DNA from: a virus
Taxonomy: Duplodnaviria > Heunggongvirae > Uroviricota > Caudoviricetes
Strand: one strand, 5' to 3'
Length of the DNA stretch: 64,000 nucleotides
IMG/VR virus record: IMGVR_UViG_3300050026_000241
Part shown: piece after piece, positions 1 through 64,000 of the stretch
Numbering within the stretch: the stretch's first letter is position 1
How the letters are laid out: every line of letters begins with the position of its first letter
The notes under the pieces: generated by a model
What the model saw: the letters and a program-made list of their open reading frames with translations, nothing else
Told to the model about the DNA's origin: nothing
Database searches by the model: none
Translations under genes and position numbers: made by a program

Positions 1-39
1 TCGCTCTATGGGAAGCGTGAGATAACTCTTTCCAACGGT

Positions 40-528
40 TTGAAGGCAAAGGTCAGTCCAGAGGATTTTGACTATCTTAGCCGATGGAATTGGTCGGCCG
101 TTCCGCAAAACAATGCCATCTACCGAAACGGTGAGAGCGGCCAAAAATGGCGAGCAATGAGAAAGTTAAAAATTGCAGGACTTTCGATAACTCGCTATAT
201 GCACCAGGACGTTGTATTAAGAATGGGGTCGCCTTATGACCCTGCCGAAGTCGAAGTAGACCACAGAGACGGGGAACCGTTGAACAACGTGCGTGAAAAT
301 CTGCGAATAACTGAACACCCGATCAATCAGCACAATCGCGGCAAACAAGCCAATAATATGAGCGGTGTGAAAGGGGTTTGGGTCGATAATAAAGGCTTTC
401 ACCACCCTGAAATCTCGTATTACGGTGTAAAACACCGTGTCGGGAAGTACAAGACAATGGAAGAAGCCCGTGAAGTGAGAAACAGCGTAGGTCGAGAACT
501 TCTTGGAGCTAATTACCATGAAATCTGA
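40..528 (+). CDS. HNH homing endonuclease with AP2-type DNA-binding domain
   Basis: HNH motif VDHRDGEPLNNVRENLR; AP2-like segment SGVKGVWV...YYGVKHRVGKYKTMEEA; TTG start after in-frame stop at 25-27. Confidence 0.75.
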   Translation: MKAKVSPEDFDYLSRWNWSAVPQNNAIYRNGESGQKWRAMRKLKIAGLSITRYMHQDVVLRMGSPYDPAEVEVDHRDGEPLNNVRENLRITEHPINQHNRGKQANNMSGVKGVWVDNKGFHHPEISYYGVKHRVGKYKTMEEAREVRNSVGRELLGANYHEI

Positions 529-739
529 CCCTTCCCTTCCCAGACGAACACTTATCAAAGGCTTGTCCTTTGAAGCGATAAGCAACTTGGTTGGCCTTTG
601 GCTGGCCTACCTTTGGTTTGGCGACTTTAACTGTTGCCTCATTTTCACGTTGGTCTGTTTCGCTGTGAAGCTGGCCATATTCTATTTTCACGAACGTCTC
701 TGGCATCAGTTTGACTGGGGCCGAGAGAAAGGGAATTGA
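518..739 (+). CDS. small hydrophobic protein
   Basis: ATG inside track ORF 503..739; hydrophobic LVGLWLAYLWF...LIFTLVCFAV; overlaps end of upstream gene. Confidence 0.35.
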   Translation: MKSDPSLPRRTLIKGLSFEAISNLVGLWLAYLWFGDFNCCLIFTLVCFAVKLAIFYFHERLWHQFDWGREKGN

Positions 740-740
740 C

Positions 741-1025
741 ATGCAGAACACCACGAGTTACAACCAGCCTCAAGACGCATCGACGCCCGCCGTCCAGGCC
801 GAAGCACCCATCATGGGCGGCAAATGCGATGGCCCGGCAGGTATGGGCGGTGCGTTCGAGAGCGGTGGCAGTAGCAATCAGGCCGGCAGCGGCTTCGCTA
901 CCGGTGGCCTTGGCGGCAAGGCCGACAACTGCGTCGGTATGGCCGACAAGAAGACCCCGGCCCCGGAAGTGGCCCAGGGTGGCCCGCTACAGACTTACAG
1001 CGGTGACGCTGGCTGGAAGAACTAA
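741..1025 (+). CDS. Gly-rich small protein, MQNTTSY family copy 1
   Basis: tandem paralog of 1029..1280: shared MQNTTSY N-terminus and YSGDAGW[KQ]N motif. Confidence 0.5.
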   Translation: MQNTTSYNQPQDASTPAVQAEAPIMGGKCDGPAGMGGAFESGGSSNQAGSGFATGGLGGKADNCVGMADKKTPAPEVAQGGPLQTYSGDAGWKN

Positions 1026-1028
1026 GTC

Positions 1029-1280
1029 ATGCAGAACACGACCAGTTATCAGAAAGAAGCGCCGCCGCCCGATAAGGGCAGTGCTTGCCCCGAAGGCAAT
1101 CACGGCGGCGCGGCCCAGGTCTACAGCGGCGATGCCGGCTGGCAGAATGCCGGCACCGACCCGAGTTGGCGTGACGGCACGCCCGAATTTCAAGGTAGCA
1201 ACGTCGATACCGCCCCGATCAGCACGCCTGTCGGTGCAAGCGACAATTTTACTGGCGGCGGCCAGCTACAGGGTGACTGA
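1029..1280 (+). CDS. Gly-rich small protein, MQNTTSY family copy 2
   Basis: paralog of 741..1025. Confidence 0.5.
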   Translation: MQNTTSYQKEAPPPDKGSACPEGNHGGAAQVYSGDAGWQNAGTDPSWRDGTPEFQGSNVDTAPISTPVGASDNFTGGGQLQGD

Positions 1281-1370
1281 TGGAGAATGTCGCAACGGTG
1301 CCGGCAACGGTGCCGGCACCGTTGCGTGCGGCATCCGAAACGCCTTTAATCCTTCAACACGAGAGAAACC

Positions 1371-1853
1371 ATGAGCAGTAAAGCCAGGAAGCGATCAATC
1401 GAAGCCCACAAGCAAAAGGCGGCAAATACCGGAACGGCCTACCTTGGCAGGAACGCCCCCTGTCCTTGTGGCAGCGGGAGGAAAATTAAAGTCTGCTGCT
1501 TGCGGAAGATAAACGCAATCGCGGCGCTGCCGCCTGCCGTGCGCGATGCGATGATTGTCAACCGGATTCTTCACGGGCCAAATGCCGCCTTGCTGCCCGG
1601 AGCGACTGGCCCGGTTGCGATACCGCCCGCCGTGGCCGCGAGGTTCGCTGCCATACGGGCCGCACAGGCGGCAGCACAGGACAAGAATCCTGACGACTCG
1701 GCTGCGCAGGTCATTGCCGGCATCGCCGTCGCCGCTGGCGATCCAACTGATGCCCACCCGCAGCAAACCGGTGTCGAGATCAAGGGTGGCTATGTTGAGT
1801 TCGCCGGACAGCAGTTTGAAATTGAAAGAGCCATTATCGAGGTTGCCAAATGA
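1371..1853 (+). CDS. SEC-C motif-containing protein
   Basis: CPCGSGRKIKVCC matches the SecA C-terminal zinc-binding (SEC-C) motif. Confidence 0.6.
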   Translation: MSSKARKRSIEAHKQKAANTGTAYLGRNAPCPCGSGRKIKVCCLRKINAIAALPPAVRDAMIVNRILHGPNAALLPGATGPVAIPPAVAARFAAIRAAQAAAQDKNPDDSAAQVIAGIAVAAGDPTDAHPQQTGVEIKGGYVEFAGQQFEIERAIIEVAK

Positions 1854-2494
1854 GCATTGACAAAGAAAGATGGAGCACAGCCCAAGAGCGCGAAGCAGCA
1901 TACTGGGGCAACTGCAATAGCCACGTTGCATACGGTGAATTTCTCAAGCAGGAAGTGTACGGACGAGAAATGGGCGTGTTCGCCGAATACGGCACACCTG
2001 AGTTGGAGTTGGATATGCGCGGCAAGAGTGTCTTGGACATTGGCGGCGGCCCTGTGTCAATGACGCTTCGGGCCTTCAATGCCGGCCAACTGGTTGTCGT
2101 CGATCCGTGTAAGTGGCCTGATTGTGTGCTACGTCGCTACGACCGTCACGGCATCAATTTCCTGCGATGTTCCGGCGAGGAACTTGACGAAAAATTCCTC
2201 AGCGACGAGACAACATTCGACGAGGTTTGGATGTACAACGTGCTCCAACACGTTCATAACCCTGAGTTGATCGTCCACAACGCTGTGAAGCGAATCAATC
2301 CTGTTGGTGGTGTCCTGCGGGTTTATGAGTGGGTATGGATTCCTGCGGACGTTAACTGCCATCCACACACATTGACGCCGGAGGGGATGCTGAATTGGCT
2401 TCATGGTTGCCGAATTGTGAAGGTTGGACTGCCGCGAATCGTGGAGCACGGGTGCGATGCCACCGCCTTCACAGGTCTCTTTGAAAGGCCGTAA
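1850..2494 (+). CDS. class I SAM-dependent methyltransferase
   Basis: motif I VLDIGGGPV; ATGA overlap with upstream stop. Confidence 0.7.
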   Translation: MSIDKERWSTAQEREAAYWGNCNSHVAYGEFLKQEVYGREMGVFAEYGTPELELDMRGKSVLDIGGGPVSMTLRAFNAGQLVVVDPCKWPDCVLRRYDRHGINFLRCSGEELDEKFLSDETTFDEVWMYNVLQHVHNPELIVHNAVKRINPVGGVLRVYEWVWIPADVNCHPHTLTPEGMLNWLHGCRIVKVGLPRIVEHGCDATAFTGLFERP

Positions 2495-2495
2495 C

Positions 2496-3965
2496 ATGGC
2501 GGTTCGCAACTATCTGGAAATCGGAACGTGTGATTTTGATACACTGAACGACAAGTTCGCTGACCGCGAACATTGGTGTGGTGTGTCTATCGAGGCCGTG
2601 CCGGAGTATTTCAAACGACTTCGCAAGCTGGATAAGAATGAGTACATCAATGCAGTCTGCTTGGTGGAAAAGAATAAAGAGACGTGTGACTTTCATCATG
2701 TTCCCAGTGATGTTATCACCCGACACGGGCTGCCAGATTGGTTGCGTGGCTGCGGGGCTATTGACAAGGCTATCCAGCCGTCGTTGAGAGCCTACGGCAG
2801 ACACGTCATTACGACACGGCTTCCGGTCGTTTCGATTCGGGACGTTCTCAATCGGGACGTTTTCAAAGACCAGATCACCCGAACCATCCGTGTTGACTTG
2901 TTGAAGATTGACACAGAGGGGTACGACCTGGCGCTGCTTAATGCAGTCTTGGATATTACCTGTCCGACGAACATTGTCTTTGAGACGTGGGGCATAAGTC
3001 CGGCCATCTTCCCGATTCTGGAAAAGCGTCTACTCGACTTGGGTTATAGTTGCCGAGGCCGAAGCGGCGATAATGTGCAGTATTCGTTGCCGTCAGTGTT
3101 GATGATCGGTGAGGCAGCCTGGTCCACGGGGTCGATTGCCAAAGACCTGATCCATGCAAGCAGTTGGCATGGCCGATTGTTGAATTGGAACCGATACCCG
3201 AAGGATTTGCCAGCCAGTTTCCCTGAGTACGATGCGGTAGTGATTTTCGGACTACATTCGCCGACCACCTGGTCCGCACTGGCCCCGCACGGTGTCATTT
3301 GCTGCGGCCCGTGTGAATTGCTCACGACGAATACGTGGCGCAATAATACGGGCGGTGCTTTGTGGGGAGGCTGCTTTGGTGCTGTATCGCGGGAATGCTA
3401 CGACGGAGTGAAGGCCGTGGCTACAAAGGACGTGTTCTACACGCCGGCCAGCACCAGGCTATCGAGGTTCACCCGGCGTCCGGCACGAGAAGTCAAGACA
3501 TTGGGTTGGTGTGCTATCAAGGACAGTGCGAAGAATTTTGGCGGCATTGACTTGAAGCGGTTTTCGATGTTCGATGAGATTGCCAAAGCAGCCTGTCTCA
3601 ACTCTCGTGTGTCAGGTCGTGACTTTACATACGATACGATGCAGGACTTCTACGACTCGATTGATCTGCTGGTCTGCACTTCGGTGTCGGAGGGTGGCCC
3701 GTTGCCTGTGTTTGAAGCGATTGCGTGCGGTGTGCCAGTGATCTCGACACCAGTAGGTCTCGTCAAGGAAACAAGCACCATACCGACATTCTCGACGGTT
3801 CCCTACGCCGCGAGTCTTATAGACTCGATACGAAGCTGCCCTGACCAGTACGCTAACGCACAATACAAGGAACTTGAAGGAATGTCAACTGATCGACTTA
3901 TCCGGCATTGGGAAGATTTCTTCGCCGGCTGTGCGAAAGTCAACAAGACGAAAACCTTCCTATAA
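2496..3965 (+). CDS. FkbM-family methyltransferase fused to GT1 (GT-B) glycosyltransferase
   Basis: N-terminal FkbM signature RVDLLKIDTEGYDLALL; C-terminal GT-B motif SEGGPLPVFEAIACGVPVIST. Confidence 0.65.
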   Translation: MAVRNYLEIGTCDFDTLNDKFADREHWCGVSIEAVPEYFKRLRKLDKNEYINAVCLVEKNKETCDFHHVPSDVITRHGLPDWLRGCGAIDKAIQPSLRAYGRHVITTRLPVVSIRDVLNRDVFKDQITRTIRVDLLKIDTEGYDLALLNAVLDITCPTNIVFETWGISPAIFPILEKRLLDLGYSCRGRSGDNVQYSLPSVLMIGEAAWSTGSIAKDLIHASSWHGRLLNWNRYPKDLPASFPEYDAVVIFGLHSPTTWSALAPHGVICCGPCELLTTNTWRNNTGGALWGGCFGAVSRECYDGVKAVATKDVFYTPASTRLSRFTRRPAREVKTLGWCAIKDSAKNFGGIDLKRFSMFDEIAKAACLNSRVSGRDFTYDTMQDFYDSIDLLVCTSVSEGGPLPVFEAIACGVPVISTPVGLVKETSTIPTFSTVPYAASLIDSIRSCPDQYANAQYKELEGMSTDRLIRHWEDFFAGCAKVNKTKTFL

Positions 3966-3968
3966 GGA

Positions 3969-4382
3969 ATGATTGTGAGCAAGAAAAGAACACTCCGACG
4001 CCGGCTGCAAAATGCCTGCCGCTGGTTTCACGACTGCTGGTATTGGATCAAGTGCCGCCTACTTTGTCGTTACAATGTAGTGGTGTGCAGGCCGCTGCCG
4101 CCGACCTGGGTTGACCGTGATTACCTTTTGCTGTTTGCGTCCTTCCAGATTTTGGAAGACTTTGTGGACCGGGAGGAAGGTCACTTTTACGAGAACGTCT
4201 ACCCGCTCTACCTTGACTGCGGCAAGGAACGTGCCCGCGAGGAAGAGCGGGATTGGGACGCAATTCGCAACCTTTACGTTTGGTGGCAGAGTCGTAAGGC
4301 CGACAAGTACGCCGACGATTACGATGAAGACAGCGACATGCTTCACCGACTTATTGACCTGCGGAAATACCTCTGGACCTGA
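3969..4382 (+). CDS. hypothetical protein
   Basis: 137-aa ORF, Trp/Cys-rich N-terminus, acidic C-terminus; operon-coupled. Confidence 0.4.
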   Translation: MIVSKKRTLRRRLQNACRWFHDCWYWIKCRLLCRYNVVVCRPLPPTWVDRDYLLLFASFQILEDFVDREEGHFYENVYPLYLDCGKERAREEERDWDAIRNLYVWWQSRKADKYADDYDEDSDMLHRLIDLRKYLWT

Positions 4383-4391
4383 AAGAAAACA

Positions 4392-5393
4392 ATGAGAATC
4401 CCCAAATCGCTTTCCTATTCGTCGCTCTCGCTGTTTGAAAAAGATTGCGAAGAGTTTTACATGAAGTACCTTGCGGACAAGTCGCCCGAGCGGCTGCCGC
4501 AAGAACCGCCGATGGCCGTGGGCTCCGCGTTTGACGCCTACTGCAAGTCGTCGCTCCATGCCGCCCTGTTCGGGGCCGGAGCCGATCCGCAATTTGAGTT
4601 GGCGACCATCTTTGAGTCGCAAGTCGAACCGCAGTGCCGAGATTTTGCCTTTGAGGCCGGTAAGCATGTTTTTGAGTGCTATGTGTTGTGCGGGGCCTAC
4701 GACGAATTGCTGTCGCTCTTGAAGCAAAGCACCGAGCCACCGCGATTCGAGTTCACGGTAAAGGGAACCATCGGCGGCGCACCGTTCTTGGGTAAGCCTG
4801 ACTGTCGGTTCGTTCTCGATCTCGGTCAGGGACGCATTAGCGTGGTGTTCGACTTCAAAGTTCATGGCTACTGCTCCAAGTATGGGGCGTCCCCGACGAA
4901 GGGCTACCGGCTGTGCCGCGATGCCTATAAGACGGACAAGCCGAGCCGCTCACACATGACGGCGCACAAGAACTACCTGGGCATGGATTACCGGGGCATG
5001 GAGATCAACAGCGGCTATATGGAGTATTGCGGAAAAGAATACGCTGACCAGCTTTGCCTCTACGGCTGGCTGCTGGGCGAACCTGTCGGCGACGAGAATG
5101 TCATCATGGCCTTGGACGAGGTTGTGGCGAAGTATATGGGCGAAGGCAACAAGCCTCTGCTCCGCGTTGCCAACCATATCGGCCGCGTGAGCAAGGCTCA
5201 CCAGGACGCGCTCGTGAAACGGGTCGAGAAGTGTTGGGCCGCGATTCAGAGCGGCCATATCTTCCCCGAGATGTCGCTGGCCGACAGTCAGAACCGGCAG
5301 TCGATTCTCGATGAAATGTCCGGTGCCCTGTTGACGGACGGTTCGGTCAAGGACGATTTCTTCGTCGATTGCGTGCGGAGTCCCAAATGGTAA
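4392..5393 (+). CDS. putative PD-(D/E)xK nuclease-family protein
   Basis: N-terminus SYSSLSLFEKDCEEFYMKYL resembles Cas4/RecB-like nuclease N-termini; VFDFKVHGY supplies a (D/E)xK. Confidence 0.45.
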   Translation: MRIPKSLSYSSLSLFEKDCEEFYMKYLADKSPERLPQEPPMAVGSAFDAYCKSSLHAALFGAGADPQFELATIFESQVEPQCRDFAFEAGKHVFECYVLCGAYDELLSLLKQSTEPPRFEFTVKGTIGGAPFLGKPDCRFVLDLGQGRISVVFDFKVHGYCSKYGASPTKGYRLCRDAYKTDKPSRSHMTAHKNYLGMDYRGMEINSGYMEYCGKEYADQLCLYGWLLGEPVGDENVIMALDEVVAKYMGEGNKPLLRVANHIGRVSKAHQDALVKRVEKCWAAIQSGHIFPEMSLADSQNRQSILDEMSGALLTDGSVKDDFFVDCVRSPKW

Positions 5394-5410
5394 CTAACCC
5401 GAGAGCAACA

Positions 5411-5674
5411 ATGACCCCTTCACGAACCCTACCGCTGAATGACTCGAACTACAAGGTTCATGCCGACAACATCGCGCGAATCATCGCGGGTGCCGCCAAC
5501 ATCAATGACGCCGATATTAAGGTCGTCTATTACATGGCCCTAGTCACCTACACGGAGCCGGCGAAGTCGGAGCCGGCGAAGTCGGTAACTGTGCCGACGC
5601 ACGCCGAGAAGGCGGCCGCTGCGATTAACCCCGTCGCTCTTGACACGATCTTGGCGGGAGGGGGTGTCAGTTGA
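5411..5674 (+). CDS. hypothetical protein
   Basis: ATG inside track ORF 5369..5674; repeat EPAKSEPAKS. Confidence 0.4.
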   Translation: MTPSRTLPLNDSNYKVHADNIARIIAGAANINDADIKVVYYMALVTYTEPAKSEPAKSVTVPTHAEKAAAAINPVALDTILAGGGVS

Positions 5675-5682
5675 GCAAGTCC

Positions 5683-5901
5683 ATGAAAATCTCCCAGACG
5701 ATCCTTGATCGACTGAAAGATTCAAGGCTATCCCCGGAGCACTTTATCCAGGGCTTCGGGGCCTTGCTGGCAGCTACAAATCACACCGGGCTACTCGGTT
5801 TAGCTATTACCATCGACTATGCCGATGTGGACGAAACGGTTGGACCAGACGAACTAATACCCATCATCACTCTTTCATTTCGAGCAAGCAGTAATCAGTG
5901 A
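5683..5901 (+). CDS. hypothetical protein
   Basis: first ATG in track ORF 5671..5901. Confidence 0.3.
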   Translation: MKISQTILDRLKDSRLSPEHFIQGFGALLAATNHTGLLGLAITIDYADVDETVGPDELIPIITLSFRASSNQ

Positions 5902-6146
5902 CACCCTACGAATTAGTCACCGCCTCAGTGAGTGATTTCCACCGGGACTATCCCCGGCGTGCGGTACGGTCATTGGGTTGGTGCGAGGATGAAGTCACCG
6001 ATTTGCAGGCGGTGCGGGCCAAAAGAAAGACTGTCTGCCACTTGTCTTTTTACAACGGCGGCGGCTCGCTTATACTGATGGGCGGCCTTGACTTTATGAT
6101 GGAAGTTATTCGCACGGAGGATTACTGTTACACTTTACTCATGTGA
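5898..6146 (+). CDS. hypothetical protein
   Basis: GTG start overlapping upstream stop. Confidence 0.3.
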   Translation: MTPYELVTASVSDFHRDYPRRAVRSLGWCEDEVTDLQAVRAKRKTVCHLSFYNGGGSLILMGGLDFMMEVIRTEDYCYTLLM

Positions 6147-6154
6147 GGAATCTT

Positions 6155-6370
6155 ATGACTGCGGAATTGGGCATCGACGGAAACGCCGCCTACGCCCTTC
6201 TTGGTCCGAACCTCCACGAAGGCGAGGCCGAGTTTGTGCAGGTTGAACAAGGTGACGAGCTACTGTCTTCGGCCGAAATGCGCGCCGCCAAGCAGGCTCT
6301 CGCCAAGTTGCGAGCCCGCCTGGGGCAGCCTGAACTTTCCTACTACTTGGGGCCGGGATTGTCAGTATGA
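6155..6370 (+). CDS. hypothetical protein
   Basis: ATG inside track ORF 6143..6370. Confidence 0.4.
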   Translation: MTAELGIDGNAAYALLGPNLHEGEAEFVQVEQGDELLSSAEMRAAKQALAKLRARLGQPELSYYLGPGLSV

Positions 6371-6407
6371 TACACTGTCACAAGATTCGCTTGTTTTGGA
6401 GATTACA

Positions 6408-6584
6408 ATGGTTAGATTGATTGAGGGCGACTGCCTGGAAGAAATGAAGTCGATCCGAGACGGATCAATCGACATGATTCTCTGCGACCTGCCCTACGGA
6501 ACGACTTATTGCAAGTGGGATGTGCGGCTACCTTTCGAGCCGCTGTGGGCTCAGTACGAGCGTATCATCGTGATTGCATTCTGA
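6408..6584 (+). pseudogene. DNA amino-methyltransferase N-terminal fragment (truncated after 58 aa)
   Basis: MVRLIEGDCLEEMKSIRDGSIDMILCDLPYGTTY carries a (D/S)PPY-type motif IV then stops; full-length related methyltransferase at 7749..8516. Confidence 0.45.
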
Positions 6585-6623
6585 TTGAGAATGAACCGCA
6601 ATACTGTGCAATGGTGAGGGAAC

Positions 6624-6776
6624 GATGTTCGATACCAGGGTAGACGAACCTGAATGGCAACACGGCTTTGCCGTCTGTCCGCAATGCAATCACACATGGG
6701 TCTGTTCGGTGCAAGTTGGCGAGGCCCCGGAGTGTCCGGTGTGCCACGAGAAGGGCGAATTGAGAGGGTCATCGTG
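6624..6776 (+). CDS. small zinc-ribbon protein
   Basis: 50-aa ORF with CPQC...CPVC pairs; not in ORF track (<60 aa); coordinates approximate. Confidence 0.35.
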
Positions 6777-7019
6777 AAAGCACTTGTACTGCTTGCGGCG
6801 CTTGTTTGTGGTTTTGTCTACGACTACATCTGGGCGAAGTGCGTCGATGCTGTCCAACATAGGCGGGCTATCTACGCCGCCAACCTTGGCATCATCCTTT
6901 ACATTTGCACACTCATGGCAACTGTTATGGTGGTGGAGAAGTGCTTGTGGGCTGTAATCCTGTACGGCATCGGCAACTGGCTTGGCGTTTACCTGGCAGT
7001 GAAAGGGAAGAAACAATGA
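6774..7019 (+). CDS. small membrane protein (two TM helices)
   Basis: GTG start overlapping upstream stop; LVLLAALVCGFVY and ILYGIGNWLGVYLAV. Confidence 0.4.
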   Translation: MKALVLLAALVCGFVYDYIWAKCVDAVQHRRAIYAANLGIILYICTLMATVMVVEKCLWAVILYGIGNWLGVYLAVKGKKQ

Positions 7020-7333
7020 GCGGCTTACTCCTAATCGACCTGAATCCGAAGTGGTGGCACTTTGACGAAGGTGGCCCGCGTGTCGGGCTCACATTCCTTT
7101 GTCCCTGTTGCGTCGGCACCGAGCGTGAGACGCACCTGGGCATCGCATTTCACCACAAGGGCCACGAAGCCATCGAGGACCAATACATCCGGGCTCATGG
7201 GCACGGCAAGGAAGAACACATCTGGGAACTTGCGAGCGAGGAAGACTTTCATAGTCTGACTTTAACACCGTCCATTGACGCCAGCAAGAGTGGCCATTGG
7301 CACGGTTGGATTCAAAACGGAGAGATACGATGA
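7016..7333 (+). CDS. His/Cys-rich hypothetical protein
   Basis: ATG at 7016 inside track ORF; CPCC and multiple His. Confidence 0.45.
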   Translation: MSGLLLIDLNPKWWHFDEGGPRVGLTFLCPCCVGTERETHLGIAFHHKGHEAIEDQYIRAHGHGKEEHIWELASEEDFHSLTLTPSIDASKSGHWHGWIQNGEIR

Positions 7334-7749
7334 ACAGCATAGGGAATCGACCCTTTCGCGCGGCCATAGATTTTGACGGCACCGTAGTCACAAGCAGCCC
7401 TTGCGACAAGACCCTCATTGGTTCGCCAGTGCCCTTTGCCCTTTACTGGCTGCAAAAATGGCAAGATGCCAGAGCCGAATTGTATCTCTGGACCATGCGT
7501 GGCAGGCAGGGCACCGATGGAGATAGACTCTCCCCTGCTGTTCGTTACTTGCTCGACAACGGTATCAGACTGGCCGGTGTGAACCGTGGTGAGCGGCCGT
7601 GGACCGACAGCCCGAAGCTCTACGCCAATGTCTATGTTGACAATGCGGCGGCCGGAGCACCGCTGATCTATCCCGCAAACGGATTACCGTCGTACCTAGA
7701 CTGGACTGTTGTTGGTCCACTCGTTTACAATATGATTAGGGAGTGGTAA
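7330..7749 (+). CDS. HAD-like hydrolase family protein
   Basis: AIDFDGTVV = HAD motif I (DxDGT). Confidence 0.5.
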   Translation: MNSIGNRPFRAAIDFDGTVVTSSPCDKTLIGSPVPFALYWLQKWQDARAELYLWTMRGRQGTDGDRLSPAVRYLLDNGIRLAGVNRGERPWTDSPKLYANVYVDNAAAGAPLIYPANGLPSYLDWTVVGPLVYNMIREW

Positions 7750-8516
7750 TGGTGAAGTATCAACTGCTGAACATGGATTGCCTTGAGTGGCTGCCGAGCA
7801 TCGAGACCGAGATCGACACGCTTTTCGCGGACCCGCCCGATAATTTGAATCTGGCCTACGACAGCTACAAAGACAAGCTGACCAAGGACCAGTACGTCGG
7901 CATGTTGCAACAGTGGCTCTGCATGTTCGTCGCCAAAGCCCGGACGGTCTGGTTCTCGTACAACGCTAAGTGGTCGTTCGAGGTAGGCCGAATTGTCTGT
8001 GCCCTCCAAGAGTCCTACGGCAAGGGCATCGAATGCAAACCGTGCGTCCAAACCTTTACCTTCGGGCAACACTGCCACTTTGATCTTGGCAACAACCATC
8101 GGCCGTTGCTCCGCATTCAGAAGGCGGGCGCGCCGCTGTACCCGGACGCCATCCGTGTGCCGTCGTGGCGGCAAGAGCACGGCGACAAGCGGGCTGACCC
8201 TCGTGGCAGAGTCCCAGGTGATGTTTTTGATGTTCCTCGCGTGACAGGCAACAGTAAGCAACGCAGAAGTTGGCATCCAACTCAGTTGGGTGAGACGCTG
8301 GTCGAACGCTGCGTAAAGTTCACCACCCCTCCGGGTGGAATGGTTGTCGATCCATTCGCCGGCACCGGCACGACGCTCAGAGTGTGTAAACGTCTTGGCT
8401 TCAACTGTGTCACGACCGAGATCGACAAGACGTATTGTGAGAACATTGCCAAGGAAAACGATCTTGCCCGGTCGGAATACTGCCACCGAGCCGTGTGGGG
8501 GAGCGAGGTAATATGA
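7749..8516 (+). CDS. DNA N6-adenine/N4-cytosine methyltransferase (beta-class)
   Basis: motif IV FADPPDN precedes motif I VVDPFAGTGTT. Confidence 0.8.
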   Translation: MVKYQLLNMDCLEWLPSIETEIDTLFADPPDNLNLAYDSYKDKLTKDQYVGMLQQWLCMFVAKARTVWFSYNAKWSFEVGRIVCALQESYGKGIECKPCVQTFTFGQHCHFDLGNNHRPLLRIQKAGAPLYPDAIRVPSWRQEHGDKRADPRGRVPGDVFDVPRVTGNSKQRRSWHPTQLGETLVERCVKFTTPPGGMVVDPFAGTGTTLRVCKRLGFNCVTTEIDKTYCENIAKENDLARSEYCHRAVWGSEVI

Positions 8517-9262
8517 GATACTTACTCATCTTACTGATCTTTCTTGTCGGCTGCGAGGCCCCGGCCGAGACGCCCGCCCCGCTGCCGGTCGTGGTCGTAG
8601 AGCCTGCCTGGACGCACTACGCCCCTGTCCGAACGGTGCGAGACAGGGGACCAGTGTTGGACGACATTGACTCACATCTGCCCGCTGGCAACGTCTACAC
8701 ACGCGAATCTGACCCCGTTACGGCGTGCCACGAGGGTACTCACGGTGTCAACAGCGACTTGCGGCAAGCCTATCACAAGGCAGGGTTCTATGTCCTGAAC
8801 GACCGGGCCGTCTTGATCGACAACCCGGTCATTACGCTAACGGCCGTGGCCCGTGAGGTTCCGGCCAGCCTACGGGGTTTCAACTATCGGCTGTATTTCG
8901 TCCAACAACTTGCCGACTGGAATGAGCATCCGACATACCCCTTTGACGAGTGGTGTGCTTACACTAACGGAGCGGAAGCCCGGCTGCGGCGGAACATCCC
9001 CGACAGAGACGACACGGTTCAATTCGCCTTAGAATTCGTACCATATAGTATCTGTGTCGCCAAGGCGGCACATGACGCCGGGCTGCCGGATGACCCTCAA
9101 ATGAAAGCGTTCATTCAGTGGCAGGCCGAGCGGTGCATTCGGCTGGGAGGCGAAATTAAGCAACCTCTGCCGAACATGACGGCGGCCGATGCCGCCAGCT
9201 TCCGCGACTTTTGCCACCTTTACTTTGGTGCCCCTTGGACCCTCAAGAATCTAGGTTTCTAA
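8513..9262 (+). CDS. lipoprotein
   Basis: MRYLLILLIFLVGC signal peptide with lipobox. Confidence 0.55.
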   Translation: MRYLLILLIFLVGCEAPAETPAPLPVVVVEPAWTHYAPVRTVRDRGPVLDDIDSHLPAGNVYTRESDPVTACHEGTHGVNSDLRQAYHKAGFYVLNDRAVLIDNPVITLTAVAREVPASLRGFNYRLYFVQQLADWNEHPTYPFDEWCAYTNGAEARLRRNIPDRDDTVQFALEFVPYSICVAKAAHDAGLPDDPQMKAFIQWQAERCIRLGGEIKQPLPNMTAADAASFRDFCHLYFGAPWTLKNLGF

Positions 9263-9522
9263 TGCGATTTCAAACTTGTCCGAACGTCATTGTCGAAGAG
9301 AATCGAATCTGCCTGACACGTATCCGCTGGGAAAACGGCGTCGTCGGCAAGGGCGGCTATTCCGCCAAGTTGAGCCTGTCCCTGTGCTTTGATTGGAGAA
9401 GCCTGTGGGTAGGCTTATTCATCAAGCGGCGGCACCACGGCTTCTATGCTTGGCTTTGCCTACTGCCCTGCCTGCCCCTCCGTATCTCGTTTCAGCGGTC
9501 CTATGGCGGCATCTTCCCCTGA
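9262..9522 (+). CDS. hypothetical protein
   Basis: ATG overlapping upstream TAA. Confidence 0.4.
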   Translation: MRFQTCPNVIVEENRICLTRIRWENGVVGKGGYSAKLSLSLCFDWRSLWVGLFIKRRHHGFYAWLCLLPCLPLRISFQRSYGGIFP

Positions 9523-9530
9523 AAGACACA

Positions 9531-9854
9531 ATGGGCACAATGATTTGCACACGTTGCAACGGCACCGGCTTTCTCAACCTTGAGCAAGTCGATAAAAAGA
9601 CCCTAGCACGGTTTGAAGAAACCGGCGACCCCGGCATAATACTGGCCTGGATCGACGACCGAGACATAAAGGCGGCAGAGTGCGGCGGCTGTTACTGCGC
9701 TGCAACAAGAAGGCCGCCGTGTTCCTACTGTACTGACTTTGCCCACGACGTAAGCCCCTGCGATTGCTGCGGTAACGGAGAGCCCTGGGGCTGGTACTTT
9801 CTCCCTGGCTTACATAATTGGGACGACCCAAACGACCCGAAAGGATGCAGATAA
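9531..9854 (+). CDS. Cys-rich hypothetical protein
   Basis: CTRCNGTG, CGGCYC, CSYC, CDCCGNG clusters. Confidence 0.45.
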   Translation: MGTMICTRCNGTGFLNLEQVDKKTLARFEETGDPGIILAWIDDRDIKAAECGGCYCAATRRPPCSYCTDFAHDVSPCDCCGNGEPWGWYFLPGLHNWDDPNDPKGCR

Positions 9855-10045
9855 TGCTTCTTGATGAAGTCCTGTTAAACGACCGGCAAGTCCGGCCACG
9901 ACAAAAGTTCGACGGCTACGCCCACAACGAGACTGAGGCTGCCGTCGCCGCCCGTCTCGCTGTCTTGGAGGCCCGAGACCCTTCACAGAAGAGGCCGACG
10001 CCGAAGCGGAACGCCAACGCCAACGTCGATTGGATTGACCTATGA
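9845..10045 (+). CDS. hypothetical protein
   Basis: ATG inside track ORF 9818..10045. Confidence 0.35.
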   Translation: MQIMLLDEVLLNDRQVRPRQKFDGYAHNETEAAVAARLAVLEARDPSQKRPTPKRNANANVDWIDL

Positions 10046-10212
10046 GGTTACATGTGGAGAACCATTTGAAATACGTCACCAACTACAAAGCGGCCCTGGA
10101 TGAAGTGCTAGGAAGGCTGTCGCTTCCTTACGCCGATCTGGTGTCGGCTGCTGAACCGTCGTCTGTTTCACTTACCCCGTTCGAGTCCTTAGAAATTGGA
10201 GAGTTCGCATGA
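10042..10212 (+). CDS. hypothetical protein
   Basis: 56-aa ORF with ATGA overlaps at both ends; not in track; approximate. Confidence 0.25.
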   Translation: MRLHVENHLKYVTNYKAALDEVLGRLSLPYADLVSAAEPSSVSLTPFESLEIGEFA

Positions 10213-10433
10213 GTCAAGACTTTATTGGACGAGCCATCGCGGCCGGAAACACCATTGTCTATCCTGTCCGTCGTGGCAGCAAAATGTGGCTGAACAAGTT
10301 GGCCGTCACGCAAGTCGATGACGACCATATCACCGGGTTCAACAGCGACGGCCGCCGTATCACGGTGAAAAATCTCAAGAATTGCGTCGTGGTTGAACCG
10401 CTGCCCGTCGTGGACGGCGCTGCCGGCCTGTAA
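10209..10433 (+). CDS. hypothetical protein
   Basis: 74-aa ORF. Confidence 0.4.
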   Translation: MSQDFIGRAIAAGNTIVYPVRRGSKMWLNKLAVTQVDDDHITGFNSDGRRITVKNLKNCVVVEPLPVVDGAAGL

Positions 10434-10449
10434 ACACGGAGGTTTCATC

Positions 10450-10647
10450 TTGCCGAATTATGACTATCGCTGCGTGGGCTGCGGCCACGAGTGGGAAGTC
10501 TTTCACGCCATTGCCGACGAGGGGCCGAAGAAGTGCCCCAAGTGCAAGACGAAGAAGAGGCCCCGCAAAATGATTACGAGCCCGCCCGCATATCACAACC
10601 ATTATAGCCCGATGCACCCGCGAAAGAATCGCGGCCGGGGCTATTGA
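10450..10647 (+). CDS. FmdB-family zinc-ribbon protein
   Basis: YDYRCVGCGHEWEV...CPKC; TTG start. Confidence 0.5.
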   Translation: MPNYDYRCVGCGHEWEVFHAIADEGPKKCPKCKTKKRPRKMITSPPAYHNHYSPMHPRKNRGRGY

Positions 10648-10692
10648 TCGTAACGATTATACCTGCCGGAGCAATGCTCCGGCAGGCACAGC

Positions 10693-10720
10693 TTGACTTC
10701 TGGCCAAACTATGGTATATA
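10693..10720 (+). promoter_or_regulatory. sigma70-like promoter cassette
   Basis: TTGACT-N16-TGgTATATA; ATG 10728 ~7 nt after -10 (leaderless). Confidence 0.55.
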
Positions 10721-10727
10721 TTAAGAT

Positions 10728-11648
10728 ATGGAATTCATTCGCACGAAGAAGCGCGGTCAAAGTGCAAAAACATATCGCACTTGGCTCGCTGACGACGACT
10801 ACAGGATTGTATGGCGTAAGGAAGCGTTCGGCGTCGAAATGACGCCGGCCTACATGGCGTGTGTTAAGGTCATGGTTCCTAACGTCGGACAGGATTGGTA
10901 CACAACGCCCGAACTAGAGCGCGGCAAGCCGAAGTCCGCCGTCATGTGGGACTTCGTTGACCCGGCCCGCCACCTGCAAAAGAAGCTGAAAACCGCGCAA
11001 GAGACGTGCGAAAAGCACAAACGGCTCTGGACTAAAGCCTGTGACACCACGGGCATTCGCGGCATCATTGAACTTTTCGGTAAGGTGCCGTCTGCCGTGC
11101 CGCTGTGGGTGAAGAGCAAGCTACCCAAGAAAGTACTTGAAGTTCTCACCCGGCCGCCACACCTTTTTTACGAGGATGAAGAGGAATGTCAAGCACCTAC
11201 GCTGCCGGATGGCCCCGAAACAAGCCAGTCCGACCCTATCGCAATCTCTCCGACTTTGTTTCAAAATACCAATACCTCTCCAAGCGAGAGTGGCCCTGTC
11301 TCGCCTGCCGAGGCCGAGGATGGGACTACGACCCGGAAGACCCGGAAGACCCGGAAGACCCACCGTGCCCGGTCAAAGGGAACCGAGGTCGAAACACCAT
11401 CCCCTGCGCCGCCTGCGGAGGCACCGGCGAAGGCACCGGCGAAGGGAGCCGGCCAGCACCTGCTGGATTCTACTGCGCCGCCTGCGGAGGCACCGGCGAA
11501 GGGACGAAAGCCGCGTGTGTCAAAGCCTACCGGGAAGCCATCCAAAGGTTCAAAGCGGAAGCCGACGACTACAAAAGGCTCGCGCAAGTCCGCAAAGAAC
11601 TCCGCGAAGGGCTCTCGAAAGAGCAAATCCGCGCCATCAAAGAACTAG
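10728..11648 (+). CDS. hypothetical protein with basic K/A/P-rich low-complexity tail
   Basis: first gene led by the cassette promoter (ATG at TSS); frame ambiguous after ~11186. Confidence 0.45.
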   Translation: MEFIRTKKRGQSAKTYRTWLADDDYRIVWRKEAFGVEMTPAYMACVKVMVPNVGQDWYTTPELERGKPKSAVMWDFVDPARHLQKKLKTAQETCEKHKRLWTKACDTTGIRGIIELFGKVPSAVPLWVKSKLPKKVLEVLTRPPHLFYEDEEECQAPTLPDGPETSQSDPIAISPTLFQNTNTSPSESGPVSPAEAEDGTTTRKTRKTRKTHRARSKGTEVETPSPAPPAEAPAKAPAKGAGQHLLDSTAPPAEAPAKGRKPRVSKPTGKPSKGSKRKPTTTKGSRKSAKNSAKGSRKSKSAPSKN

Positions 11649-11656
11649 GAATTTAA
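11186..11656 (+). CDS. alternative overlapping ORF, Cys-rich (CxxCxGxG x3)
   Basis: GAGGA 5 nt upstream of ATG; CLACRGRGW, CAACGGTGEG twice; non-low-complexity C-terminus. Confidence 0.3.
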   Translation: MSSTYAAGWPRNKPVRPYRNLSDFVSKYQYLSKREWPCLACRGRGWDYDPEDPEDPEDPPCPVKGNRGRNTIPCAACGGTGEGTGEGSRPAPAGFYCAACGGTGEGTKAACVKAYREAIQRFKAEADDYKRLAQVRKELREGLSKEQIRAIKELGI

Positions 11657-11731
11657 CGTGAACGCCGAGTCGCTTATCCAGCGGCTTACAATCAGAACAA
11701 CCGATACAGAGTGAATTCCGAAAGATTCTAT

Positions 11732-11759
11732 TTGACTTCTCCGAATCAGATGGTATACT
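11732..11759 (+). promoter_or_regulatory. sigma70-like promoter cassette
   Basis: TTGACT-N16-TGgTATACT; ~65-nt leader to ATG 11824. Confidence 0.55.
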
Positions 11760-11823
11760 TGAATAGTCTTTGAGATAGTGCCATTACGGTATTAGTCCTG
11801 AGACAACACCTTTGGAGAGTACT

Positions 11824-12315
11824 ATGAAAACCGCCGACTATGAATCCTTAGCAGAGGCCGAGTTCTACATCTATGCCTACTTTGACGAGAAGGATGTGCC
11901 AATCTACATCAAAGCTGGCCGTGGCGACCAGGCTCATTCGCACATTCAAGGATGTCAGGCGGTATTCCGTGACAACAATTCGCCGGCTTTCTACCGGAAA
12001 CTCCGCGACATGCTTTATAAGAATTTGAAGCCGACTGTCCGCATCATTGCCGAGAATCTGACACAAGTTGAAGCGTTTGAAGTGTGGGAAGATTTCTTCA
12101 TCCAAGCCATCGGCCAACAAAGACTGGGCACCGGCCCGCTGCTGAACGAACACTTGAACGGCGACGGGGATGCTCAGGAACTTCACCCGCGCGTGGCACG
12201 GCCGCAACAACTCGCACACGCGCGCCCACATCGTACCCCGGCACGTTCCACCGTTCGACAGCAGCTTGAAATCGAATGGCAGACCGATTTGCAGACCGAA
12301 TTGCTGGCAACGTAA
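11824..12315 (+). CDS. GIY-YIG-like domain protein
   Basis: FYIYAYFDEKDVPIYIKAGRG resembles GIY...YIG; cassette promoter ~90 nt upstream; Arg-rich tail possibly over-extended. Confidence 0.4.
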   Translation: MKTADYESLAEAEFYIYAYFDEKDVPIYIKAGRGDQAHSHIQGCQAVFRDNNSPAFYRKLRDMLYKNLKPTVRIIAENLTQVEAFEVWEDFFIQAIGQQRLGTGPLLNEHLNGDGDAQELHPRVARPQQLAHARPHRTPARSTVRQQLEIEWQTDLQTELLAT

Positions 12316-12422
12316 TCATCCGGCAGTCCAAACGCGCCAAGGTTGGCGATGCTGCCGGGTGGCGAGCGCCTTCTTGCGAGACTCGTCACCACCCGGCAGC
12401 AATTCGACTGTGACCACACACA

Positions 12423-12617
12423 ATGCAAAAGACAGACCGTTTGAACCAACTGATCGCGGACATTCGCCGCGAGGCCCCGCACGTCGGCAAGAAGCCGTAC
12501 AGCCACAACATTATCCGAACCGCTTTGAGTATCATCGCCGACGAGTTTGGCGTCGAGGAAGCCAATAAGGTCGTCCGAAAACTCAGGCTGCATCGGAGAG
12601 GATTCAACGAAGAGTAA
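12423..12617 (+). CDS. hypothetical protein
   Basis: 64-aa ORF. Confidence 0.4.
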   Translation: MQKTDRLNQLIADIRREAPHVGKKPYSHNIIRTALSIIADEFGVEEANKVVRKLRLHRRGFNEE

Positions 12618-12621
12618 TTCA

Positions 12622-12924
12622 ATGACGAGTAAAGCCAAGGCAACAAAACTGTCGGACCCGACGCCGTTCAGAACAGTGGCGGACGAGCGAATCTCAAAAC
12701 GCACAAGCGAAAAGCAAACCCTACAAACCCTGCGTGAACAAGTACAAGCGGGTAAAAGTGACGCCAAGGTGAAGGCAGTGCTCGCCCAGATCAAGAGCAA
12801 GTTTGGGGACGCCGCCTTCGAGAAAGAACTTCGCGCCTACGCCGTGACCAAGGCCGGCGTCAAAGGTGCGCAAGACGTGAGGCTACCGCCCGGCGTCAGC
12901 CCGAATGTGGGAAGGAACAAGTAA
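12622..12924 (+). CDS. basic small protein, PARAKKLD/KFGD family copy 1
   Basis: array of 5 tandem paralogs; shared N-terminal K..ARAKKLD-like and QIxxKFGD[AE][EA][YF] motifs. Confidence 0.5.
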   Translation: MTSKAKATKLSDPTPFRTVADERISKRTSEKQTLQTLREQVQAGKSDAKVKAVLAQIKSKFGDAAFEKELRAYAVTKAGVKGAQDVRLPPGVSPNVGRNK

Positions 12925-13211
12925 TGGGCAAGGCACGCGCAACACGACTCAACCGGCAAGTGCCCTTGAAGCTGGCGACAGACAGCCAAGCAAAGAAGGC
13001 CGCCGAACAGGCGACAAACAAGGCCCGAATGAAGGCGATGGGCAAGCCGGCAACCAAGGAAGAAAAGCTGAAACTGGCTGTCGCCCAGATTCATGCCCGA
13101 GACTCGGAAGCCTTCAAGCAGCACGCCGAGACCAGGAACGACATGCCGGCTCGCGGCATCGACAAAGTTGGTTTCATACCCAACGACCCCTCAATGGCAA
13201 AGGTAAAGTAA
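12924..13211 (+). CDS. basic small protein, family copy 2 (divergent)
   Basis: MGKARATRLN..., LAVAQIHARDSEAFK. Confidence 0.45.
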   Translation: MGKARATRLNRQVPLKLATDSQAKKAAEQATNKARMKAMGKPATKEEKLKLAVAQIHARDSEAFKQHAETRNDMPARGIDKVGFIPNDPSMAKVK

Positions 13212-13498
13212 TGGGGAAGAAACCAACACCGGCGAGAGCCAAGAAGCTCGATACGAGCGTACCGATGCGGGGCAGAAGCGTCGGTATCGAACCGCCAAAG
13301 ACTGGCCGCCCGCTGCCAGCAACACCCAAGGCAGGGCCGGCGAAAGCCACTAGCAAGGATGCCGCGCTGCAAAAGATTCGTCAGAAGTACGGCGAAGACG
13401 AGTACCACAGGGCGCTGGACGAATACCAGAAAACCTTCCGTGGTGAGCAGCGAACCAACAGCGAGATTCGCAACAAGGATAACAGCCATGCGAAGTAA
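13211..13498 (+). CDS. basic small protein, family copy 3
   Basis: KKPTPARAKKLD; QKIRQKYGEDEY. Confidence 0.5.
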   Translation: MGKKPTPARAKKLDTSVPMRGRSVGIEPPKTGRPLPATPKAGPAKATSKDAALQKIRQKYGEDEYHRALDEYQKTFRGEQRTNSEIRNKDNSHAK

Positions 13499-13823
13499 AC
13501 CGCAACCAGCGCGAGCCAAGAAGCTCGATATGACACGACCGCTGCATACTGTGCCGGCCCAAGCCGACAGGTCTGTGCCCAAGGCAGACAAGCGGACAGT
13601 CCGCAACAAGACCGAACTCGCTGCCTTGCGTGAGCAAGTGAAGCAGGCGGCGGCCACAGAGGGCGGCCGTCAGAGTCAAGCCGCCAAGCTGGCTCTGGGC
13701 CAGATCGAGGCCAAGTTCGGTGACGCCGAGTACCGCAAAGCCATGCGTGAGAACAACTTGACGTACAAAGGGCATCAAGACATGCCCATCAACGTCCTGC
13801 CTGGAAAGGGGCCGGTCCAATGA
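13488..13823 (+). CDS. basic small protein, family copy 4
   Basis: KPQPARAKKLD; LAALREQV; QIEAKFGDAEY. Confidence 0.5.
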   Translation: MRSKPQPARAKKLDMTRPLHTVPAQADRSVPKADKRTVRNKTELAALREQVKQAAATEGGRQSQAAKLALGQIEAKFGDAEYRKAMRENNLTYKGHQDMPINVLPGKGPVQ

Positions 13824-14203
13824 GCAAGCCGTCGAGCAAGAAGCCACAACCCGCCAGAGCCAAGAGACTCGACAGAGAAATGCCGCTGCGGGCTACGCGA
13901 ATGGGCGTCGGCCAGCAAGAGTCGCGGCCGACTATTACCAAAGAGGTAAAGCCACCGGCCCAACTCACGGCGTTGCGTGAGAAAATCCGGGCTGAAAACA
14001 GCGGTAAGAATGACAACGCCCGTGCCCGAACAGCGAACGTCCAAAGCACCTTGGAGCAGATTCGAGTCAAGTTCGGTGACGAGGAATACCGCGCGGCCGT
14101 GCAGGATTTCAAGACAGACTTCCGCGAGTTTGACAAGATCAACTTGCTCAGAAATAAGGGGCCTGGGGTGCAACCCAAAGACCACTTGCAAACCCCTCCC
14201 TGA
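13820..14203 (+). CDS. basic small protein, family copy 5
   Basis: KKPQPARAKRLD; LTALREKI; QIRVKFGDEEY. Confidence 0.5.
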   Translation: MSKPSSKKPQPARAKRLDREMPLRATRMGVGQQESRPTITKEVKPPAQLTALREKIRAENSGKNDNARARTANVQSTLEQIRVKFGDEEYRAAVQDFKTDFREFDKINLLRNKGPGVQPKDHLQTPP

Positions 14204-14218
14204 CAACAAGGCCGACAA

Positions 14219-14626
14219 ATGGGCGACAAGATTGCCGACATGCTTGCATCTTTGCAGCAGTATACCGCCAGCATCAAGCTAGGATGCAACCATGCTGCCC
14301 GTATAATCATACTATCACACCGGTTTACAGTCCTGAACGACATCTTCAAGGAAATGAATAGCGCGTTGCTCGTCGAACACGAGTCCGTGAAAGAAATCCT
14401 TGACGCCGGCACCGACCCGCAGCCACCAGCATACGTGGCTTTCATGGCCCATTACGAGGAATTCAAGGTGATCCACAAGCTGATGCAGGATACGGCCAAG
14501 GAAATACAGGAAGAGAAGGGCTTCGTCGATTGGCACATGGACAATGGAATCATGCCGGATTACAACGAGGTCGTGAAGCACTTGAAAGATGTCATAGGGG
14601 AGCAAGGAAACACGAATGTTAATTGA
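14219..14626 (+). CDS. hypothetical protein, paralog pair member 1
   Basis: TDPQPPAYVAFMAHYEEFKVIHKLMQDTAKE aligns with 14616 paralog. Confidence 0.5.
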   Translation: MGDKIADMLASLQQYTASIKLGCNHAARIIILSHRFTVLNDIFKEMNSALLVEHESVKEILDAGTDPQPPAYVAFMAHYEEFKVIHKLMQDTAKEIQEEKGFVDWHMDNGIMPDYNEVVKHLKDVIGEQGNTNVN

Positions 14627-15242
14627 AATTATCACAGTCGAGCAATTCAAGGTGTTGCTGGACTACGACATTGCCGAGAAAATAGCCAATGACCGGCTAG
14701 CCCGCTTAGAGACGCTCAACAACAGAGTCAGCATGTTGGCCGTGTTATACACGGAGCTGTGCCGCAGGCTGTATGTCGAGTGTGAGGATGCCAGGGAGAT
14801 TGTCGAAGCGACAGAGAACCCGCAGGCAACAGCCTACGTTGAGTACGTGTCCCATTACGACGCTTCCAATGTGGTCTACGATCTGATGCAGGAAGCAACG
14901 AAAGAAGCCAATACGGAAGCAAGCTATCTCGCCTGGTTCAAAACAATGACGTTTGACCCCGCATACAAGGCGGCGATAGAATTGATTAAAGGTAAGAGGG
15001 ACGAAGGGACGAAGGGTGAAACAGTGCAAGATATAACGCTAAACGAAGATATAACGGACGCAGCCGAAGATATAACGGACGCAGCCGAAGAAGCCTTAAT
15101 TGAGGAAGTTAAAGGTCTTGACGCCGATGACTTGCTCGATGCTTGCGAGCATGTCCTTGGATTAAATCATCCAGCGACAAAGGCACTGCGTTTTGAAGTT
15201 GAGCGCATCAATGGTGAACATGAAACACCGGGGAGTCTCTAA
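14616..15242 (+). CDS. hypothetical protein, paralog pair member 2
   Basis: TENPQATAYVEYVSHYDASNVVYDLMQEATKE; internal repeat EDITDAAEx2. Confidence 0.5.
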   Translation: MLIEIITVEQFKVLLDYDIAEKIANDRLARLETLNNRVSMLAVLYTELCRRLYVECEDAREIVEATENPQATAYVEYVSHYDASNVVYDLMQEATKEANTEASYLAWFKTMTFDPAYKAAIELIKGKRDEGTKGETVQDITLNEDITDAAEDITDAAEEALIEEVKGLDADDLLDACEHVLGLNHPATKALRFEVERINGEHETPGSL

Positions 15243-16087
15243 TGTGGTTGAATCTATCAACAACCTTTCCCTCTGCTCCGGTGGTGGCGGGCTCGACATC
15301 GGACTTGAACTCGCTCTCGGAGCGGTTCGCACGGTCTGTTGGGTGGAGTGGGAAGCCTTTGCCATCGAGTACATTGCGAAAGCGATGGAAAACGGCGGCT
15401 TGGATAAAGCACCTATTTGGACTGACGTGCGCACTTTCGACGGACGACCCTGGTGTGGCGTCGTGGATAGCATCACTGCGGGCTACCCGTGTCAACCGTT
15501 CAGCTATGCGGGTGACAGACATGGACAGGATGATCCTCGTCACCTGTGGCCACACGTCGCTCGAATCGTTGGCGAAATTAAACCCACACTCGTCTTTCTC
15601 GAAAACGTGTCAGGACACCTTACCCTTGGGTACGATCAAGTCGCTGCCGATCTTGACAAACTGGATTACACAGTTGCGACAGGACTCTTCACAACGTCAG
15701 AAGTTGGCGGAAGCCAAAAACGAGAGCGGCTTTTCACTGTGGCCTGCGCCGGCCGCGACCATGACAACAGGCGAAGACAAGGATGCGAGCTGGGTTCCCG
15801 GTCAGAAGCCGACACGGTGGGGGAAAGTAGTACAAACAGCGTTGACCACCTGTGCCAAGATTTGGATGCGGGACTACCTCTCTTCCCTCCGCGACCGGAC
15901 GACTATGAAACCTGGACCGCCCTGCTCAAAGACACCCAAAACCAAAGGCTCGCCCCTGCGCTTGAACCCGACCTTCACTGGCTGGCTGATGGGATGGCCG
16001 AACTTCGGTTGCACGGCAACGGAGTGGTCCCGCTACAAGCAGCGTATGCGTTCTGCTCTCTGTGGTCTGTTTTGCGAAACGAAGTAG
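15220..16087 (+). pseudogene. DNA (cytosine-5)-methyltransferase split across two reading frames
   Basis: frame of 15220: motif I LSLCSGGGGLD, motif IV GYPCQPFSYAG, motif VI ENV, motif VIII QKRERLF; frame of 15242 downstream: TRD LWPAPAATMTTGEDKD and motif IX-like RLNPTFTGWLMGWPNFG; switch at T4 run ~15731-15734. Confidence 0.55.
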
Positions 16088-16091
16088 CCAC

Positions 16092-17018
16092 ATGAACATC
16101 TTCTACAAACATCCGAGAAGCGGTATGGTTGTTTGGCCCGCTGACTGGACCGACCGCCACTTCAACTGTAATGAACCCTGTGACGTGCTCATCGGTGCGT
16201 GCTCTTGTGGAGCATGGCACAATGAAAACGAAGAATGGGTGCGCCAGATTTTACTCGACCACAACGCAATCATCCTAGAAAGACCTGACATGCCTCTCTA
16301 TTGTCCGAATTGCCGCTCGCAACTCGACCCCACGAATGCCGTTAAGCAGCATATTAGCTGCGCCATGTGCTTCTGGATGGGTATGCTCAAGGACTGCCTC
16401 AAGGAGCTGCCGTCGCGCATCGGGATGCCGTATGTATCTATTGATTTAGAGACAACCGGCCTGAACCCTGATTATTGCCAGCTTCTTGAGATCGGTGCGG
16501 TATACGACGACGGCAGATTCATTGACGAATTACCGGTCTTCCATAAGTACGTCTACAGTCCTGACGGCCGCTATACTGGCGAACCATTCGCCCTGCAAAT
16601 GAATGCAAAAATCTTAAAGCGGCTGTCGAGCATTTCCGAGGCCGATAAACAGAACAAGGTGTGCGTGCGGCCGGATGAAGTGGCCGAGTGTTTCCGTCAA
16701 TGGTTAATTGAAGCCTGTGGGTGGGACGGTAAAACCTGTATCACCCCGGCCGGCAAGAACTTTGCCAGCTTCGACAAGCAGTTTCTCTACCGACTCCCCG
16801 GCTGGACCGAGAAAGTGAAGCTGAACCATAGGACGCTGGACCCGGCCATGCTCTGGTGGAACCCGTTGACGGACGACAGGCTGCCAGGCAGTCAAGAGTG
16901 CATGGACCGCGCCGGGCTCAAGGGCACCGTTGCCCACACCGCCGTCGAAGATGCGGAAGTTGTAGTCAGGCTTATCCGGTTGGCAGTCAGGCAGGGGCGA
17001 GTCAAGTGGAGCGATTAA
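16092..17018 (+). CDS. DEDDh 3'-5' exonuclease (DnaQ-like) with Cys-rich N-terminal domain
   Basis: Exo I VSIDLETTGL; Exo II GKNFASFD; Exo III HTAVEDA. Confidence 0.7.
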   Translation: MNIFYKHPRSGMVVWPADWTDRHFNCNEPCDVLIGACSCGAWHNENEEWVRQILLDHNAIILERPDMPLYCPNCRSQLDPTNAVKQHISCAMCFWMGMLKDCLKELPSRIGMPYVSIDLETTGLNPDYCQLLEIGAVYDDGRFIDELPVFHKYVYSPDGRYTGEPFALQMNAKILKRLSSISEADKQNKVCVRPDEVAECFRQWLIEACGWDGKTCITPAGKNFASFDKQFLYRLPGWTEKVKLNHRTLDPAMLWWNPLTDDRLPGSQECMDRAGLKGTVAHTAVEDAEVVVRLIRLAVRQGRVKWSD

Positions 17019-17653
17019 CCCTTTCACACCCTGCCACCTCGCAAGATGCCTGGGTCATTGAGACTCTTGGACGTAGGCGCGGTGGTTTCTTCGTAGAGAT
17101 CGGTGGCTACGACGGCGTTACGCACAGTAACACACTGGCTCTGGAACGCAGTTTTGATTGGGATGGCTTGCTGGTGGAAGCCAACCCGGACCACTACAAG
17201 AAGATGGTGGAGTACCGGCCAGCGTGCCAGCATGACAACCGGGCCGTGAGTGTCAGCACCGGCAGTGATGTCAGATTCACTAAAGCCGGTCAGTGGAGCG
17301 GTCTGACCGACTTTCTGCCCGAGGCTTGGCAGCAAGAGTACGACGACCGAAACGCGCCGACCTTCTGGGTGAAGACGGTCAAACTGCTTGACTTGTTCCG
17401 AGAGCACAACGTACCGAGAGTCATTGACTACTTCTCGCTCGACATTGAAGGCGGGGAATTACCTGTGTTGCGGGAGTTTTTCCGATTCGGCCACACCCTG
17501 TTTCGTTTTCGCTGCATGACCGTCGAATACCAGATGGACGGCGGCAACCTCATGCGCTTGGAACGCTTACTTGGACCCCACGGCTACACGCTTGAAAAGG
17601 TGCAAGCGTGGGACGCCTTCTTCGTCAACCGAGACCTTTTGGAGACCCAATGA
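17006..17653 (+). CDS. FkbM-family methyltransferase
   Basis: FVEIGGYDG; IDYFSLDIEGGELPVL; GTG start overlapping upstream gene. Confidence 0.6.
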   Translation: MERLTLSHPATSQDAWVIETLGRRRGGFFVEIGGYDGVTHSNTLALERSFDWDGLLVEANPDHYKKMVEYRPACQHDNRAVSVSTGSDVRFTKAGQWSGLTDFLPEAWQQEYDDRNAPTFWVKTVKLLDLFREHNVPRVIDYFSLDIEGGELPVLREFFRFGHTLFRFRCMTVEYQMDGGNLMRLERLLGPHGYTLEKVQAWDAFFVNRDLLETQ

Positions 17654-17913
17654 TAGTCGAATCCCTGCTTTTCCTTATTGTTGTGCTGCTGGGCCTGTTG
17701 CTCTACAAGGCCGGTATTGTGGAGGCCCCTTCCGAGGGGCGTGAGACACTAAACCGGCTGGACTACGACCGAGAGGCCGTGAAGCTGGCCGCCGAAGAGG
17801 CCGCTGCCAAAGAAGCCGAGCAGGCCCGTTTGAAGCACGACCTTGAGTGTGCTTCCCACGAATCGCCGGCCGCCAAGAAGGCCCGCACCGCGCGAAAACC
17901 GAAAAATTCGTAA
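17650..17913 (+). CDS. small membrane-anchored protein
   Basis: N-terminal TM LLFLIVVLLGLLLY, charged helical tail. Confidence 0.45.
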   Translation: MIVESLLFLIVVLLGLLLYKAGIVEAPSEGRETLNRLDYDREAVKLAAEEAAAKEAEQARLKHDLECASHESPAAKKARTARKPKNS

Positions 17914-17935
17914 GAGCGCGCACAACTCGCGCCCG

Positions 17936-17954
17936 TTTTACGACTCTCTATGTG
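17936..17954 (+). promoter_or_regulatory. T7-like single-subunit RNAP promoter candidate
   Basis: TTTTACGACTCTCTATGTG vs T7 TAATACGACTCACTATAGG; same element recurs at ~23029. Confidence 0.45.
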
Positions 17955-17997
17955 AACACCGTTTACATTCCATTCGTTTGAACCCGGAGAAAGTACC

Positions 17998-18255
17998 ATG
18001 TCCGAAAGCATCATGCAGAAGGTCAAAGACGCCGCCAAGTCGGGCTTGACCGCCGTTGAAACCGCCCTGGGCTTCGCCAAGGCCGAAGGCCAGAAGGTTG
18101 CCGCCGCCGCCACGACGGTCGTGACGACCGACGCCCCCGCCGTACAGGCCGCCATCAAGGCCGGTGAGACCGCTGCCGTCGCCGTCGCGCAGAGCGCCAC
18201 GGCCGCCGTTCAGCAAGTCGCCGCCACCGGTGCCCCGGCACCCGCCGCAAGCTGA
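17998..18255 (+). CDS. Ala-rich small protein
   Basis: 85 aa, ~35% Ala; follows T7-like promoter motif at ~17936. Confidence 0.5.
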   Translation: MSESIMQKVKDAAKSGLTAVETALGFAKAEGQKVAAAATTVVTTDAPAVQAAIKAGETAAVAVAQSATAAVQQVAATGAPAPAAS

Positions 18256-18282
18256 TCGTATCCCGAAGTCGGTTTTCCCGGC

Positions 18283-18310
18283 TTGACTTCTGCGGAATAG
18301 CCGGTATACT
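18283..18310 (+). promoter_or_regulatory. sigma70-like promoter cassette (orphan; drives hairpin transcript)
   Basis: TTGACT-N16-cGgTATACT; no ORF before next cassette at 18432. Confidence 0.45.
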
Positions 18311-18312
18311 TC

Positions 18313-18395
18313 AATACGGCTTCGTAGTTGAGACGAAGATGTCGGGGACAGACAAAAAGTGTGTCAACATAACACCGTCCTTTTTGTCTGTCCCT
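18313..18395 (+). ncRNA. candidate short structured transcript (orphan promoter + 15-bp stem-loop)
   Basis: stem GGGACAGACAAAAAG (~18345-18359) pairs with CTTTTTGTCTGTCCC (~18380-18394), 20-nt loop. Confidence 0.3.
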
Positions 18396-18431
18396 GTGGG
18401 GAACAACTAAGTGGGGGCCAAGGATTTTCAC

Positions 18432-18459
18432 TTGACTTCTACGAAAAAGGTGGTATGAT
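18432..18459 (+). promoter_or_regulatory. sigma70-like promoter cassette
   Basis: TTGACT-N16-TGgTATGAT; ATG 18466 leaderless. Confidence 0.6.
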
Positions 18460-18465
18460 TGAGAT

Positions 18466-18711
18466 ATGAAGACTGTCACCTTAACCGAAGCCGAAGCCAG
18501 ACGTGTTTACGAGCTTCTCGGCGGCTCGTGTCCGTTGGACCCGCTTGAGCAACGTATGGCCGACAAAATAGCCAGAGTGTTACTGTGCGTAACGCCGTAC
18601 CCAAAGCGGCCGGCAGCGCGTCGGGCATATCCAGGCGACCCGATACGTGGCGACCCGATACGTGGCAACCTCACCGACAAAGTAACGGAGTCATTACATG
18701 GCATCAACTGA
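18466..18711 (+). CDS. hypothetical protein, paralog pair member 1
   Basis: cassette promoter, leaderless; LTEAEARRVYELL...MADKIAR; GDPIRGDPIRG from 15-nt tandem repeat. Confidence 0.45.
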   Translation: MKTVTLTEAEARRVYELLGGSCPLDPLEQRMADKIARVLLCVTPYPKRPAARRAYPGDPIRGDPIRGNLTDKVTESLHGIN

Positions 18712-18874
18712 CATCGACGGCTCGACCATCGTGATACTGTCCGAGGCGGAAGCCGTGCGGGTGTACGAACACTTATGCAACATTTCCGCCAACTGGACGT
18801 TCGACAAACTGGACCACCAGATTGCCGACAAACTCTCCCGCGACCTTAACCTTCCACCACTTGGCCAGGATTGA
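18698..18874 (+). CDS. hypothetical protein, paralog pair member 2
   Basis: LSEAEAVRVYEHL...IADKLSR; 58 aa, not in track; approximate. Confidence 0.35.
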   Translation: MASTDIDGSTIVILSEAEAVRVYEHLCNISANWTFDKLDHQIADKLSRDLNLPPLGQD

Positions 18875-18877
18875 ATC

Positions 18878-19147
18878 ATGCAGATCGTAAGATTGTCCGA
18901 ACGCAACCTATTGTCCCTTCTTCACAAGATGGTCATGCCGGGCAGCGCCCGCGAGATCATCAAGTGGAGCGAAGATCAGCCGGGCGTGCCGTCCGAGCAA
19001 GTCGCCATCCGTGTCGCCACCGACGACGAAGTGTACGGCGCTCGCCGGCCCGGCGAAATGCACCCTGAGACGGAAAGTTTCATTGCCTACCTGCGTGTGC
19101 AAGTCGCCAGAATCACCGCCGAAATGTACCCGAGTGAGCAGCAATGA
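18878..19147 (+). CDS. hypothetical protein
   Basis: 89-aa ORF. Confidence 0.45.
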   Translation: MQIVRLSERNLLSLLHKMVMPGSAREIIKWSEDQPGVPSEQVAIRVATDDEVYGARRPGEMHPETESFIAYLRVQVARITAEMYPSEQQ

Positions 19148-19248
19148 GTTGGGACCAGTGGTTCAATCTTGGTTTCAGCATCTTCCTGATCGCCGTGTTC
19201 CTGTACGGCGATTACTTGAACCGGCGTTGGTATAAGAAGCATCCCTAA
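19144..19248 (+). CDS. very small TM protein
   Basis: 34 aa; ATGA overlap; approximate. Confidence 0.25.
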   Translation: MSWDQWFNLGFSIFLIAVFLYGDYLNRRWYKKHP

Positions 19249-19267
19249 CCCACAGGCAACAGTAATC

Positions 19268-19804
19268 ATGGATACGTATTTTCGTGCTTCCAGCGTTCAA
19301 CCCGAGCTTCTTCCTCTTGACAAAGAGTATGGCGACTTGTTGGAGGGTATTGACGACAATGCTGCAAGCACCGGCGTCGATGCAGACTACGCGAGGCATC
19401 CTTACAGACCTGATGGCACACAGTGGTCCGAAACCGTCGCAAAATACCTTGGTTTCACGATAATGGAATCATTGGCCACCTGTTTCGACGGCTCTGGCTG
19501 TGTCATTCTTAGTCGGTGTGAAAAGTCCATCTTCGTTCCTGAGACACACCCGGCAAGACGTTTCAAGTTCCTGTCGGTTCTATCTATCAGCTACGAGGAA
19601 GACATTATCGTAGCAATACGCGACGAGGCCGCTCTGCTTCAATACTATCGGCTGATAGAGTCGTTCCTTCGTCTCACGACGGACAATAGTTTCCAAGACA
19701 CCACCCGAGGTCCGAGCAAAGGTGGCTGGGACCAGGGCAGGAATTGGAAAGCTATTGCCGATAGCCGCAAAGCCTACTTTGACGCCCACCCAGATCAGAA
19801 GTAA
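19268..19804 (+). CDS. hypothetical protein
   Basis: 178-aa ORF. Confidence 0.5.
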   Translation: MDTYFRASSVQPELLPLDKEYGDLLEGIDDNAASTGVDADYARHPYRPDGTQWSETVAKYLGFTIMESLATCFDGSGCVILSRCEKSIFVPETHPARRFKFLSVLSISYEEDIIVAIRDEAALLQYYRLIESFLRLTTDNSFQDTTRGPSKGGWDQGRNWKAIADSRKAYFDAHPDQK

Positions 19805-19819
19805 CCAAAGGAAGTAACC

Positions 19820-20005
19820 ATGAGACCTTTCCTTGAGACTTTCGGCTACGGTGCCATAATCATCCTTCTGCTACTCGGTATGCAAGGTGGCGGGCAGACT
19901 GTGGGTCAATTCATCGTGTCGATGGGTTGCCTCTTCCTATTTGGGGCTGTAGCCCGGTTCCTGGTTGAACTCGGCAAGGACTTCTACCGTTTGTTGAAGG
20001 GGTAA
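19820..20005 (+). CDS. small membrane protein
   Basis: two hydrophobic segments. Confidence 0.4.
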   Translation: MRPFLETFGYGAIIILLLLGMQGGGQTVGQFIVSMGCLFLFGAVARFLVELGKDFYRLLKG

Positions 20006-20006
20006 C

Positions 20007-20144
20007 ATGCGTCGGTTTCAAGAGGTTTGTGTCTGGACGATGTTCACCATCGGCCTCGCACTGTTGTCAATTCGCCTTTGGCCGGTCGTCCTGGTAGGGC
20101 TTCTGGCCTACGGCATTGTTAGCTGCAAACTGTGGAGAAAGTGA
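20007..20144 (+). CDS. small membrane protein
   Basis: 45 aa, hydrophobic; approximate. Confidence 0.3.
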   Translation: MRRFQEVCVWTMFTIGLALLSIRLWPVVLVGLLAYGIVSCKLWRK

Positions 20145-20257
20145 TGGACGCCGCCTACTACATTCATCACTTTCTCGTCGGCTTCCTCTCCCTTGTCGTC
20201 GTAACCGAGAAGATTTGTTACGCCGTCGAAACCTACATTAAGGACAACTATCCATGA
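20145..20257 (+). CDS. small membrane protein
   Basis: 37 aa; ATGA overlaps both sides; approximate. Confidence 0.3.
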
Positions 20258-20703
20258 GTGACACTGTGAACGAACTCTTCAACATCGCGCCGATGGACTT
20301 TGAGCCGGGCCTAATGGAAATCACTGTACCGGGCCGCGAGCCTTTCATAAGGAAAATTCTTGGCGGTGGCGGTGACGGCGTGTTTCCCATGCGATACGCG
20401 CAGCACTTGATCGCCCTCGAATTCGGCGTCAAGGACGAGGAAGTGGGATTCAATCTGCCAGTATACGACAACGAGGAAGATGCCGCAATTTGCAGCTTTA
20501 TTCAAGACGTAGTGTACGGCGTCTGGCAGTTTGGCAACCCCGGCGACTGGTGCCGGGCCGACATCGACGACCCACCGGCCGACTACAATCTGATCGACAC
20601 GCCGCCCGTTTTGGTGTGGTCCACTGTGGAGGCCGCACAGGGCTTCATTGATGCCGCCGAAGCGTGGGCACCCCGCGAGATTCGTCCTTACACGAAGTCG
20701 TAA
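20254..20703 (+). CDS. hypothetical acidic protein
   Basis: 149-aa ORF. Confidence 0.5.
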   Translation: MSDTVNELFNIAPMDFEPGLMEITVPGREPFIRKILGGGGDGVFPMRYAQHLIALEFGVKDEEVGFNLPVYDNEEDAAICSFIQDVVYGVWQFGNPGDWCRADIDDPPADYNLIDTPPVLVWSTVEAAQGFIDAAEAWAPREIRPYTKS

Positions 20704-20758
20704 TCATGGGCTGGTGCGGTGGTGGAGAACTTGCCGCAAAACGCAAGAGGAAATAACT

Positions 20759-21376
20759 ATGATAAATGAAGTGCCTGACGCGCTGTTTCCAACAGATGGA
20801 AATGAGTGGGATATTCCTTCACTTTATCTGCCATTGCAGGCGGATTTTGTCGATTTGCCTGTGCGTGGCTGGGGTTCCATCAAACGGAAAACCACCATGC
20901 GCGGGACTTGGCACTTCTACGTGGACGATTATAAGTTCTCGGCCATTTGGAAAACACCTGATGTGATTATTAAGACAGCAGCCGTGTCAGTCGTGGAAGT
21001 CAACTTTACCACGGAAGACCTGATGCCAAGGGCGGTCGGCCTCTACCGCACGATGCAAAAGCGATGGCTGGCCCGGTACTGGCAGAGTCAAGGACTGCGT
21101 GTGTTCGTAGACCTTAACGTCGCCAAAAAGTTCGACGAAATCAACCTGTTGGGCGTGCCGAAGGGCTGGAAGTCATTTGCCACCAGCGGGGCTGACTACG
21201 CTATCGACCGACTGGAAACTCAGTGGGCGATAGCAAATAACGTCGCCAACGGTAATGGTCCGATCATTTTCCTCGTCTACGGCGGCGGCTTGAAAGTCGC
21301 CAAGATATGCGCCGAGCGCGGCTGGGTATTCATACCCGACGCTCGCAATGCAGCAAGGGAGGCACCTGATGCCTAA
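20759..21376 (+). CDS. hypothetical protein
   Basis: ATG inside track ORF 20648..21376. Confidence 0.5.
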   Translation: MINEVPDALFPTDGNEWDIPSLYLPLQADFVDLPVRGWGSIKRKTTMRGTWHFYVDDYKFSAIWKTPDVIIKTAAVSVVEVNFTTEDLMPRAVGLYRTMQKRWLARYWQSQGLRVFVDLNVAKKFDEINLLGVPKGWKSFATSGADYAIDRLETQWAIANNVANGNGPIIFLVYGGGLKVAKICAERGWVFIPDARNAAREAPDA

Positions 21377-21941
21377 AGAGGGCGGCGGTGGCCGTAGTTC
21401 GGGCGGCGGTGGCCGCAAGGGCCGTGACCGATTCAGTGGCGGTGGTGGCGGCCCAATGTCGCCACAGGATGCCGAGAAGCTGATGCAGCAGCTTGGCGTT
21501 CATGCGGTCAACCTTGCTATGATGAAAGCAGACGGTACGCTGGGTGAGGTTGGTGCGATGATGCCCCCTGGCACAAAGCTGCTGGGGCAAGGGGCCGAGG
21601 CCGTGGCCTTTCGTCTGCCGGACGGCACGGTTTTACGAGTGCAGAACATGGTGCCAGTGGCCAGGCCCAACATCGGCGTAATGACGCAGCCGATGTCAGT
21701 GACAAAGATCGGTAACACGACAGTCGAGCGTCTGCCATACGTACAACCGGCGAGCAGCATGTCAAATGCGATGCAGGCAGAGGGTAAGAGTTACCTTGAA
21801 TCACACATGCCTGCTAGCTACTACGGCGAGGATTTGCACGCCGGTAACTACGGTAAAACAAGCGGCGGACAGTGGCAAGCCTTCGATCCGGGTGCTATCC
21901 AGCCCAAGGTTCCTGGCTTTACTTATTGGCAAACACAATGA
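21369..21941 (+). CDS. hypothetical protein with Gly/Arg-rich N-terminus
   Basis: GGGGRSSGGGGRKGRDRFSGGGGG. Confidence 0.5.
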   Translation: MPKEGGGGRSSGGGGRKGRDRFSGGGGGPMSPQDAEKLMQQLGVHAVNLAMMKADGTLGEVGAMMPPGTKLLGQGAEAVAFRLPDGTVLRVQNMVPVARPNIGVMTQPMSVTKIGNTTVERLPYVQPASSMSNAMQAEGKSYLESHMPASYYGEDLHAGNYGKTSGGQWQAFDPGAIQPKVPGFTYWQTQ

Positions 21942-22096
21942 ATAACCGAGACGAGCAGCGCAAAGAACTTGAGAAGCTAGGTGTTAGTAATTTTCCGAGA
22001 GATCGTTCAAATCGGCGTCGAACTTCTCTGCCGTGAAGGTGCGCCGCCGCGCGAATATAGGAGAACAGTCACTAACATGCGCGACGGTAAACCCGC

Positions 22097-22501
22097 ATGA
22101 AACTATTTTTCATCAAGCGAACGGATACGGGTCAATATCTTGAGTGGCAACGCATCGTGCCGCGATGGACCACGCGCGAAAACGCCACCATCCATCGCAG
22201 TCACGCTTTTGCCGCCGACACGGCCGACACAATCTCGTCAAACGACAACATTCCTGTCAAGGTTGAAACCTACGACCTTGACGCCGGGCAGGAAGCCTTA
22301 CAGATTCTCGCAACTCTGGAGAACATTCAACACCTTGGCGATTACGTCTACGACATACGAGAGCGGGAGGGGCTAGGCTGGGACGGCCCGAAGGTCGCGG
22401 CCTGGGGTGGTGCGAGTGCGCGAGCCGAACAACTGGTAAGACCGTTGATAGCCAAGACGATGCTTGCGGAGGCAGACGATGAAACACTACTTGATTCGTG
22501 A
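22097..22501 (+). CDS. hypothetical protein
   Basis: 134-aa ORF. Confidence 0.5.
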   Translation: MKLFFIKRTDTGQYLEWQRIVPRWTTRENATIHRSHAFAADTADTISSNDNIPVKVETYDLDAGQEALQILATLENIQHLGDYVYDIREREGLGWDGPKVAAWGGASARAEQLVRPLIAKTMLAEADDETLLDS

Positions 22502-22736
22502 CAATTACGTCGGCCTGTGCCTACAGGTCAACGGCTGGGGCAAAGACGCCCTGATATTTTCCGACCACGGTGCCGCCGTCCAAGCGTTGGCCGACGCCCG
22601 AGATTCTGACTACTATCGTCGGCAACACGCCGACGCTATCCAACTTGTACCACTGCCGGAGAAAGAAAATGTGCGACAACGTACCTTCCACCCCCGAAAC
22701 ATCGGACTCCCCCGACGCCCCACCGGCCACACCTAA
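22479..22736 (+). CDS. hypothetical protein
   Basis: overlaps next gene by ~67 nt; end uncertain. Confidence 0.3.
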   Translation: MKHYLIRDNYVGLCLQVNGWGKDALIFSDHGAAVQALADARDSDYYRRQHADAIQLVPLPEKENVRQRTFHPRNIGLPRRPTGHT

Positions 22737-22998
22737 GCAGCCGGTCTTGCAAAAGCTGATCGCCTACGGCACCGGTGCGCTGGCCCTGGCCCTGGTCGCC
22801 GCCTCAACCGGGTCGGCAATCACTTACGCCATCATGCACGGTCAAGACACCTTATCTCAGCTTGGCATGTCCGTGCTGAATGGCATAGGAATTGCTGTTG
22901 GCGGCTGTTTGGGAAGTGCTTTGGTGCTTCGCTTCAAGGCGGCCCGGCGTTTCGTGAATGGCGTCGTCCGCGACGTTCACGACCACCATTTCAAATAA
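22669..22998 (+). CDS. membrane protein
   Basis: GGAGAAAGAAAATG RBS; TM stretches. Confidence 0.45.
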   Translation: MCDNVPSTPETSDSPDAPPATPKQPVLQKLIAYGTGALALALVAASTGSAITYAIMHGQDTLSQLGMSVLNGIGIAVGGCLGSALVLRFKAARRFVNGVVRDVHDHHFK

Positions 22999-23028
22999 TT
23001 TTCTGACCGCGCGCACAACCAACTTCCG

Positions 23029-23047
23029 TTTTACGACTCTCTATGTG
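23029..23047 (+). promoter_or_regulatory. T7-like single-subunit RNAP promoter candidate
   Basis: TTTTACGACTCTCTATGTGGAGG; ATG 23063 16 nt downstream; shares ~40-nt upstream context with 17936 copy. Confidence 0.45.
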
Positions 23048-23062
23048 GAGGAAAGTTGCGAA

Positions 23063-23329
23063 ATGAGAGAGACCGAACTACTGAATGCCCTGGCACTTAG
23101 CAAGCCCGGCATCGAGATTCGCATGTGCAAAGGGCACAAAGTCTCGGTGCGGATGCGCGGCGAGCCCTTAGTGTGCGGCATCGGCACGACGCTTATGGAA
23201 GCCGCCATTGACTGTGCCCACTGGGTTTTCGACGTGTGTGCTGACCGCCCCGAGTTGGAAGAAAAGATTCCCGAAGTCCTGGCCGCTTTGTGTGCCTATG
23301 ACGAACATTCACAGGGTTTACAACTATGA
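23063..23329 (+). CDS. hypothetical protein
   Basis: ATG 16 nt after T7-like promoter motif ending ~23047. Confidence 0.45.
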   Translation: MRETELLNALALSKPGIEIRMCKGHKVSVRMRGEPLVCGIGTTLMEAAIDCAHWVFDVCADRPELEEKIPEVLAALCAYDEHSQGLQL

Positions 23330-23430
23330 ACGCCACCGACCGGTTGTTGGCACTTTTGGCTTTTGGCGTGCTGATGGGCTTTGCGCTTTGCACGGCCACC
23401 GCCATGCTCATTGCACTGTTCACCCGATAA
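23326..23430 (+). CDS. very small TM protein
   Basis: 34 aa; approximate. Confidence 0.25.
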   Translation: MNATDRLLALLAFGVLMGFALCTATAMLIALFTR

Positions 23431-23447
23431 CCCATACGACACGAACT

Positions 23448-24194
23448 ATGAATGACAGCATTGGCGACCGATTCAAGAACAATTATGAGGCCCCCGCGCG
23501 TCACCTACTGACCCGCAGGACGCCCGTAATCGTGCGCATTGACGGTCGTGCCTTCCACACCTTCACCCGCGACTTCCTCAAGCCGTTCGACCGTGAGTTA
23601 ATCAACATGATGGTGTTGTCGGCCATGCACGTCTTTGGCGAAATGCAGGGCTGCAAGATAGCTTACGTCCAGTCGGACGAGGCCAGCTTCGTGTTGACCG
23701 ACTACGACACTTTCGACACGCAGCCTTGGTTCGGCTACGTCAAAAGCAAGGTGGAAAGTGTCGCGGCGTCCTGCATGACGGCTGCGTTCGCACGTTGCCA
23801 GCATCTTGCGGGTGGGCGGTACGCCGACTCACTGGCGACATTTGACGCCCGTGCCTTCAACATCCCCAGGAATGAGGTAGTAAACTACTTCGTGTGGCGG
23901 GCGAAGGACTGGGCGCGCAACAGCTTGTCGATGTACTGCCAGTCGATCTTCTCTCACCGCGAGTTGCAGGGCAGGAACTCCAAGGCCATGCACGAAATGC
24001 TGTTTGCGAAAGGCCGTAACTGGACACGCGACCTTTGCAACGCCGAGAAGAATGGGACGTTCTTGATTGCCCCGAAAGAGGCCGTGGCCGCGAATTCCGA
24101 CATCGAACCAAGATACGGCGACATTGATGCCGTATGGGAAGCCGTTCGACCAAAAGAGGCCGTCACTACCGCAATCGAAATCGTAAGCGAATAA
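23448..24194 (+). CDS. Thg1-like protein (tRNA-His guanylyltransferase family, 3'-5' nucleotidyltransferase)
   Basis: N-terminal VIVRIDGRAFHTFT matches Thg1/TLP signature. Confidence 0.65.
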   Translation: MNDSIGDRFKNNYEAPARHLLTRRTPVIVRIDGRAFHTFTRDFLKPFDRELINMMVLSAMHVFGEMQGCKIAYVQSDEASFVLTDYDTFDTQPWFGYVKSKVESVAASCMTAAFARCQHLAGGRYADSLATFDARAFNIPRNEVVNYFVWRAKDWARNSLSMYCQSIFSHRELQGRNSKAMHEMLFAKGRNWTRDLCNAEKNGTFLIAPKEAVAANSDIEPRYGDIDAVWEAVRPKEAVTTAIEIVSE

Positions 24195-24196
24195 CT

Positions 24197-24625
24197 ATGC
24201 CACCGCCCTCCAACATCTGCCCACCACCGCCGCCTGGGACCATACAGCAAGCGGTGGCAGGGCCGCCGCCGAAGCCGCTGCCGCTAGATACGTCTGTGCC
24301 GCCCCCGGCTGCCCCGTCAGATTCGGGGCTATCGCCGGAGTTGGCAGCAGCCCTGGCTGCGGCGTCAGAAGCGGCAGAAGTGTTGGCACCGCCACCACGG
24401 CCGCCTGTGTTGCCTCCGGCCATGCCTGTGCCGGCCACGACCGACATTGAGCCGCCGCCCGTCACGCTTGACGAAATAGTATTCGACTGGGTTGCGGTCA
24501 ACCGTAAACCGGAAGATGTTTTCAGCCGTGAGGCCCTTGTCGCCTGGGCACATGGTAGCGGCTTTTGCACCAAGGAAGAAGTAGTCAAGGCGATTGTGGA
24601 AAACCTTATACCAAAGAAGCTATGA
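24197..24625 (+). CDS. Pro-rich hypothetical protein
   Basis: PEDVFSREALVAWAHGSGF module shared with 24622 gene. Confidence 0.45.
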   Translation: MPPPSNICPPPPPGTIQQAVAGPPPKPLPLDTSVPPPAAPSDSGLSPELAAALAAASEAAEVLAPPPRPPVLPPAMPVPATTDIEPPPVTLDEIVFDWVAVNRKPEDVFSREALVAWAHGSGFCTKEEVVKAIVENLIPKKL

Positions 24626-24879
24626 GCACCAGACAACAACGCAACGATTTCATCAGTTACGTCATTGCCGACGACCTGTTGGATACCGCAATCGAGTGGA
24701 TTAGCCAAAACATGGCACCGGAGGAAATGTTCGACGAGAGCACCCTTACTTCCTGGGCGCACGAGAACGACATGCGCACACGAGACGAGACCGCCGGCCG
24801 GTTTGGGCCGGAAGACGTTTTCGAGCAGCACGTCCTGCGCGATTGGGCAGAGGCTAACGGCTACGTGGAGGAACAATGA
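24622..24879 (+). CDS. hypothetical protein with two PE[DE][VM]F..WA module repeats
   Basis: PEEMFDESTLTSWAHENDM and PEDVFEQHVLRDWAEANGY. Confidence 0.45.
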   Translation: MSTRQQRNDFISYVIADDLLDTAIEWISQNMAPEEMFDESTLTSWAHENDMRTRDETAGRFGPEDVFEQHVLRDWAEANGYVEEQ

Positions 24880-25391
24880 GCGACCCGACAAACGACACGC
24901 CCCAGATCATTGCCCCGGCCGCCCCTCAGATCGTGGTGCCTCAGATCGTAGTGCCTGAATTCGGCATCCGCGAGTTGATCGACCGCTTCATAGGTGAGAC
25001 GTTGCAACTCGGCGGTAAGCCGAACGCCACGGCCGCCAACACGCCCCGCAACCCGAAATTCGAGGCAGCCGCCAGGCTGTACTTGAAGGGCAAGAAGTGC
25101 ATGATTTGCGGCGGTACGTTGAAGTTAATGGCCCACCACAAATACCCCTTTCACCTATTTCCCGAGTTGGAAATGGACGAGACCCACTGGCGGCCGCTGT
25201 GCGAGGGCGACCACCGGTTGAATTGCCACTTGTTGGTTGGACACGGCGGTAATTTTGAAGGCTTCAATCCGCTTGTGGACGAGTTCGCGGGCCTGATTCA
25301 ATTCCTGCTGCGAACCAACAGCGTCTTGCTGTCGGCAATCCGCCAAGAGATCAAGGCCAACGTCGGGCCGCAACCGGCCGCCGCGACATGA
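24876..25391 (+). CDS. HNH endonuclease-family protein
   Basis: CMICGG...AHHKYP...NCH. Confidence 0.55.
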   Translation: MSDPTNDTPQIIAPAAPQIVVPQIVVPEFGIRELIDRFIGETLQLGGKPNATAANTPRNPKFEAAARLYLKGKKCMICGGTLKLMAHHKYPFHLFPELEMDETHWRPLCEGDHRLNCHLLVGHGGNFEGFNPLVDEFAGLIQFLLRTNSVLLSAIRQEIKANVGPQPAAAT

Positions 25392-25588
25392 AAGACCTAC
25401 AGACTGGACAGTCGGGCCGAATCAGTGACATACGCGGTAGGGCCGACTACGTTCATCGTTTAGAAGAGTTCGGACTGCAAGCGGGCACACGAATTGAAAT
25501 GTTCCAATCAGGGAACCCTTGTATCATTCGCACGGCCGGCTGCAAAATCTGTCTTCGTGCTGACGAGCTAATGATAACCGTGGAGTGA
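25388..25588 (+). CDS. FeoA-domain protein
   Basis: 66 aa; LQTGQSGRISDI...RLEEFGLQAGTRIEM...GNPCII pattern of FeoA/SH3-like fold. Confidence 0.5.
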   Translation: MKDLQTGQSGRISDIRGRADYVHRLEEFGLQAGTRIEMFQSGNPCIIRTAGCKICLRADELMITVE

Positions 25589-25590
25589 TT

Positions 25591-25821
25591 ATGGCCGGAG
25601 TAAGTGACGAACCTGATGCCCGAAACCGACACCGCAAGAAGGCGTCGAAACACAAGAAGTACGGCATACAGGAATGGTCAAAATGGTTCAAGAAGTGGGC
25701 CTTTAGTCACTGGTATGAGACAGAAAAGGCCCGAGACCAAGCATTCGTCGTCTTGGAGAAGGCGAATGAGCGTTTGAAAGCATACGACAAGGACAGTCCT
25801 ATTAGAAAGGTAGACAGGTGA
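25591..25821 (+). CDS. basic hypothetical protein
   Basis: ATG inside track ORF 25585..25821. Confidence 0.4.
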   Translation: MAGVSDEPDARNRHRKKASKHKKYGIQEWSKWFKKWAFSHWYETEKARDQAFVVLEKANERLKAYDKDSPIRKVDR

Positions 25822-26387
25822 AAAACCCCGGCGACCAAGTTATACCGAAGTCAATGATACGCACGTTCCAAAGCGACTTTCGCATTCTGGACGAGTGGAC
25901 CATTGAGTATGAGGAAGACGGCGAGGCGTTGGTCGGTCGGTTTTGCACCAACGGGCAGTGTTGCCATAATGTGTCCGATAAGTTAGCATCCATCTACCCT
26001 TGTCCGGCCGACGTACCGATACATAAGTACGTCCGGCACGAAATGATACACATTGCCCTGGCCGCGTTGTTCGGCCCGGACGAGCCTTACGGCGTCCGAC
26101 GCCGGTTGGAGGAAGAGTTCGTCCAAGACGTTTGCGCCTTGACCCAAAGCAATGGAGAAACCATGAGTCCCGAGCGATTCCCCGAAATGACCGCCACACT
26201 GGCCGAAGACCGGCCCGAATACCTCCCACTCCCCGTCTGCGTTTACGGTGAGCGGACAACAATTTCCTGTTGGCGTTTGAGTTTGTGGGAAAGGCTCAAG
26301 CTGCTGTTCACCGGCCGCTTGTGGCTGCTGGTCCTGAACTTCCGGCAGCCGTTACAGCACAACTTGAACGCAACAAACGCAACATAG
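25818..26387 (+). CDS. hypothetical protein with HExxH motif
   Basis: RHEMIHIALAALFG; GTG start (alt ATG 25854). Confidence 0.4.
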   Translation: MKNPGDQVIPKSMIRTFQSDFRILDEWTIEYEEDGEALVGRFCTNGQCCHNVSDKLASIYPCPADVPIHKYVRHEMIHIALAALFGPDEPYGVRRRLEEEFVQDVCALTQSNGETMSPERFPEMTATLAEDRPEYLPLPVCVYGERTTISCWRLSLWERLKLLFTGRLWLLVLNFRQPLQHNLNATNAT

Positions 26388-27779
26388 TCAAATGACCAAG
26401 CCAATACCTAGAACAACCCCGCAATCGGCTTTTGCCACTATCCAGGGCGACTTGTCGCCATATTGGAATGACAAGTGCCGCGCGTTGCAATCGCGCCTCT
26501 GGTGCCCAACCGAGAATGATTGCAAAGTGTTGTTCGATTCTTCGGAGTTCATTGAGCGTGTTGCCTCACCGTCTGCCGGAGATTTGTGCCCGTCGTTTGT
26601 ACTTCCCGCTCTATCTGGCGAGCGACCCAAGGAAAAGGAAGTTAGCCGTAAGATAAGGCTCTATCCGAAGAACTTGGAGAAGTGGGAGGAATGTTTGTGG
26701 GCGGCTCGTCGGGCCTACAACCTCGCTATTGAGGCTTTCAAGGAATGGAAGAAGGATGTGCCGAGCGAGGCAGATAACCAATCCGCCTTTCGCCGCTCAA
26801 TCCGTGAAAAGGTAGCGGCTGAATTTCCCGGTGTGCCGCGCGTAATGCTTGACGAAGCGGTCAACAGCGCTTACCTCACACGGCAAGCCATCATTAAGAA
26901 AAGATCGCAAGGTGAGCAATGCGACTTTTCCTTCCGTTGCCGGAAGGACACGAAGCAATCGTTTGTAGTTGAGAGGCTTGCGAACGGTGGGCCGTTTCCA
27001 ACCTTTCTGAAATGCCATCTTACCGAGGCGATTCCGAGCGAATCTGCCGGGAAAATGGCGGTTGTTGTGCGAGAGCATGGTAGATGGTTTCTGACGTGTA
27101 AGGTCAAGGTGCCGGTTGCTGCCGAGAGCCAAGGTAGGAAAACCGTCGCTTGCGACCCCGGCGTAAGAACTTTTCTCGCTACCTACTCTCTTAGTGATTG
27201 TGCGTTTATCGGCCACGGCTTTGCCGCCAAGATACGACCAATGCTCTTGCAGCTTGATAAGTTGCTTGGGCGGCGGAAGTGCTTGAGCAACATCAAGGAA
27301 TGGAAGCAATGTCACCGGGATAGGAACCGTAACTTGCAAAAGCGAATCGACTCGATCTTTTGCAAGGTGCAAGACTTGATGGACGATCTGCACCGGCGTG
27401 CGGCCGATTTTCTCACAAAGAACTTCGACGTGATTTTGCTTCCGACATTTGAGACTTCCGAAATGGTTTCCAAGAGCGCACGCAAAATTGGTAGCCGCTC
27501 CGTCCGGTCGATGCTATCCCTTGGTCACTATCGCTTCAAGCAATTCCTGATTTGGTCGGCCTACAAGCGTGGCAAGATCATAGTGGATTGCAGCGAAGCG
27601 TGGACCACATGCACCGACTCCCGAAGCGGTGTGATTATTGATGTTGGTTCAAGGGAATGGATCAACGGACTTCACAGGGATGTAAACGGCTCGCGGGGTA
27701 TTTTCCTCCGAGCGATGGCGGCTTGAGCCCGAAACATCCCCAGCAAACGCTACAAAATGTTGCGTTTGTTGCGTTTCAA
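26364..27779 (+). mobile_element. TnpB-only transposon-like unit bounded by inverted repeats
   Basis: left TTGAACGCAACAAACGCAACAT (~26364-26385) vs right ATGTTGCGTTTGTTGCGTTTCAA (~27757-27779), 22/23 match; tnpB fills the interval. Confidence 0.5.
26392..27726 (+). CDS. tnpB: TnpB-like RuvC-fold nuclease (IS200/IS605 OrfB family)
   Basis: RKIRLYPKNLEKWEECLWAARRAYN; RuvC-I KTVACDPGVRTF; RuvC-II LLPTFETSEM; RuvC-III HRDVNGSRGI; zinc finger degenerate. Confidence 0.75.
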   Translation: MTKPIPRTTPQSAFATIQGDLSPYWNDKCRALQSRLWCPTENDCKVLFDSSEFIERVASPSAGDLCPSFVLPALSGERPKEKEVSRKIRLYPKNLEKWEECLWAARRAYNLAIEAFKEWKKDVPSEADNQSAFRRSIREKVAAEFPGVPRVMLDEAVNSAYLTRQAIIKKRSQGEQCDFSFRCRKDTKQSFVVERLANGGPFPTFLKCHLTEAIPSESAGKMAVVVREHGRWFLTCKVKVPVAAESQGRKTVACDPGVRTFLATYSLSDCAFIGHGFAAKIRPMLLQLDKLLGRRKCLSNIKEWKQCHRDRNRNLQKRIDSIFCKVQDLMDDLHRRAADFLTKNFDVILLPTFETSEMVSKSARKIGSRSVRSMLSLGHYRFKQFLIWSAYKRGKIIVDCSEAWTTCTDSRSGVIIDVGSREWINGLHRDVNGSRGIFLRAMAA

Positions 27780-28015
27780 ATCAAGAGAGTATTCGCAACT
27801 TGGAGCCGGACAAGTGCGTCAAGTTGGAGTGGTTCAAGTGGGACAAGCTGCCCGAACCTTTGATGCCCGGCATCGTGCATCTGGTCGCCTGCGGGTACAA
27901 CCCATTCATACCTGACATTCGAGGTTGCCATGACTGACATACAAGCGGAGTCCGCCAAGCGTGTAATTCCGCTTGCGCCCGATACCGCATGAACCCCGAC
28001 AGCTATTGAGTTAAA

Positions 28016-28540
28016 ATGAGCAAAACCAAACAAAAGGACCGCAAAATGTTCCAAAATAGAATCCCCGGCAACAAGCCCCGCGCCTCATACGCTAATCGCA
28101 CCCGGCGAGAGAAAGTCATAGGTGCTTTGGTACTCGGCGGTGCGATCTTCATGGCTGGCTTCGTGGCTGGCTACGACTGTAAGAACACCCCGACAGCCCC
28201 GGCTACCCCAACCGACCCAGCAGGCCCGACCACGACACCGGCTACCCCGCCGTCTGCCATCGTGCCGGCCACAAGCCGCCCCGGCGTCCCGTCGATTCAG
28301 CTTGCCCCGATGCCCAAACTGGCTGCCGATCTGGCACCCCTCCCGAAAGTAGCAGTCGCACAGGCCCGGGACGACATGGCCCCGGCACCCAAGGTAGCCG
28401 CCCCGGCACCTAAGACGGTCGAGAAGACGGTCGAGAAGACGGTCGAGAAGACGGTCGAGAAGACGGTCGAGAAGACGCCTGCCAAGGCCGCCAAGCCCAA
28501 GAGCACGGCCGCCCCTGCCGCTTTGGGCGGAAAGAGTTGA
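28016..28540 (+). CDS. single-pass membrane protein with Pro/Ala/Thr-rich region and (KTVE)x5 repeat
   Basis: basic N-terminus, TM IGALVLGGAIFMAGFVAGY, 12-nt tandem repeat gtcgagaagacg x5. Confidence 0.5.
   Translation: MSKTKQKDRKMFQNRIPGNKPRASYANRTRREKVIGALVLGGAIFMAGFVAGYDCKNTPTAPATPTDPAGPTTTPATPPSAIVPATSRPGVPSIQLAPMPKLAADLAPLPKVAVAQARDDMAPAPKVAAPAPKTVEKTVEKTVEKTVEKTVEKTPAKAAKPKSTAAPAALGGKS
28415..28476 (+). repeat. 12-nt tandem repeat GTCGAGAAGACG x5 (coding, KTVE x5)
   Basis: seen directly. Confidence 0.8.
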
Positions 28541-28547
28541 TTTCCGC

Positions 28548-28575
28548 TCGACTTCTGCGAATTGCCGTGTATAAT
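28548..28575 (+). promoter_or_regulatory. sigma70-like promoter cassette (variant -35 TCGACT)
   Basis: TCGACT-N16-TGtTATAAT; leader to sigma factor gene ATG 28601. Confidence 0.5.
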
Positions 28576-28600
28576 TGAATAGGATTTAACCACAGGAAAC

Positions 28601-29185
28601 ATGATGCTTCAACTGCAAGATGAAGAACTCTTTTTGCTCTACAAGACGACTCGTAACAACGAATACTTCACCACCGTCTACAATCGCCAGGTGGGTCGGG
28701 TTCGTCACTACCTGATGCGTCTCATGCCGGCATCTGGCGGCTGCATCCATAGCAGTTACATCGACGACCTAATCCAGCTAGTCTTCACCGACCTGGTCGG
28801 ACACGACAGCTTCAAGAAGAGCACGCTGCTTAACTACCTTCTTGAGCGAGCCAAGTGGCATTGCCTGGACCTGCGCCGACACCTGACCGCCAAGAAGCGG
28901 GCCACATCTATGCCGGAAGTTGAAATCAGCGAGACCGACAGCATTACCACCATCACACCGTTAGACGACCTGTGCGAGAAAGAGTCGCGCGAGGTTCTCC
29001 GAGACATGGTCGAGCGTTTGCCCGAAATTGAGCGAAATATCATACAACTTCTGCTGAACGGCCACAGTAAGAGCAAAATCGCCAAGGTTTTGAGCATTAG
29101 CCCTCGTAAATTCCTCACCCGTTACAACTTCGCCCTTCGGTTGTTGAAAATCATGGCCCACAGCAGAGAGCTAACCGTCGCATGA
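28601..29185 (+). CDS. sigma-70 family (ECF-like) RNA polymerase sigma factor
   Basis: region 4 HTH LPEIERNIIQLLLNGHSKSKIAKVLSISPRKFLTRYNFALRLLK; region-2-like LIQLVFTDLVGHDSF. Confidence 0.6.
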   Translation: MMLQLQDEELFLLYKTTRNNEYFTTVYNRQVGRVRHYLMRLMPASGGCIHSSYIDDLIQLVFTDLVGHDSFKKSTLLNYLLERAKWHCLDLRRHLTAKKRATSMPEVEISETDSITTITPLDDLCEKESREVLRDMVERLPEIERNIIQLLLNGHSKSKIAKVLSISPRKFLTRYNFALRLLKIMAHSRELTVA

Positions 29186-29481
29186 AGTTCTTCGGCTGGA
29201 ATCCCGAATGGCTTGAAGGTCGAATTGTCAACCGCCGACTGACGGATGCCTATGACATTTCGATCTGCCGACCCTCAAAATGGGGTAATCCATTCGAGGT
29301 TGAAGTATACGGCCGAGAGCGGGCTATCGCCCTTTTTGCGATACATCTACGACGCCGCCCCGATCTTATCGCATCTTTGCCCGAGCTATCGGGCAAAATT
29401 CTAGGCTGCTGTTGTTATCCGCTACACTGCCACGGTGCTATTTTGCTCCAATTTCTATGGGAATACCACGGCTTGCTATGA
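29182..29481 (+). CDS. DUF4326-family protein
   Basis: RPSKWGNPF and GKILGCCCYPLHCHGAIL. Confidence 0.5.
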   Translation: MKFFGWNPEWLEGRIVNRRLTDAYDISICRPSKWGNPFEVEVYGRERAIALFAIHLRRRPDLIASLPELSGKILGCCCYPLHCHGAILLQFLWEYHGLL

Positions 29482-30515
29482 ATCTTAAATCAATCGGCTT
29501 CTACACGCTCAGCGACGAGCGCTGTCTTAACGTCAGTGCGTTGTCGCCTATGCAGCGGTGCGAAATGATCCTGACGGACAAATGCAACTTCAAGTGTCCG
29601 TACTGCCGGGGCCTGCGCAACGATTGCAAGGGCGACTTGCCGATTGAAGACGCGATGGCGACCCTCAAGCTGTGGTGCGACGACGGCTTGAAGAACGTGC
29701 GGTTCTCTGGCGGCGAACCCCTCACATACCCGCATCTGGACGCCTTGGTGAAGTACGCCAAGTTCCGTGGTGTCGAACACATAGCGATCTCTTCCAACGG
29801 CTCGTTCCCGTTCGGCCGCTACTACGAATTGATTACCGAGGGCGTCAACGACTTCTCAATCAGCCTGGACGCTTGCTGTAGTTCATACGGCGACAAGATG
29901 GCGGGCGTCAGCGGGCAGTTTGAACGGGTGACGTACAACATCGTCGAGTTGTCAAAGCTAGTTTACACGACGGTCGGCGTGGTACTCACAGCCGAGACCG
30001 TTTCCACGACTCGCAGAGTCGTGGAGTTTGCACACGGCCTGGGCGTGACCGACATACGAATCATCCCGTGCGCCCAAGAGGGGAACGGCAACGCTGAACT
30101 TGTTCGACAGGTTGGACTAATTTCGCAAAAAATCTTGGACGCCCACCCTATATTAAAATATCGGGTACAGAACATCCTTAATGGTGTGCTAATTCGCGGC
30201 TTACAAGCGTCCGATACGCACACCTGTTACCTGGCCCTGGACGACAGCGTAGTCAGCGGCGGGTATCACTATCCCTGTGTTATTTACCTGCGTGAGAAGG
30301 GCGAGCCAATCGGCAAAGTCGGCCCGAACATGAGAGGCCAGCGAGTAGCGTGGATGGCCCAGCACGACACCCACAAAGACCCGATCTGCTCTAAGCAATG
30401 TCTCGATGTCTGCTGCGCGCATAATAATCGTTGCGCCTTTTATCAAGAGAGGAAGCACTGGTTTGTCACGCAGACTGCATCTACCGATGCCGAAAATGTC
30501 AGCACGCGACATTGA
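29478..30515 (+). CDS. radical SAM protein with C-terminal Cys-rich region
   Basis: CNFKCPYC (CxxxCxxC); RFSGGEPL; C-terminal CSKQCLDVCCAHNNRC. Confidence 0.7.
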   Translation: MNLKSIGFYTLSDERCLNVSALSPMQRCEMILTDKCNFKCPYCRGLRNDCKGDLPIEDAMATLKLWCDDGLKNVRFSGGEPLTYPHLDALVKYAKFRGVEHIAISSNGSFPFGRYYELITEGVNDFSISLDACCSSYGDKMAGVSGQFERVTYNIVELSKLVYTTVGVVLTAETVSTTRRVVEFAHGLGVTDIRIIPCAQEGNGNAELVRQVGLISQKILDAHPILKYRVQNILNGVLIRGLQASDTHTCYLALDDSVVSGGYHYPCVIYLREKGEPIGKVGPNMRGQRVAWMAQHDTHKDPICSKQCLDVCCAHNNRCAFYQERKHWFVTQTASTDAENVSTRH

Positions 30516-30562
30516 TCGTTTCAAATCAAGAGCAAGAAGTCTATAGCCAACGGATAAACTCA

Positions 30563-31015
30563 ATGCCTAATATACTTAAAAGTTGGACCGAGAAGCTGGG
30601 CCTACGGCACCAGGGCGTGCTCATGTCGGTCATTCGCGGGTGCGACAACGTGCCCAAGGAAGACCCTTGCAAATCATTGGCCCGCTGCATCCGGTACGTG
30701 TTGCTTAACTCGTTCAGCGAGAAACCATCGTCCTTCATCGAGAACGTGGACGACCGAGAATTGGAGCGGCGCATGAGGGAAGTCCTACGCAGCCACGACC
30801 AGTACCCTGTCCATTACATCATGCACGTTTTGCACGCCACAGAAATCATCGGGTATAAGCACCCAGACGACCGAGTGGCCGACCGCTGGCGATGGTTCTA
30901 CTCGAATCTAGCCAGATGTTTCCACCTTAACCCCGAAACCGAAGAGCAACTGGACGCGCGGCTTGGCGCTTGCGAAGACCAGTTTGCTCGAAACGCGGAG
31001 ATTGTTGCATCGTGA
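30563..31015 (+). CDS. hypothetical protein
   Basis: ATG inside track ORF 30431..31015. Confidence 0.45.
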   Translation: MPNILKSWTEKLGLRHQGVLMSVIRGCDNVPKEDPCKSLARCIRYVLLNSFSEKPSSFIENVDDRELERRMREVLRSHDQYPVHYIMHVLHATEIIGYKHPDDRVADRWRWFYSNLARCFHLNPETEEQLDARLGACEDQFARNAEIVAS

Positions 31016-31584
31016 TTCAGAAGCAAAAGAAAGTCTTGACCTACCCCGAAACCCGCCAAGTGTATGACTATGATTGCGGCAGCAACTCTCTAATGAGTAT
31101 GCTCGTCTACTGTGGAGTGGAAGAGAGGGAGGAACGCATTGCCAAGCTGGCAGGCACCACCGAGGAGGAGGGCACCACCACGGAAGGCATACTCTTTGTA
31201 TTTGGCTACTTCGGCCTTGAAGTATCGGCCGGAGAGGGCATGACAACTGCTGACATTCGTGAGGCCATCGACCAGGGGCACCCGGTTTTGCTTACCTTGC
31301 AAGCCTACCGCGACCCTACCGATTTACGACCGTACTCAGAAATATGGGACTCCGGGCATTACGTCGTGGCTATTGGATACGAGGGGGACGGCACCGCTGT
31401 TGACGACCGAATTATTTTTGAAGACCCCGCCTCATTCCACCGAACCTATCTGACAGATGGCGAGTTGAACGAGCGGTGGCGGGATGACAACGGCGCGGCC
31501 AACCCGCCGAGGCTGAATCACTGGGGCTGTATCTTGCTTACCCAGAGTACCTACAACCATGATCTCATGGAACGCATGGAATGA
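31012..31584 (+). CDS. papain-like cysteine peptidase (C39-like)
   Basis: YDYDCGSNSLMSML (Cys) and GHYVVAIGYEGD (His); GTG start. Confidence 0.5.
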   Translation: MIQKQKKVLTYPETRQVYDYDCGSNSLMSMLVYCGVEEREERIAKLAGTTEEEGTTTEGILFVFGYFGLEVSAGEGMTTADIREAIDQGHPVLLTLQAYRDPTDLRPYSEIWDSGHYVVAIGYEGDGTAVDDRIIFEDPASFHRTYLTDGELNERWRDDNGAANPPRLNHWGCILLTQSTYNHDLMERME

Positions 31585-31613
31585 AACGGATTCCTTTTTA
31601 TGGATTTGTCCGC

Positions 31614-31641
31614 TTGACTTCTGCGGAAAGGGTGGTATAGT
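31614..31641 (+). promoter_or_regulatory. sigma70-like promoter cassette
   Basis: TTGACT-N16-TGgTATAGT; leaderless ATG 31648. Confidence 0.55.
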
Positions 31642-31647
31642 TGTAGT

Positions 31648-31821
31648 ATGATGACACTAACACTGATCGCCTACAGCCTGTTTGTTCAACTGCCACTGGT
31701 GGCCGCCTGCGGCCTGATGTGGTTGGCGATGATGTGGCGTGACTTGTGGTGCGATGCCTCCGAGGCCACCCAAGAGGCCGAGGCGATTACCCGCGATTTC
31801 ATCTTTGGGGAGAGACATTGA
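31648..31821 (+). CDS. small membrane protein
   Basis: cassette promoter, leaderless; 57 aa; approximate. Confidence 0.35.
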   Translation: MMTLTLIAYSLFVQLPLVAACGLMWLAMMWRDLWCDASEATQEAEAITRDFIFGERH

Positions 31822-31897
31822 TTACCGAAGGCACCCATTTTCGATACGAAATGGTCCCTGCTGGACGAGCAAATTCGCACACTGGAAAGGTCTGCCC

Positions 31898-32101
31898 GTG
31901 ACTGAACAGTCCGGTAAACCGGACTACGACAGAGATATGGCCCGCTTGGAGAACTTCATCGCTCTGGTGCGGCTGGTCCCTGTCCTGCATATCCCCACAC
32001 CGGGCAGGGTCGAAGAGCACGAAGTCAGAATGGCCGGCGTAAACATCGGCACGATCGGCGTCAAGTCGCTGGCGTGCTGGGATATTCCCGAGGGGCCATG
32101 A
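31898..32101 (+). CDS. hypothetical protein, paralog pair member 1
   Basis: LENFIALVRLVPVLHIPTPGRVEEHEVRMAGVNIGTIGVKSLACW; GTG start. Confidence 0.4.
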   Translation: MTEQSGKPDYDRDMARLENFIALVRLVPVLHIPTPGRVEEHEVRMAGVNIGTIGVKSLACWDIPEGP

Positions 32102-32409
32102 CGCTCACAACAACCTTCAATTACCGGGTCTACATCGAAGTCACCCGCAAGACGCCGGAGACTATTAACTTCAACATCGTGCCCACGGTCGAAGTAATAG
32201 GCGAGGCCCTACGCCGGCTGAAGGAAGATGTCTGCAAGCAAGAGATCGAGCGGCTGGACAACCTTGTCTCGCTCGTCAGGTTGGCCGGCACGCTCCGCAT
32301 TCCGACTGCCGGACAGAAAGAGATTCACGATGTAAAAGTGTCCGGCATCTACATCGGGAAGGTCGTTATCAAATCCATAATTGCCTGGACCACAGTAGGG
32401 ACACCATGA
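32098..32409 (+). CDS. hypothetical protein, paralog pair member 2
   Basis: LDNLVSLVRLAGTLRIPTAGQKEIHDVKVSGIYIGKVVIKSIIAW. Confidence 0.45.
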   Translation: MTLTTTFNYRVYIEVTRKTPETINFNIVPTVEVIGEALRRLKEDVCKQEIERLDNLVSLVRLAGTLRIPTAGQKEIHDVKVSGIYIGKVVIKSIIAWTTVGTP

Positions 32410-32969
32410 ATTTTTTATCGAGCATCTTTGGATTTTTCAAGTCCTTCCAGTTTTGGGTGGTTGTGGCTCCGTGGGAGTTGGGACTTCGGATACGTCTTGG
32501 CAAGACGGCTGTTGTCCTGCGTCCGGGTCCGCACATACGCATTCCGTTTCTCGACCGTATGTACGTTCAGCCCACCAGACTGCGTACAATCAGTGGCATC
32601 GCCCAAACAGTGACCACCAAAGATGTCAAGGCATTTACGGTCGGGACTGCCGTTATGTATCAGATCGCAGACATCCTAAAGCTGCACATGGCCGTGGCGA
32701 ACCCGGAAAGTTCGCTTCTCAATCTGATATACGGAGTAATCTCGAAAATCGTCACCGATCGTTTGTCTACTGAGCTAACCCTTGAAACATTGGAAACGCA
32801 AGTAATCAAGGAATTGCCCACGGCAGATTGGGGACTGTCAGATGTCAAGTTGATCGTGACGACATTCGCTTTTACGAGAGTGCTTCGACTTCTGAATACG
32901 GCCTCGTATGAGTACCAAAACACGAGTCAAACGAATAACCTTTCGGCCACCACTGATGTCCAAGGATAG
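32406..32969 (+). CDS. SPFH/band-7 domain protein, copy 1
   Basis: FQFWVVVAPWELGLRIRLGK...PGPHIRIPFLDRMYVQPTRLRT. Confidence 0.55.
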   Translation: MNFLSSIFGFFKSFQFWVVVAPWELGLRIRLGKTAVVLRPGPHIRIPFLDRMYVQPTRLRTISGIAQTVTTKDVKAFTVGTAVMYQIADILKLHMAVANPESSLLNLIYGVISKIVTDRLSTELTLETLETQVIKELPTADWGLSDVKLIVTTFAFTRVLRLLNTASYEYQNTSQTNNLSATTDVQG

Positions 32970-32973
32970 AGCA

Positions 32974-33495
32974 ATGTCCTACACCTTCTGCCTCTGCCAG
33001 CTTCACCCCAAGTGCCCCGACCTGACCGGCTGGATGCTCGCCATACGGCCTACCGATCCCGTTGGCCTTCTAATGGAGGTTCACCGGGGCGTTATTTCGC
33101 TCTACTATAACAAGTTCGGACTGGACCCGCATATCCAAGCTGACGAGTTTCGCCGGGGCCTTTACAATCCAATCAAGTTGGCGGCCGGCTGGCTTCAAAC
33201 CGCCGACAAATTCCTGATCGAAGGTGAGACAATCCTGGTAAACGTCAACGGCGGCATGATGTGTGCCAAGGAAGTCACCATCCTCGAAACCATCGAGAGA
33301 GATAAGATTGACTGGACCGTCCGCTACGAGGACGAGCGCATTACAATCTCCCGCTGGCCTGAGGGGGAGCATTACTATCTGTGCTCAAGCAAGAATCGTA
33401 TCTTCGTACCGGACAAGTATCACGATTACGCCGACGCACTCAAGGCGGCCCACCGCTACGTGCCGGTAGCCCGAATAATTTCCAAGGGCTGTTGA
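32974..33495 (+). CDS. hypothetical protein
   Basis: ATG inside track ORF 32908..33495. Confidence 0.5.
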   Translation: MSYTFCLCQLHPKCPDLTGWMLAIRPTDPVGLLMEVHRGVISLYYNKFGLDPHIQADEFRRGLYNPIKLAAGWLQTADKFLIEGETILVNVNGGMMCAKEVTILETIERDKIDWTVRYEDERITISRWPEGEHYYLCSSKNRIFVPDKYHDYADALKAAHRYVPVARIISKGC

Positions 33496-33511
33496 TTCGC
33501 TAGGGTTTCAC

Positions 33512-33539
33512 TTGACTTCTGTAAAAAGGATGGTATGAT
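33512..33539 (+). promoter_or_regulatory. sigma70-like promoter cassette
   Basis: TTGACT-N16-TGgTATGAT; leaderless ATG 33546. Confidence 0.6.
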
Positions 33540-33545
33540 TGTAGT

Positions 33546-33872
33546 ATGAGCGAACGAAACATGAACCCACTGCGTCTTGCCGGCCTTTTCCACAACGAAT
33601 ACGTCACTCTCGCGCCGGTGTACGGCCTTGAGCCGACACTGGAATTCCCGCCCGCCTTTCGGCCCACGTCGCCGCACGGACGGCTGCTGGTGCGTGTGTG
33701 CGAAAAGCTATTGAAGGACATTCTGGGCTGCCAAAAGTGCGGCGGCCATCGTTTTCATATCGTCAACACCTTGGGCAACGATCCCGACATTATCCTGGGC
33801 GACCTGGAAATCTGCCTCGATTGTGGCCAAGTCCAAGGCAAGTGGCCCTACCCGGAGAACCCAAATACCTGA
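33546..33872 (+). CDS. Cys-rich hypothetical protein
   Basis: cassette promoter, leaderless; CQKCGGHRF...CLDCG. Confidence 0.5.
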   Translation: MSERNMNPLRLAGLFHNEYVTLAPVYGLEPTLEFPPAFRPTSPHGRLLVRVCEKLLKDILGCQKCGGHRFHIVNTLGNDPDIILGDLEICLDCGQVQGKWPYPENPNT

Positions 33873-33900
33873 TCGACCCGAGGCCCGACCCGTGAGTGAA

Positions 33901-34401
33901 ATGACCGACCAAGACGTTATCCTGTTGGTAATCAACGCCATTCCTGGCAGCAAGACCGTGACTGTTGGCGGTAGAAAATTCGAGTTTGCTACCATCGCAA
34001 ACGGTGCTGTCGAAAAACGGTTCGCCAGATTCATCAAGAAGCTCCCGCACCCCATCGACTTCACCGTCCGCCGCTACCTGGACGATACCTACCTGGACGA
34101 AGCCGGCAAGATCAAGCAGTGGTCCGTTATCTACGGGTTGCAACTGGACGGCGAGAAGATTTTCCCGGTCTCCGGCGAGACCATGAAGCGCAGCCGCAAG
34201 AAGATGGAGGGTGTCGTATTCGAGACCCCGGACCTTCACGCCCTGCTGGCCCGGCTCATGGCAAACGCTGCTGGCGAGATCGGTGAGGCCGGGTCCGACG
34301 CCTACAAGGCCGCCATCAAGGCCGGTGGCGAGTGTGAGGATGCCTGTGAAGCCGCCATCAACGCCGCCGCCGAGGCCGCGATAAGGAAGATCAAACAATG
34401 A
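33901..34401 (+). CDS. hypothetical protein
   Basis: ATG 33901 (or GTG 33892) in track ORF. Confidence 0.5.
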   Translation: MTDQDVILLVINAIPGSKTVTVGGRKFEFATIANGAVEKRFARFIKKLPHPIDFTVRRYLDDTYLDEAGKIKQWSVIYGLQLDGEKIFPVSGETMKRSRKKMEGVVFETPDLHALLARLMANAAGEIGEAGSDAYKAAIKAGGECEDACEAAINAAAEAAIRKIKQ

Positions 34402-34841
34402 AGAAAATTCTCCCCTGGCTCCCCGTCACCCTAGCCCTGTTGTTCCTGGTATTCATGTTCGGCTTGGACGCCACCATCAAGCACACTCCCGAGGCCACTT
34501 GCCTTTTCCTGGTGGCCTGCGTAATGGCGGCGGCCGTCCTATTCAGCTTGATTATGGCGAATGTCACAGTGTCGGCGGCCGGCGAAATCATCCAAGAGGC
34601 CGAAGCTGTGGTACAAGCAGTGCCCGAGCGACCGAGAGAAGACCTTTCCGACGCCGAGGCCCTGGCCATCCTTGGCGATTATTTACTAGGCAAGAACGGC
34701 GAGATTCCAGACACGATCACCTTTGAGCGTGAAGCCATCGGATGGGCCTACGGCCGAATGCAGTACCGACACACCTGGGTCGTCTGCGGCCCGTGCGAGG
34801 ATTCAATGGAACGGCTGATGAAGAAGAGGGAGCAAGCATGA
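34398..34841 (+). CDS. membrane protein
   Basis: two N-terminal TM helices. Confidence 0.5.
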   Translation: MKKILPWLPVTLALLFLVFMFGLDATIKHTPEATCLFLVACVMAAAVLFSLIMANVTVSAAGEIIQEAEAVVQAVPERPREDLSDAEALAILGDYLLGKNGEIPDTITFEREAIGWAYGRMQYRHTWVVCGPCEDSMERLMKKREQA

Positions 34842-35044
34842 GAGGCTTTGGAACAGACGGTCTTGGCAGCGTCCAAGCCGACGTGTGGAAGTCACTTCAA
34901 GAACACGGCTATTGGTCCCGTGTCGGCTGCGGCTGGCTCTGGGACACGCCATCCAACACGGCCCGCATCATGGAGTCACTCGTCCGTCGTGGGCTGGCGA
35001 CAAAGACCGTTGACGGCCACCGAATCATCTACAAACCAACATAA
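34838..35044 (+). CDS. hypothetical protein
   Basis: ATG inside track ORF 34742..35044. Confidence 0.4.
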   Translation: MRGFGTDGLGSVQADVWKSLQEHGYWSRVGCGWLWDTPSNTARIMESLVRRGLATKTVDGHRIIYKPT

Positions 35045-35079
35045 GGTGGACTCGTGGCGTGGAACCCGCGAGTTGCAAT

Positions 35080-35328
35080 ATGAAGCGGCGACCCTACGGC
35101 GACCCTACGGGGAGGCTGGCGTATACCGCCGTCGCGCGATGTGCCGTATGGCGACGTTCGTTCGGTCCAATTCCGACCTTCACCACCTTTGAAACTATGA
35201 ACATCGCCATCAAGTACAATAGAAAAGGCCGTCCGATCTTCGGCACCCTTTGGCAGCGGCTCTGGTGGGGCCTTGGCTGCTGGTCCCACGAAGACACTAT
35301 CGTGTCTGTGTTTACTGGCGGATTGTGA
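35080..35328 (+). CDS. hypothetical protein
   Basis: weak; Trp-rich. Confidence 0.3.
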   Translation: MKRRPYGDPTGRLAYTAVARCAVWRRSFGPIPTFTTFETMNIAIKYNRKGRPIFGTLWQRLWWGLGCWSHEDTIVSVFTGGL

Positions 35329-35383
35329 ACGGCAACCTGGAATCGTTCAGCACGGCATACAATAAAGGCAACGGACAACTCGT

Positions 35384-35590
35384 ATGATTTTCAAAGCAAC
35401 CCATATCGGACAGCTTACCGGCGATGCCCGCACAGGCGGCCAAAAGCCGACCGTGCGACTGCGTGAGACCAAGACGTGCTGGATAGACAAGCACGGCATC
35501 AAGTATCGAAAGGCAACCGGCTGGCCCACGGGCGGCGATAGCTGGCCTCTCTGGACATTGGCCGTAGAGACAGTGAGGCCAATAGTATGA
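35384..35590 (+). CDS. hypothetical protein
   Basis: 68-aa ORF. Confidence 0.4.
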   Translation: MIFKATHIGQLTGDARTGGQKPTVRLRETKTCWIDKHGIKYRKATGWPTGGDSWPLWTLAVETVRPIV

Positions 35591-36138
35591 GTTGGCTTAC
35601 GAGTGTGTTTGGGTTCTTTCGTTCCTTCCAATTTTGGGTCACGGTAGCCCCGTGGGAATCTGGCCTGCGTGTTCGTTACGGTACAACGGCCACACTACTT
35701 AACCCAGGTCTACACTGGCGGGTTCCGTTTCTGGATCGTATCTTCATCCAGCCTGTCCGTCTTAGAACCATTGAGACGCCGACCATCACGTTCACCACGA
35801 AGGACGGCAAGACGCTTTCCGTGCGACTGGCAGTAATGTACCGGGTGGCCGATGTTAAGGCACTCCACATGACCGTGGCGAATCCCGAAAGCACGCTTCT
35901 GGCAACCGTACAAGGATTGATTGCGACATACGTTAGCGCTACGGCGGCTGACGATATTACTACGGAGGGTTTGACCGCGATCATTAAGCAAAACAAAGTC
36001 GGCATTGATTGGGGTTTGTGCGACGTGGACGTACTGGTTATGACCTTTGCGTTCTGCCGGACGCTTCGGCTTCTTATGCAAGACTGGCAGAATACCAGCA
36101 TGACCAACATGCTGCCATCGACAACCGATCCTCTGTAG
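35587..36138 (+). CDS. SPFH/band-7 domain protein, copy 2
   Basis: FQFWVTVAPWESGLRVRYGT...PGLHWRVPFLDRIFIQPVRLRT; paralog of 32406. Confidence 0.55.
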   Translation: MSWLTSVFGFFRSFQFWVTVAPWESGLRVRYGTTATLLNPGLHWRVPFLDRIFIQPVRLRTIETPTITFTTKDGKTLSVRLAVMYRVADVKALHMTVANPESTLLATVQGLIATYVSATAADDITTEGLTAIIKQNKVGIDWGLCDVDVLVMTFAFCRTLRLLMQDWQNTSMTNMLPSTTDPL

Positions 36139-36143
36139 TTGAC

Positions 36144-36171
36144 TTGACTTCTCTGAAAAGGATGCTATGAT
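36144..36171 (+). promoter_or_regulatory. sigma70-like promoter cassette (duplicate copy with doubled -35)
   Basis: GTTGACTTGACT...TGcTATGAT; followed by truncated copy of 36523 gene start. Confidence 0.45.
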
Positions 36172-36295
36172 TGAGTATGGACACAACCAAGAACCGACAG
36201 CGTGACGCCTACACCTTCGCCTACACCTTCGCCAACACCAACCTGTTGGGTCGGTCCACTTTTCCAAATGGCTCAACTAGACCTGGGAGATTGAT

Positions 36296-36493
36296 ATGCA
36301 CGAAGTTGAATTTGTAAGCGCCCGATACCTGGAAATGGCCGCCGCGCATCCGGGCCTGATTACCAGAAGCCGCCCGGTAATGATCGAACGGCGGATACTC
36401 GACAGGCGAACGACCGACCGGCGCGAAGTTGACCGCTGCGATTCAGTAGCACAACTGCTACGGGCCGCCTTTCCCGAATTCGGCCGCGCTTGA
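36296..36493 (+). CDS. hypothetical protein
   Basis: 65 aa; lies between the duplicated promoter/5'-end copies. Confidence 0.4.
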   Translation: MHEVEFVSARYLEMAAAHPGLITRSRPVMIERRILDRRTTDRREVDRCDSVAQLLRAAFPEFGRA

Positions 36494-36517
36494 CTTCTCC
36501 GAAAAGGATGCTATGAT
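36490..36517 (+). promoter_or_regulatory. sigma70-like promoter cassette
   Basis: leaderless ATG 36523. Confidence 0.6.
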
Positions 36518-36522
36518 TGAGT

Positions 36523-37368
36523 ATGGACACAACCAAGAACCGACAGCGTGACGCCTACACCTTCGCCAACATCAACCTGTTGGGCCGGTGCAACTGTGAT
36601 TGTTTCTTCTGCTTGGGTAAGGATATTCCCGAGCTATTACAGCAACATGACCAGCGGGCCGTCCACTTTTCCAAGTGGCTCAACTGGTGGGCCTTCCTTC
36701 GTCGCTGCTGTGACGAGGGTGTGTCCAAGCTGTACGTCACCGGGCAGAACACCGATTCATTACAGTACGTCCACTTGCAGGAATTGATCGACTTCCTGCA
36801 TCGCCAACGCTTCCAAGTCGGGCTGCGGACCAACGGCTATCTCGCATCAAAGCGGCTGGCCGTAATCAACAGCACTGACCTGAGCGTGGGCTACAGCATC
36901 CATTCGATCATCCCGGCCACGACCAGGGCCATTCTCGGTCGAAGCGACATTCCCGATTGGGACATGCTTCTCACCGAGACCGAACGGCCGCGCGTGCAGA
37001 TCGTCGTCAATCGCTACAACAAGACCGAATTCTGGCCGCTGCTTGAGCACATCGCCAGCTTCCCAAAGGTCCGCTACGTTCAGGTGCGGCGGGTTTGCTC
37101 CGACACGCGAGAGCCCGAGTTGACGCCGGACATTGAGGCACACGACCGGCTGCATGACGAAGTTCGGCAACTCTACCCGCTCAAGAAGATCATCTACGGA
37201 AGCGCGGAAGTCTACAACATTTACGGCAAGGAAGTAGTCTTCTGGCGCACGGTCAAGACAACGGCCAACTCGCTCAACTACTTCACGGACGGCACCGTGA
37301 GCGACCAGTATTTCATTGTGGAGGGCTACCAGAAATACTGCGGCCGGGAGTGCGCCAATGCCAACTGA
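36523..37368 (+). CDS. radical SAM protein
   Basis: cassette promoter, leaderless; CNCDCFFC (CxxxCxxC). Confidence 0.7.
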   Translation: MDTTKNRQRDAYTFANINLLGRCNCDCFFCLGKDIPELLQQHDQRAVHFSKWLNWWAFLRRCCDEGVSKLYVTGQNTDSLQYVHLQELIDFLHRQRFQVGLRTNGYLASKRLAVINSTDLSVGYSIHSIIPATTRAILGRSDIPDWDMLLTETERPRVQIVVNRYNKTEFWPLLEHIASFPKVRYVQVRRVCSDTREPELTPDIEAHDRLHDEVRQLYPLKKIIYGSAEVYNIYGKEVVFWRTVKTTANSLNYFTDGTVSDQYFIVEGYQKYCGRECANAN

Positions 37369-37594
37369 CCGTCCAACTGATCGACCGGAGCGCCAGACTG
37401 AGCTACTGAGCGCGCCAGGCGCTAATCAACCGGCGCGCCAGGGAAAACCAGAATTTGTTGGCGCGCTAGGCGAACTCGGTTCCGAGATCGACTGGTCGCG
37501 CGAGCCGGAGACACGAGTATTCGATTCGGTCTTGTGGACCCTTGCCGACGCCGAGCAAGTCACCTACGGCGGCCTAACCTTCTGGCATCCATAG
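37358..37594 (+). CDS. hypothetical protein
   Basis: repeat PTDRPTDRP; 3' half coincides with dispersed GGCGCGCC-containing repeat, coding status uncertain. Confidence 0.3.
   Translation: MPTDRPTDRPERQTELLSAPGANQPARQGKPEFVGALGELGSEIDWSREPETRVFDSVLWTLADAEQVTYGGLTFWHP
37378..37470 (+). repeat. dispersed element ACTGATCGACCGGAGCGC...GGAAAACCAGAATTTGTTGGCGCGCTAGGCG (copy 1)
   Basis: copies at ~43343-43380 (partial) and ~63584-63645. Confidence 0.5.
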
Positions 37595-38690
37595 TCACGA
37601 ACCGTGTAAACCGTGTAAACGTCTTGTGTAAACGTCGCCACCGCTACCGGCGACCGTCAGCGGCCCTGTTACTGAACGGATTCCCGTTCGGGAATAGGGC
37701 CGTTTTCATTGCGCAGTGAAATGCGCATTTGTGTAACGCCCGTTAGAAAAGTCAGCCGCGTTTTAGACTATAAGCATCAGTGATACTGGCAGGCTGCGGG
37801 TGGGTGAAGTTGCCGTCAGAGCGACTACAGGAACCGGACATAACCGGACATGCCAATGACATAAACCGGACACGCCAATGAGACAGTTATGGCACTTATG
37901 AGCCATGTTCACGAAACCGGCTTCGGGCATCGGGCGGGTAAAGGCCGGAGCTAAGGGCCAGGTCAGGCTCCGGTTAAATCGAAACCGAAAAGTCAAAACT
38001 TGGCCCTCGCGCGCCACGGTTACTAAGGGCGCGGGCCCTCCCCGGACAGCTTCCGGTGAAAACGGAAACCGATTTTTCAAACTTGGGGAGTTTTTTCTCA
38101 CGGTTAAAATGACCCGGGTGGCCTCCCTCTAACGGGGGTCAGCCACCACCCCTGTCTTGGCCGGTGCTACCGTCACGACCCTTCCGAGCACCCCCGGTCG
38201 CTACATCCCTCGCCCACGGCCCCGCACAGGCGCTCCAGACAGTCGCCTTGGAGTAACCGTCATAACCGGACTCTGGCTGCGCAGTCCCGGCCAGCGGTTT
38301 GCGGGGAGTTTCAAAGCGGCCATTGAAGCGGCCATTGAACCGGCCCTGGCCCCTGGCTTCGCGTAGGACAGGCGAAAACAGCGGGGATAGCCGGGAAGTC
38401 AACCAGCGGATGAAAGCGGCCAAAACAGCGGCCAAAGGCCCTATCAGGGGCTGGTGCGGGGCAGAGTTTGATTGCTTCAAAAACATGGACGCCGGGGAAA
38501 GGTTTTCTATGTCTTCCGGCCTGTTGCGTATCTTAATTATGACAGCCAATTCGCAGAAGTCAAGGATTATTCCAAAGAATCCGGTTGCCGGGCGCGAGTC
38601 GAAGTCAAGCGGGAATCTGAAAATAGTTTTCCGGCTGCGTTTTTGGCGCTTATATTGCGCGCTTTCGCGCGATGTCGAATTCGCCGGCCG
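37595..38690. other. ~1.1-kb repeat-rich noncoding block
   Basis: no credible + strand ORF; internal direct repeats (CGTGTAAAC x3, AACCGGACAT/GCCAATGA x2, GGCCATTGAA x2) and many GC hairpins. Confidence 0.5.
38060..38110 (+). repeat. dispersed noncoding element AAACCGAATTTTTCAAACTTGG...TTTTC..TCACGGTT (copy 1)
   Basis: related copies at ~43950-43995 and ~55930-55995; partial at ~37960-38000. Confidence 0.5.
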
Positions 38691-38694
38691 CGAC

Positions 38695-38722
38695 TTGACT
38701 TCTCCGAACCACATGGTATGAT
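38695..38722 (+). promoter_or_regulatory. sigma70-like promoter cassette
   Basis: leaderless ATG 38729. Confidence 0.6.
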
Positions 38723-38728
38723 TGCAGT

Positions 38729-39040
38729 ATGAGCGAACCAATTTACGCAATACCGGGCACCAGAATCATCGGTGCAAAATTGTCAGTCGGCACGACCCTC
38801 CGGGTCCACGGCTGGATCATGCTGAAAAACCTTGACGAAGGCGATTACGTCATTACGTCGGTCGGTTACTTCTACAACAATCCTTGCTACACCTTTCGCA
38901 AGGCGCGGGGCCGCAAGCGGGTTTGCTGCCACTTTGCCAATGACGTTGACCGTTGCGTCCGCCCGGCCGGCGACATCGACCTTAACAGGATTGAGATATT
39001 GGCCGTTGGCGAGCGGCGGCCGGTCGAAATCCCGGCTTGA
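38729..39040 (+). CDS. hypothetical protein
   Basis: cassette promoter, leaderless. Confidence 0.55.
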   Translation: MSEPIYAIPGTRIIGAKLSVGTTLRVHGWIMLKNLDEGDYVITSVGYFYNNPCYTFRKARGRKRVCCHFANDVDRCVRPAGDIDLNRIEILAVGERRPVEIPA

Positions 39041-39064
39041 CTTTTCTCCGGCACATGGTAGAAT
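39037..39064 (+). promoter_or_regulatory. sigma70-like promoter cassette
   Basis: TTGACT-N16-TGgTAGAAT; leader to 39095. Confidence 0.55.
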
Positions 39065-39094
39065 TGAACATCAATCAAGCAACAGGGAGCAGCA

Positions 39095-39550
39095 ATGTCA
39101 ACCACGAAACTACCGCACGAAACGAAGATTATTCAGTTCGAGCGGGCACACGCGACCGTCATTTTCAAAAACGAGTTGAGCGCCGCGACGGGCAAGCGTA
39201 TACCCCGGCTTTACGTCCAGTGTATCGACCAATATGGCTATCAGCGCGAATGGTCTTTGCAACGCACCCACAAGCCCGGCGATTCCAGCACAACCTACTG
39301 GGAGAGCCACATCTACCAGCACCCCGGCCGCCGTGAGATAACAGAAGTGAGCGATTCGATTGCCGCCCGGTGTATCGGCCGTTTCCTCTATTTGTGTGAG
39401 AATTACCCCACCCTCTTGTTCAACGAAACCGCGATACGGGCGCAGAACGCGCCGAACGGTACGCCGGACGTGCGGCCCCGTTCCGAGGGGTTTGTCCACT
39501 TTGCCGAAGCCCTGCACCGGGGCGCGCGGCCTACCGCGAAAATGCTCTAA
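39095..39550 (+). CDS. hypothetical protein
   Basis: cassette promoter + leader AACAGGGAGCAGCAATG. Confidence 0.55.
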   Translation: MSTTKLPHETKIIQFERAHATVIFKNELSAATGKRIPRLYVQCIDQYGYQREWSLQRTHKPGDSSTTYWESHIYQHPGRREITEVSDSIAARCIGRFLYLCENYPTLLFNETAIRAQNAPNGTPDVRPRSEGFVHFAEALHRGARPTAKML

Positions 39551-39557
39551 GAGCCGC

Positions 39558-39585
39558 TTGACTTTTCTCCGGCAGGATTGAAATA
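39558..39585 (+). promoter_or_regulatory. degenerate cassette copy
   Basis: TTGACT present, -10 region deleted/altered (ggcaggattgaaata); ATG 39587. Confidence 0.3.
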
Positions 39586-39586
39586 A

Positions 39587-39802
39587 ATGGACCCGAACGA
39601 AACCCTATCAAACATCGTCGAATCGCTAGACAATGGCGATTACAATGATGCCCGCGATGCGGCCGAGATTCTAAAATCCTGGCTTAGTCGCAACGGTTGC
39701 CCGCCTATCGGTTGCACGAAAGAGGAAACTTTAGCGTTTTGCGTCAAGGTTCTCCGAAACGCCGCCGCCGTCACCCTAGTTGAAACCTGCATTGGAGAGT
39801 AG
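39587..39802 (+). CDS. hypothetical protein
   Basis: degenerate cassette upstream. Confidence 0.45.
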   Translation: MDPNETLSNIVESLDNGDYNDARDAAEILKSWLSRNGCPPIGCTKEETLAFCVKVLRNAAAVTLVETCIGE

Positions 39803-39817
39803 AAAGAGACAAAACCG

Positions 39818-40375
39818 ATGATCGAATTCATGCCCGAACCAACTTTGATTTTGGAAAACAAAGACGACCTTGCCGCCCTTCTCGACACGAAGCCGGAAGC
39901 CGAAATTCGTTTGCACCGTCACCGTATCAAGAGCCGTTGGCTTATCGGCCTGATCGACGAAATCGCCGCTTCCGGCCGTTACCCCTACAACGCCACGGTG
40001 AACAAGTTGGCTTGCGAGCGCCTGGGCTACCCGCCGAAATCCGAAGCCGAGTATTCGCGTGAGGGCACTGCCCTATCCTGGCTTATTTACAACGCGCAGA
40101 ACTTCCGGCGTAGCGACCAGTTTATCGCGGCCGGCTACACCCCGTTTACGCCCGCCATGCTTGACGAAGCGTACACCATCGGGGCGAAGGTCGAAGTGGC
40201 GGCCGAAACGCTGCTAGGCGGTTCCGCCGTCATCGTCCTAACCCCGAAGGACATCGACGGCAAACTCTACGCCGTGCTGCCGCGCAAGCGGACCCAGCAC
40301 TTGCCGCCGATGGGTCAACCGGCGAAAATCATCAAGGCCGGCAAGCGGGTGAAAAAATCCGTTGCCGCCGCTTGA
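39818..40375 (+). CDS. hypothetical protein
   Basis: 185 aa; co-transcribed. Confidence 0.5.
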   Translation: MIEFMPEPTLILENKDDLAALLDTKPEAEIRLHRHRIKSRWLIGLIDEIAASGRYPYNATVNKLACERLGYPPKSEAEYSREGTALSWLIYNAQNFRRSDQFIAAGYTPFTPAMLDEAYTIGAKVEVAAETLLGGSAVIVLTPKDIDGKLYAVLPRKRTQHLPPMGQPAKIIKAGKRVKKSVAAA

Positions 40376-40399
40376 CTTCTCACCGGCACATGGTATGAT
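40372..40399 (+). promoter_or_regulatory. sigma70-like promoter cassette
   Basis: canonical; leader to 40434. Confidence 0.6.
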
Positions 40400-40433
40400 T
40401 GAGTAAGTTCAAACTACAACAGGGAACAACACA

Positions 40434-40868
40434 ATGATCGAACAGCTAGACCAGATTTTCACGACTGTCAACGTATCGCACGACATTCCTGAGCAGCGAG
40501 TACGCGATTTGCTTTGTTCCGCCTGGGAGGGCGGTAGCAATTACTGGTGCAACTACAAGAGCCGCACCATGTCTATCACCGGCCTGAGCGAAGTCAATCG
40601 GATTCGACGGGAACGGAAAGCGGCCGGAGAAGACTTCTATGTCCATGAGTACCCTTTCATCGACGGGGTTGCCCTGATACTCGAAGTCAATGACGAAGAT
40701 GACCCCCGGCCCCTGACCCTGGACCGCGCCGCGCTGATTCGCGGGTTGCAAGTCATGGCGGAAAAGTACCCCCGCCAATTCCACAATTTTCTGATTGAGA
40801 ATGATGACGCCGAAACCGGCGACACATTCCTGCAATGCTGTCTTTTCGGTGAAACCGTTTACGGCTAA
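40434..40868 (+). CDS. hypothetical protein
   Basis: cassette promoter + full conserved leader. Confidence 0.55.
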   Translation: MIEQLDQIFTTVNVSHDIPEQRVRDLLCSAWEGGSNYWCNYKSRTMSITGLSEVNRIRRERKAAGEDFYVHEYPFIDGVALILEVNDEDDPRPLTLDRAALIRGLQVMAEKYPRQFHNFLIENDDAETGDTFLQCCLFGETVYG

Positions 40869-40924
40869 CCGGCCACAACCCTCCGACCCCTCCAACTCTC
40901 ACAATAGGAACAACAGGAACAACC

Positions 40925-41194
40925 ATGAAAGAAGTAACCGCCAGTTTTAGCGATGCGTTCGATTGCACGAAAATCCGCAAGGTCCGCGTGACGATCGAAA
41001 CCCAGGGCGTTTGTATTCAACCGGAGGGCACCGGCGTTTACGACGGGGCCGATTGCGGCCCGATCCTGGTGGAATTCCAGAACGGCAAGCCGTTCCTTCA
41101 CGTTTGGGCCGACATTAACGAGGATAGCCCCACCCACACCATCGACCTTTCTGGGGCGCTGGAGGCGGCCCGCCGCGAGCCGTTGGAAGTCTAA
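40925..41194 (+). CDS. hypothetical protein
   Basis: AGGAACAACAGGAACAACCATG RBS. Confidence 0.5.
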   Translation: MKEVTASFSDAFDCTKIRKVRVTIETQGVCIQPEGTGVYDGADCGPILVEFQNGKPFLHVWADINEDSPTHTIDLSGALEAARREPLEV

Positions 41195-41208
41195 GCCGAG
41201 ATTCCGGC

Positions 41209-41236
41209 TTGACTTCTCCGATTCACATGCTATGAT
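41209..41236 (+). promoter_or_regulatory. sigma70-like promoter cassette
   Basis: TGcTATGAT; leader to 41271. Confidence 0.6.
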
Positions 41237-41270
41237 TGAGTAGACTTCAATCACAACAGGAAACCAGACA

Positions 41271-41684
41271 ATGAGCAACAAAATCATTACCGTGTCGAAC
41301 CTTGATGAATTCGCCCGCGCCTACGTCGAAGCGGCCTTATGGTCTACCACCGACGAATCGGACGAACAGGGCGGCGAACCAATGGACCAGAATTATGACG
41401 CCTGGGATGTTGACCCGGAAACGCTGAGAGGCATGGCCGCCGACTGTGCCGAGTTCCAAGCGGAAAACGCCGCCGACTTGGCGCTCTACAACGCCCCGCA
41501 ATGGACGGCGGCCGAATTGGGCGGCCACGATTTTTGGTTGACCCGCAACGGCCACGGTTGCGGCTTCTGGGACCGCAATGGTATCCTGCCGGAAGATGCC
41601 GGCGAGCGCCTGACCGCTGCCGCCAAAAAGTACGGGGAAGTATACCTCTATATTTCTGATAGTGGCATGGTTTGCAGTAACTAA
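41271..41684 (+). CDS. hypothetical protein (GHDFWLTRNGHGCGFWD motif)
   Basis: cassette promoter + leader. Confidence 0.55.
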   Translation: MSNKIITVSNLDEFARAYVEAALWSTTDESDEQGGEPMDQNYDAWDVDPETLRGMAADCAEFQAENAADLALYNAPQWTAAELGGHDFWLTRNGHGCGFWDRNGILPEDAGERLTAAAKKYGEVYLYISDSGMVCSN

Positions 41685-41690
41685 TCCGGC

Positions 41691-41718
41691 TTGACTTCTC
41701 CGAATCACATGCTATGAT
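41691..41718 (+). promoter_or_regulatory. sigma70-like promoter cassette
   Basis: leader with (CA)n to 41779. Confidence 0.6.
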
Positions 41719-41733
41719 TGAGTAGACTTCAAT

Positions 41734-41764
<31 letters not shown>

Positions 41765-41778
41765 CAGGGAGCAACACA

Positions 41779-42288
41779 ATGCAGACTTTCATTTACCGTT
41801 GGCAAGAGCGAGCCGGGGTCGAAGGCACCCGGCGGGGCGAAATCGACGGCCCTATTCACGAAATCCGGGGCGATGCCTACGCCCTTTGGACCGTCGCCAA
41901 GCAGCTTGAATTGCCGGTGCGCCCTTTCTGGTCCGAATTCACCGACCTTGACGGCAATGCCGCCGACATCTGGGGCGCCAGTATAGCCGCGAAAACCGAG
42001 CGGCTACGCCCGCCAACGGAGTTGCTTTGGATTCGCATTGGCGATGCCGGCGACTACGCTTCCTTTACCGACCTTGACGCCGCCATTGACGACCTGAACA
42101 TGATGGAAGTGGGCACCGTCGATTATTGGCTTGACGGCGGGGTAGGAATTGGATTCGCTACCTGGAATTACCACGGCCACGATTTTGTTTCATTCTTCTG
42201 GGGCGATGCCGAAGCCAATCTGATTCGCGCCTTGAACGCGGATGAAAAAGCCTACACCGAAAACAACCTAGAAGCGTACCTGAACTAG
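41779..42288 (+). CDS. hypothetical protein
   Basis: cassette promoter; leader contains (CA)~14. Confidence 0.55.
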   Translation: MQTFIYRWQERAGVEGTRRGEIDGPIHEIRGDAYALWTVAKQLELPVRPFWSEFTDLDGNAADIWGASIAAKTERLRPPTELLWIRIGDAGDYASFTDLDAAIDDLNMMEVGTVDYWLDGGVGIGFATWNYHGHDFVSFFWGDAEANLIRALNADEKAYTENNLEAYLN

Positions 42289-42294
42289 ACGCCA

Positions 42295-42519
42295 ATGGAA
42301 ACGACCATCATTCGCGTGCAATCGCACCCCGCCGATGTTTACCACGGTAAGGTATGGTATGGCCCGCGTGACAAGAAGGCCGCCAAGTCCCCCGGCTTTT
42401 CAACCTGGGAAGCGGCCCGCCGTTGGATTTTCAGCCAGCCGAAAACCGGCCGGTTCAAGGCAACACGCCAGTCAACCATCCTGAAAAACGGCACGCTCTT
42501 TACCACATGCTCTGATTGA
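42295..42519 (+). CDS. hypothetical protein
   Basis: 3' end encodes -10/leader-like sequence for next gene. Confidence 0.45.
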   Translation: METTIIRVQSHPADVYHGKVWYGPRDKKAAKSPGFSTWEAARRWIFSQPKTGRFKATRQSTILKNGTLFTTCSD

Positions 42520-42583
42520 GTAGTAACTTAACAACACAACGCAACCGAAGCCCAAACCGGAGGAAAAGAAAGTGGAAACCCCC

Positions 42584-42775
42584 ATGAAGAGCGTCCGCGA
42601 CAAAATCGCCGAGTTGACCCAGGGCGCGAAGTCGGTTTGCGACTTCGACCGCATCGTTTCCAAGGCCGGCGGCCTTGGGGCATTGTGGAAGCAAATCGGC
42701 GGCGACCGCGACGAATTCGCCTACGAATGGGACATGGTGAAAAACTCCATTAAGAAAATGACTAGGTACGATTGA
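42584..42775 (+). CDS. hypothetical protein
   Basis: ATG (alt GTG 42572). Confidence 0.45.
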   Translation: MKSVRDKIAELTQGAKSVCDFDRIVSKAGGLGALWKQIGGDRDEFAYEWDMVKNSIKKMTRYD

Positions 42776-42805
42776 GTAACTTAACAACACAACAGGAACA
42801 CCAGA

Positions 42806-43342
42806 ATGAGCCAGACTGAAAACTATCGTGATCTTGCCGAATCGGACGCCAAGAGCACCGTTAGCAACTTCCGCGATGAAATCGTTGAAATGCTGCTTGA
42901 CGACGGCAAGGCCAGCGATGACCTACTGAACGATTACCCGGGCGGCGACAGTTACCACCACGAAACGCACACTGACAAGTGGTACAACTTGCAGGAAGCG
43001 GCGGCCGTTCTCGACCAGCTTGACAATTTTGAGGAAACCGACAGCGGGCTATGGCAAGGACAAGACATGAAAACCGCCCTGGCGACCTGCGCGGCCTACA
43101 CCTATGCCAATGCGGTCTACTCCGAATGGCATGACCTTATCGGCACAATCAACGACCGGGCCGAAGATATTCTCTCCGATTTTATCACGGAAGAAACCGA
43201 CCTGGAAACCGAGCGTGACGAGCCTCGGACAATGACCGAAGCCGCCCGCACCTGTGCGGCCGAGAAGCAAGCCTTGCTCGATTCGCTGGACATACGCAAG
43301 GCGGACGCCTTGCGAGAAATGGTTGACGAAATCGCAAGCTAG
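42806..43342 (+). CDS. acidic hypothetical protein
   Basis: leader AACAGGAACACCAGAATG. Confidence 0.5.
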   Translation: MSQTENYRDLAESDAKSTVSNFRDEIVEMLLDDGKASDDLLNDYPGGDSYHHETHTDKWYNLQEAAAVLDQLDNFEETDSGLWQGQDMKTALATCAAYTYANAVYSEWHDLIGTINDRAEDILSDFITEETDLETERDEPRTMTEAARTCAAEKQALLDSLDIRKADALREMVDEIAS

Positions 43343-43468
43343 GCCGGCGCGCTAGGGACTGATCGACCGGCGCGCTAGACAAAACAAGAGTGACCCTGTT
43401 GTGTGGCCGGGGCCTGCAAGCATCTACTCACTTGCGGCCCCGGCCCTCTGAATTACCCTGTTGCGATT

Positions 43469-43506
43469 GGCCGGGCAGATCGTTTCCGCCCGGCCTATTT
43501 TTATTT
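43469..43506 (+). terminator. intrinsic terminator candidate
   Basis: GGCCGGGC...GCCCGGCC stem + TATTTTTATTT. Confidence 0.5.
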
Positions 43507-43532
43507 GACTTCTTGCAATCACATGCTATGAT
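43505..43532 (+). promoter_or_regulatory. sigma70-like promoter cassette
   Basis: leaderless ATG 43539. Confidence 0.6.
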
Positions 43533-43538
43533 TTAGGT

Positions 43539-43724
43539 ATGAGTACAATTCAAGCAAAGGATTTAGTCGAGGGTCAAACGGTCGAAACTCGCAAGGGTGT
43601 CAAGACAGTAAAGACCAGCGGCTACCTTAACGAGAAACTTTGGCGGCTGGAATTCACCGACTGGGAAATCTGCCTTTGCCGGCATGACCACCCATTTCCC
43701 ACTACATCGGAGCGACCAGCATGA
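43539..43724 (+). CDS. hypothetical protein
   Basis: cassette promoter, leaderless. Confidence 0.5.
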   Translation: MSTIQAKDLVEGQTVETRKGVKTVKTSGYLNEKLWRLEFTDWEICLCRHDHPFPTTSERPA

Positions 43725-43945
43725 GAGCAAGGTTCTACGGAATCAAAGGGCGATGCGGCTTCGTTCACGCCTGTTGTTTTGACGCCTTTGTAGAGGCCAA
43801 TGCCGTAAGGGATGTGCAAGGCCGCATTGTTCGCCGGCCGCTTGCCGACGCCATTGTCTACACGCTAGGACACGCCGGCAACGGCCCTTGCCTGCATTGC
43901 AAGGAAGTGCTATCGGCCGCCCCAAACACGGCCCGGAGAAATTGA
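43721..43945 (+). CDS. Cys-rich hypothetical protein
   Basis: CGFVHACCF...CLHC. Confidence 0.45.
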   Translation: MRARFYGIKGRCGFVHACCFDAFVEANAVRDVQGRIVRRPLADAIVYTLGHAGNGPCLHCKEVLSAAPNTARRN

Positions 43946-43949
43946 TTCC

Positions 43950-43995
43950 CGATTGAGTAAATTTGGGGAAAATTTTCACACGGTTGCGCGCACCC
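43950..43995 (+). repeat. dispersed noncoding element (copy 2)
   Basis: GTAAATTTGGGGAAAATTTTCACACGGTTGCGCGCACCC. Confidence 0.5.
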
Positions 43996-44083
43996 GCCCC
44001 CGCCTACCCGCCCGCACCCAGGTAATCCGATCAACCCTTAACCTTAGAAAGCCCGCTATGACCCCGAAACCGCAAAATCCGGC

Positions 44084-44111
44084 TTGACTTCTGCCGTTTA
44101 CGTGATATGAT
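44084..44111 (+). promoter_or_regulatory. sigma70-like promoter cassette
   Basis: leader to 44150. Confidence 0.55.
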
Positions 44112-44149
44112 TGAGTAGGTTCACAACGCAACACAACAGGACTACCGCA

Positions 44150-45028
44150 ATGAATGATAATCGAGCCAAGTATCAGGCCCTCCGCAACGCCGGCAAACTG
44201 ACCGGCACAATCGAAGCCGCCGTGAGACTGCGCGACAAGAGAGCCGCCGCGAAGCCCCAAAAAGTTTCTGGCAAGTGGAAGCAAAATCTTCGTGCCAAGT
44301 GGGTCCGTTCAATCCCCCTGGGCAGTAACGACCGCGCCGCCGCCTATGCAATCGGCCGAGAATTGCGCTCGCATATTCGCAACTTTCACGATGTTTCGGC
44401 GAGTATCGAGACGAACAACGGCCGGGGTTGCACGGTCATCGACCGTGACGCCGGCCGGTATGGCGGCCCTTGCACATACCGCAAGATTGAGCATACTATC
44501 TTTGTCACGTCCTACGGCCGCACCGACGGGCGCGTGCTAACCTATCGGTTGTTTACGACCGATAAGACCATCAAGGCCCCCTTCGGCTACCGATGGGGTT
44601 ATGATTCCAACGGTATCAAACTCTACGCCATTGCCCGCCCGGCCGACGATTTTCACCCGGACACTGCCGACTTGGCGGCCGGTAGCAAGCATTGCGTGGA
44701 AAAGCTGAAGCGCAACGCCGAAACCCGGTGCAAGTGCGTAGGTGAAACGAAGCATCAAATTGCATTGATTCGCAAGGCCGAGCGGGAGGGATTGTCTGTC
44801 TGCCTTGCGGACAGCTTGAAAGCCGGCAACTGCCGGGCCGGCACAATCGCATGGGCCAATCGACACGGCTTTTCAAACGGACAGCACTACAAGCCGAGCC
44901 AACTGCTTGCGGACGCCAACGGCGATACGCCGCGCGTGGCCCTGGTGGTAGCGGTAGCGCTACGACGCCACCGCCGCGAAATGGAGCAAGGGTACGCCGT
45001 GCTTGCCGAGCATCTTGACCCCGGCTAA
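44150..45028 (+). CDS. hypothetical protein
   Basis: cassette promoter + long leader (track M... upstream residues are leader). Confidence 0.55.
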   Translation: MNDNRAKYQALRNAGKLTGTIEAAVRLRDKRAAAKPQKVSGKWKQNLRAKWVRSIPLGSNDRAAAYAIGRELRSHIRNFHDVSASIETNNGRGCTVIDRDAGRYGGPCTYRKIEHTIFVTSYGRTDGRVLTYRLFTTDKTIKAPFGYRWGYDSNGIKLYAIARPADDFHPDTADLAAGSKHCVEKLKRNAETRCKCVGETKHQIALIRKAEREGLSVCLADSLKAGNCRAGTIAWANRHGFSNGQHYKPSQLLADANGDTPRVALVVAVALRRHRREMEQGYAVLAEHLDPG

Positions 45029-45043
45029 ATCCGGGCGGCCGGC

Positions 45044-45071
45044 TTGACTTCTGCCGGGCACATGCTATGAT
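45044..45071 (+). promoter_or_regulatory. sigma70-like promoter cassette
   Basis: leader to 45116. Confidence 0.6.
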
Positions 45072-45115
45072 TGAGTAGGTTCACAACGCAACACAACACA
45101 ACGCAACAGGAAACC

Positions 45116-45616
45116 ATGACCATGACAGCCGCCACTATCACGCCCGAAACCGCCGTAACGATCAACGAAGAGCAGCAGCTTTACGTCATTCCCTCTTACC
45201 GCAATGGCAAGGTCGGCGGCTACTCATGCCTGGGCTTCGACTACCTTTTGCAACGGGCCAACGCCGTTGCCGATTGGCTTATCAGCGAAAGTCAGCACGC
45301 CACCCGGATACCGGCCGAAGACCGGGGCACGCCCCGCGCCTACGGTGCTTACCTGGCCCTCATGTCCCAGGGGAGCGCCTACAATCAGCGCACCGGCAAG
45401 CGATGCAACGGCGAACTAGAGCCGCAACTGATTGGCCTTGAAAACAAGCGGGTAGAAGTCACCTATGACGACGGCCGCACCGGGCGCTTCTGGGTGGGCA
45501 AGTCAACCGGGTGGATGCCTTGCCACTTGGAAATCAAACGCCGTGACAGCACAGGCGGGGGCGCGGTTTGCGGCCCTTACAAGCGCGTTCGCGTAGTCAG
45601 CAGCAACCGCCGCTAG
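45116..45616 (+). CDS. hypothetical protein
   Basis: near-identical promoter/leader to 44150 gene. Confidence 0.55.
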   Translation: MTMTAATITPETAVTINEEQQLYVIPSYRNGKVGGYSCLGFDYLLQRANAVADWLISESQHATRIPAEDRGTPRAYGAYLALMSQGSAYNQRTGKRCNGELEPQLIGLENKRVEVTYDDGRTGRFWVGKSTGWMPCHLEIKRRDSTGGGAVCGPYKRVRVVSSNRR

Positions 45617-45627
45617 AACCGCTACAG

Positions 45628-45696
45628 CCCGCAGGAATCAGTAATCCGGTACAATCAGTCCACCCTACCTGATTACCGATTACTGTTTCCTGCGGG
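45628..45696 (+). terminator. long imperfect hairpin (19-bp stem) abutting next promoter
   Basis: CCCGCAGGAATCAGTAATC / GATTACTGTTTCCTGCGGG. Confidence 0.35.
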
Positions 45697-45726
45697 TTGA
45701 CTTCTTGACGGTAGTATGCTATACTC
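45697..45726 (+). promoter_or_regulatory. sigma70-like promoter cassette (variant)
   Basis: TTGACT then TTGACG; -10 TATACT at 18-nt spacing; leaderless ATG 45732. Confidence 0.45.
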
Positions 45727-45731
45727 TAAGT

Positions 45732-46520
45732 ATGAAACCACCTTTCACCTATCAGGGGAACAAGACCCACTATGCGAAAGAGATTCTTTCGCATATCGAC
45801 CCGGCCCGTAACGAATCGTTTTACGATTTGTGTTGCGGTTCCGGGGCAATCTCGATTGAGCTAATCAATCAGGGGTTTCGGCCTAAGTCAATCACGATGC
45901 TTGACAAAGGCCCCTGGGGTCTATTCTGGGCGGAAGTGGGCAAGGGCACTTTTGACCTTGACAGATTCGCGCAGTATTGCCGTGAATTGCCCGAACCGGC
46001 CGACGTGAAACGACACTTGGAAATGCTTGCCGAGCGACCGGCAAGCCTTGACACTGTTTGCGTTTTTCTATTGCTGCAATCGGGCACTTTCGGCGGGGTT
46101 GCCGTTTGGATTGAAAACGGACGATGGGCAAAACAAACAGGGTTCCGGCCCTATTGGACCCCTACCGCCACGTCGAAATGCCGCTACCCTACGCGCACCG
46201 TGCCGAATGACCTGCCGAAAAAGGTAAGGGCAATCTGTGAGAGTATGAGGGGAATTAAGGGAATCTGTACTGATATAGGCGACTTCCGGCCCGGCCCTGG
46301 CAACGTCTACATCGACCCGCCTTATCAGGGAACGGGCGGATATGGGCACAATTTTGACGTGCTAGGGTGTGCCCGGCGAATCGGCCGTTGTTTCGTTTCC
46401 GAAGGCCGCCCGCTATCGGCAACAGCTTGGCAGCTAGGCGAGCGAAAGAAGGCAAGCGCCGTCTACAACGGCCGGGGAGTTGCCCCTAATCAGGAATGGC
46501 TTTCGCTAATTTTGCCTTGA
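45732..46520 (+). CDS. DNA adenine methyltransferase (Dam-like, D12 class)
   Basis: PFTYQGNKT N-terminus; motif I CCGSGAISIE; VYIDPPYQGTGGY. Confidence 0.75.
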   Translation: MKPPFTYQGNKTHYAKEILSHIDPARNESFYDLCCGSGAISIELINQGFRPKSITMLDKGPWGLFWAEVGKGTFDLDRFAQYCRELPEPADVKRHLEMLAERPASLDTVCVFLLLQSGTFGGVAVWIENGRWAKQTGFRPYWTPTATSKCRYPTRTVPNDLPKKVRAICESMRGIKGICTDIGDFRPGPGNVYIDPPYQGTGGYGHNFDVLGCARRIGRCFVSEGRPLSATAWQLGERKKASAVYNGRGVAPNQEWLSLILP

Positions 46521-46544
46521 CTTCTGCCGGGCACATGGTAAGAT
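46517..46544 (+). promoter_or_regulatory. sigma70-like promoter cassette
   Basis: TGgTAAGAT; leaderless ATG 46551. Confidence 0.55.
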
Positions 46545-46550
46545 TCAAGT

Positions 46551-47111
46551 ATGAGCAACGGGACAGCGACCATTGAAGCGACCATTGAACGGATTGCGGC
46601 CGAATTCCAGACAAGGAAACCGGCTAATTATCAGTTTGACGCCTTTCAAAAGTACAAAAAGGCGACAGCCTTGCGGGAGGGGAAAGTTGCCCCGGCCGCA
46701 CCCGCCGCTTTCGACCCGGCAACAGTCAAGGATACTCGCAAGCAAACCTTTACAACGCAACGCGACGGGCAAGCCGAGTTTCGCAAGCAACTGATTGCGG
46801 CATACGGCGGCAAGTGTGCCGTCACTAGCAATAGGGTTGAGGCTATTTTAGAAGCCGCGCATATCACCCCTTACAAGGGTGAGGATTCAAACCACGTTAG
46901 CAACGGCTTGCTTCTATCTGCCGAGTTGCACATCCTTTTCGACCGGGGCCTGATTGCCATTGACCTATCGGGTTGCCTTCTGGTTTCCTCTAAGCTAACG
47001 GGAAGCATTTACGAAAGCTACAAGGGCAAGCGAGTCGCAATGCCGGTTGACCCGGCGAATCGACCGAGCCGCAAGGCACTTGACCGACACCGAGAAACTT
47101 TCATACCCTGA
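46551..47111 (+). CDS. HNH endonuclease (HNH_2-type)
   Basis: GGKCAVTSNRVEAILEAAHITPY...NGLLLSAELHILFDRG. Confidence 0.6.
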   Translation: MSNGTATIEATIERIAAEFQTRKPANYQFDAFQKYKKATALREGKVAPAAPAAFDPATVKDTRKQTFTTQRDGQAEFRKQLIAAYGGKCAVTSNRVEAILEAAHITPYKGEDSNHVSNGLLLSAELHILFDRGLIAIDLSGCLLVSSKLTGSIYESYKGKRVAMPVDPANRPSRKALDRHRETFIP

Positions 47112-47120
47112 GCAATCACT

Positions 47121-47555
47121 ATGAAATGCCTTATCTGCCAGAAGCCTATCGGGCGGCGAACCACCCGGACCTATGTAACGGTCAAGGCCGCCGCCACAAG
47201 CCGCCCCCGCAAGGTCTACGCTTGCGAGCATTGCCAAGCCGAGTTTGACAAGTGGATTGACAGCCGAGCCGTTGACACTGACGGTACGCTATTCGACTTT
47301 CAAGTGGCCGTGCGAACCTACAAGACCTATGCCGCCGCCGTCAAAGACATGCCCACTTGTTGCGCGGTCGATGATGTGTCAGGAATCGAGGCGCAAGCCG
47401 AGCGGGATTGTGAGAGTCCGATAGCCCTTTTGCGGGACATGGTACGCACCGAACTTGACTTGATTGACGAAGGCGAAGAGGCGGCCGGGGATTACAACGC
47501 CCGCCAGCGTAGAAGCCTCTACAACTATTGGCTACAACTGTGCGGATCGGCATAA
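47121..47555 (+). CDS. zinc-ribbon hypothetical protein
   Basis: CLICQ...CEHCQ. Confidence 0.5.
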   Translation: MKCLICQKPIGRRTTRTYVTVKAAATSRPRKVYACEHCQAEFDKWIDSRAVDTDGTLFDFQVAVRTYKTYAAAVKDMPTCCAVDDVSGIEAQAERDCESPIALLRDMVRTELDLIDEGEEAAGDYNARQRRSLYNYWLQLCGSA

Positions 47556-47602
47556 CCGATACCGAACATAAGCAGCATTATCGGACGAAGAGACCTTACA
47601 AT

Positions 47603-47770
47603 ATGCACAACCCCGACAACTACATCCGTTACCTTGAAGTCTTGTCGTTGTCGCTTCTCCATGAGCGGAAGCAAAACGGCGGCGACGAGCTAGACGATAT
47701 TCGAGCCGTTGAAAACGACTTTCCGCCGACAAGAGGTTCTGATTTTTGCCCGAAAAATGCAAGGGGCTAA
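47603..47770 (+). CDS. hypothetical protein
   Basis: weak; internal ATG of track ORF 47528..47770. Confidence 0.25.
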   Translation: MHNPDNYIRYLEVLSLSLLHERKQNGGDELDDIRAVENDFPPTRGSDFCPKNARG

Positions 47771-47969
47771 TCGAAAACAACATTGCAATCCGCGACAAGG
47801 GCGGCGAAGGCTCCGCCCTGGCTTGGCGCAATCCCCACAACCCTGCCGCTTGGAGCGACCATTGATACTCGCACTTCTACTAGTCGTCATCGGGGCGGTA
47901 TGGTTCTGTGCGCCTAGCAGTAGCAGGGCCGACCGAAAAACTCATTTGGTGAGGGAGGATGGTGGTAAT

Positions 47970-48197
47970 ATGGGAACCTGCCTTGGAACCTACTTGCTAC
48001 GCGAAATCGAAACATCGACCGACGAACCGACAGGCATCATCCTCTCGTTCAAAAGCGAGGGCCGCCGTATCGAGTTTGCCGCTACGCATGAGGCAAGAGC
48101 GGGTTGCCACTTTGAAACCGGGTATCAGGACGAAAACGGCAAGCCGCAAAATTTAGATTCATTTGACTTCTGCCATACACATGGTAGAGTTGTTTAG
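47970..48197 (+). CDS. hypothetical protein
   Basis: AGGGAGGATGGTGGTAATATG RBS; may extend upstream to include TM LILALLLVVIGAVWF; 3' end encodes next cassette promoter. Confidence 0.4.
   Translation: MGTCLGTYLLREIETSTDEPTGIILSFKSEGRRIEFAATHEARAGCHFETGYQDENGKPQNLDSFDFCHTHGRVV
48163..48190 (+). promoter_or_regulatory. sigma70-like promoter cassette inside 3' end of upstream CDS
   Basis: TGgTAGAGT; leader to 48226. Confidence 0.55.
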
Positions 48198-48225
48198 AGT
48201 TCAACAACACAACAGGGTGCAAACC

Positions 48226-48690
48226 ATGACAAAGTTTATTATCGCTTTCACCTGGGTTACAACGATCTTCGGCATTGCCTACTGGCTTACGTCGAACAAA
48301 CCGGCCCCGACCCTGGCAACGTCACCGCAACCGCAACCGGCAAGTTCTATCCCGCCGATGGTCAATCCGTCACAACCATTAGAATTGCAAAAAGCGATAG
48401 AAGAGGCGGATGCCTCTTGTGTCAGCGTAATTCAACGGTACAGATGTGTGGAAGCTAACATGCCCGCAAATACTATCCTGCTAGACCAAAGCGGGCAACG
48501 TATTGAGGCTTGGAAGTTTTTGGATGATACCGCATTTTGTGCCAAACGGGCACAAGATTTTTTAGACCGGAGGATTGCCCCGGCAGCGTTTGTAAACACA
48601 GTACACACTTGGCAACGCAAGTATTCCGATCTTAAAATATACGACCCTGAAAACGGCGTCTACGTAACCGTCGTCCCGCACTTTCAATAA
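48226..48690 (+). CDS. membrane-anchored or secreted protein
   Basis: N-terminal hydrophobic FIIAFTWVTTIFGIAYWL. Confidence 0.55.
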   Translation: MTKFIIAFTWVTTIFGIAYWLTSNKPAPTLATSPQPQPASSIPPMVNPSQPLELQKAIEEADASCVSVIQRYRCVEANMPANTILLDQSGQRIEAWKFLDDTAFCAKRAQDFLDRRIAPAAFVNTVHTWQRKYSDLKIYDPENGVYVTVVPHFQ

Positions 48691-48706
48691 CCCGCCCGAA
48701 AACCAC

Positions 48707-48734
48707 TTGACTTCTGCAAACCACATGGTATAGT
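48707..48734 (+). promoter_or_regulatory. sigma70-like promoter cassette
   Basis: TGgTATAGT; leaderless ATG 48741. Confidence 0.55.
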
Positions 48735-48740
48735 TTCATT

Positions 48741-48920
48741 ATGAGCAACCGTACCGCGCAAGAGATACTAATGGGCCTTGCCCGCCGATGGGCCGCCGAC
48801 GATTGTACCGATCTAGTATTAGATATGCTTGAAAAGGTACTCGACTTGACGCATGAGGATACCTTGCGCGACAACTTCCAAGCCGACATTGAAGAAGAGG
48901 AATCAAAGGAACCGGAATAA
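48741..48920 (+). CDS. acidic small protein
   Basis: cassette promoter, leaderless; 59 aa; approximate. Confidence 0.4.
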   Translation: MSNRTAQEILMGLARRWAADDCTDLVLDMLEKVLDLTHEDTLRDNFQADIEEEESKEPE

Positions 48921-49321
48921 TGAGCAACCCAACACTCAAAGAACTAGCCCGCAAAGTCGATCTTACCTTTACGCACGGTGCGACCCTCACCGTTGCCGAG
49001 CGGGACGAACAAAGCGATTGGCAGTGTAACGCCAACAGCTATCGTTGCACGTTGAACTATCAGGGGCGGCGGTACAGTTTCAACTACTGGCAGGGAATAG
49101 GTATCAAGGATGGTCCGACTGCCGAAGGTTGCCTCGATTCGCTCTTGTCCGACGCCGACGCCGCCGGTGAGACTTTCGGGGAGTTTTGCGGAAATATGGG
49201 CTATGACGAAGACAGCCGGACGGCAGAGCGGATTTACACGGCTTGCCGCAAAGAGGGTGTAAGCCTCAAACGCCTGTTAGGCGGCGATTACGAAACTTTC
49301 CGCGATGCCGAGCGTGATTAG
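48920..49321 (+). CDS. hypothetical protein
   Basis: ATGA overlap. Confidence 0.5.
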   Translation: MSNPTLKELARKVDLTFTHGATLTVAERDEQSDWQCNANSYRCTLNYQGRRYSFNYWQGIGIKDGPTAEGCLDSLLSDADAAGETFGEFCGNMGYDEDSRTAERIYTACRKEGVSLKRLLGGDYETFRDAERD

Positions 49322-49323
49322 AC

Positions 49324-49351
49324 TTGACTTCTCACAACCACATGGTATAGT
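49324..49351 (+). promoter_or_regulatory. sigma70-like promoter cassette
   Basis: identical -10/start context to 48707 copy; leaderless 49358. Confidence 0.55.
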
Positions 49352-49357
49352 TTCATT

Positions 49358-49723
49358 ATGAGCAAGCGAAAACCGAAAACCGAACCGGCTTACGAGCCGC
49401 CCGCGCCCGAGCCGATGAATACGATTGCCGGGGTTCAAGCCGAGTACAATCGTCAATATGAGCGATACGCGGCCGCGCGCAAGGCATGGTATGACGCGAA
49501 CCCCTACGTTCGCGGCGAGAATCGGGTTTATCCTGGCCTCACCATCGACTATGACGGCATGGGCGGGTTGCTTGTCAAGGCGATTCAAGCCGAGTACGGC
49601 TTCTCCGAAGCCCGCGCCGGCGCAGTCTACGGCCTTGCGTATGAGAAAGGCCACTCGTCCTTCAGTGACGTGTTTTGCTACGCTTACGAGTTTGCCGATT
49701 TTGTCAAGGGGTTGCCGGCATAG
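49358..49723 (+). CDS. hypothetical protein
   Basis: cassette promoter, leaderless. Confidence 0.55.
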   Translation: MSKRKPKTEPAYEPPAPEPMNTIAGVQAEYNRQYERYAAARKAWYDANPYVRGENRVYPGLTIDYDGMGGLLVKAIQAEYGFSEARAGAVYGLAYEKGHSSFSDVFCYAYEFADFVKGLPA

Positions 49724-49726
49724 CAA

Positions 49727-49762
49727 CCAGCATGACAACCAGCATGACAACCAGCATGACAG
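49727..49762 (+). repeat. 12-nt tandem repeat CAACCAGCATGA x3 spanning a start codon
   Basis: seen directly. Confidence 0.75.
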
Positions 49763-49971
49763 ACCCGGCCCACACAATCGTTATGGTTGCCAAGACCCAC
49801 AAGGGCTATCTGCCGGGCTACTTGAACCACTACGGGCGGAAGCTAGGGCGGCAACTGTATCGGCAAACCCGGTACGGGGCCGCCACCTATCTCCGTTCCT
49901 TGACCCACGAAGGCCGCCGACTCGTCTACTTTCGGCATGACAACCTTGTGAACCCCGCGCCCGGCCAATGA
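49732..49971 (+). CDS. hypothetical protein with MTTS N-terminal repeats
   Basis: start lies in 12-nt repeat caaccagcatga x3. Confidence 0.4.
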   Translation: MTTSMTTSMTDPAHTIVMVAKTHKGYLPGYLNHYGRKLGRQLYRQTRYGAATYLRSLTHEGRRLVYFRHDNLVNPAPGQ

Positions 49972-50159
49972 ACAACGAAGCCAACAGTTACCTACCCCTT
50001 GACCCGCGACTAGCCGATTGTATGAAACGGACGATACAATTCTGCCGAGCCGCCACCGAAGACCCTACACCGTTCAAGTTGAACACCGCCCGCATGTGGC
50101 TTACCAACTTGGAAGGGTGGCTACCCGAACAACCCTTAACACCCGGAGAATCAGTATGA
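49968..50159 (+). CDS. hypothetical protein
   Basis: 63-aa ORF. Confidence 0.45.
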   Translation: MNNEANSYLPLDPRLADCMKRTIQFCRAATEDPTPFKLNTARMWLTNLEGWLPEQPLTPGESV

Positions 50160-50386
50160 TTATCAAAATCAATAGCGAAGCCGTGGCCGAATTGTTTTTC
50201 GCCGCCCGGCGACTTCTCTACAACACGCCTTACACAACCGCCCTGGCCCCCAGCCTTGACCAGCTTCGCAATGCCTTGGCCGCCTTTGCCCTGGCCCCGC
50301 CCGTCAAGGCCCTGGCCCTGCGCAAGAAGGCCGCCAAGAAGGCCGCCAAGAAGGCCCCGCGCAAGAAATCGAAATCCTGTGCTTGA
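50156..50386 (+). CDS. hypothetical protein with basic KKAAKKAAKKAPRKK tail
   Basis: ATG inside track ORF 50018..50386. Confidence 0.45.
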   Translation: MIIKINSEAVAELFFAARRLLYNTPYTTALAPSLDQLRNALAAFALAPPVKALALRKKAAKKAAKKAPRKKSKSCA

Positions 50387-50410
50387 CTTTCGCGCGGCAC
50401 ATGATAGAGT
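50383..50410 (+). promoter_or_regulatory. sigma70-like promoter cassette
   Basis: TGaTAGAGT; leaderless 50417. Confidence 0.5.
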
Positions 50411-50416
50411 TGTCTT

Positions 50417-50698
50417 ATGAACAAATCAACAGTCGAAGGCAATTACATCGAAAACGGAATCCTCTATAACCGCCTGGGCAGGGTGGTTGACCCCGGTATC
50501 TGCCGACAATACGGATGGGATTGTCCGGTCGGGCAAGCCGCCGCCTATGACAAGTATTGTGAGCGGGTTGCCGCCGAATACCATGCCGCCTGGCGTAATG
50601 CCCCGGTATCACATGAGGAAGCGGCCGAAATGCGGGCCGCCTTCGGCCCCGGGGCGGAGGTTGTCAACGTGTTCACCGGCCGCCGTCATCGCACCTAA
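50417..50698 (+). CDS. hypothetical protein
   Basis: cassette promoter, leaderless. Confidence 0.5.
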   Translation: MNKSTVEGNYIENGILYNRLGRVVDPGICRQYGWDCPVGQAAAYDKYCERVAAEYHAAWRNAPVSHEEAAEMRAAFGPGAEVVNVFTGRRHRT

Positions 50699-50716
50699 AC
50701 GGCCAAAAGTTTCGAC

Positions 50717-50744
50717 TTGACTTCTTGCAATCACATGCTATGAT
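50717..50744 (+). promoter_or_regulatory. sigma70-like promoter cassette
   Basis: leaderless 50751. Confidence 0.6.
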
Positions 50745-50750
50745 TTAGAT

Positions 50751-50969
50751 ATGAGCGACGAACTTGCTATCCTTGACGCCCTGTGGACAACGCTCCGTAT
50801 CCGGTTGCACGGTCCTTTCATCGGCGTAGGATATTTCATTGTGAAAGACCTGGGGGCCTGTGCCGAGAGGATTTGGACCGGGGAAGATTGGGGCCGTGCC
50901 CCGAAATACTACCCCACCTTGCAAGCCGCCTTTGACGACTTGCCTAACATCTGCCGGTTTCTGACTTGA
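50751..50969 (+). CDS. hypothetical protein
   Basis: cassette promoter, leaderless. Confidence 0.5.
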   Translation: MSDELAILDALWTTLRIRLHGPFIGVGYFIVKDLGACAERIWTGEDWGRAPKYYPTLQAAFDDLPNICRFLT

Positions 50970-51001
50970 CTTTCGACTTGACTTTCGACTTGACTTTCGA
51001 C
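50962..51001 (+). repeat. 12-nt tandem iterons TTGACTTTCGAC x3 merging into true -35
   Basis: seen directly. Confidence 0.8.
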
Positions 51002-51029
51002 TTGACTTCTCTCCGGCACATGCTATGAT
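51002..51029 (+). promoter_or_regulatory. sigma70-like promoter cassette preceded by three extra -35 iterons
   Basis: leader to 51065. Confidence 0.6.
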
Positions 51030-51064
51030 TAAGTAGGTTCACAACACAACAGGGAGCAACCGCA

Positions 51065-51493
51065 ATGATTACCGCAATGATTACCGCAAAAGGCCGCCTG
51101 GGCAACCACGACATTGAAGCCGAATGTATCAATCCTGGCGATTGGTTTGGCAAGGTTTGGCTCTTGGAAATCGGTTGCGGTTATAGTTCCGGCTTCTTTG
51201 CCGTCGAAGCCGACTCCGTTACCGATGCCATTGACGAATTTTCAGGCAGCAAGTACGGCCACCTTATCCTGATCGACGAAGCCGATTTTGCCGATTACGT
51301 GGAAGATGGCGAGTTCAACGGTTACACCAACGATGGTGGGCAGCCCTGTGATTTGGACAACGTAATGGTTCACGGCGAAGAGCGCCCCGGCCGTGGCGAG
51401 TATACCCCCTGGAATTGCCGATATTTTGCCGACGATCTTCCGGCCGAAGGCATGACGCCGATTGCCTACTATCGACGAAATGACGAAGAGTAA
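51065..51493 (+). CDS. acidic hypothetical protein
   Basis: MITAMITA from 12-nt duplication. Confidence 0.55.
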   Translation: MITAMITAKGRLGNHDIEAECINPGDWFGKVWLLEIGCGYSSGFFAVEADSVTDAIDEFSGSKYGHLILIDEADFADYVEDGEFNGYTNDGGQPCDLDNVMVHGEERPGRGEYTPWNCRYFADDLPAEGMTPIAYYRRNDEE

Positions 51494-51500
51494 AAATCAC

Positions 51501-51529
51501 TTGACTTCTTGCGGCCACATGCTATTCTT
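51501..51529 (+). promoter_or_regulatory. sigma70-like promoter cassette (variant -10 TATTCT)
   Basis: 17-nt spacer; leader to 51550. Confidence 0.45.
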
Positions 51530-51549
51530 AAACAGAAGGAAACATTGTT

Positions 51550-52041
51550 ATGATAACTAAGGGCAGAATCGTCAACAGCGGTGTGGGCGGGTTTCTCAAC
51601 CCGCCTGGGCACCCGGAGCATACTCATTCGGTCGAAACGGACCTTCGCCGCAAGCCGGAAAACCGGGGTTCAATGTCCCTGAGTTACGCCGTCAAGTCAC
51701 AATGGCTTGACAGCGGCACGTTTGCCGAAGCTATGACCTTGCTATTAGCCTGGGCAGTGAATAAATTGCCCTTGACCGCCCCGGCCGTCAAGGATTGGAT
51801 TCTGCAATGCCTGGGTTACTTCCGGGGTTGCTACAACTTTCGTTTCGGCGGCACGCCGGCAGACAACGAAGCCGGATGGGAGGCGGGCAACCTTACCATC
51901 GACCAGGGTCTTGACCCGATGAAAAACGCCGATTTTCACGCCGGGGTTCACCATATCCGCGAATTCTACCCGGACTACACGCCCCGCGCCGTTGACTTCC
52001 AACGGGCCTACTGGGGTAAACAGCGTCAATCCGCTTTCTAA
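51550..52041 (+). CDS. hypothetical protein
   Basis: cassette promoter + GAAGGAAACATTGTTATG leader. Confidence 0.55.
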   Translation: MITKGRIVNSGVGGFLNPPGHPEHTHSVETDLRRKPENRGSMSLSYAVKSQWLDSGTFAEAMTLLLAWAVNKLPLTAPAVKDWILQCLGYFRGCYNFRFGGTPADNEAGWEAGNLTIDQGLDPMKNADFHAGVHHIREFYPDYTPRAVDFQRAYWGKQRQSAF

Positions 52042-52042
52042 C

Positions 52043-52070
52043 TTGACTTCGCCCCGGCACATGATATGAT
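52043..52070 (+). promoter_or_regulatory. sigma70-like promoter cassette
   Basis: leader to 52103. Confidence 0.6.
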
Positions 52071-52102
52071 TGATTAGTCAACTAACAACGCAAGAGGAAA
52101 CC

Positions 52103-52495
52103 ATGACGACCCGCGACAAGTGCAAGCAACTCCGAATCGAACTCGATACCGCCCTCAAGGCCATTGGCGAAAAGCTGGGCATGACGATTCAAGTAGGCCG
52201 GTCAATGAGTTTCACTGACTCGGCGATCAACATCAAACTCGTTGCGAGCCTCCCGAACGCCACGACCGGCGTAATCGAACCCGTCGAAGCCAAGGACTTC
52301 AAAGCGAACACCTGGAAGTGGGGTCTGGAAGCCAGCGACCTGGGCCGCACCTTCACCCATGCCGGCGACACTTTCGAGATTACCGGAGCAAAGCCGAAAG
52401 CCAGCAAATTCCCTATCCTCGCCAAGCGCGGCGACGGCAAGGGCTACAAGTTTCCGGCCGACTTGATTCGCTTGAAACTTCACCCGGCCGCCTGA
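52103..52495 (+). CDS. hypothetical protein
   Basis: cassette promoter + leader. Confidence 0.55.
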   Translation: MTTRDKCKQLRIELDTALKAIGEKLGMTIQVGRSMSFTDSAINIKLVASLPNATTGVIEPVEAKDFKANTWKWGLEASDLGRTFTHAGDTFEITGAKPKASKFPILAKRGDGKGYKFPADLIRLKLHPAA

Positions 52496-52503
52496 AATCT
52501 GAC

Positions 52504-52531
52504 TTGACTTCTTCAAACCACATGGTATGCT
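52504..52531 (+). promoter_or_regulatory. sigma70-like promoter cassette
   Basis: TGgTATGCT; leaderless 52537. Confidence 0.55.
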
Positions 52532-52536
52532 TGAGC

Positions 52537-52740
52537 ATGTTCAAGAGCTTCTATACGAAAGATCAACTGACAATGCTTCTACTCGATTGGAGGCAACCCC
52601 TCGTCATTCCGAAGGGTAATCAGTCAATCGTTTTGGAGTTCCCGCCTGACCGACAATTCAGCCGATGCCGCTACAATCGGGCCGCGCAGAAATCGACCTA
52701 CGGCAAGCCACTTTACGAAGTCACCCTCTACAACCCCTAG
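52537..52740 (+). CDS. hypothetical protein
   Basis: cassette promoter, leaderless. Confidence 0.45.
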   Translation: MFKSFYTKDQLTMLLLDWRQPLVIPKGNQSIVLEFPPDRQFSRCRYNRAAQKSTYGKPLYEVTLYNP

Positions 52741-52750
52741 AACCCGCACA

Positions 52751-53152
52751 ATGCAAACAGCAAAAATCAGAATGGCACTCACGAAGGGCGAACGAGCCGC
52801 CCGCGATCATGCCGAGAAAAACAGCCGCCTGGGCTTGCCGGCAACGCCGGCGGACGCCCGGCACTTGGCGAACTATCGGCGTAAGATGCACCTATGGCAG
52901 TACGGAAAAGCCGCAATAGGTGCGGCGGCGATAGGCGTCACTGCTATTCTAGCAGCTTTCGCAATGGCAAAATTCGCCGACGAACAGTACAATGCGGCGG
53001 GTCAGAAAGCCCGCGCAGATTTTGAAAAGACACGCAGCGACCAACTCGCTATGGAAGACGCAGCCAGAGCCGAGAAGATAGCGGCCGAAGCCGCTGCCGA
53101 TGACATTGAGTTTAAGTTCCGCCGTTGCCTAGGCTACCGGCCCTTGCCCTGA
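52751..53152 (+). CDS. membrane-associated coiled-coil protein
   Basis: TM AIGAAAIGVTAILAAFAMA. Confidence 0.5.
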   Translation: MQTAKIRMALTKGERAARDHAEKNSRLGLPATPADARHLANYRRKMHLWQYGKAAIGAAAIGVTAILAAFAMAKFADEQYNAAGQKARADFEKTRSDQLAMEDAARAEKIAAEAAADDIEFKFRRCLGYRPLP

Positions 53153-53161
53153 AATTCCAGC

Positions 53162-53189
53162 TTGACTTCTCACCGTCACATGGTATGAT
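53162..53189 (+). promoter_or_regulatory. sigma70-like promoter cassette
   Basis: leader with 21-nt duplication to 53244. Confidence 0.6.
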
Positions 53190-53243
53190 TGATTATCAGT
53201 CAACCAACAGGAAGCAGCAGTCAACCAACAGGAAGCAGCAGTT

Positions 53244-53693
53244 ATGTTTTTCGACGCCACCGAATTGCAAGAAGTCCTGGGCACCGTCACCTGCCCGCAC
53301 ATGAAACGGGCCTTTCGCAACCGAAGCCCTATCACGGTTTCCCTCTGGAATCGGGCCGCTTTCAAGTTGACCGGCGACCACTATAACGGCGGCGCGATCT
53401 ATGCCGCTTGTAGCCGGTATTGCAGCAAAATGGGAGTTTTCGACGGCGGCAAAATGACACCCGGCAACTGGCAAGAGATTGCCGGCAAACTGCCTGGGTT
53501 TATTGCGGACCCGCCCGAATTGGCCCTGAGCCGCTACAGGTACGAAGTGCGCCACGGCCTGACGGACAGCCGGCAAGACAGCGATTACCCGGCCGGGAAA
53601 TTCCGGCTTGACTTTTCCCCGGCACATGTATATAGCTTGATTAAGTTAAATCTGTTCCCCGGCAGGGAACAAACCGACAAGAGGATATTATGA
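53244..53693 (+). CDS. hypothetical protein
   Basis: leader has 21-nt duplication; 3' end encodes next promoter (true stop may be earlier only if sequence differs). Confidence 0.5.
   Translation: MFFDATELQEVLGTVTCPHMKRAFRNRSPITVSLWNRAAFKLTGDHYNGGAIYAACSRYCSKMGVFDGGKMTPGNWQEIAGKLPGFIADPPELALSRYRYEVRHGLTDSRQDSDYPAGKFRLDFSPAHVYSLIKLNLFPGREQTDKRIL
53609..53636 (+). promoter_or_regulatory. sigma70-like promoter cassette inside upstream CDS
   Basis: TGtATATAG; leader with small hairpin to 53690. Confidence 0.5.
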
Positions 53694-54151
53694 GACTTAA
53701 CGCATCGTCCGCCGAAATCGTAAAAGTTCTACGGCGTTACGGCTATGACGTTTCCTTCCCCGTCGAAATCGACTTGCAAGAGTATCAGGCGAAGGTCACC
53801 CTGACCGGCAACCGGCGCGCCCTTGTATCGAAGAACGATCAAGGCGGATGGGTAATGGAATACGCGAAAATTTACCCGGACAAGTTGACCTATCACGATC
53901 ATCTTTGCATCTACAACGCCCTCACCCGCGAGGGCGTGCGCCTTATGGCCCTCTGGTATGACAGCCTATGCGAGCCGGCTCTACGCGATAAGGCCGCCGA
54001 GTATTCGGCAGACTTGAACCAGAATAATTATCTCAAGTGCAAGGTGGAACGGCTATTGAAAGCCGAGCGCAACCGGCAACTTGCCGCCGAGCGAGCCGAG
54101 CAAGCCGCCGCCCTGAAATCTGACTTGACTTCTTCAAACCACATGGTATGA
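53690..54151 (+). CDS. hypothetical protein
   Basis: internal cassette promoter; 3' end encodes the next cassette promoter. Confidence 0.5.
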   Translation: MRLNASSAEIVKVLRRYGYDVSFPVEIDLQEYQAKVTLTGNRRALVSKNDQGGWVMEYAKIYPDKLTYHDHLCIYNALTREGVRLMALWYDSLCEPALRDKAAEYSADLNQNNYLKCKVERLLKAERNRQLAAERAEQAAALKSDLTSSNHMV

Positions 54152-54152
54152 T
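54125..54152 (+). promoter_or_regulatory. sigma70-like promoter cassette
   Basis: near-identical to 52504 copy; ATG 54161. Confidence 0.6.
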
Positions 54153-54160
54153 TGAGAACT

Positions 54161-54508
54161 ATGAAACTCTTTCGCCCTTACACCAGCGTCAAGCCCACCC
54201 TCGCAACGGGCGGGGCCTGTTACAAACTGACCGAAGCCGAGTTACGCCGGCTCGTGCCGAAGGCCGCCGCCGATGACATCATGGCCGCCGCCAACAGCCG
54301 CGAGCCGGGCCAATGGAGCAAGGAAACCGTTTCCTACCCCTTGAACCGCCCCGGCACCGTTACCGTGCAAAACGTCGAATTCTACGGCGGAGAAAACTTT
54401 GGGCAAGCCTACGCTTTCCCGGCCGAAATCCGGCACAATACGACGCAATCGGCTTTTGCCGCCTGTGTCAACCGCCTGCGCATACCCCTCCGTCCCCTCA
54501 ACTACTAG
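54161..54508 (+). CDS. hypothetical protein
   Basis: cassette promoter, short leader. Confidence 0.5.
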   Translation: MKLFRPYTSVKPTLATGGACYKLTEAELRRLVPKAAADDIMAAANSREPGQWSKETVSYPLNRPGTVTVQNVEFYGGENFGQAYAFPAEIRHNTTQSAFAACVNRLRIPLRPLNY

Positions 54509-54526
54509 CCCTGACTCGACGCCGCC

Positions 54527-55090
54527 ATGCAAAACAAAACCATCGCCAAGAAGGTAGACGAAATCGAACGACAGATTAACACCGGCCGTTCTGCCCTGCA
54601 CGCGCCAACGGGCAAGAAGGCCGATTCCGCAATGTTTGACGCCCAGCGTTACGCTATCGGCTTTTCGTACCGGGCAAGAGAAGGCCACCTTACACCGAAG
54701 GGCTTGATTATCAACGCGAACCGTCTAGCCCGCCTGATTGCCGCCGCCCGCCCCACCGTTCCCGCTATCGACGGTATCGCCCTTAACGCCCTTACCCGCG
54801 CCCAAATGGCCGCCAACGCCCTTGCCGCCGCCTTGCTACCGGCCCCGGCCCCGGCAGTAAGCGGGCCGGCGAAACAAGCGACAAAACGACCGACTATGAA
54901 TCAAAACGAATTCATTGTCAAGGCCGATGCCGCGAAAGATCAAGCCCAGGTTTACTTTCGCAACCGGCGTTTGACCCTCCGGCAGTACGGTTGCATACTC
55001 CGTAACATCGGAGCAACCGTCAAGAAGCACGAAACCGAATCGGCCCCGGCAGAAAGCCGCCTTGCCGAGATTTTGCAAAAGTTGACTTGA
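54527..55090 (+). CDS. hypothetical protein
   Basis: 187-aa ORF. Confidence 0.5.
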   Translation: MQNKTIAKKVDEIERQINTGRSALHAPTGKKADSAMFDAQRYAIGFSYRAREGHLTPKGLIINANRLARLIAAARPTVPAIDGIALNALTRAQMAANALAAALLPAPAPAVSGPAKQATKRPTMNQNEFIVKADAAKDQAQVYFRNRRLTLRQYGCILRNIGATVKKHETESAPAESRLAEILQKLT

Positions 55091-55114
55091 CTTCTCCCCG
55101 GCACATGGTATGAT
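55087..55114 (+). promoter_or_regulatory. sigma70-like promoter cassette (doubled -35)
   Basis: GTTGACTTGACT; leader to 55151. Confidence 0.6.
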
Positions 55115-55150
55115 TGAATATCTAACAGAATATCTAACAGGGAGCAACAC

Positions 55151-55528
55151 ATGACCGCCGACGAATACAAAGCATACGAAGCCGCCGTCGCCAAGTTCTT
55201 TTTCCTTGAGGGAGTCACGAATCTCTCAACCGGGCATTACCGTTGCCCGAATTGCAGCACCCCGGAACGGGATGTCGAATTCGACGACAACGGTATCTGC
55301 CCAGAATGTGGCGCTGATCGGGAAATCCTGAACGAGTCGAGTTTCTCATGGCGACGTTGCGATTGTTGCAACCGGCCCCTGGGCGGGGACCGGGAATTTG
55401 CAACCGGCTACAACCCCACAACGCGCGAGATTCAGGAATATCACATCTGCACCGATTGTGTCTACTTTGCCGAGTACGGCCGCCTTGACGATATGACCAT
55501 GATGAAAGTGGAGGAAAGCAAGCAATGA
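55151..55528 (+). CDS. zinc-finger-rich hypothetical protein
   Basis: CPNC, CPECG, CDCCN, CTDC. Confidence 0.55.
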   Translation: MTADEYKAYEAAVAKFFFLEGVTNLSTGHYRCPNCSTPERDVEFDDNGICPECGADREILNESSFSWRRCDCCNRPLGGDREFATGYNPTTREIQEYHICTDCVYFAEYGRLDDMTMMKVEESKQ

Positions 55529-55719
55529 GCAAATGGCAATTATTCAGCCTGTTAGCCGATGCCGACGCCCGGCCCCGGCACTTTACCGATAACAACGGGG
55601 TTCAATACTTTGGACTTCTGCAATCGGTAGCAAGGGAGAGCGGTAACGGTTCTTCCTTTAATGTCACCGTTGCAAATCAATCGGGTTGTGCCACATTCCA
55701 TTTAAGAACGGTTGACTAA
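55525..55719 (+). CDS. hypothetical protein
   Basis: 64-aa ORF. Confidence 0.45.
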   Translation: MSKWQLFSLLADADARPRHFTDNNGVQYFGLLQSVARESGNGSSFNVTVANQSGCATFHLRTVD

Positions 55720-55934
55720 TGAATTGCATCTATTGCAACGCCGTAGTTGCCGATGGCAACCTTGAACGGCACGCGGAACAAAGCGCCCTGTGCGCCCGTA
55801 TGGCCCTGGCTTTCATCCGTTCGATTCCTACCGGGCACGCCGACATCGACGGTTCTTTCAGCCGCGAGGATAAGGCTGGGGCAATCCGGCGAAGCCGGGC
55901 ACGTCTAGCGAAAGCATTGGCGGCCCCGGCGTAA
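55719..55934 (+). CDS. hypothetical protein
   Basis: CIYC N-terminus. Confidence 0.45.
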   Translation: MNCIYCNAVVADGNLERHAEQSALCARMALAFIRSIPTGHADIDGSFSREDKAGAIRRSRARLAKALAAPA

Positions 55935-55995
55935 CTCCGGTAAAATCGAAAACCGAATTTTCAAACTTTGGCCCTTTTCCTTCACGGTTGCGCAC
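55930..55995 (+). repeat. dispersed noncoding element (copy 3)
   Basis: CGAAAACCGAATTTTCAAACTTTGGCCCTTTTCCTTCACGGTTGCGCACACCC. Confidence 0.5.
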
Positions 55996-56016
55996 ACCCA
56001 CCCACCCAGGCTAATT

Positions 56017-56262
56017 ATGAGCAGCAAGAAGAATCGACCGAAACCCGCCGCCAAAACCCTGCGCGACAAGAAGAAAGCGAAAGACACCCGCTGCGCGAAA
56101 CGGAAAGAGCGGGCCTGGGCCGCGAAATTGACCGCCCCGGCCCTGCCGACTTGGAAGCGACCGCCCGGCCCCTTGCCGCCACCCGGCCCCTTGCCGCCAC
56201 CTGCGGCCGGCGAAAATAGCCACTTGGATTCTGGCTTGACTTCTCCCCGGCACATGGTATGA
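56017..56262 (+). CDS. basic hypothetical protein with PGPLPP x2
   Basis: 3' end encodes next cassette promoter. Confidence 0.45.
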   Translation: MSSKKNRPKPAAKTLRDKKKAKDTRCAKRKERAWAAKLTAPALPTWKRPPGPLPPPGPLPPPAAGENSHLDSGLTSPRHMV

Positions 56263-56263
56263 T
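56236..56263 (+). promoter_or_regulatory. sigma70-like promoter cassette
   Basis: leader to 56293. Confidence 0.6.
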
Positions 56264-56292
56264 TGATCTAACAACGCAACAGGGAGCAAGCA

Positions 56293-56724
56293 ATGAACAA
56301 TTACATTCTCTACGCCTACCCGCATACGGCCGGCGCGAAGAACAAGGGAATCATCGGCACCAGCGGGCCGAACCCCCGCGCCACAATCCACAATTCCAGC
56401 GGCCTACGGCCGGAGCGGTTTTACTTCCGGGCCGCCGACAATGCCGCCGCCTACCGCTACGTTTGCGAGAATTACCGGCCGGAAGATACCCGGCCGCTAT
56501 CGGGCAAGAGTTACATCAAGCCCCGCAAGTTGGCGGAAGGGGATAGGGTCTATCTCATTGAGCCTTACCGCCTGGGGTGGAACGATAACGGCGATAAGGT
56601 TTACGCCGATTGTGGCGTCATTTCCGAAGTACTCGAAACATTCATCAGTATCGACTTTAACGGTGTTCACGATCAGCACTATCACACGCGGTTTGTCGAT
56701 TTTTCCTTGAGTGAGATTCTCTAA
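56293..56724 (+). CDS. hypothetical protein
   Basis: cassette promoter + leader. Confidence 0.55.
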   Translation: MNNYILYAYPHTAGAKNKGIIGTSGPNPRATIHNSSGLRPERFYFRAADNAAAYRYVCENYRPEDTRPLSGKSYIKPRKLAEGDRVYLIEPYRLGWNDNGDKVYADCGVISEVLETFISIDFNGVHDQHYHTRFVDFSLSEIL

Positions 56725-56738
56725 CAGAAGGTAGCATC

Positions 56739-56966
56739 ATGGCAATCAATATGGGAACGGGTGGCAAGCGACGGGGGAAAAACCTATGGCTCGACCTTGT
56801 TACCTCTCAGCAGCAATGGGTTGCGGAGCATGGCGGGGACTTGGCGGGCTACATCGACCGCTACACCGGCCGATACGGGCGAACCGTGGAAAACGCGACA
56901 GCGATCTATCAGGCGGATATTGACGCCCTGAAACGATACGAAGCCCACCTTGCCAATTATCGGTAA
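56739..56966 (+). CDS. hypothetical protein
   Basis: GAAGGTAGCATCATG RBS. Confidence 0.5.
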   Translation: MAINMGTGGKRRGKNLWLDLVTSQQQWVAEHGGDLAGYIDRYTGRYGRTVENATAIYQADIDALKRYEAHLANYR

Positions 56967-56983
56967 TCCCGTTGAAATTCGAC

Positions 56984-57011
56984 TTGACTTCTTCCCGGCA
57001 CATGCTATGAT
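56984..57011 (+). promoter_or_regulatory. sigma70-like promoter cassette
   Basis: leader to 57055. Confidence 0.6.
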
Positions 57012-57054
57012 TGTATAGATTCACAACGCAACGCAAGCAACAGGGAGCAAAACA

Positions 57055-57426
57055 ATGGGAATACAAGTTCCGCGATTGGCGAAGGGTAAGGGCTATAAAG
57101 GGCCGGAGTTTTACGGTTGTTTCAATACCGGCATGGCCCCGGCAATCTTTCATTCGCGCACCGGCAAGTATGTGGTGGGGCCGGAAATCCCCTGCCGTGA
57201 CGCAATGCGGGCCTGTGCTTGCCTTGATAACAAGCGCACCTGGGGCACCGACCCGCGCCGCAAGGTTTACATTTTCAAAGGCCGGGCCGCCGCCGTTTCA
57301 AAGTTCCTGGCATTGTGCGGGGCGGCAATTCTACAGAACCACCAGATACGGCAAGAGCATATCGAAACCGCCCGCAAGGCAAAGGCCGGGGACATTGGGG
57401 CCGCCCTTGCCCTGGGAGATTACTAA
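57055..57426 (+). CDS. hypothetical protein
   Basis: cassette promoter + leader. Confidence 0.55.
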   Translation: MGIQVPRLAKGKGYKGPEFYGCFNTGMAPAIFHSRTGKYVVGPEIPCRDAMRACACLDNKRTWGTDPRRKVYIFKGRAAAVSKFLALCGAAILQNHQIRQEHIETARKAKAGDIGAALALGDY

Positions 57427-57624
57427 ATGGCAAAGCGACCGCCGAAACCTATCGACCCGGCCGATGCCCGCGAAACCGTCTATGCGGTCCTGAACGTAAT
57501 GCAGGGAGTGACGGCCGGCATGTTGCAAATGGCGACACAACTGCCAGCGGCCTACTGTCACGAAGTTGCCGCCCTCCACCGGCGGCTACTTGCCCGATAT
57601 GGGGATGATTGGGAAAATTCCTAG
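57427..57624 (+). CDS. hypothetical protein
   Basis: 65-aa ORF. Confidence 0.45.
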   Translation: MAKRPPKPIDPADARETVYAVLNVMQGVTAGMLQMATQLPAAYCHEVAALHRRLLARYGDDWENS

Positions 57625-57632
57625 ACCGCCGC

Positions 57633-57660
57633 TTGACTTCGCCCCGGCACATGGTATGAT
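57633..57660 (+). promoter_or_regulatory. sigma70-like promoter cassette
   Basis: leader to 57694. Confidence 0.6.
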
Positions 57661-57693
57661 TAAGTAGGTTCACAACACAACAGGGAGCAAACC

Positions 57694-58254
57694 ATGAGCG
57701 TGCATATCGTAGATCGAATTGAAGCTGTCCGCTTTCCCGCCCTCGCTATCGGCCACTATGAGGATGTCTTTCTCGTCATGGAATTGGGCGGCGACAATAA
57801 TTGCACAAACGCCCGCACCGGCCGCCGCGCGAAATCGTGGTCCGCTACTTGCATCGGGCCGGACTGGGTTGTAGTTGGCGATTGCTGCCGTTTCGCGGCC
57901 GATTGTGCGGGCGGTTCTACGAAGTTGAAAAGCCGCCGCACAACGCCCGAAGCCTACATCCGGGCCTATCGCAAGGCCCTGGCAAACGCTACCACCTTGC
58001 AAGACGCACTTGTTTCGCGCGGCCTGCATATCCGGGGGCGCATTCGATTCAACCCCGCCGATAAGAGCGGGGCCTACGCCCTGGAAAGGGCAATCGCGGG
58101 TGGCAAGGCCCCGGTTGAAATCGACTACTTCGGTACGAAGATGCTTTCCGTCGAATTCAATCTTGACGACACTGCCGACCTTTCCCTTTGGAACGATTGT
58201 CGGCACGGTACGGGCTGGAACAACTGTGACGTTCACGGCCCCGGCTGCCATTAA
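57694..58254 (+). CDS. Cys-rich hypothetical protein
   Basis: cassette promoter + leader. Confidence 0.55.
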   Translation: MSVHIVDRIEAVRFPALAIGHYEDVFLVMELGGDNNCTNARTGRRAKSWSATCIGPDWVVVGDCCRFAADCAGGSTKLKSRRTTPEAYIRAYRKALANATTLQDALVSRGLHIRGRIRFNPADKSGAYALERAIAGGKAPVEIDYFGTKMLSVEFNLDDTADLSLWNDCRHGTGWNNCDVHGPGCH

Positions 58255-58269
58255 ATTCTTACGGCCGGC

Positions 58270-58297
58270 TTGACTTCTCCCCGGCACATGCTATGAT
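58270..58297 (+). promoter_or_regulatory. sigma70-like promoter cassette
   Basis: leader to 58351. Confidence 0.6.
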
Positions 58298-58350
58298 TGA
58301 GTAAGTTCAGACCGTGTAAACGCAACAGGGAGCAACAGGGAGCAAACAGT

Positions 58351-58662
58351 ATGACCGACACCGAAACCACCGTTGACGAAGTTATCTTTCGCGTTTGGAA
58401 CAAAGTCCGACATGGTGGGTGTGACGACGTTTTCGCGCTCTTCCCCTACATCCCGGCGACCGACCGCTACGTCACCAGTTATCAGTATATCGGCCAGCAT
58501 TGCGCCGCCGATTACGACTGGTGTATCGCGCATAGCCGCCCGGCCACCCCTGCCGAGTATGCAGACCTTTTAGCCGAATTGCGCGGCCTGGGATACTGCC
58601 CCCGGGCGGTTACGCGAGTCAACCGCCACCGTATGCTTGACGCCTTCGCGGCGATTCTGTGA
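58351..58662 (+). CDS. hypothetical protein
   Basis: leader has CAACAGGGAGCAA x2. Confidence 0.55.
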   Translation: MTDTETTVDEVIFRVWNKVRHGGCDDVFALFPYIPATDRYVTSYQYIGQHCAADYDWCIAHSRPATPAEYADLLAELRGLGYCPRAVTRVNRHRMLDAFAAIL

Positions 58663-58669
58663 ACACCGC

Positions 58670-58697
58670 TTGACTTTTACCCGGCACATGGTAGAGT
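58670..58697 (+). promoter_or_regulatory. sigma70-like promoter cassette
   Basis: TGgTAGAGT; leader to 58728. Confidence 0.55.
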
Positions 58698-58727
58698 TCA
58701 TTATCTAACAAGCAACAGGGAGAAACC

Positions 58728-59132
58728 ATGTTCAACACCGAGCGAGCCGAAGCCACCGTGAGACTTGATACCGCTATCCGATTCCGACAAATGGGCGGGG
58801 GTTACTGGTATCCCGATACGACCACCGACCGCAACGCTATCAAGTTGGCAGGGGTCAAGACTTTCAAGCCGACGAAGACCGAGGATGAAATCCTGACGCA
58901 ACTTTCCGGGGTTGCCTTTTGCGAATTTCTGACGCCGCCCCTGGGCCGCAACAGCGAGAAGGCCGCCCTCGTTACCGCCTTTCAAGCGCGGCAAACCGCC
59001 TACGCCGCCCAGCCCCTAAGCGACCGTGACGCAAAGCGGCTTGCAATCGTCGAAACCGCGCTTGAGCAACTGGAATACCCCACGGCCGAAGCTATCGACG
59101 CCGCCGCGCATATTCTGGAAATGCTGGCTTGA
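58728..59132 (+). CDS. hypothetical protein
   Basis: cassette promoter + leader. Confidence 0.55.
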   Translation: MFNTERAEATVRLDTAIRFRQMGGGYWYPDTTTDRNAIKLAGVKTFKPTKTEDEILTQLSGVAFCEFLTPPLGRNSEKAALVTAFQARQTAYAAQPLSDRDAKRLAIVETALEQLEYPTAEAIDAAAHILEMLA

Positions 59133-59156
59133 CTTCTCTCCGGCACATGGTATGAT
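59129..59156 (+). promoter_or_regulatory. sigma70-like promoter cassette
   Basis: leader to 59206. Confidence 0.6.
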
Positions 59157-59205
59157 TGAGTAAGTTCAAACTACAACGCAACCGCAAGCAACAGGAACAA
59201 AGACC

Positions 59206-59658
59206 ATGATCGACCACGAAACCGACCCTTACACTCTGCCTATCGACGCCCACGTTATCAGCCTGAACGAAACGGACCACTATCAGATCGACGAAGCCGA
59301 CGCCCCTTTCATCGCGGAAATCCGCGGCGCGTACTTTTACGACAGTAATGTCGTTACGTGTTGCTGCGAATTGACCGGAAGTTATTTCCTCATGCACATT
59401 GGCGACTCCGTTATCCTGACGCCGGCCGGGGAGGAATTGGACGATGACGCGAAGGACGAGATTTACCAGAAGTACGAATTTAACGGCGGGGACGATATTT
59501 ACATGCACGCGCACACCATCGACCGCCTTGCCGCCAATGCCGAATACCGCTTCGAGTATCACCACTATGGCGAGACTGGCGTTTCTTACGACGAATCGGA
59601 CTATGAATCCCAAATTGAGGGATTGCGGGAACACTTCTGCGGAAACGCATACGTCTAA
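59206..59658 (+). CDS. acidic hypothetical protein
   Basis: followed by intrinsic terminator. Confidence 0.55.
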   Translation: MIDHETDPYTLPIDAHVISLNETDHYQIDEADAPFIAEIRGAYFYDSNVVTCCCELTGSYFLMHIGDSVILTPAGEELDDDAKDEIYQKYEFNGGDDIYMHAHTIDRLAANAEYRFEYHHYGETGVSYDESDYESQIEGLREHFCGNAYV

Positions 59659-59684
59659 TCGACGCCACAACTTATCCCGTTGCC

Positions 59685-59729
59685 CCGGCCGGCTTGCCCT
59701 CCCCTTGCAAGCCGGCCGGTTGTTTTTCT
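59685..59729 (+). terminator. rho-independent terminator
   Basis: CCGGCCGGCTTGC...GCAAGCCGGCCGG stem followed by TTGTTTTTCT. Confidence 0.7.
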
Positions 59730-59739
59730 GGGATGAAAC

Positions 59740-59767
59740 TTGACTTCTCCCCGGCACATGGTATGAT
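59740..59767 (+). promoter_or_regulatory. sigma70-like promoter cassette
   Basis: leader to 59799. Confidence 0.6.
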
Positions 59768-59798
59768 TGATTAACAGTCAACAACAGGGAGCAACAAA

Positions 59799-60044
59799 AT
59801 GAGCAAGCCAGTACGATTTTTCGAGCAAGCCGACAGAACCGGCAGTGTTATTACCTACTCTTGGATCATCGACGCCCCGAAGCGGGCCGCCCGGCACTTG
59901 CCCGGATGGAAGTGGGTTGTCGGCCGCCCCGGCAGCTTCGTCACTAACGACCGGCAAACCGCCGCCGAAACGGCCGCCCGCCTGGGCCTTACCCCGCAAT
60001 CGAACGGCACGCACCACGTTCACAACGCCCCCTTCTGCCTCTAA
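59799..60044 (+). CDS. hypothetical protein
   Basis: cassette promoter + leader. Confidence 0.5.
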   Translation: MSKPVRFFEQADRTGSVITYSWIIDAPKRAARHLPGWKWVVGRPGSFVTNDRQTAAETAARLGLTPQSNGTHHVHNAPFCL

Positions 60045-60055
60045 CAACGCGAATC

Positions 60056-60274
60056 ATGTGCAACCATAGCGACCATCCTCTTGACGCCCGGTTTATCGTG
60101 CAACTGACTCAAATGAGTACCGGCAGCACGCACCTATCGGACCCTACCGACCGCCGCCAACTTGCCCGTAGCATTCGGGCCGCCCGCCGCGAAACGCAAC
60201 ACTATCAAGCGCAACGCGATTACACCGGCCCCTACCGCATCTTCGACCACTGGACACCCCGCCGCCCGGGTTGA
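60056..60274 (+). CDS. hypothetical protein
   Basis: 72-aa ORF. Confidence 0.4.
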   Translation: MCNHSDHPLDARFIVQLTQMSTGSTHLSDPTDRRQLARSIRAARRETQHYQAQRDYTGPYRIFDHWTPRRPG

Positions 60275-60336
60275 CCCTATCGACGTTTACCGAATTGTCC
60301 CCCGGCCGGACCCCTCCGAAAATCTTGACGGCCCAT

Positions 60337-60364
60337 TTGACATTGCCCCGGCACATGGTATGAT
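60337..60364 (+). promoter_or_regulatory. sigma70-like promoter cassette (-35 TTGACA)
   Basis: leader to ~60407. Confidence 0.5.
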
Positions 60365-60406
60365 TGATTATCAGTCAACGCAATCACGCCGCAACAGGGA
60401 GCAACA

Positions 60407-60574
60407 ATGTACGCCACGACCCAGAAAACCAGCAAGCCAATGATTATCAGCGGCCGGGACATCCTGGCCGGGACTCGACAACTTTACAAGTTGCCGTTTC
60501 GTTGCGAAACGCATGGAAAGAAGGGGCGAAAAACGCGAGGGGAAATCAGCCGCCGCGCTATCAGGGAATTCTAA
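60407..60574 (+). CDS. small basic protein
   Basis: 55 aa after cassette promoter + leader; not in track; approximate. Confidence 0.4.
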   Translation: MYATTQKTSKPMIISGRDILAGTRQLYKLPFRCETHGKKGRKTRGEISRRAIREF

Positions 60575-60583
60575 TTGCCCGGC

Positions 60584-60611
60584 TTGACTTCTTAGAGGCA
60601 CATGGTAGAGT
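60584..60611 (+). promoter_or_regulatory. sigma70-like promoter cassette
   Basis: TGgTAGAGT; leader to 60654. Confidence 0.55.
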
Positions 60612-60653
60612 TAAATATCTAACAACGCAACAGGGAGCAACAGGGAGCAAACA

Positions 60654-60836
60654 ATGGACTTTCAAGTAGGTCAGCATTTGATACATACCGACCGCCGCCA
60701 ATGTCAAACAATTTGCGAGTTTCGCGGTTTCCATAACCACGCCGAAACCGGGCAGCGCGTAGCCCGCGTGATCTTCCGCCCGGTTGCCGGGCCGCCGTTT
60801 GAAACCTCCGTTGACCCCGCCGAATTGAGAGCCTGA
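60654..60836 (+). CDS. hypothetical protein
   Basis: cassette promoter + leader. Confidence 0.5.
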   Translation: MDFQVGQHLIHTDRRQCQTICEFRGFHNHAETGQRVARVIFRPVAGPPFETSVDPAELRA

Positions 60837-60852
60837 CACCGGAGCAAGAGCA

Positions 60853-61044
60853 ATGCACAACATTCGCCTATCATTGACGCCGGCCGGCTGGGTTGCCCGG
60901 TACACTGACCCGGAGATTTACCGGCTATTCAAGACCGTCACCTTATTGACCACTTTCACGGCCAACGCCGCGCCTATGGCCGTTCTAGCGGAAATTAGAC
61001 GACTTAACCCGGCCGCCGATGTTCAACTAGACCTGGGAGATTGA
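60853..61044 (+). CDS. hypothetical protein
   Basis: 3' end shares CAACTAGACCTGGGAGATTGA with ~36268. Confidence 0.45.
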   Translation: MHNIRLSLTPAGWVARYTDPEIYRLFKTVTLLTTFTANAAPMAVLAEIRRLNPAADVQLDLGD

Positions 61045-61062
61045 CTTGACTTCGCCCCGGCG
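61035..61062 (+). promoter_or_regulatory. sigma70-like promoter cassette (doubled -35)
   Basis: TGgTAGTAT; leader with (CAACG)n to 61128. Confidence 0.55.
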
Positions 61063-61069
61063 CATGGTA

Positions 61070-61105
61070 GTATTAAGTAACAACGCAACGCAACGCAACG
61101 CAACG
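61070..61105 (+). repeat. (CAACG)n pentanucleotide repeat in 5' leader
   Basis: 5-6 units; exact count uncertain. Confidence 0.7.
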
Positions 61106-61127
61106 CAACGCAACAGAAAGTAGAACA

Positions 61128-61388
61128 ATGAGCAACACAACCGCGACCGCAACCGAAATCTATCCGAAAGAACTTTTCGACCTTGCCGACGCAATCAAAC
61201 GGCAGCCGCCCGACATTCGGGCCGCCCTTGCCGCCCCGTTGAAAACGGCCCTTGACGCCGCCGCCCGCCTCCGGCTCGTCCTGACGCTAGTACAGGACAC
61301 CTTGCAACAGATACGGCTTGACATCAAGTTTCTGACCTTCGACCTTGAGGCAACGCGCCGCGAGCGCGATGCCGCGAAAGGATTGTAA
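61128..61388 (+). CDS. hypothetical protein
   Basis: leader has (CAACG)n. Confidence 0.5.
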   Translation: MSNTTATATEIYPKELFDLADAIKRQPPDIRAALAAPLKTALDAAARLRLVLTLVQDTLQQIRLDIKFLTFDLEATRRERDAAKGL

Positions 61389-61390
61389 CA

Positions 61391-61612
61391 ATGGCAGCGA
61401 TTGCAACATTCAACGGCCGCAATATGAAAACCATACGCCGGGCCGATGCCACGTCTTTCGGACCCTCTTCCGGGGGTCAAGACGGCCGCAACGAAACACA
61501 TGCAAAGCGGGAAGTAGCGGAAGAAGTTGCCGCCCGACTTACACAACTCGATTACCTTTTCCCTACCCAAAAACGACCCCAGAAACGACCCCAGAAACGG
61601 AGCAGCAAATGA
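61391..61612 (+). CDS. hypothetical protein
   Basis: KRPQKRPQK from 12-nt duplication. Confidence 0.45.
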   Translation: MAAIATFNGRNMKTIRRADATSFGPSSGGQDGRNETHAKREVAEEVAARLTQLDYLFPTQKRPQKRPQKRSSK

Positions 61613-61767
61613 AACCCATGCGAACGTACAAGGACAAAAATAACCTGACCGGCACGGCCGCCGAACTCGCTACAATCGAAAAGGTCCGCACGGAGTTTCA
61701 AGCGGAATGGCTTTTGCAGAAGGCCCGCCTGACGCGCAAGACGGCCGCCGCCAAGAAGCGGGCTTAA
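61609..61767 (+). CDS. small basic protein
   Basis: 52 aa; ATGA overlap; approximate. Confidence 0.35.
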   Translation: MKPMRTYKDKNNLTGTAAELATIEKVRTEFQAEWLLQKARLTRKTAAAKKRA

Positions 61768-61799
61768 CTTTCAACTTAACTTTCGACTTAACTTTCGAC
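61768..61799 (+). repeat. 12-nt tandem iterons CTTAACTTTCGA(~x3) upstream of -35
   Basis: seen directly. Confidence 0.75.
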
Positions 61800-61827
61800 T
61801 TGACTTCGCCCCGGCACATGGTATTAT
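61800..61827 (+). promoter_or_regulatory. sigma70-like promoter cassette preceded by 12-nt iterons
   Basis: TGgTATTAT; leader to 61852. Confidence 0.55.
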
Positions 61828-61851
61828 TGAGTAACCTAACAGGGAGAAATC

Positions 61852-62124
61852 ATGGCAAAAAACAACGGCAAATGCAGCGAGTGTAACAAGAGCCTGCGCA
61901 TCAGCGTAGAGCAGTTTATCGGCCCCGCCAAGAGTAAGCCGATTGCCCCCGGCACTACAATGCCGGGTGGCACTACAACCTGCATAAAGCAACTAAGCGG
62001 AACAAGCTGGTGCGCGGATTTTCGCGTAGGAAACTGGGCAATCATCGACGGCCGCAAAATCTGCACGACCTGCGCAGAAGCTAAACTCGACCCGAACAAT
62101 CACCCGGCACTTGAGCCGACTTGA
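61852..62124 (+). CDS. Cys-rich hypothetical protein
   Basis: CSECN...CTTC. Confidence 0.5.
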   Translation: MAKNNGKCSECNKSLRISVEQFIGPAKSKPIAPGTTMPGGTTTCIKQLSGTSWCADFRVGNWAIIDGRKICTTCAEAKLDPNNHPALEPT

Positions 62125-62168
62125 GAATCGACTTGAGAATCGACTTGAGAATCGACTTGAGAATCGAC
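62117..62168 (+). repeat. 12-nt tandem iterons CGACTTGAGAAT x4 upstream of -35
   Basis: seen directly. Confidence 0.8.
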
Positions 62169-62196
62169 TTGACTTCTCCCCGGCACATGGTAAGAT
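62169..62196 (+). promoter_or_regulatory. sigma70-like promoter cassette preceded by 12-nt iterons
   Basis: TGgTAAGAT; leader to 62258. Confidence 0.55.
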
Positions 62197-62257
62197 TGAG
62201 CATACAAACAACGCAACAGGAACAACACAACAGGAACACCGCAACAGGAACACCGCT

Positions 62258-62563
62258 ATGAAAATCACCGGAAGCAAGTTTGCAACAATGGCCGCCGCCG
62301 TCAAGGCCGTTGTCGAATACGCTGGGGGACCGCGAGCCATTATGGCCGCCTATGACCGATACACCGAGAAACGCCTGATATGGGACTTGTGGCACGCCGC
62401 AAGCCACAATATCCTCTATGATGACGCGCACCCTCAATTTGCCCTGGGATACTGCACCCGCGTCTATCCGCACGTTCCGAACTTCGATATTTACAGTGAC
62501 GGGGTTTACGATTCGCATATCGAAACGGCACTTTTTAAGATTTGGCGTGAAATTGCCGCTTGA
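62258..62563 (+). CDS. hypothetical protein
   Basis: leader has CAACAGGAACA x3. Confidence 0.55.
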   Translation: MKITGSKFATMAAAVKAVVEYAGGPRAIMAAYDRYTEKRLIWDLWHAASHNILYDDAHPQFALGYCTRVYPHVPNFDIYSDGVYDSHIETALFKIWREIAA

Positions 62564-62587
62564 CTTCTCCCCGGCACATGGTAAGAT
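62560..62587 (+). promoter_or_regulatory. sigma70-like promoter cassette
   Basis: TGgTAAGAT; leader to 62623. Confidence 0.55.
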
Positions 62588-62622
62588 TGATTAACAGTCA
62601 AACAACAACAGGAACAACAGAA

Positions 62623-62808
62623 ATGCACACCAAGCTAAAACAAGCCGTCATCCAATTCATCTTTGACAACCTGAATGAGTTTCAGTTAGTCAACGCCACC
62701 GTCGCACACTTCCGACCCTACATATACGACAGCAAAGGCGAATACCTAATCGGCGGAAAAGAAGTCGCCGGCTTCATCGTCAACGCCGCCAGACTTATCG
62801 CGTCCTAA
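62623..62808 (+). CDS. hypothetical protein
   Basis: cassette promoter + leader. Confidence 0.5.
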   Translation: MHTKLKQAVIQFIFDNLNEFQLVNATVAHFRPYIYDSKGEYLIGGKEVAGFIVNAARLIAS

Positions 62809-62828
62809 CCGAAACGGGGAGAACCGAA

Positions 62829-63104
62829 ATGGTACGCAAAACCGACTTGAATATGTTCACGGAAATGGCGGGCGAACCCGTCGAAGCTGAAAAAATCAAG
62901 GGCGTGATCTTCGTCTTTGGCAGCGAACTCGCCACGCTACGTATTTTCGCCAAGTATCAGGCGAACGGCAGCATACACAACCCGAAGGCCCGCGTAGGTC
63001 ATAGCGTCAACCTGGGCAAGTTTTACTTTGCCCTGGACACGACCGCCTATCACACCACCGAACGGTCCACCGAACCCGGCCACTTGAACCTCACCCTCGT
63101 TTAA
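62829..63104 (+). CDS. hypothetical protein
   Basis: GGGGAGAACCGAAATG RBS. Confidence 0.5.
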   Translation: MVRKTDLNMFTEMAGEPVEAEKIKGVIFVFGSELATLRIFAKYQANGSIHNPKARVGHSVNLGKFYFALDTTAYHTTERSTEPGHLNLTLV

Positions 63105-63127
63105 CCCGCCCGAACCGGAGAATCAGT

Positions 63128-63274
63128 ATGCGTAAAATCGTTCAACTCGTTTTACTTGTTGCCGCAACTTGTTGCCTTGTTGCCGGCTTCGGACTCGCGA
63201 AAGGCTGGGGTATCGTCCTCTTGTACCTAACAGCCCAAACTTTCGTTGCCCGGTTGCATGAGGGGGACGATTGA
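63128..63274 (+). CDS. small membrane protein
   Basis: 48 aa hydrophobic; approximate. Confidence 0.3.
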   Translation: MRKIVQLVLLVAATCCLVAGFGLAKGWGIVLLYLTAQTFVARLHEGDD

Positions 63275-63380
63275 ACAAGCCGCCGCCAACTATCCGCAAG
63301 GCTTGTCAATCAGACACGAAAACGACACGCCGACAGCGTATTGATTACTGATTACTGATTACTGATGCCAGAAGGTAGAC

Positions 63381-63554
63381 CATGCCGAACCATTTGAAAT
63401 TCTGCGGTTGCAAGGCTTGCCGGAGGGGCAAGCATACCCCGGCCGGCAGCGCCACGGTACGCGCAGCGATACGAAAGGACCGCAAGGCAGTCAAGGCCGC
63501 GCTAAAGAAAGGCGAAGAGCCGCCGCGCAAGGCCGGAGTGACGTACACGGATTA
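63381..63554 (+). CDS. small basic protein
   Basis: 57 aa; CGCKACRRG; approximate. Confidence 0.3.
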
Positions 63555-63583
63555 ACCCCGGCGACCGGCGCAACCGGGCCACT

Positions 63584-63645
63584 GATCGACCGGAGCGCTA
63601 GGCGCTAGGAAAACCGGAATTTGTTGGCGCGCCAGGCGGAATCGA
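63584..63645 (+). repeat. dispersed element (copy 3)
   Basis: ACTGATCGACCGGAGCGCTAGGCGCTAGGAAAACCGGAATTTGTTGGCGCGCCAGGCGG. Confidence 0.5.
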
Positions 63646-63825
63646 AAACCCCGGCAAATCCGGCACAATACCACCAGCGCGTTTACACGCTCTTTCTTCA
63701 CGCCGCCCGAAGTTTCCGTCGATGCCCGGGACTTGACGCCCGGCCGACGCCCGCCGGCACCCATGCCCGGCAGATCGAAACCGAGCGCCCGGACTCTGCG
63801 AAAAATGGAACACGGTTGATAAGGC

Positions 63826-64000
<175 letters not shown>

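Follow-up and report, generated by a model that had tools for sequence, protein, structure and literature searches.

Sigma70-type promoter-like cassettes coincide with module boundaries in a Caudoviricetes phage

The window, i.e. the entire 64,000-nucleotide stretch of uncultured-phage DNA that was analysed, carries a repeated element of 28 nt (TTGACTTCT-N6-CACATGgTATGAT), present in 45 plus-strand copies between positions 10693 and 62587 (Table 1). The element has the layout TTGACT-N16-TATGAT, both hexamers being exact in 25 copies as established by pattern search. A PWM scan with a cut-off of 12 bits retrieved the 45 plus-strand sites (first start at 10693, last at 62560), 42 of which score at least 20 bits, and a single minus-strand site at 38563; the top score reached in 20 Markov shuffles of the window was 6.7 bits. 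A variant with a 17-nt spacer at 45697 raises the plus-strand number to 46. The repeat described in the original prediction is thereby confirmed at its positions, far above chance, and its figure of about 46 copies holds when the 17-nt-spacer variant is included, the minus-strand copy being an exception to its placement of all copies on one strand. Its literal pattern, TTGACT followed by 16 nt and TGgTATGAT (31 nt), has zero matches, because the “TGg” represents the final 3 nt of the 16-nt spacer. In a generic sigma70 scan of 44-64 kb, 46 promoter-like sites were obtained (9.8 +/- 3.6 in shuffles), nearly all of which are TTGACT-16-TATGAT with TG.

Table 1 Cassettes and associated features in the window. 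“Leaderless-type” denotes a predicted leaderless arrangement; scores are in bits.
Feature	Position	Strand	Score	Downstream arrangement and remarks
Cassette, weak variant	10693-10720	+	13.6	leaderless-type, ATG 10728 7 nt past -10
Cassette	11732-11759	+	38.4	leader 64 nt, gene 11824-12315
Cassette	18283-18310	+	24	no ATG-ORF inside 130 nt
Cassette	18432-18459	+	33.3	leaderless-type, ATG 18466
Cassette variant TCGACT..TATAAT	28548-28575	+	20.4	leader 25 nt; ahead of ECF sigma gene
Phage ECF-type sigma factor gene	28601-29185	+		behind cassette 28548
Cassette	31614-31641	+	27	leaderless-type, ATG 31648
Doubtful weak site	32885-32912	+	13.1	within gene 32406-32969
Cassette	33512-33539	+	34.4	leaderless-type, ATG 33546
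Cassette	36144-36171	+	35.1	leaderless-type, ATG 36177; 5-nt TTGAC duplication upstream
Cassette	36490-36517	+	36.9	leaderless-type, ATG 36523
Cassette, sole minus-strand copy	38536-38563	-	20	points into 1.1 kb without convincing ORF
Cassette	38695-38722	+	44.5	leaderless-type, ATG 38729
Cassette	39037-39064	+	34.9	leader 30 nt; stop of preceding ORF is TGA within TTGACT
Cassette	40372-40399	+	44.4	leader 34 nt
Cassette	41209-41236	+	41.4	leader 34 nt
Cassette	41691-41718	+	44	leader 60 nt with (CA)14.5
Cassette	43505-43532	+	40.9	leaderless-type, ATG 43539
Cassette	44084-44111	+	32	leader 38 nt
Cassette	45044-45071	+	43.1	leader 44 nt
Cassette variant, 17-nt spacer, TTGACT..TATACT	45697-45725	+		leaderless-type, ATG 45732 (D12 methyltransferase)
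Cassette	46517-46544	+	40.8	leaderless-type, ATG 46551 (HNH-like protein)
Cassette	48163-48190	+	32.6	leader 35 nt
Cassette	48707-48734	+	37.5	leaderless-type, ATG 48741
Cassette	49324-49351	+	38.2	leaderless-type, ATG 49358
Cassette	50383-50410	+	21.3	leaderless-type, ATG 50417
Cassette	50717-50744	+	40.9	leaderless-type, ATG 50751
Cassette	51002-51029	+	43.8	leader 35 nt
Cassette	51501-51528	+	33.2	leader 21 nt
Cassette	52043-52070	+	40.2	leader 32 nt
Cassette	52504-52531	+	39.4	leaderless-type, ATG 52537
Cassette	53162-53189	+	43.8	leader 54 nt, 21-nt tandem duplication including SD
Weak/degenerate copy, -10 shifted	53608-53635	+	13.6	within gene 53244-53693
Cassette	54125-54152	+	42.4	ATG 54161 8 nt past -10
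Cassette (consensus)	55087-55114	+	46.7	leader 36 nt; TTGAC duplication upstream
Cassette	56236-56263	+	46.7	leader 29 nt
Cassette	56984-57011	+	44.2	leader 43 nt
Cassette	57633-57660	+	43.4	leader 33 nt
Cassette	58270-58297	+	45.5	leader 53 nt, duplicated SD unit (GCAACAGGGA x2.4)
Cassette	58670-58697	+	29.6	leader 30 nt
Cassette	59129-59156	+	45	leader 49 nt
Cassette	59740-59767	+	46.7	leader 31 nt
Cassette (TTGACA)	60337-60364	+	32.7	leader 42 nt
Cassette	60584-60611	+	32.9	leader 42 nt with duplicated SD unit
Cassette	61046-61073	+	34.4	leader 54 nt with (CAACG)6.8; TTGAC duplication upstream
Cassette	61800-61827	+	40.8	leader 24 nt; 12-nt tandem repeat x3.7 before it
Cassette	62169-62196	+	43.2	leader 61 nt with 14-nt repeat x3.6; 12-nt tandem repeat x4.7 before it
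Last cassette	62560-62587	+	43.2	leader 35 nt; first gene 62623-62808

Information within the cassette is concentrated in the -35 region, the extended -10 and the discriminator (segments cTTGACTTCT, CACATGgTATGAT and TGAgTA) and is low in the mid-spacer, and no conservation was found past about -10 or +20 of the cassette, leader modules excepted. Conservation beyond the hexamers is therefore real, as had been proposed, yet bounded, mid-spacer and flanks being little conserved. The spacers form subfamilies, namely TCTCCCCGGCACATGG at 51-62.6 kb, ..GAAAAGGATG. at 18-36 kb and ..AATCACATG. at 38-50 kb, so that the single spacer consensus given earlier, TCTCCCCGGCACATGG, describes the first of these and not the copies in the other two regions. 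Cassette 10693 is the only one with a hairpin upstream, cassette 51002 has a 12-nt tandem repeat (x4.2) with -35-like boxes in front of it, and the counterpart of the degenerate copy at 53608 is intact in relatives L023 and L034. Cassette 18283 lies 149 nt upstream of cassette 18432, possibly as tandem promoters.

Thirty-five plus-strand sites are located at or after 38695, with a median spacing of 588 nt in this array, which agrees with the predicted one per 600 bp; 33 sites, and not about 36, fall in the last 24 kb. The predicted absence from the first 10.6 kb was borne out by the PWM scan of positions 1-10692, which returned no cassette; an 18.7-kb stretch recovered from other assemblies, which lies upstream of the window, likewise contained none. 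As 62 genes were called after 38.7 kb, there are about 1.8 genes per cassette, and the statement that nearly every gene in this region has its own copy was overstated.

The proteins encoded downstream of the cassettes are mutually unrelated, cassettes 36144 and 36490 being the sole pair followed by paralogous genes. Tandem duplication as the source of the array is ruled out because the downstream genes are not paralogues. Pfam matches were obtained for 2 of the 44 promoter-proximal proteins, and the view that nothing here is individually annotatable thus largely stands, except for the ECF sigma factor, an HNH endonuclease and a weak Lar-like match. The sigma factor gene matches TIGR02937 with 44.5 bits (cut-off 42.9) and is a candidate reader, not of the cassette, but of a second bipartite motif, GCGCACAAC..CGACTCTC, present in 4 copies; driven by its cassette, this sigma may turn on a second promoter class in replication and DNA-modification genes. 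A scan of ~136 proteins detected no integrase, recombinase or transposase domain; the one exception, a weak TnpB-like match, is unconnected with the array.

An ATG-initiated ORF of at least 30 aa starts no more than 64 nt downstream of the cassette at 44 of the 45 sites. At 15 of the 45 the ATG is situated at +5 to +8 past the -10 (background 3.4%; binomial p = 1e-11), so that the transcript would begin at or beside the AUG and a leaderless mRNA is predicted. Another 29 cassettes are followed by unstructured A/C-rich leaders (44% A, 27% C, 10% T; MFE -0.056 kcal/nt vs -0.163 for length-matched random window sequence) whose 3’ end is CAACAGGGAGCAAC. The same bimodal distribution was observed for 141 independent cassettes of relatives, 28 ATGs lying at +5 to +8, a nearly empty interval following from +9 to +25 and a maximum being reached at +32 to +40. 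The array would accordingly specify two mRNA classes, about one third being leaderless, and presumably translated as such, and about two thirds carrying a 21-64 nt unstructured A/C-rich leader with short repeat units and, last, the CAACAGGGAGCAAC Shine-Dalgarno module. The (CA)14.5 of the 41691 leader is missing from orthologous leaders in relatives. Terminators between cassettes do not exceed chance (30 terminator-like sites vs 30.6 in shuffles), so that upstream read-through should build up along the array, which would be an odd design. The split between leaderless and CA-rich-leader units, the lack of terminators and the PeSL precedent discussed below are points absent from the original prediction.

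The same promoter arrays were found in 70 metagenome contigs of related phages, all comparisons with relatives being based on such short contigs. Internal homology-block starts fall at -30 to +10 of a cassette in 31 of 73 cases (5.6% expected; p = 7e-20), a cassette is present at 29 of 30 non-collinear junctions vs 6 of 12 collinear ones, and 7 junctions were found again in 2-3 different samples; promoters therefore coincide with module boundaries. Assembly chimeras are an unlikely source of these junctions because exact repeats common to cassettes do not exceed 39 nt, one paralogous pair excepted. Cassette-bounded modules are inserted, deleted, replaced or transposed by up to 25 kb: cassette 36490 is joined to w61796 in L053 and L072, a different gene occupies the position of module 44084-45043 in L033 and L066, cassette 51002 is preceded by w57422 in L025 and L041, and a crossover to w55070 lies inside cassette 59129 in L041 and L067. 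Inside cassettes, the HSPs to one and the other parental context overlap by 38 and 65 nt. Breakpoints outside cassettes, in genes or leaders, also exist, e.g. at w54847 and in L086, a 99.5%-identical strain in which gene 62623-62808 is deleted between two SD-ATG regions. Spacer similarity between cassettes falls with genomic distance (r = 0.52, 0/2000 permutations), and an orthologous cassette is often a poorer match than a non-orthologous one. The idea that duplication or recombination spreads the cassette as a unit is thus supported and sharpened, modules being reordered, replaced or deleted in relatives with cassettes at the junctions.

The most plausible reading of the cassette is a promoter of sigma70 type whose -10 is extended, and sequence logic supports this reading strongly: 10 of 12 hexamer positions match TTGACA/TATAAT, the spacer is 16 nt, the extended -10 TG is conserved, the 45:1 strand bias agrees with gene orientation, and the ATGs have the geometry described above. 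The -35, extended -10 and discriminator positions are also conserved in contigs without nucleotide similarity in genes. The cassettes would constitute a family of strong housekeeping (sigma70, group 1) type promoters, composed of -35 TTGACT, a 16-nt spacer, extended -10 TGnTATGAT and the discriminator TGAgTA; they would be transcribed by the RNA polymerase of the host, probably at an early stage of infection, the term “host sigma70” being extrapolated here from a consensus of E. coli type. In a ~50-kb accessory arm, every copy would head a short unit of transcription with ~1.8 small genes, whose function is mostly unassigned; by analogy, early expression and a host-takeover or anti-defence role are plausible for this arm. 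One sequence of ~30-45 nt every ~600 bp, in one orientation, would also constitute portable homology, and recombination in or beside cassettes may both move, replace or delete promoter-leader-gene modules among related phages and homogenise neighbouring cassettes.

This combination of strong promoters and portable homology is, in our assessment, probably correct. It is rather unlikely that the cassettes are ordinary strong promoters, alike by selection only, without any special recombinational role, general or illegitimate recombination acting anywhere and the junctions being surviving breakpoints at gene boundaries. Survivorship could account for part of the coincidence of junctions with cassettes, as viable phages result only from intergenic breakpoints, and the breakpoints at w54847 and in L086, the short shared exact identity and a conservation that tracks functional promoter positions instead of a uniform block all speak for this alternative, but the HSP overlaps inside cassettes, the excess of cassettes at non-collinear junctions, the greater likeness among neighbours of variable spacer positions dispensable for function, and the swapping of spacer variants between non-orthologous positions in relatives argue against it. 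The conserved positions TCT after the -35, CACA at -20 to -17 and TGAgTA are not called for by standard sigma70 contacts and could mark an additional factor; they are retained in relatives without gene-level nucleotide similarity, and the phage does encode a sigma-family protein. A phage-encoded or modified reader (the ECF sigma, an appropriator or an activator), which would place the cassettes in a phage-specific temporal class, maybe not the earliest, is nonetheless improbable: the sigma gene itself lies behind a cassette, so that firing of this cassette has to precede production of that sigma, and few positions are as conserved as TG although ECF (group 4) sigmas lack region 3, the reader of the extended -10 TG. 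To our knowledge, ECF promoters do not resemble TTGACT/TATGAT, and GCGCACAAC..CGACTCTC is the better candidate target.

That the repeat is not a promoter, but an operator or protein-binding site, a terminator, a packaging or replication signal or a miniature mobile element, some of which had been named in the original prediction, is hardly credible given the bipartite hexamers at constant 16-nt spacing with TG, the strand bias shared with the genes and, in one third of copies, an ATG coupling at 5-8 nt that is expected only if transcription begins there. Neither terminal inverted repeats nor target duplications accompany the cassette, which has no hairpin or T-tract (fold z-scores +0.18 and +0.32), and terminator-like sites are at shuffle level. 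It is very improbable that the cassette doubles as a site-specific recombination site (an integron-like or mini-circle system) whose conserved non-hexamer positions are recognised by a phage recombinase, as the protein scan described above yielded no such enzyme, the cassette has no palindromic or attC-like structure and breakpoints are not fixed to one nucleotide; the mobility of cassette-bounded modules would suit such a system, and the -35 duplications TTGAC-TTGACT at 36139, 55082 and 61041 and the 12-nt tandem repeats with -35-like boxes could be its scars. Site-specific recombination was also left open by the authors of work on the PeSL cassettes of T4-type phages (PMC4122927).

The PeSL cassettes provide a precedent for promoters at module boundaries (PMC2839356, PMC4122927), with which the promoters of the present array likewise coincide. 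Unlike PeSL, the present cassette is without stem-loop, terminator or clear AT-rich tract, and the phage carrying it, which has a family-A polymerase and no cultured relatives, is unrelated to T4-type phages. The pattern resembles the mechanism described for T4-like phages, in which genes are shuffled at promoters, but is simpler and belongs to a phage that is not related to them.

The element under study is a 28-nt sequence of the form TTGACT-N16-TATGAT (here termed cassette, each copy being named by its start coordinate), both hexamers of which are present without mismatch in 25 copies, against 0.05 expected. The original prediction had counted about 46 of these copies, and the element indeed proved to be real and far above chance, with certain corrections to its description: the literal 31-nt pattern in which TTGACT, 16 nt and TGgTATGAT follow one another has zero matches, because the “TGg” is itself part of the 16-nt spacer, forming its 3’ terminus. 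The proposed spacer consensus TCTCCCCGGCACATGG was recovered 22 times at no more than three mismatches (0.64 expected), and the motif scan that had been recommended was performed with a position-weight matrix derived from the copies, which retrieved from 10693 to 62587 of the + strand 45 sites scoring at least 12 bits, 42 of which reach 20 bits or more, and a single minus-strand cassette at 38563, the top score across 20 Markov shuffles being 6.7 bits. A 46th copy, with a spacer of 17 nt, is located at 45697. As had been claimed, no cassette occurs in the first 10.7 kb of the window, nor was any found in the 18.7 kb upstream of the window that were recovered from other assemblies of the same genome, the cassettes being absent from the replication module located there. 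At or after position 38695, 35 cassettes are present at a median spacing of 588 nt; the statement that nearly every gene in this part possesses its own copy was exaggerated, since these 35 cassettes are associated with 62 called genes between 38.7 and 63.3 kb (just over half).

The sole minus-strand cassette (38563 to 38536) is contained in, and points into, a stretch of ~1.1 kb (37594-38700) that is without a convincing ORF on either strand and has direct repeats of 22 and 12 nt. Comparison of 37.5-38.75 kb with Rfam gave no family at E <= 1, and a structured RNA downstream of this cassette was rejected (fold z = +0.53).

Conservation outside the hexamers, as originally described, was corroborated, with information being carried by an extended -35 (cTTGACTTCT), by CACATGgTATGAT, which consists of the -10 with its TG extension and four further bases upstream, and by a TGAgTA block directly 3’ of the -10. 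Mid-spacer information is low (0.2-0.6 bits), and outside about -10 to +20 the information content of the copies revealed nothing conserved, leader modules excepted; this pattern is one of functional constraint and not that of a block repeat. The spacers form subfamilies by position (..GAAAAGGATG. at 18-36 kb, ..AATCACATG. at 38-50 kb and ..CCCCGGCACATGG at 51-62.6 kb), and their similarity falls with genomic distance (Spearman r = 0.52; matched by 0/2000 permutations). Three cassettes display a 5-nt duplication of the -35 (TTGAC-TTGACT; 36139-36149, 55082-55092 and 61041-61051), and three others are immediately preceded by 12-nt tandem repeats (x3.7 to x4.7; 50958-51008, 61763-61806 and 62117-62172), of which those at 50958-51008 carry -35-like TTGAC boxes. 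These duplications and repeats are possibly scars of slippage or recombination, or decoy -35 boxes.

With respect to promoter criteria, the -35 TTGACT agrees with TTGACA at 5/6 positions (1.7-2.2 bits per position) and the -10 TATGAT with TATAAT at 5/6 (T1, A2 and T6 at 1.9-2.2 bits, the middle positions being looser), the hexamers together matching the sigma70 consensus at 10/12 positions. Of the 46 spacers, 45 measure 16 nt and the remaining one 17 nt, the extended -10 TG at -15/-14 carries 1.9 and 1.6 bits, the cassettes are co-oriented with the genes (strand bias 45:1), and 44 of 45 are followed within 64 nt by an ATG-ORF of at least 30 aa. A sigma70 (group 1)-type promoter reading of the cassette is, as judged from its sequence, well supported, and we infer that the cassettes are read by the host housekeeping-sigma holoenzyme and that they fire early. 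The assumption that a terminator, a hairpin or a stem-loop of the PeSL type (the promoter-early stem-loop cassettes of T4-type phages) is present in, overlapping or upstream of the cassette was rejected on fold and shuffle tests: terminator-like sites number 30 (30.6 in shuffles), the upstream 45 nt exhibit no hairpin signal (MFE -9.8 vs -8.6 +/- 4.2 at random positions), and the mean fold z values for -40..+28 and -10..+45 are +0.18 and +0.32, respectively, with 7% below z = -2, equal to controls. Upstream of the cassette no AT-rich tract was found, only a weak “aaat”-like preference at -9 to -6 (0.2-0.3 bits).

The phage itself encodes a sigma factor, of full-length ECF type (window 28601-29185; TIGR02937, 44.5 bits vs a cut-off of 42.9), the best subfamily match of which is Bacteroidetes-type and falls below the cut-off of that subfamily. 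ECF sigmas are devoid of region 3, the part contacting the extended -10 TG, and the gene is itself located behind a cassette variant (28548); this sigma is therefore unlikely to read the cassette. A better candidate target is a second motif, GCGCGCACAA(C)-N-CGTTTTACGACTCTCTATGTG(G/A)A, four intergenic copies of which were located, all confined to the cassette-free replication and DNA-modification modules; in bipartite form the candidate ECF-sigma promoters are written as GCGCACAAC-N14-CGACTCTC. The host sigma70 would accordingly direct expression of the phage ECF sigma, which in turn would act on the second motif. The core of this motif resembles the T7 promoter TACGACTCACTATAG at 13/15 positions, and as an alternative to the ECF sigma it could be read by a phage single-subunit RNA polymerase; no such polymerase was seen, and the motif, unlike the T7 promoter, is bipartite.

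Copies of the second motif in the window and in L089, a compared contig that covers sequence upstream of the window
Feature	Location	Strand	Basis
Second motif	window 17935-17954	+	motif search
Second motif	window 23028-23047	+	motif search
Second motif	L089 7615-7645 (about 11 kb upstream of window start)	+	motif search
Second motif	L089 15219-15260 (copy at 15241; ~3.4 kb upstream of window start)	+	motif search

The spacing from the -10 to the ATG has a sharply bimodal distribution. A leaderless type is represented by fifteen cassettes (16 if 45697 is included), in which the ATG is positioned 5-8 nt after TATGAT, where transcripts would be expected to begin, and no Shine-Dalgarno (SD) sequence is present (background for such an ATG-ORF 3.4%, binomial p 1e-11); this geometry lends indirect support to a sigma70-dependent start 6-8 nt downstream of the -10. 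Another 29 are followed by leaders of 21-64 nt. The typical leader starts with TGAGTA(G/A)GTTCA, followed by CAACA/CAACG-type units and then by CAACAGGGAGCAAC-N3-6-ATG; leaders are composed of 44% A, 27% C, 20% G and 10% T, and are predicted to be unstructured (-0.056 kcal/nt; random window sequence of equal length, -0.163). Tandem repeats such as (CA)14.5, (CAACG)6.8 and duplicated SD units are present in seven leaders, and are absent from the orthologous leaders of relatives. Among 141 non-redundant cassettes of relatives, the ATG is at +5 to +8 in 28 and almost never at +9 to +25, with a broad peak at +32 to +40. One class of transcript would be translated leaderless and the other by means of an unstructured A/C-rich leader and SD. 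Genes and cassettes are very closely packed: in eight cassettes (36490, 39037, 40372, 46517, 50383, 55087, 59129 and 62560) the TGA embedded in the -35 (T-TGA-CT) is the stop codon of the upstream ORF, and direct reading of the cassette and leader start reveals a stop in each reading frame (TGA at offsets 1, 24 and 28; TAG/TAA at 32), so that any incoming ORF is closed. Upstream of the window and adjoining the DNA ligase gene, the phage encodes a ribosomal protein bS21 (PF01165; L089 8796-8966), the presence of which is notable as one third of the promoter array is leaderless-type.

As regards the genome that carries this array, all window genes are located on the + strand (~89% coding; 55% GC for the phage), no tRNAs were found, and no Rfam family reached the gathering threshold across the whole window. 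Megablast searches with 12-14 kb pieces returned no nucleotide match in the deposited-phage collection, in which a 71-nt query of cassette plus leader produced chance matches only. Protein domain searches detected neither structural nor replication genes in the window, and identified several DNA methyltransferases (N6/N4, C5 and D12 types), an FkbM-methyltransferase/glycosyltransferase fusion, an RNase T-like exonuclease, DUF4417, a Thg1-like protein, a radical-SAM protein, SPFH proteins, HNH endonucleases, a TnpB-like ORF and many ORFans. The same genome is present, 100% identical, in several other samples (L003, L077-L085), samples that contain the phage being SRR35911584, SRR35914902, ERR14884525/6 and JGI 3300037094, and the identical upstream methyltransferase was found on a contig of 97,254 nt. 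The replication module in the upstream 18.7 kb specifies an Mre11-like phosphoesterase, ParB_N, DNA ligase, NT5C, bS21 and a family-A DNA polymerase of 832 aa, which exhibits at most 35% identity over at most 25% of its length to that of any deposited phage; neither a capsid nor a terminase gene was seen in the window or this upstream stretch. The designation as phage is based on gene content, single-strand gene organisation and the IMG/VR membership of two cassette-bearing contigs (L001 and L002), and it represents an uncultured lineage that, to judge by the polymerase family, is not T4-type.

Window 1-17653 and L089 10001-16111 together encode D12 (two), MT-A70, N6_N4 (two), C5 and FkbM-type (two, one being fused to a GT1 glycosyltransferase) methyltransferases, a Methyltransf_23-type enzyme, an RNA ligase, DeoC, the Thg1-like protein and the radical-SAM enzyme, and this unusual concentration of methyltransferases suggests extensive DNA modification. 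The closest relatives of the radical-SAM enzyme (52-56% identity) are found in huge phages of 485-735 kb; the huge phages LR756501 and LR745208 were rejected as close relatives, as only the radical-SAM protein (and in LR745208 also the Thg1-like protein) is shared, and no cassette occurs in the 41-kb regions of both that were examined. Most genes of the phage have an SD, and its host is therefore apparently not a generally leaderless organism; SD use and the E. coli-type promoter argue against Bacteroidota, toward which three weak hints point, namely the label of a metagenome-assembled genome (L088), the best ECF subfamily match and the radical-SAM relatives. L088 (CAVSGB010000324.1, a “Bacteroidetes” MAG), the single match from a scan of genome contigs, was set aside as host evidence, being probably chimeric or mis-binned; its last ~320 nt (2689-3012) are 85% identical to window 61493-61770 and include a cassette, the rest of the stretch having 40% GC. 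An accessory protein (45116-45616) was likewise rejected as a taxonomic marker, being widespread in phages of many Proteobacteria.

At the end of the window, a CCGCCCCG/poly-C tail (63828-64000) is an assembly artefact. Two independent assemblies (L082 and L085) run on past this end into repeat-rich non-coding DNA, consisting of a ~57-nt direct repeat GGCAGATCGAAACCGAGC.CC..GACTCTGCGAAAAATGGAACACGGTTGA and then many CGACCGGCACAATCGTTA-like repeats, which may represent a genome end or origin region. A perfect 12-nt tandem repeat (AAGACGGTCGAG x5.5; 28412-28477) is located inside ORF 28046-28540, and two independent assemblies break at about 28440-28448, this being the end of the 47-kb contig behind L077 and the beginning of L003. 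The protein specified by ORF 26392-27726 (444 aa) contains a weak Cas12f1/TnpB-like TNB domain, and the ORF is flanked, at 26367-26384 and 27758-27776, by AACGCAACA x2 and its reverse complement TGTTGCGTT x2; it may, together with these repeats, constitute an IS200/IS605-type or TnpB element inside the phage.

The genes served by the cassettes had been described as not individually annotatable, which applies to 42 of 44 promoter-proximal proteins, these being without Pfam match, and does not apply to the ECF sigma, an HNH endonuclease and a weak Lar-like match. It is plausible that the array represents host-takeover or anti-defence genes, and the ~60 small ORFans are hereby marked as a likely co-regulated accessory set for host-takeover/anti-defence screening.

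In order to place the array among relatives, metagenome contigs were scanned for the exact pattern; 70 contigs were returned, among which single look-alike sites in unrelated DNA (L018, L050, L051, L056, L069 and L074) were left out. Almost none of this lineage was found in IMG/VR, and L004 was rejected as a relative, being a chance match. Most of the 70 contigs originate from a small number of peat/soil series (Ga0074044-46, Ga0181527/33 and Ga0209039/40). Part of each aligns with the window, at 73-90% identity, and the cassettes are arrayed densely on one strand (e.g. 11 copies in 7.9 kb of L041). About a dozen contigs (e.g. L038, L028, L063, L005 and L007) carry the cassette without nucleotide similarity to the window, and these retain the conserved non-hexamer positions and both mRNA classes. 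The occurrence of the array in such diverged contigs indicates that it is a conserved property of this phage group rather than a recent amplification in one genome.

The cassette had been suggested to spread as a unit by duplication or recombination. Tandem duplication of a gene with its promoter was rejected, as the proteins behind different cassettes are unrelated, with the exception of one pair (36177/36523), and it is recombination that is supported by the position of junctions at cassettes. Of 73 internal homology-block starts, 31 fall between -30 and +10 nt relative to the start of a cassette, against 5.6% expected (7.5-fold enrichment, p = 7e-20). Non-collinear junctions number 30 (18 indel/replacement, 12 rearranged), of which 29 have a cassette, as do 6 of 12 collinear ones. 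The blocks of L041, for example, correspond successively to window positions w49k, w50k, w61k, w57k, w58k, w55k and w51k. In L053 and L072, w36524 adjoins w61796, from which it is separated by 25 kb in the window, and the parental HSPs overlap by 38 nt inside the cassette; at junction w59177/w55070 (L041 and L067) this HSP overlap is 65 nt; at w57422/w50998 (L025 and L041) a gene end is directly followed by the cassette of another gene; and the module between cassettes 44084 and 45044 is swapped for a different gene in L033 and L066. Seven of these junctions were encountered repeatedly, in contigs of two or three separate samples, and exact repeats common to different cassettes do not exceed 39 nt (paralogous pair excepted), so that assembly chimeras are unlikely.

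Recombination at cassettes is also consistent with their own sequences: in cassettes that precede orthologous genes the constrained positions are kept and the variable spacer differs, and cassettes of relatives are often closer to a non-orthologous cassette of the window (e.g. five mismatches to the ortholog vs 0), a pattern which indicates exchange or conversion among cassettes. In a strain that is 99.5% identical (L086; ERR14884525), the 61-aa gene 62623-62808 is missing by a deletion that joins two similar SD-ATG segments, aacaggaacaacagaaATG and aacggggagaaccgaaATG, and as a result the leader of cassette 62560 is fused to gene 62829. Homologous recombination between cassettes, over ~30-45 nt of near-identity, would move promoter-leader-ORF modules, and the same process would homogenise neighbouring cassettes. 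A more far-reaching proposal, which we consider improbable, is that the cassette is a dedicated portable gene-boundary module, i.e. a promoter that closes three frames and provides a choice of leaderless or enhancer-leader start, the conserved non-hexamer positions of which would be recognised by a phage factor that actively excises and inserts promoter-ORF units. If true, an uncultured phage lineage would possess an integron-like system of gene-cassette exchange that is based on promoters, and the gene-boundary module may be coupled to translational takeover (phage bS21, leaderless third of the array).

Integrons share with the current array the one-directional arrangement of small, unrelated and mostly unknown genes, the recurrence of a short element, and cassette-wise gain, loss and re-ordering. 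Integron cassettes, however, are promoterless and have structured attC sites that are recombined by IntI, whereas the recurring element is here the promoter; no secondary-structure signal for an attC-like imperfect palindrome was obtained at the cassettes, and no integrase/recombinase domain was found among the window proteins scanned. Integron arrays are therefore analogous in outcome only.

The early promoters of T4, T5 (e.g. PN25) and T7 (A1-A3) are very strong and sigma70-dependent, drive small host-takeover genes early, and are conserved mainly in A/T-rich UP-like and downstream regions. The cassettes resemble them in being multiple and in a conservation that extends past both hexamers, and differ in the identity of the additional conserved positions (TCT after the -35, and CACATG and TGAgTA, which respectively precede and follow the -10) and in being more densely spaced (one per ~590 bp over 24 kb) and more nearly identical. 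Leaderless mRNAs are exemplified by lambda cI transcribed from PRM, and are abundant in Actinobacteria, Deinococcus-Thermus and their phages (e.g. Thermus phages); the leaderless-type cassettes are comparable in that the ATG is 5-8 nt from the -10 and lacks an SD, the predicted transcript start being at or beside the start codon, and differ in that leaderless and SD-leadered genes alternate behind one promoter type (15 vs 29). The ~46 cassettes (~190 with relatives) represent a natural set of near-isogenic promoters, differing mainly in mid-spacer and leader type, which suits the study of promoter and (leaderless) translation-initiation determinants. Motif CACATGGTATGAT had no match in the literature searched.

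The closest known counterparts are the PeSLs of the T4-type phages RB49/phi1, PST/T4 and nt-1/KVP40 (Arbiol et al. 2010, PMC2839356; Comeau et al. 2014, PMC4122927). According to the accessible text of these two papers (PMC2839356, PMC4122927), PeSLs are sigma70-consensus early promoters, numbering ~50 per genome, which are located in hyperplastic regions upstream of ORFans and at indel/replacement junctions, and which are proposed to shuffle modules, possibly through mini-circles; that text contains no mention of a leaderless/CA-leader dichotomy or of a terminator-free 24-kb array. To the extent of these descriptions, both systems comprise ~50 near-consensus sigma70-type promoters per genome in hyperplastic small-ORFan regions, usually directly upstream of an ORFan and with SD and start codon at the 3’ end, in both the promoters lie where related phages differ by an insertion, deletion or replacement, and modular shuffling is proposed for both. 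The cassette differs from the PeSL as described there by the absence of a stem-loop/terminator, which is the PeSL-defining feature, and of a clear upstream AT-rich tract, and by its presence in a phage that is not a T4-type myovirus, has a family-A polymerase and not one of the gp43-type family B, and is without a close cultured relative. The array works like PeSLs but fails on their defining stem-loop, and is a stripped-down form in an unrelated uncultured lineage. Promoter-mediated modular shuffling, so far described only for T4-type phages, is suggested to occur also in this lineage and not to require the stem-loop half of the PeSL element, which supports the general rule that densely repeated regulatory sequences can be recombination scaffolding of phage accessory-gene regions.

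Follow-up and report, generated by a model that had tools for sequence, protein, structure and literature searches.

Five consecutive open reading frames (ORFs) lie on the plus strand at positions 12622-14203 of the 64-kb stretch of phage DNA that was analysed as a whole (the window), and encode proteins of 100, 95, 95, 111 and 127 aa, here called p1 to p5. All are basic, with pI values of 10.2-10.4, 21-27 lysine plus arginine residues each and a net charge of about +10 to +11. The same five genes (p1-p5) were called independently by public gene callers on near-identical public contigs, and the initial annotation, which described five consecutive paralogous basic ORFs of 95-127 aa, was right on this point. 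Its count of five missed p0, a divergent sixth member directly upstream; no copies beyond p0-p5 were found within the window. The frames overlap at all four junctions inside the array, as TAATG one-base overlaps at p1/p2 and p2/p3, by 11 nt at p3/p4 and as an ATGA overlap at p4/p5; the ATGA joints earlier ascribed to four of the ORFs therefore occur at p4/p5 only. The overlapping frames are compatible with translational coupling and a fixed stoichiometry. No tandem repeat was detected at the DNA level in the array, where no more than 66-81% residual identity is left at the conserved motifs.

All six genes are on the plus strand. p0 (12423-12617; 64 aa) comprises just the predicted helical core; it lacks the basic N-terminal arm and has an acidic NEE(P) end. 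p1 (12622-12924; 100 aa, pI 10.3) carries a degenerate N-terminal motif (N-motif), KAKATKLSDPTPFR, followed by an LQTLREQV helix, the sequence QIKSKFGDAAF and the C-terminal arm PPGVSPNVGRNK. p2 (12924-13211; 95 aa, pI 10.4), whose start overlaps the p1 stop, is the most divergent copy (ARATRLNRQVPLK) and has QIHARDSEAF in the place of the KFGD motif. p3 (13211-13498; 95 aa, pI 10.2) has a full N-motif, KKPTPARAKKLDTSVPMR, a deleted first helix and the sequence KIRQKYGEDEY. p4 (13488-13823; 111 aa, pI 10.4) is the most conserved copy, and p5 (13820-14203; 127 aa, pI 10.35) combines a full N-motif, then a conserved MPLRATRMGVGQQE, with the C-terminal motif INLLRNKGPG. Two motifs had been attributed to all five proteins. 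Of these, the LxALREQV helix occurs only in p1, p4 and p5, being deleted in p3 and degenerate in p2, and the KFGD motif holds except in p2, where it is degenerate (ARDSEAF).

Gene neighbourhood of the array

The array is flanked by DNA methyltransferase genes and by a gene for a DnaQ-like exonuclease, in a region that also holds small genes of unknown function. The order zinc-finger protein, p0, array, acidic proteins and DnaQ-like exonuclease is fixed in this phage lineage (clade A), and conserved synteny takes in the CxxCxGxG protein, the d/z acidic proteins, the DnaQ-like exonuclease and an N6/N4 methyltransferase. The CxxCxGxG zinc-finger-repeat protein (11186-11656, plus strand; 156 aa, a frame called by public gene callers) has orthologs of 42-49% identity in lineages L001, L002, L009, L010 and L020, in each case immediately ahead of p0 and the array. 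It is followed in this phage by a lineage-specific gene that looks inserted (11812-12315). The sigma-70-type promoter nearest upstream of the array, with an extended -10 element (TTGACTTC-N12-TGGTATACT; 11732-11759, plus strand), lies directly 5' of this gene. Its motif occurs in 31 near-identical copies in the window, all on the plus strand, with none expected from 100 shuffles; the nearest one further upstream occupies 10693-10722, and none lies between 11759 and 18283. In related lineages no such promoter is found near the array, except in L020, where one lies about 1 kb upstream. The 107-nt spacer between the gene at 11812-12315 and p0 contains a stable predicted RNA hairpin structure (12323-12411, plus strand) without a U tract, with a minimum free energy of -48.5 kcal/mol (z = -4.0; 1 of 200 shuffles folds as well).

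Directly downstream of the array, a second tandem paralog pair encodes the acidic proteins d1 (14219-14626, plus strand; pI 5.1) and d2 (14616-15242, plus strand; pI 4.3), which share 31% identity (E 4e-20) and have no Pfam or PHROG match. Orthologs of the d family follow the array in L001, L002 and L009/L010, making it a conserved clade-A neighbour. The DnaQ-like 3'-5' exonuclease (16062-17018, plus strand) matches PF00929 RNase_T (2.2e-9) and phrog_192, DNA polymerase exonuclease subunit (2.6e-15); Cobetia phage Carin-5, among its GenBank phage matches, has the protein annotated as DNA polymerase exonuclease subunit. Downstream of the array, exonuclease orthologs of 49-70% identity start no more than about 1 kb away in L001, L002, L009, L010, L020 and L021/L022.

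The family also occurs in unrelated phages (clade B; L025 and L026), where its genes sit in a structural-looking module and not by replication genes. Three members there come directly after two genes, one for a protein with a weak resemblance to the head closure protein Hc1 (phrog_161, E 1.4e-3) and one for a conserved protein about 185 aa long. Genes around these two show matches to DUF4376, Gly_rich_2 and Laminin_G_3 as well as tail-fibre-like ones; no exonuclease was found in the 13.9 kb covered. Two apparent fusions of paralogs, P0051 with 271 aa and an ORF of 189 aa with a double domain in L025, were set aside: the genes are separate in the related L026, so the fusions are probably sequencing or assembly artefacts, and L025 has signs of frameshift errors.

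Paralogy, selection and distribution

BLASTP with composition correction, at a database size set to 1e6, relates p4 to p5 (4e-10), p1 to p4 (2e-8), p3 to p5 (3e-8) and p3 to p4 (3.5e-5); the pairwise similarity of p2 to the other copies is weak. Leave-one-out profiles score each of the five proteins at 23.9-60.1 bits, against 8.4-12.6 bits for the top scorer among 1000 shuffled versions of that protein: 60.1 bits for p4, 40.9 versus 11.1 for p5, 36.6 versus 12.6 for p1, 34.6 versus 8.4 for p3 and 23.9 versus 11.0 for p2. The initial annotation had named mere compositional bias as the outcome that would overturn it; the leave-one-out scores lie far above those of the shuffles, and together with the composition-corrected E-values they exclude such a bias as the explanation. 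On these comparisons, p1-p5 are true paralogs and not compositional look-alikes. For p0, the profile of its orthologs (alignment A5) aligned with the family profile (A4) in hhalign over 62 columns with a probability of 91.8% (E 7.4e-7).

The public homologs (n = 40) fall into five orthogroups that match p1-p5. The repeated local duplication proposed earlier is thus borne out, but as a series of ancient events after which each copy was conserved. The p1 orthologs are P0015, P0017, P0023, P0025, P0027, P0033 and P0040, with P0027 bearing a label, 'predicted Zn-dependent protease', for which we found no support; those of p2 are P0006, P0007, P0012, P0014, P0030 and P0031, and those of p3 are P0001 (identical to p3), P0003, P0009, P0011, P0013, P0029 and P0034. 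A protein of the unrelated clade B, L026_a (44% identity, E 2e-21), also belongs to the p2 orthogroup. A p4-type copy is present in every clade-A lineage (L001, L002, L007-L012 and L020), and p0 precedes the array in L001, L002, L005, L006 and L008-L010.

Orthologs compared by codon share 57-98% protein identity, and against L004-L006 dN/dS lies between 0.02 and 0.16 in 14 of 15 comparisons. By copy, the values are 0.11-0.40 for p1, 0.06-0.08 for p2, 0.07-0.12 for p3, 0.02-0.08 for p4 against L004-L006 (0.10 against L007) and 0.07-0.09 for p5 against L004-L006; p0 has 0.08-0.15 in the same lineages. Judged by these ratios and by the orthogroups, every copy is kept by purifying selection, and the duplications are old, with the copies conserved across phages over the long term.

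Related phages carry two to five copies and never a single one in the lineages examined. An exhaustive profile search of 1.84 billion proteins, of the kind that the initial annotation had proposed, returned 26 relatives; at least one of the 26 is spurious (P0050, translated repeats), and the short-repeat protein P0056 is probably unrelated as well. The family is confined to a narrow group of uncultivated very large phages. Contig L003, which has bacterial genes after the array, was rejected as a pointer to the host, as it folds back on itself inside p2, which indicates a chimeric assembly.

Architecture and searches for known relatives

The family pattern (alignments A1, A2 and A4) consists of a three-helix core with a [KR]FG[DE]xE[YF] turn and two arms. 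In p1-p5 the N-terminal arm reads PARAKKLDxxxPL[RK] (family form ARAx[KR]L[DN]xxxP[LMF]), and the C-terminal arm is similar to N[LV]LxNKGPG, as in NLLRNKGPG (family form NxxxNKGP-like); the exceptions are p2, with a degenerate turn, p3, without helix 1, and p0, without the N-terminal arm. AlphaFold2, a step likewise suggested at the outset, predicts a three-helix core with unstructured ends both for p4 (pLDDT 60; helices at 35-57, 64-77 and 79-88) and for p5 (pLDDT 67; helices at 47-60, 67-85 and 87-106). As a fold, this is a generic three-helix bundle. In four of the five orthogroups, conservation of the N- and C-motifs equals or exceeds that of the core, and in the p5 orthogroup the mean pairwise identity is 72% for the N-motif and 86% for the C-motif, against 50% for the core. 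Since the arms are predicted to be unstructured yet are as conserved as the core or more so, the models point to arms that fold upon binding.

On profile, sequence and fold comparison, the p0-p5 family matches no known protein family. Pfam and PHROGs returned only noise for the five proteins, for all 38 aligned members and for distant members; p4 and p5 had no tblastn match at E up to 1 among 50,697 GenBank phages, and megablast with 10 kb around the locus found none among GenBank phages. A profile search of PDB sequences yielded nothing below E 0.41, the structure libraries contained no match to the predicted fold, and a scan of IMG/VR viral contigs and GTDB genomes found no relatives. A second word-indexed homolog search with a wider alignment added nothing informative, and a literature search on the array returned nothing relevant. 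p1-p5 matched no known DNA- or RNA-binding family or fold. The best match to ribosomal protein bS20 (PF01649), by p4, reached 15.1 bits (E 0.037), whereas the Pfam gathering threshold is 29.5, and only 2 of the 38 members match PF01649 at E up to 1; like it, the weak matches to Orf78, DUF3138 and a Fis-type helix-turn-helix (E 0.088) were rejected as compositional.

Possible roles of the p proteins

The initial annotation had suggested DNA-binding, histone-like or internal virion proteins, which the results neither confirm nor exclude. From charge, architecture and gene neighbourhood, and with no characterised homolog behind it, we infer a function in association with DNA. We tentatively favour the reading that the p proteins are a co-produced, probably heteromeric set of DNA-associated proteins docking via their conserved arms. 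They would be made together, probably early, by host RNA polymerase, and would coat, organise or protect phage DNA; an alternative task would be to assist the replication and modification enzymes encoded alongside. The helical cores would mediate association between subunits, and the conserved basic arms would fold onto a common partner, either DNA or a specific protein. Early expression of p1-p5 is suggested for this phage only, and indirectly, because the promoter at 11732 precedes the inserted-looking gene and related lineages other than L020 have no such promoter near the array. HU/IHF, proteins with H1-like Lys/Ala/Pro-rich tails and adenovirus protein VII offer a likeness, in that p1-p5 are also small with a pI above 10 and have Pro/Ala/Lys-rich basic tails around a small, putatively oligomerising core; HU/IHF, the histone fold and other known nucleoid-associated families gave no profile or fold match. 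Besides the lack of a match to any known DNA- or RNA-binding family or fold, two observations count against a DNA-associated set. The conserved arm positions include one acidic and several hydrophobic ones, which suits docking onto a specific protein better than non-specific coating of DNA, and the clade B genes have a structural-looking context.

That context keeps alive a second and rather unlikely reading, in which the p proteins are internal virion proteins that are packaged and possibly ejected, the N-motif is a capsid-targeting or processing signal, as in T4 internal proteins, and the basic bodies neutralise packaged DNA or act after ejection. The T4 internal proteins IPI, IPII and IPIII are small and basic, are encoded in part by adjacent genes, share an N-terminal peptide (the capsid-targeting sequence) while the rest differs, and evolve fast. 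p1-p5 resemble them in small size, basic charge and an N-motif kept across otherwise diverged paralogs, and in clade B three members sit directly after the Hc1-like and ~185-aa proteins, in the surroundings described above. p1-p5 have no detectable sequence relationship to the T4 proteins, however, and their strong purifying selection is unlike the fast evolution of the latter. The nearest promoters of the array are sigma-70-type and not late, and in this phage it lies among methyltransferase and exonuclease genes, which leans against late-expressed internal virion proteins. A six-frame regular-expression scan found the N-motif on no protein outside the family in the window, L001, L002, L010, L020, L021 or L023-L025, with the structural genes of this phage lying outside the window. 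PHROGs held no significant match to internal or ejection protein families for p1-p5 or distant members, and the Hc1 match is weak. In phiKZ-like jumbo phages, paralogous inner-body proteins that arose by local duplication are used together; they are encoded among structural genes and are several times larger than p1-p5. The p proteins too are a paralog family of a large phage that arose by local duplication, but they are far smaller and match nothing in PHROGs or the structure libraries.

The arm conservation also bears on the possibility, which we regard as unlikely, that the p proteins are host-takeover or anti-defence adaptors. A common N-terminal peptide would then dock all paralogs on one host machine (RNA polymerase, the replisome or the ribosome), and the diverged bodies would make the paralogs differ in their effect or in the target variant that they act on. 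The terminal motifs, short and strongly conserved although the regions around them are predicted to be unstructured, do resemble linear docking motifs, and the early-type promoters, the small genes of unknown function nearby and the restriction of the family to a narrow phage group are consistent with such a role. Very low dN/dS and stable orthogroups at 57-66% ortholog identity, however, argue against diversification in an arms race; the constant place of the genes in a module of DNA metabolism suggests a core rather than an accessory function, and neither PHROGs nor Pfam offers a match.

By analogy with the theta subunit (HolE; HOT of phage P1), a small three-helix protein that binds the epsilon proofreading exonuclease, the p proteins might be accessory subunits of the DnaQ-like exonuclease or of the phage replisome, which we consider very unlikely. 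The likeness lies in small proteins with a predicted three-helix core, p0 being a bare core of about 64 aa, whose genes lie by a DnaQ-family exonuclease gene; in all clade-A lineages examined, the array starts upstream of the exonuclease, and no more than about 1 kb separates its end from that gene. No DNA polymerase III theta or HOT family appeared among the first 25 of 31 Pfam families matched by the members at E up to 1. Unlike theta, the p family is multi-copy with long basic arms and occurs in clade B without an exonuclease neighbour, and five or six paralogs exceed what such a role needs. Finally, the idea that chance frames in a T-poor stretch (12001-14000, strongly so, AT skew 0.37), where several long overlapping ORFs are also open in other frames, share only a Lys/Arg/Ala-rich composition has practically no standing, being refuted by the shuffle controls, the composition-corrected E-values down to 4e-10, the dN/dS in the named frames, the independent gene calls and the orthologs in many metagenomes.

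A bolder form of the favoured DNA-associated set, and an improbable one, is a hitherto unrecognised multi-subunit, chromatin-like system of very large phages that organises or protects DNA and is unrelated to histones, HU or known internal proteins. Distinct small basic subunits in fixed proportion would assemble via their helical cores, with their conserved arms taking hold of DNA or of the machinery for replication and modification.

Small genes of unknown function abound in very large uncultivated phages, and among them the p0-p5 locus stands out as unusually well defined: it holds a multi-copy and strongly conserved family with a fixed place by replication and modification genes, clear testable motifs and no cultured-phage relative. 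Until a host is identified or a relative is brought into culture, its practical value will be limited. Whichever reading holds, the five orthogroups and their motifs provide an annotation handle for this phage lineage. If the proteins are packaged, their N-terminal motif would constitute a new signal for capsid targeting; if they make up a heteromeric complex associated with DNA, phages would have in them a new means of organising or shielding their genomes.

A conserved multi-copy gene family

The array consists of five neighbouring genes on the plus strand, p1 (12622-12924, 100 aa), p2 (12924-13211, 95 aa), p3 (13211-13498, 95 aa), p4 (13488-13823, 111 aa) and p5 (13820-14203, 127 aa). The five consecutive ORFs that the initial annotation placed at 12622-14203 are upheld, and public-assembly gene callers made the same calls on the near-identical contigs L014-L019. 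The junctions differ from the initial annotation, which had four of the ORFs joined by ATGA: that overlap is found only at p4/p5, p1/p2 and p2/p3 share the one-base overlap TAATG, and p3 and p4 overlap by 11 nt. Judged from their arrangement, the four overlapping junctions are compatible with translational coupling of p1-p5. The products have a pI of 10.2-10.4, with 21-27 Lys+Arg versus 10-16 Asp+Glu.

The proposed paralogy of the five copies was confirmed. In pairwise BLASTP with composition-based statistics and a database size set to 1e6, E values were 4e-10 (p4-p5), 2e-8 (p1-p4), 3e-8 (p3-p5) and 3.5e-5 (p3-p4), and p2 had no significant match to the other copies. When a four-copy profile was used to score the fifth copy, p1-p5 reached 36.6, 23.9, 34.6, 60.1 and 40.9 bits, respectively, and the top score among 1000 shuffled versions of each protein was only 8.4-12.6. 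The similarity is thus not purely compositional, and an artefact explanation for the array is excluded. DNA-level identity between copies (66-81%) is confined to the conserved motifs, no tandem DNA repeat was found in the array, and scanning all six translated frames with a profile revealed no extra copies within the 64-kb window.

Directly upstream of p1, a 64-aa ORF on the plus strand, p0 (12423-12617), is a sixth, divergent member of the family with weak but consistent profile matches in related loci. Its ortholog profile aligned with the family profile over 62 columns spanning the helical core and the EFGxxEA turn (hhalign probability 91.8%, E 7.4e-7). It is without the basic N-terminal arm, ends in an acidic tail and is conserved (dN/dS 0.08-0.15). 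In the 373-kb relative L001, p0 lies in two frames (9248-9355 and 9340-9462, together 9248-9462), either a frameshift error or a pseudogene.

HMM and database searches combined with structure prediction yielded homologs but no known family or fold. From 5.8 billion proteins, 40 homologs were recovered, most on small metagenome contigs and without a meaningful name in any case; they sort into five orthogroups corresponding to p1-p5. When 1.84 billion cluster representatives were searched exhaustively with HMMER, only 26 matched at E ≤1e-3, of which at least one is spurious and another probably so. No relationship to Pfam, PHROG or PDB sequences was found, nor any family match in 50,697 GenBank phages, IMG/VR and GTDB genomes, and the structural neighbours of the predicted fold were only generic helical bundles. 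On these searches, the family is small and narrow.

Copy number is five in the window and L004-L006, four in L002 (p2-p5, orthologs 57-66% identical to those of the window), three in L020 and L021/L022, and two, one p4-type and one p5-type, in L001 (a 372,948-bp contig) and L008-L012; no single-copy lineage was seen among those examined. Local duplication, already suggested as the origin of the array, is borne out, but the duplications are older than the divergence of these phages. Codon-level comparison with L004-L006 (dS 0.55-1.3) gave dN/dS of 0.11-0.40 for p1, 0.06-0.08 for p2, 0.07-0.12 for p3, 0.02-0.08 for p4 and 0.07-0.09 for p5; each copy has persisted as a distinct gene. These results show a real and ancient gene family, always multi-copy and under purifying selection.

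Protein anatomy

Alignments of 38 and of 54 family members define four parts of the protein. An N-terminal arm ([KR]x0-6-PARA[KRT][KR]L[DN]xxxP[LMF][RK]) is joined by a variable linker to a core composed of a helix (LxALREQ[VI]K), a loop, a second helix (ALxQIxxKFG), a turn and a third helix (DxE[YF]xxAhxEF), followed by a C-terminal arm with [FY]xGxxxxN[LV]LxNKGPG or a paralog-specific variant. AlphaFold2 models, of low confidence (pLDDT 60 for p4 and 67 for p5), contain three helices, at 47-60, 67-85 and 87-106 in p5, and leave the first 34-46 and last 21-23 residues without regular structure. In four orthogroups out of five the arms are conserved at least as well as the core, the exception being the C-terminal tail of p2. 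In the p5 group the C-motif has the highest mean pairwise identity (86%), ahead of the N-motif (72%), the core (50%) and the linker (29%), and the p1, p3 and p4 groups behave similarly. The proteins are small and basic, and conserved arms flank their helical core at both ends. Arms that are conserved yet predicted to be unstructured are characteristic of segments that become folded on a binding partner, and such conservation is unlike that of plain charge-neutralising tails.

Genomic context and expression

The window carries a run of about 125 small genes, almost all of them plus-strand. Recognisable functions include a glycosyltransferase/FkbM methyltransferase, N6/N4 and C5 DNA methyltransferases, a DnaQ-like exonuclease, Thg1, a TnpB-like protein (26392-27726; phrog_506 transposase 5.7e-23, Cas12f1-like TNB domain 1.1e-4), a radical SAM enzyme and an HNH nuclease; searches of the window for tRNAs and Rfam families gave no hits. 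Uncultured phages of 595 and 484 kb give the best GenBank phage matches to the exonuclease, and Cobetia phage Carin-5 and Sphingomonas phage PAU come next; the relative L020 encodes ribosomal protein S21, peptide deformylase and a sigma-factor-like gene. Gene content and exonuclease matches fit a very large uncultivated phage as the source. L003 (ENA ERZ25039544 contig_47139, 10001-10437) stops inside p2 and continues as the reverse complement of p2, with bacterial genes (ThiF, rhomboid, FtsK) after that; this contig looks like a chimera that folds back on itself and is unfit for host inference.

Across clade A, comprising the window, L001, L002, L009/L010, L020 and L021/L022, with exonucleases 49-70% identical to that of the window, the array lies in a fixed module: N6/N4 methyltransferase, Zn-ribbon protein, CxxCxGxG zinc-finger protein, p0, p-array, acidic small proteins (Zn-ribbon z family and/or d family), DnaQ-like exonuclease and FkbM-type methyltransferase. 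Within one lineage of very large phages, the family is shown to hold a constant position in a DNA-metabolism module. The d gene is duplicated in the window, and d1/d2 (14219-15242; pI 5.1 and 4.3; 31% identity, E 4e-20; no Pfam or PHROG match) directly follow the array, where other lineages carry a Zn-ribbon acidic protein and one d gene. A C5 DNA methyltransferase gene (300-aa frame, plus strand; PF00145 4.6e-30, phrog_363 1.1e-48) is inserted ahead of the exonuclease gene in the window. Two long plus-strand ORFs in different frames overlap almost fully here (15193-16095 and 15242-16087), and public gene callers pick a 281-aa frame without family match over the methyltransferase frame.

The zinc-finger protein (11186-11656, plus strand, 156 aa) is 42-49% identical in five loci. 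Within 10728-11661, all three plus-strand frames are open at 11186-11648, in a T-poor stretch, and the frame kept in relatives is that of the zinc-finger protein; a 306-aa ORF with a Lys/Pro/Ala-rich tail (10728-11648) overlaps this gene, and public callers place no gene at 10648-11185. AT skew is 0.37 for 12001-14000. Between the zinc-finger gene and p0 lies a lineage-specific gene with its own promoter (11812-12315, 167 aa), which, because of a weak match to phrog_5356 and a short, weak match to a NUMOD3-containing gene of L025, may be an inserted homing-endonuclease-like gene. The spacer between it and p0 (12316-12422) forms a long stable hairpin (-48.5 kcal/mol, z = -4.0) without a U tract; processing, stability or attenuation are possible roles.

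A promoter motif, TTGACTTC-N11-13-TGnTATnnT, a sigma-70-type -35 box with an extended -10, occurs 31 times in the window, always on the plus strand, with 0 expected by chance. Near-identical copies (cTTGACTTCT-N9-CACATGGTATGATtgagta; for example 11732-11759 and 55087-55114, plus strand) span 10693-61827, each a short way before a gene start, and crowd most at 33-62 kb, with almost one per gene. Sites at 10693 and 11732 precede the array and the next downstream is at 18283, so a promoter-free stretch of about 6.6 kb encloses the array. A host-type promoter probably drives the array together with the methyltransferase and exonuclease genes, which would suggest, indirectly, that this phage expresses it at an early or middle stage. 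In related lineages, no such promoter was found within 10 kb of the array except one about 1 kb upstream in L020.

Possible functions

We tentatively propose that the p proteins would be produced jointly and work as a probably heteromeric set whose target may be phage DNA or the DNA enzymes encoded alongside, with the arms as putative binding elements.

That they are instead internal virion proteins is rather unlikely, and finds its main support in clade B, the otherwise unrelated phages L025 and L026. Three family members occur there (L025 3078-4455, ENA ERZ25039466 contig_113746), one of the p2 orthogroup (44% identity to p2), directly after two genes, one with a weak match to head closure protein Hc1 (phrog_161, E 1.4e-3) and one for a conserved protein of about 185 aa; with DUF4376, Gly_rich_2, Laminin_G_3 and tail-fibre-like matches nearby, the neighbourhood looks structural and tail-fibre-rich. 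Family genes that appear fused in L025 are separate in L026, so the fusions probably stem from sequencing or assembly artefacts (frameshift errors). The T4-like capsid-targeting signal is defined by a peptide common to unrelated cargo proteins. This hallmark was not seen, because in the window and scanned loci, with structural genes outside the window, the N-terminal motif occurred on family members only and on no unrelated protein. A role as host-directed adaptors is improbable, and one as exonuclease or replisome accessory subunits highly improbable.

In summary, the protein family is new and uncharacterised, and tandem sets of small basic proteins are, as a kind, familiar from phages. The evidence does not yet indicate a surprising mechanism; the locus is well defined and testable.
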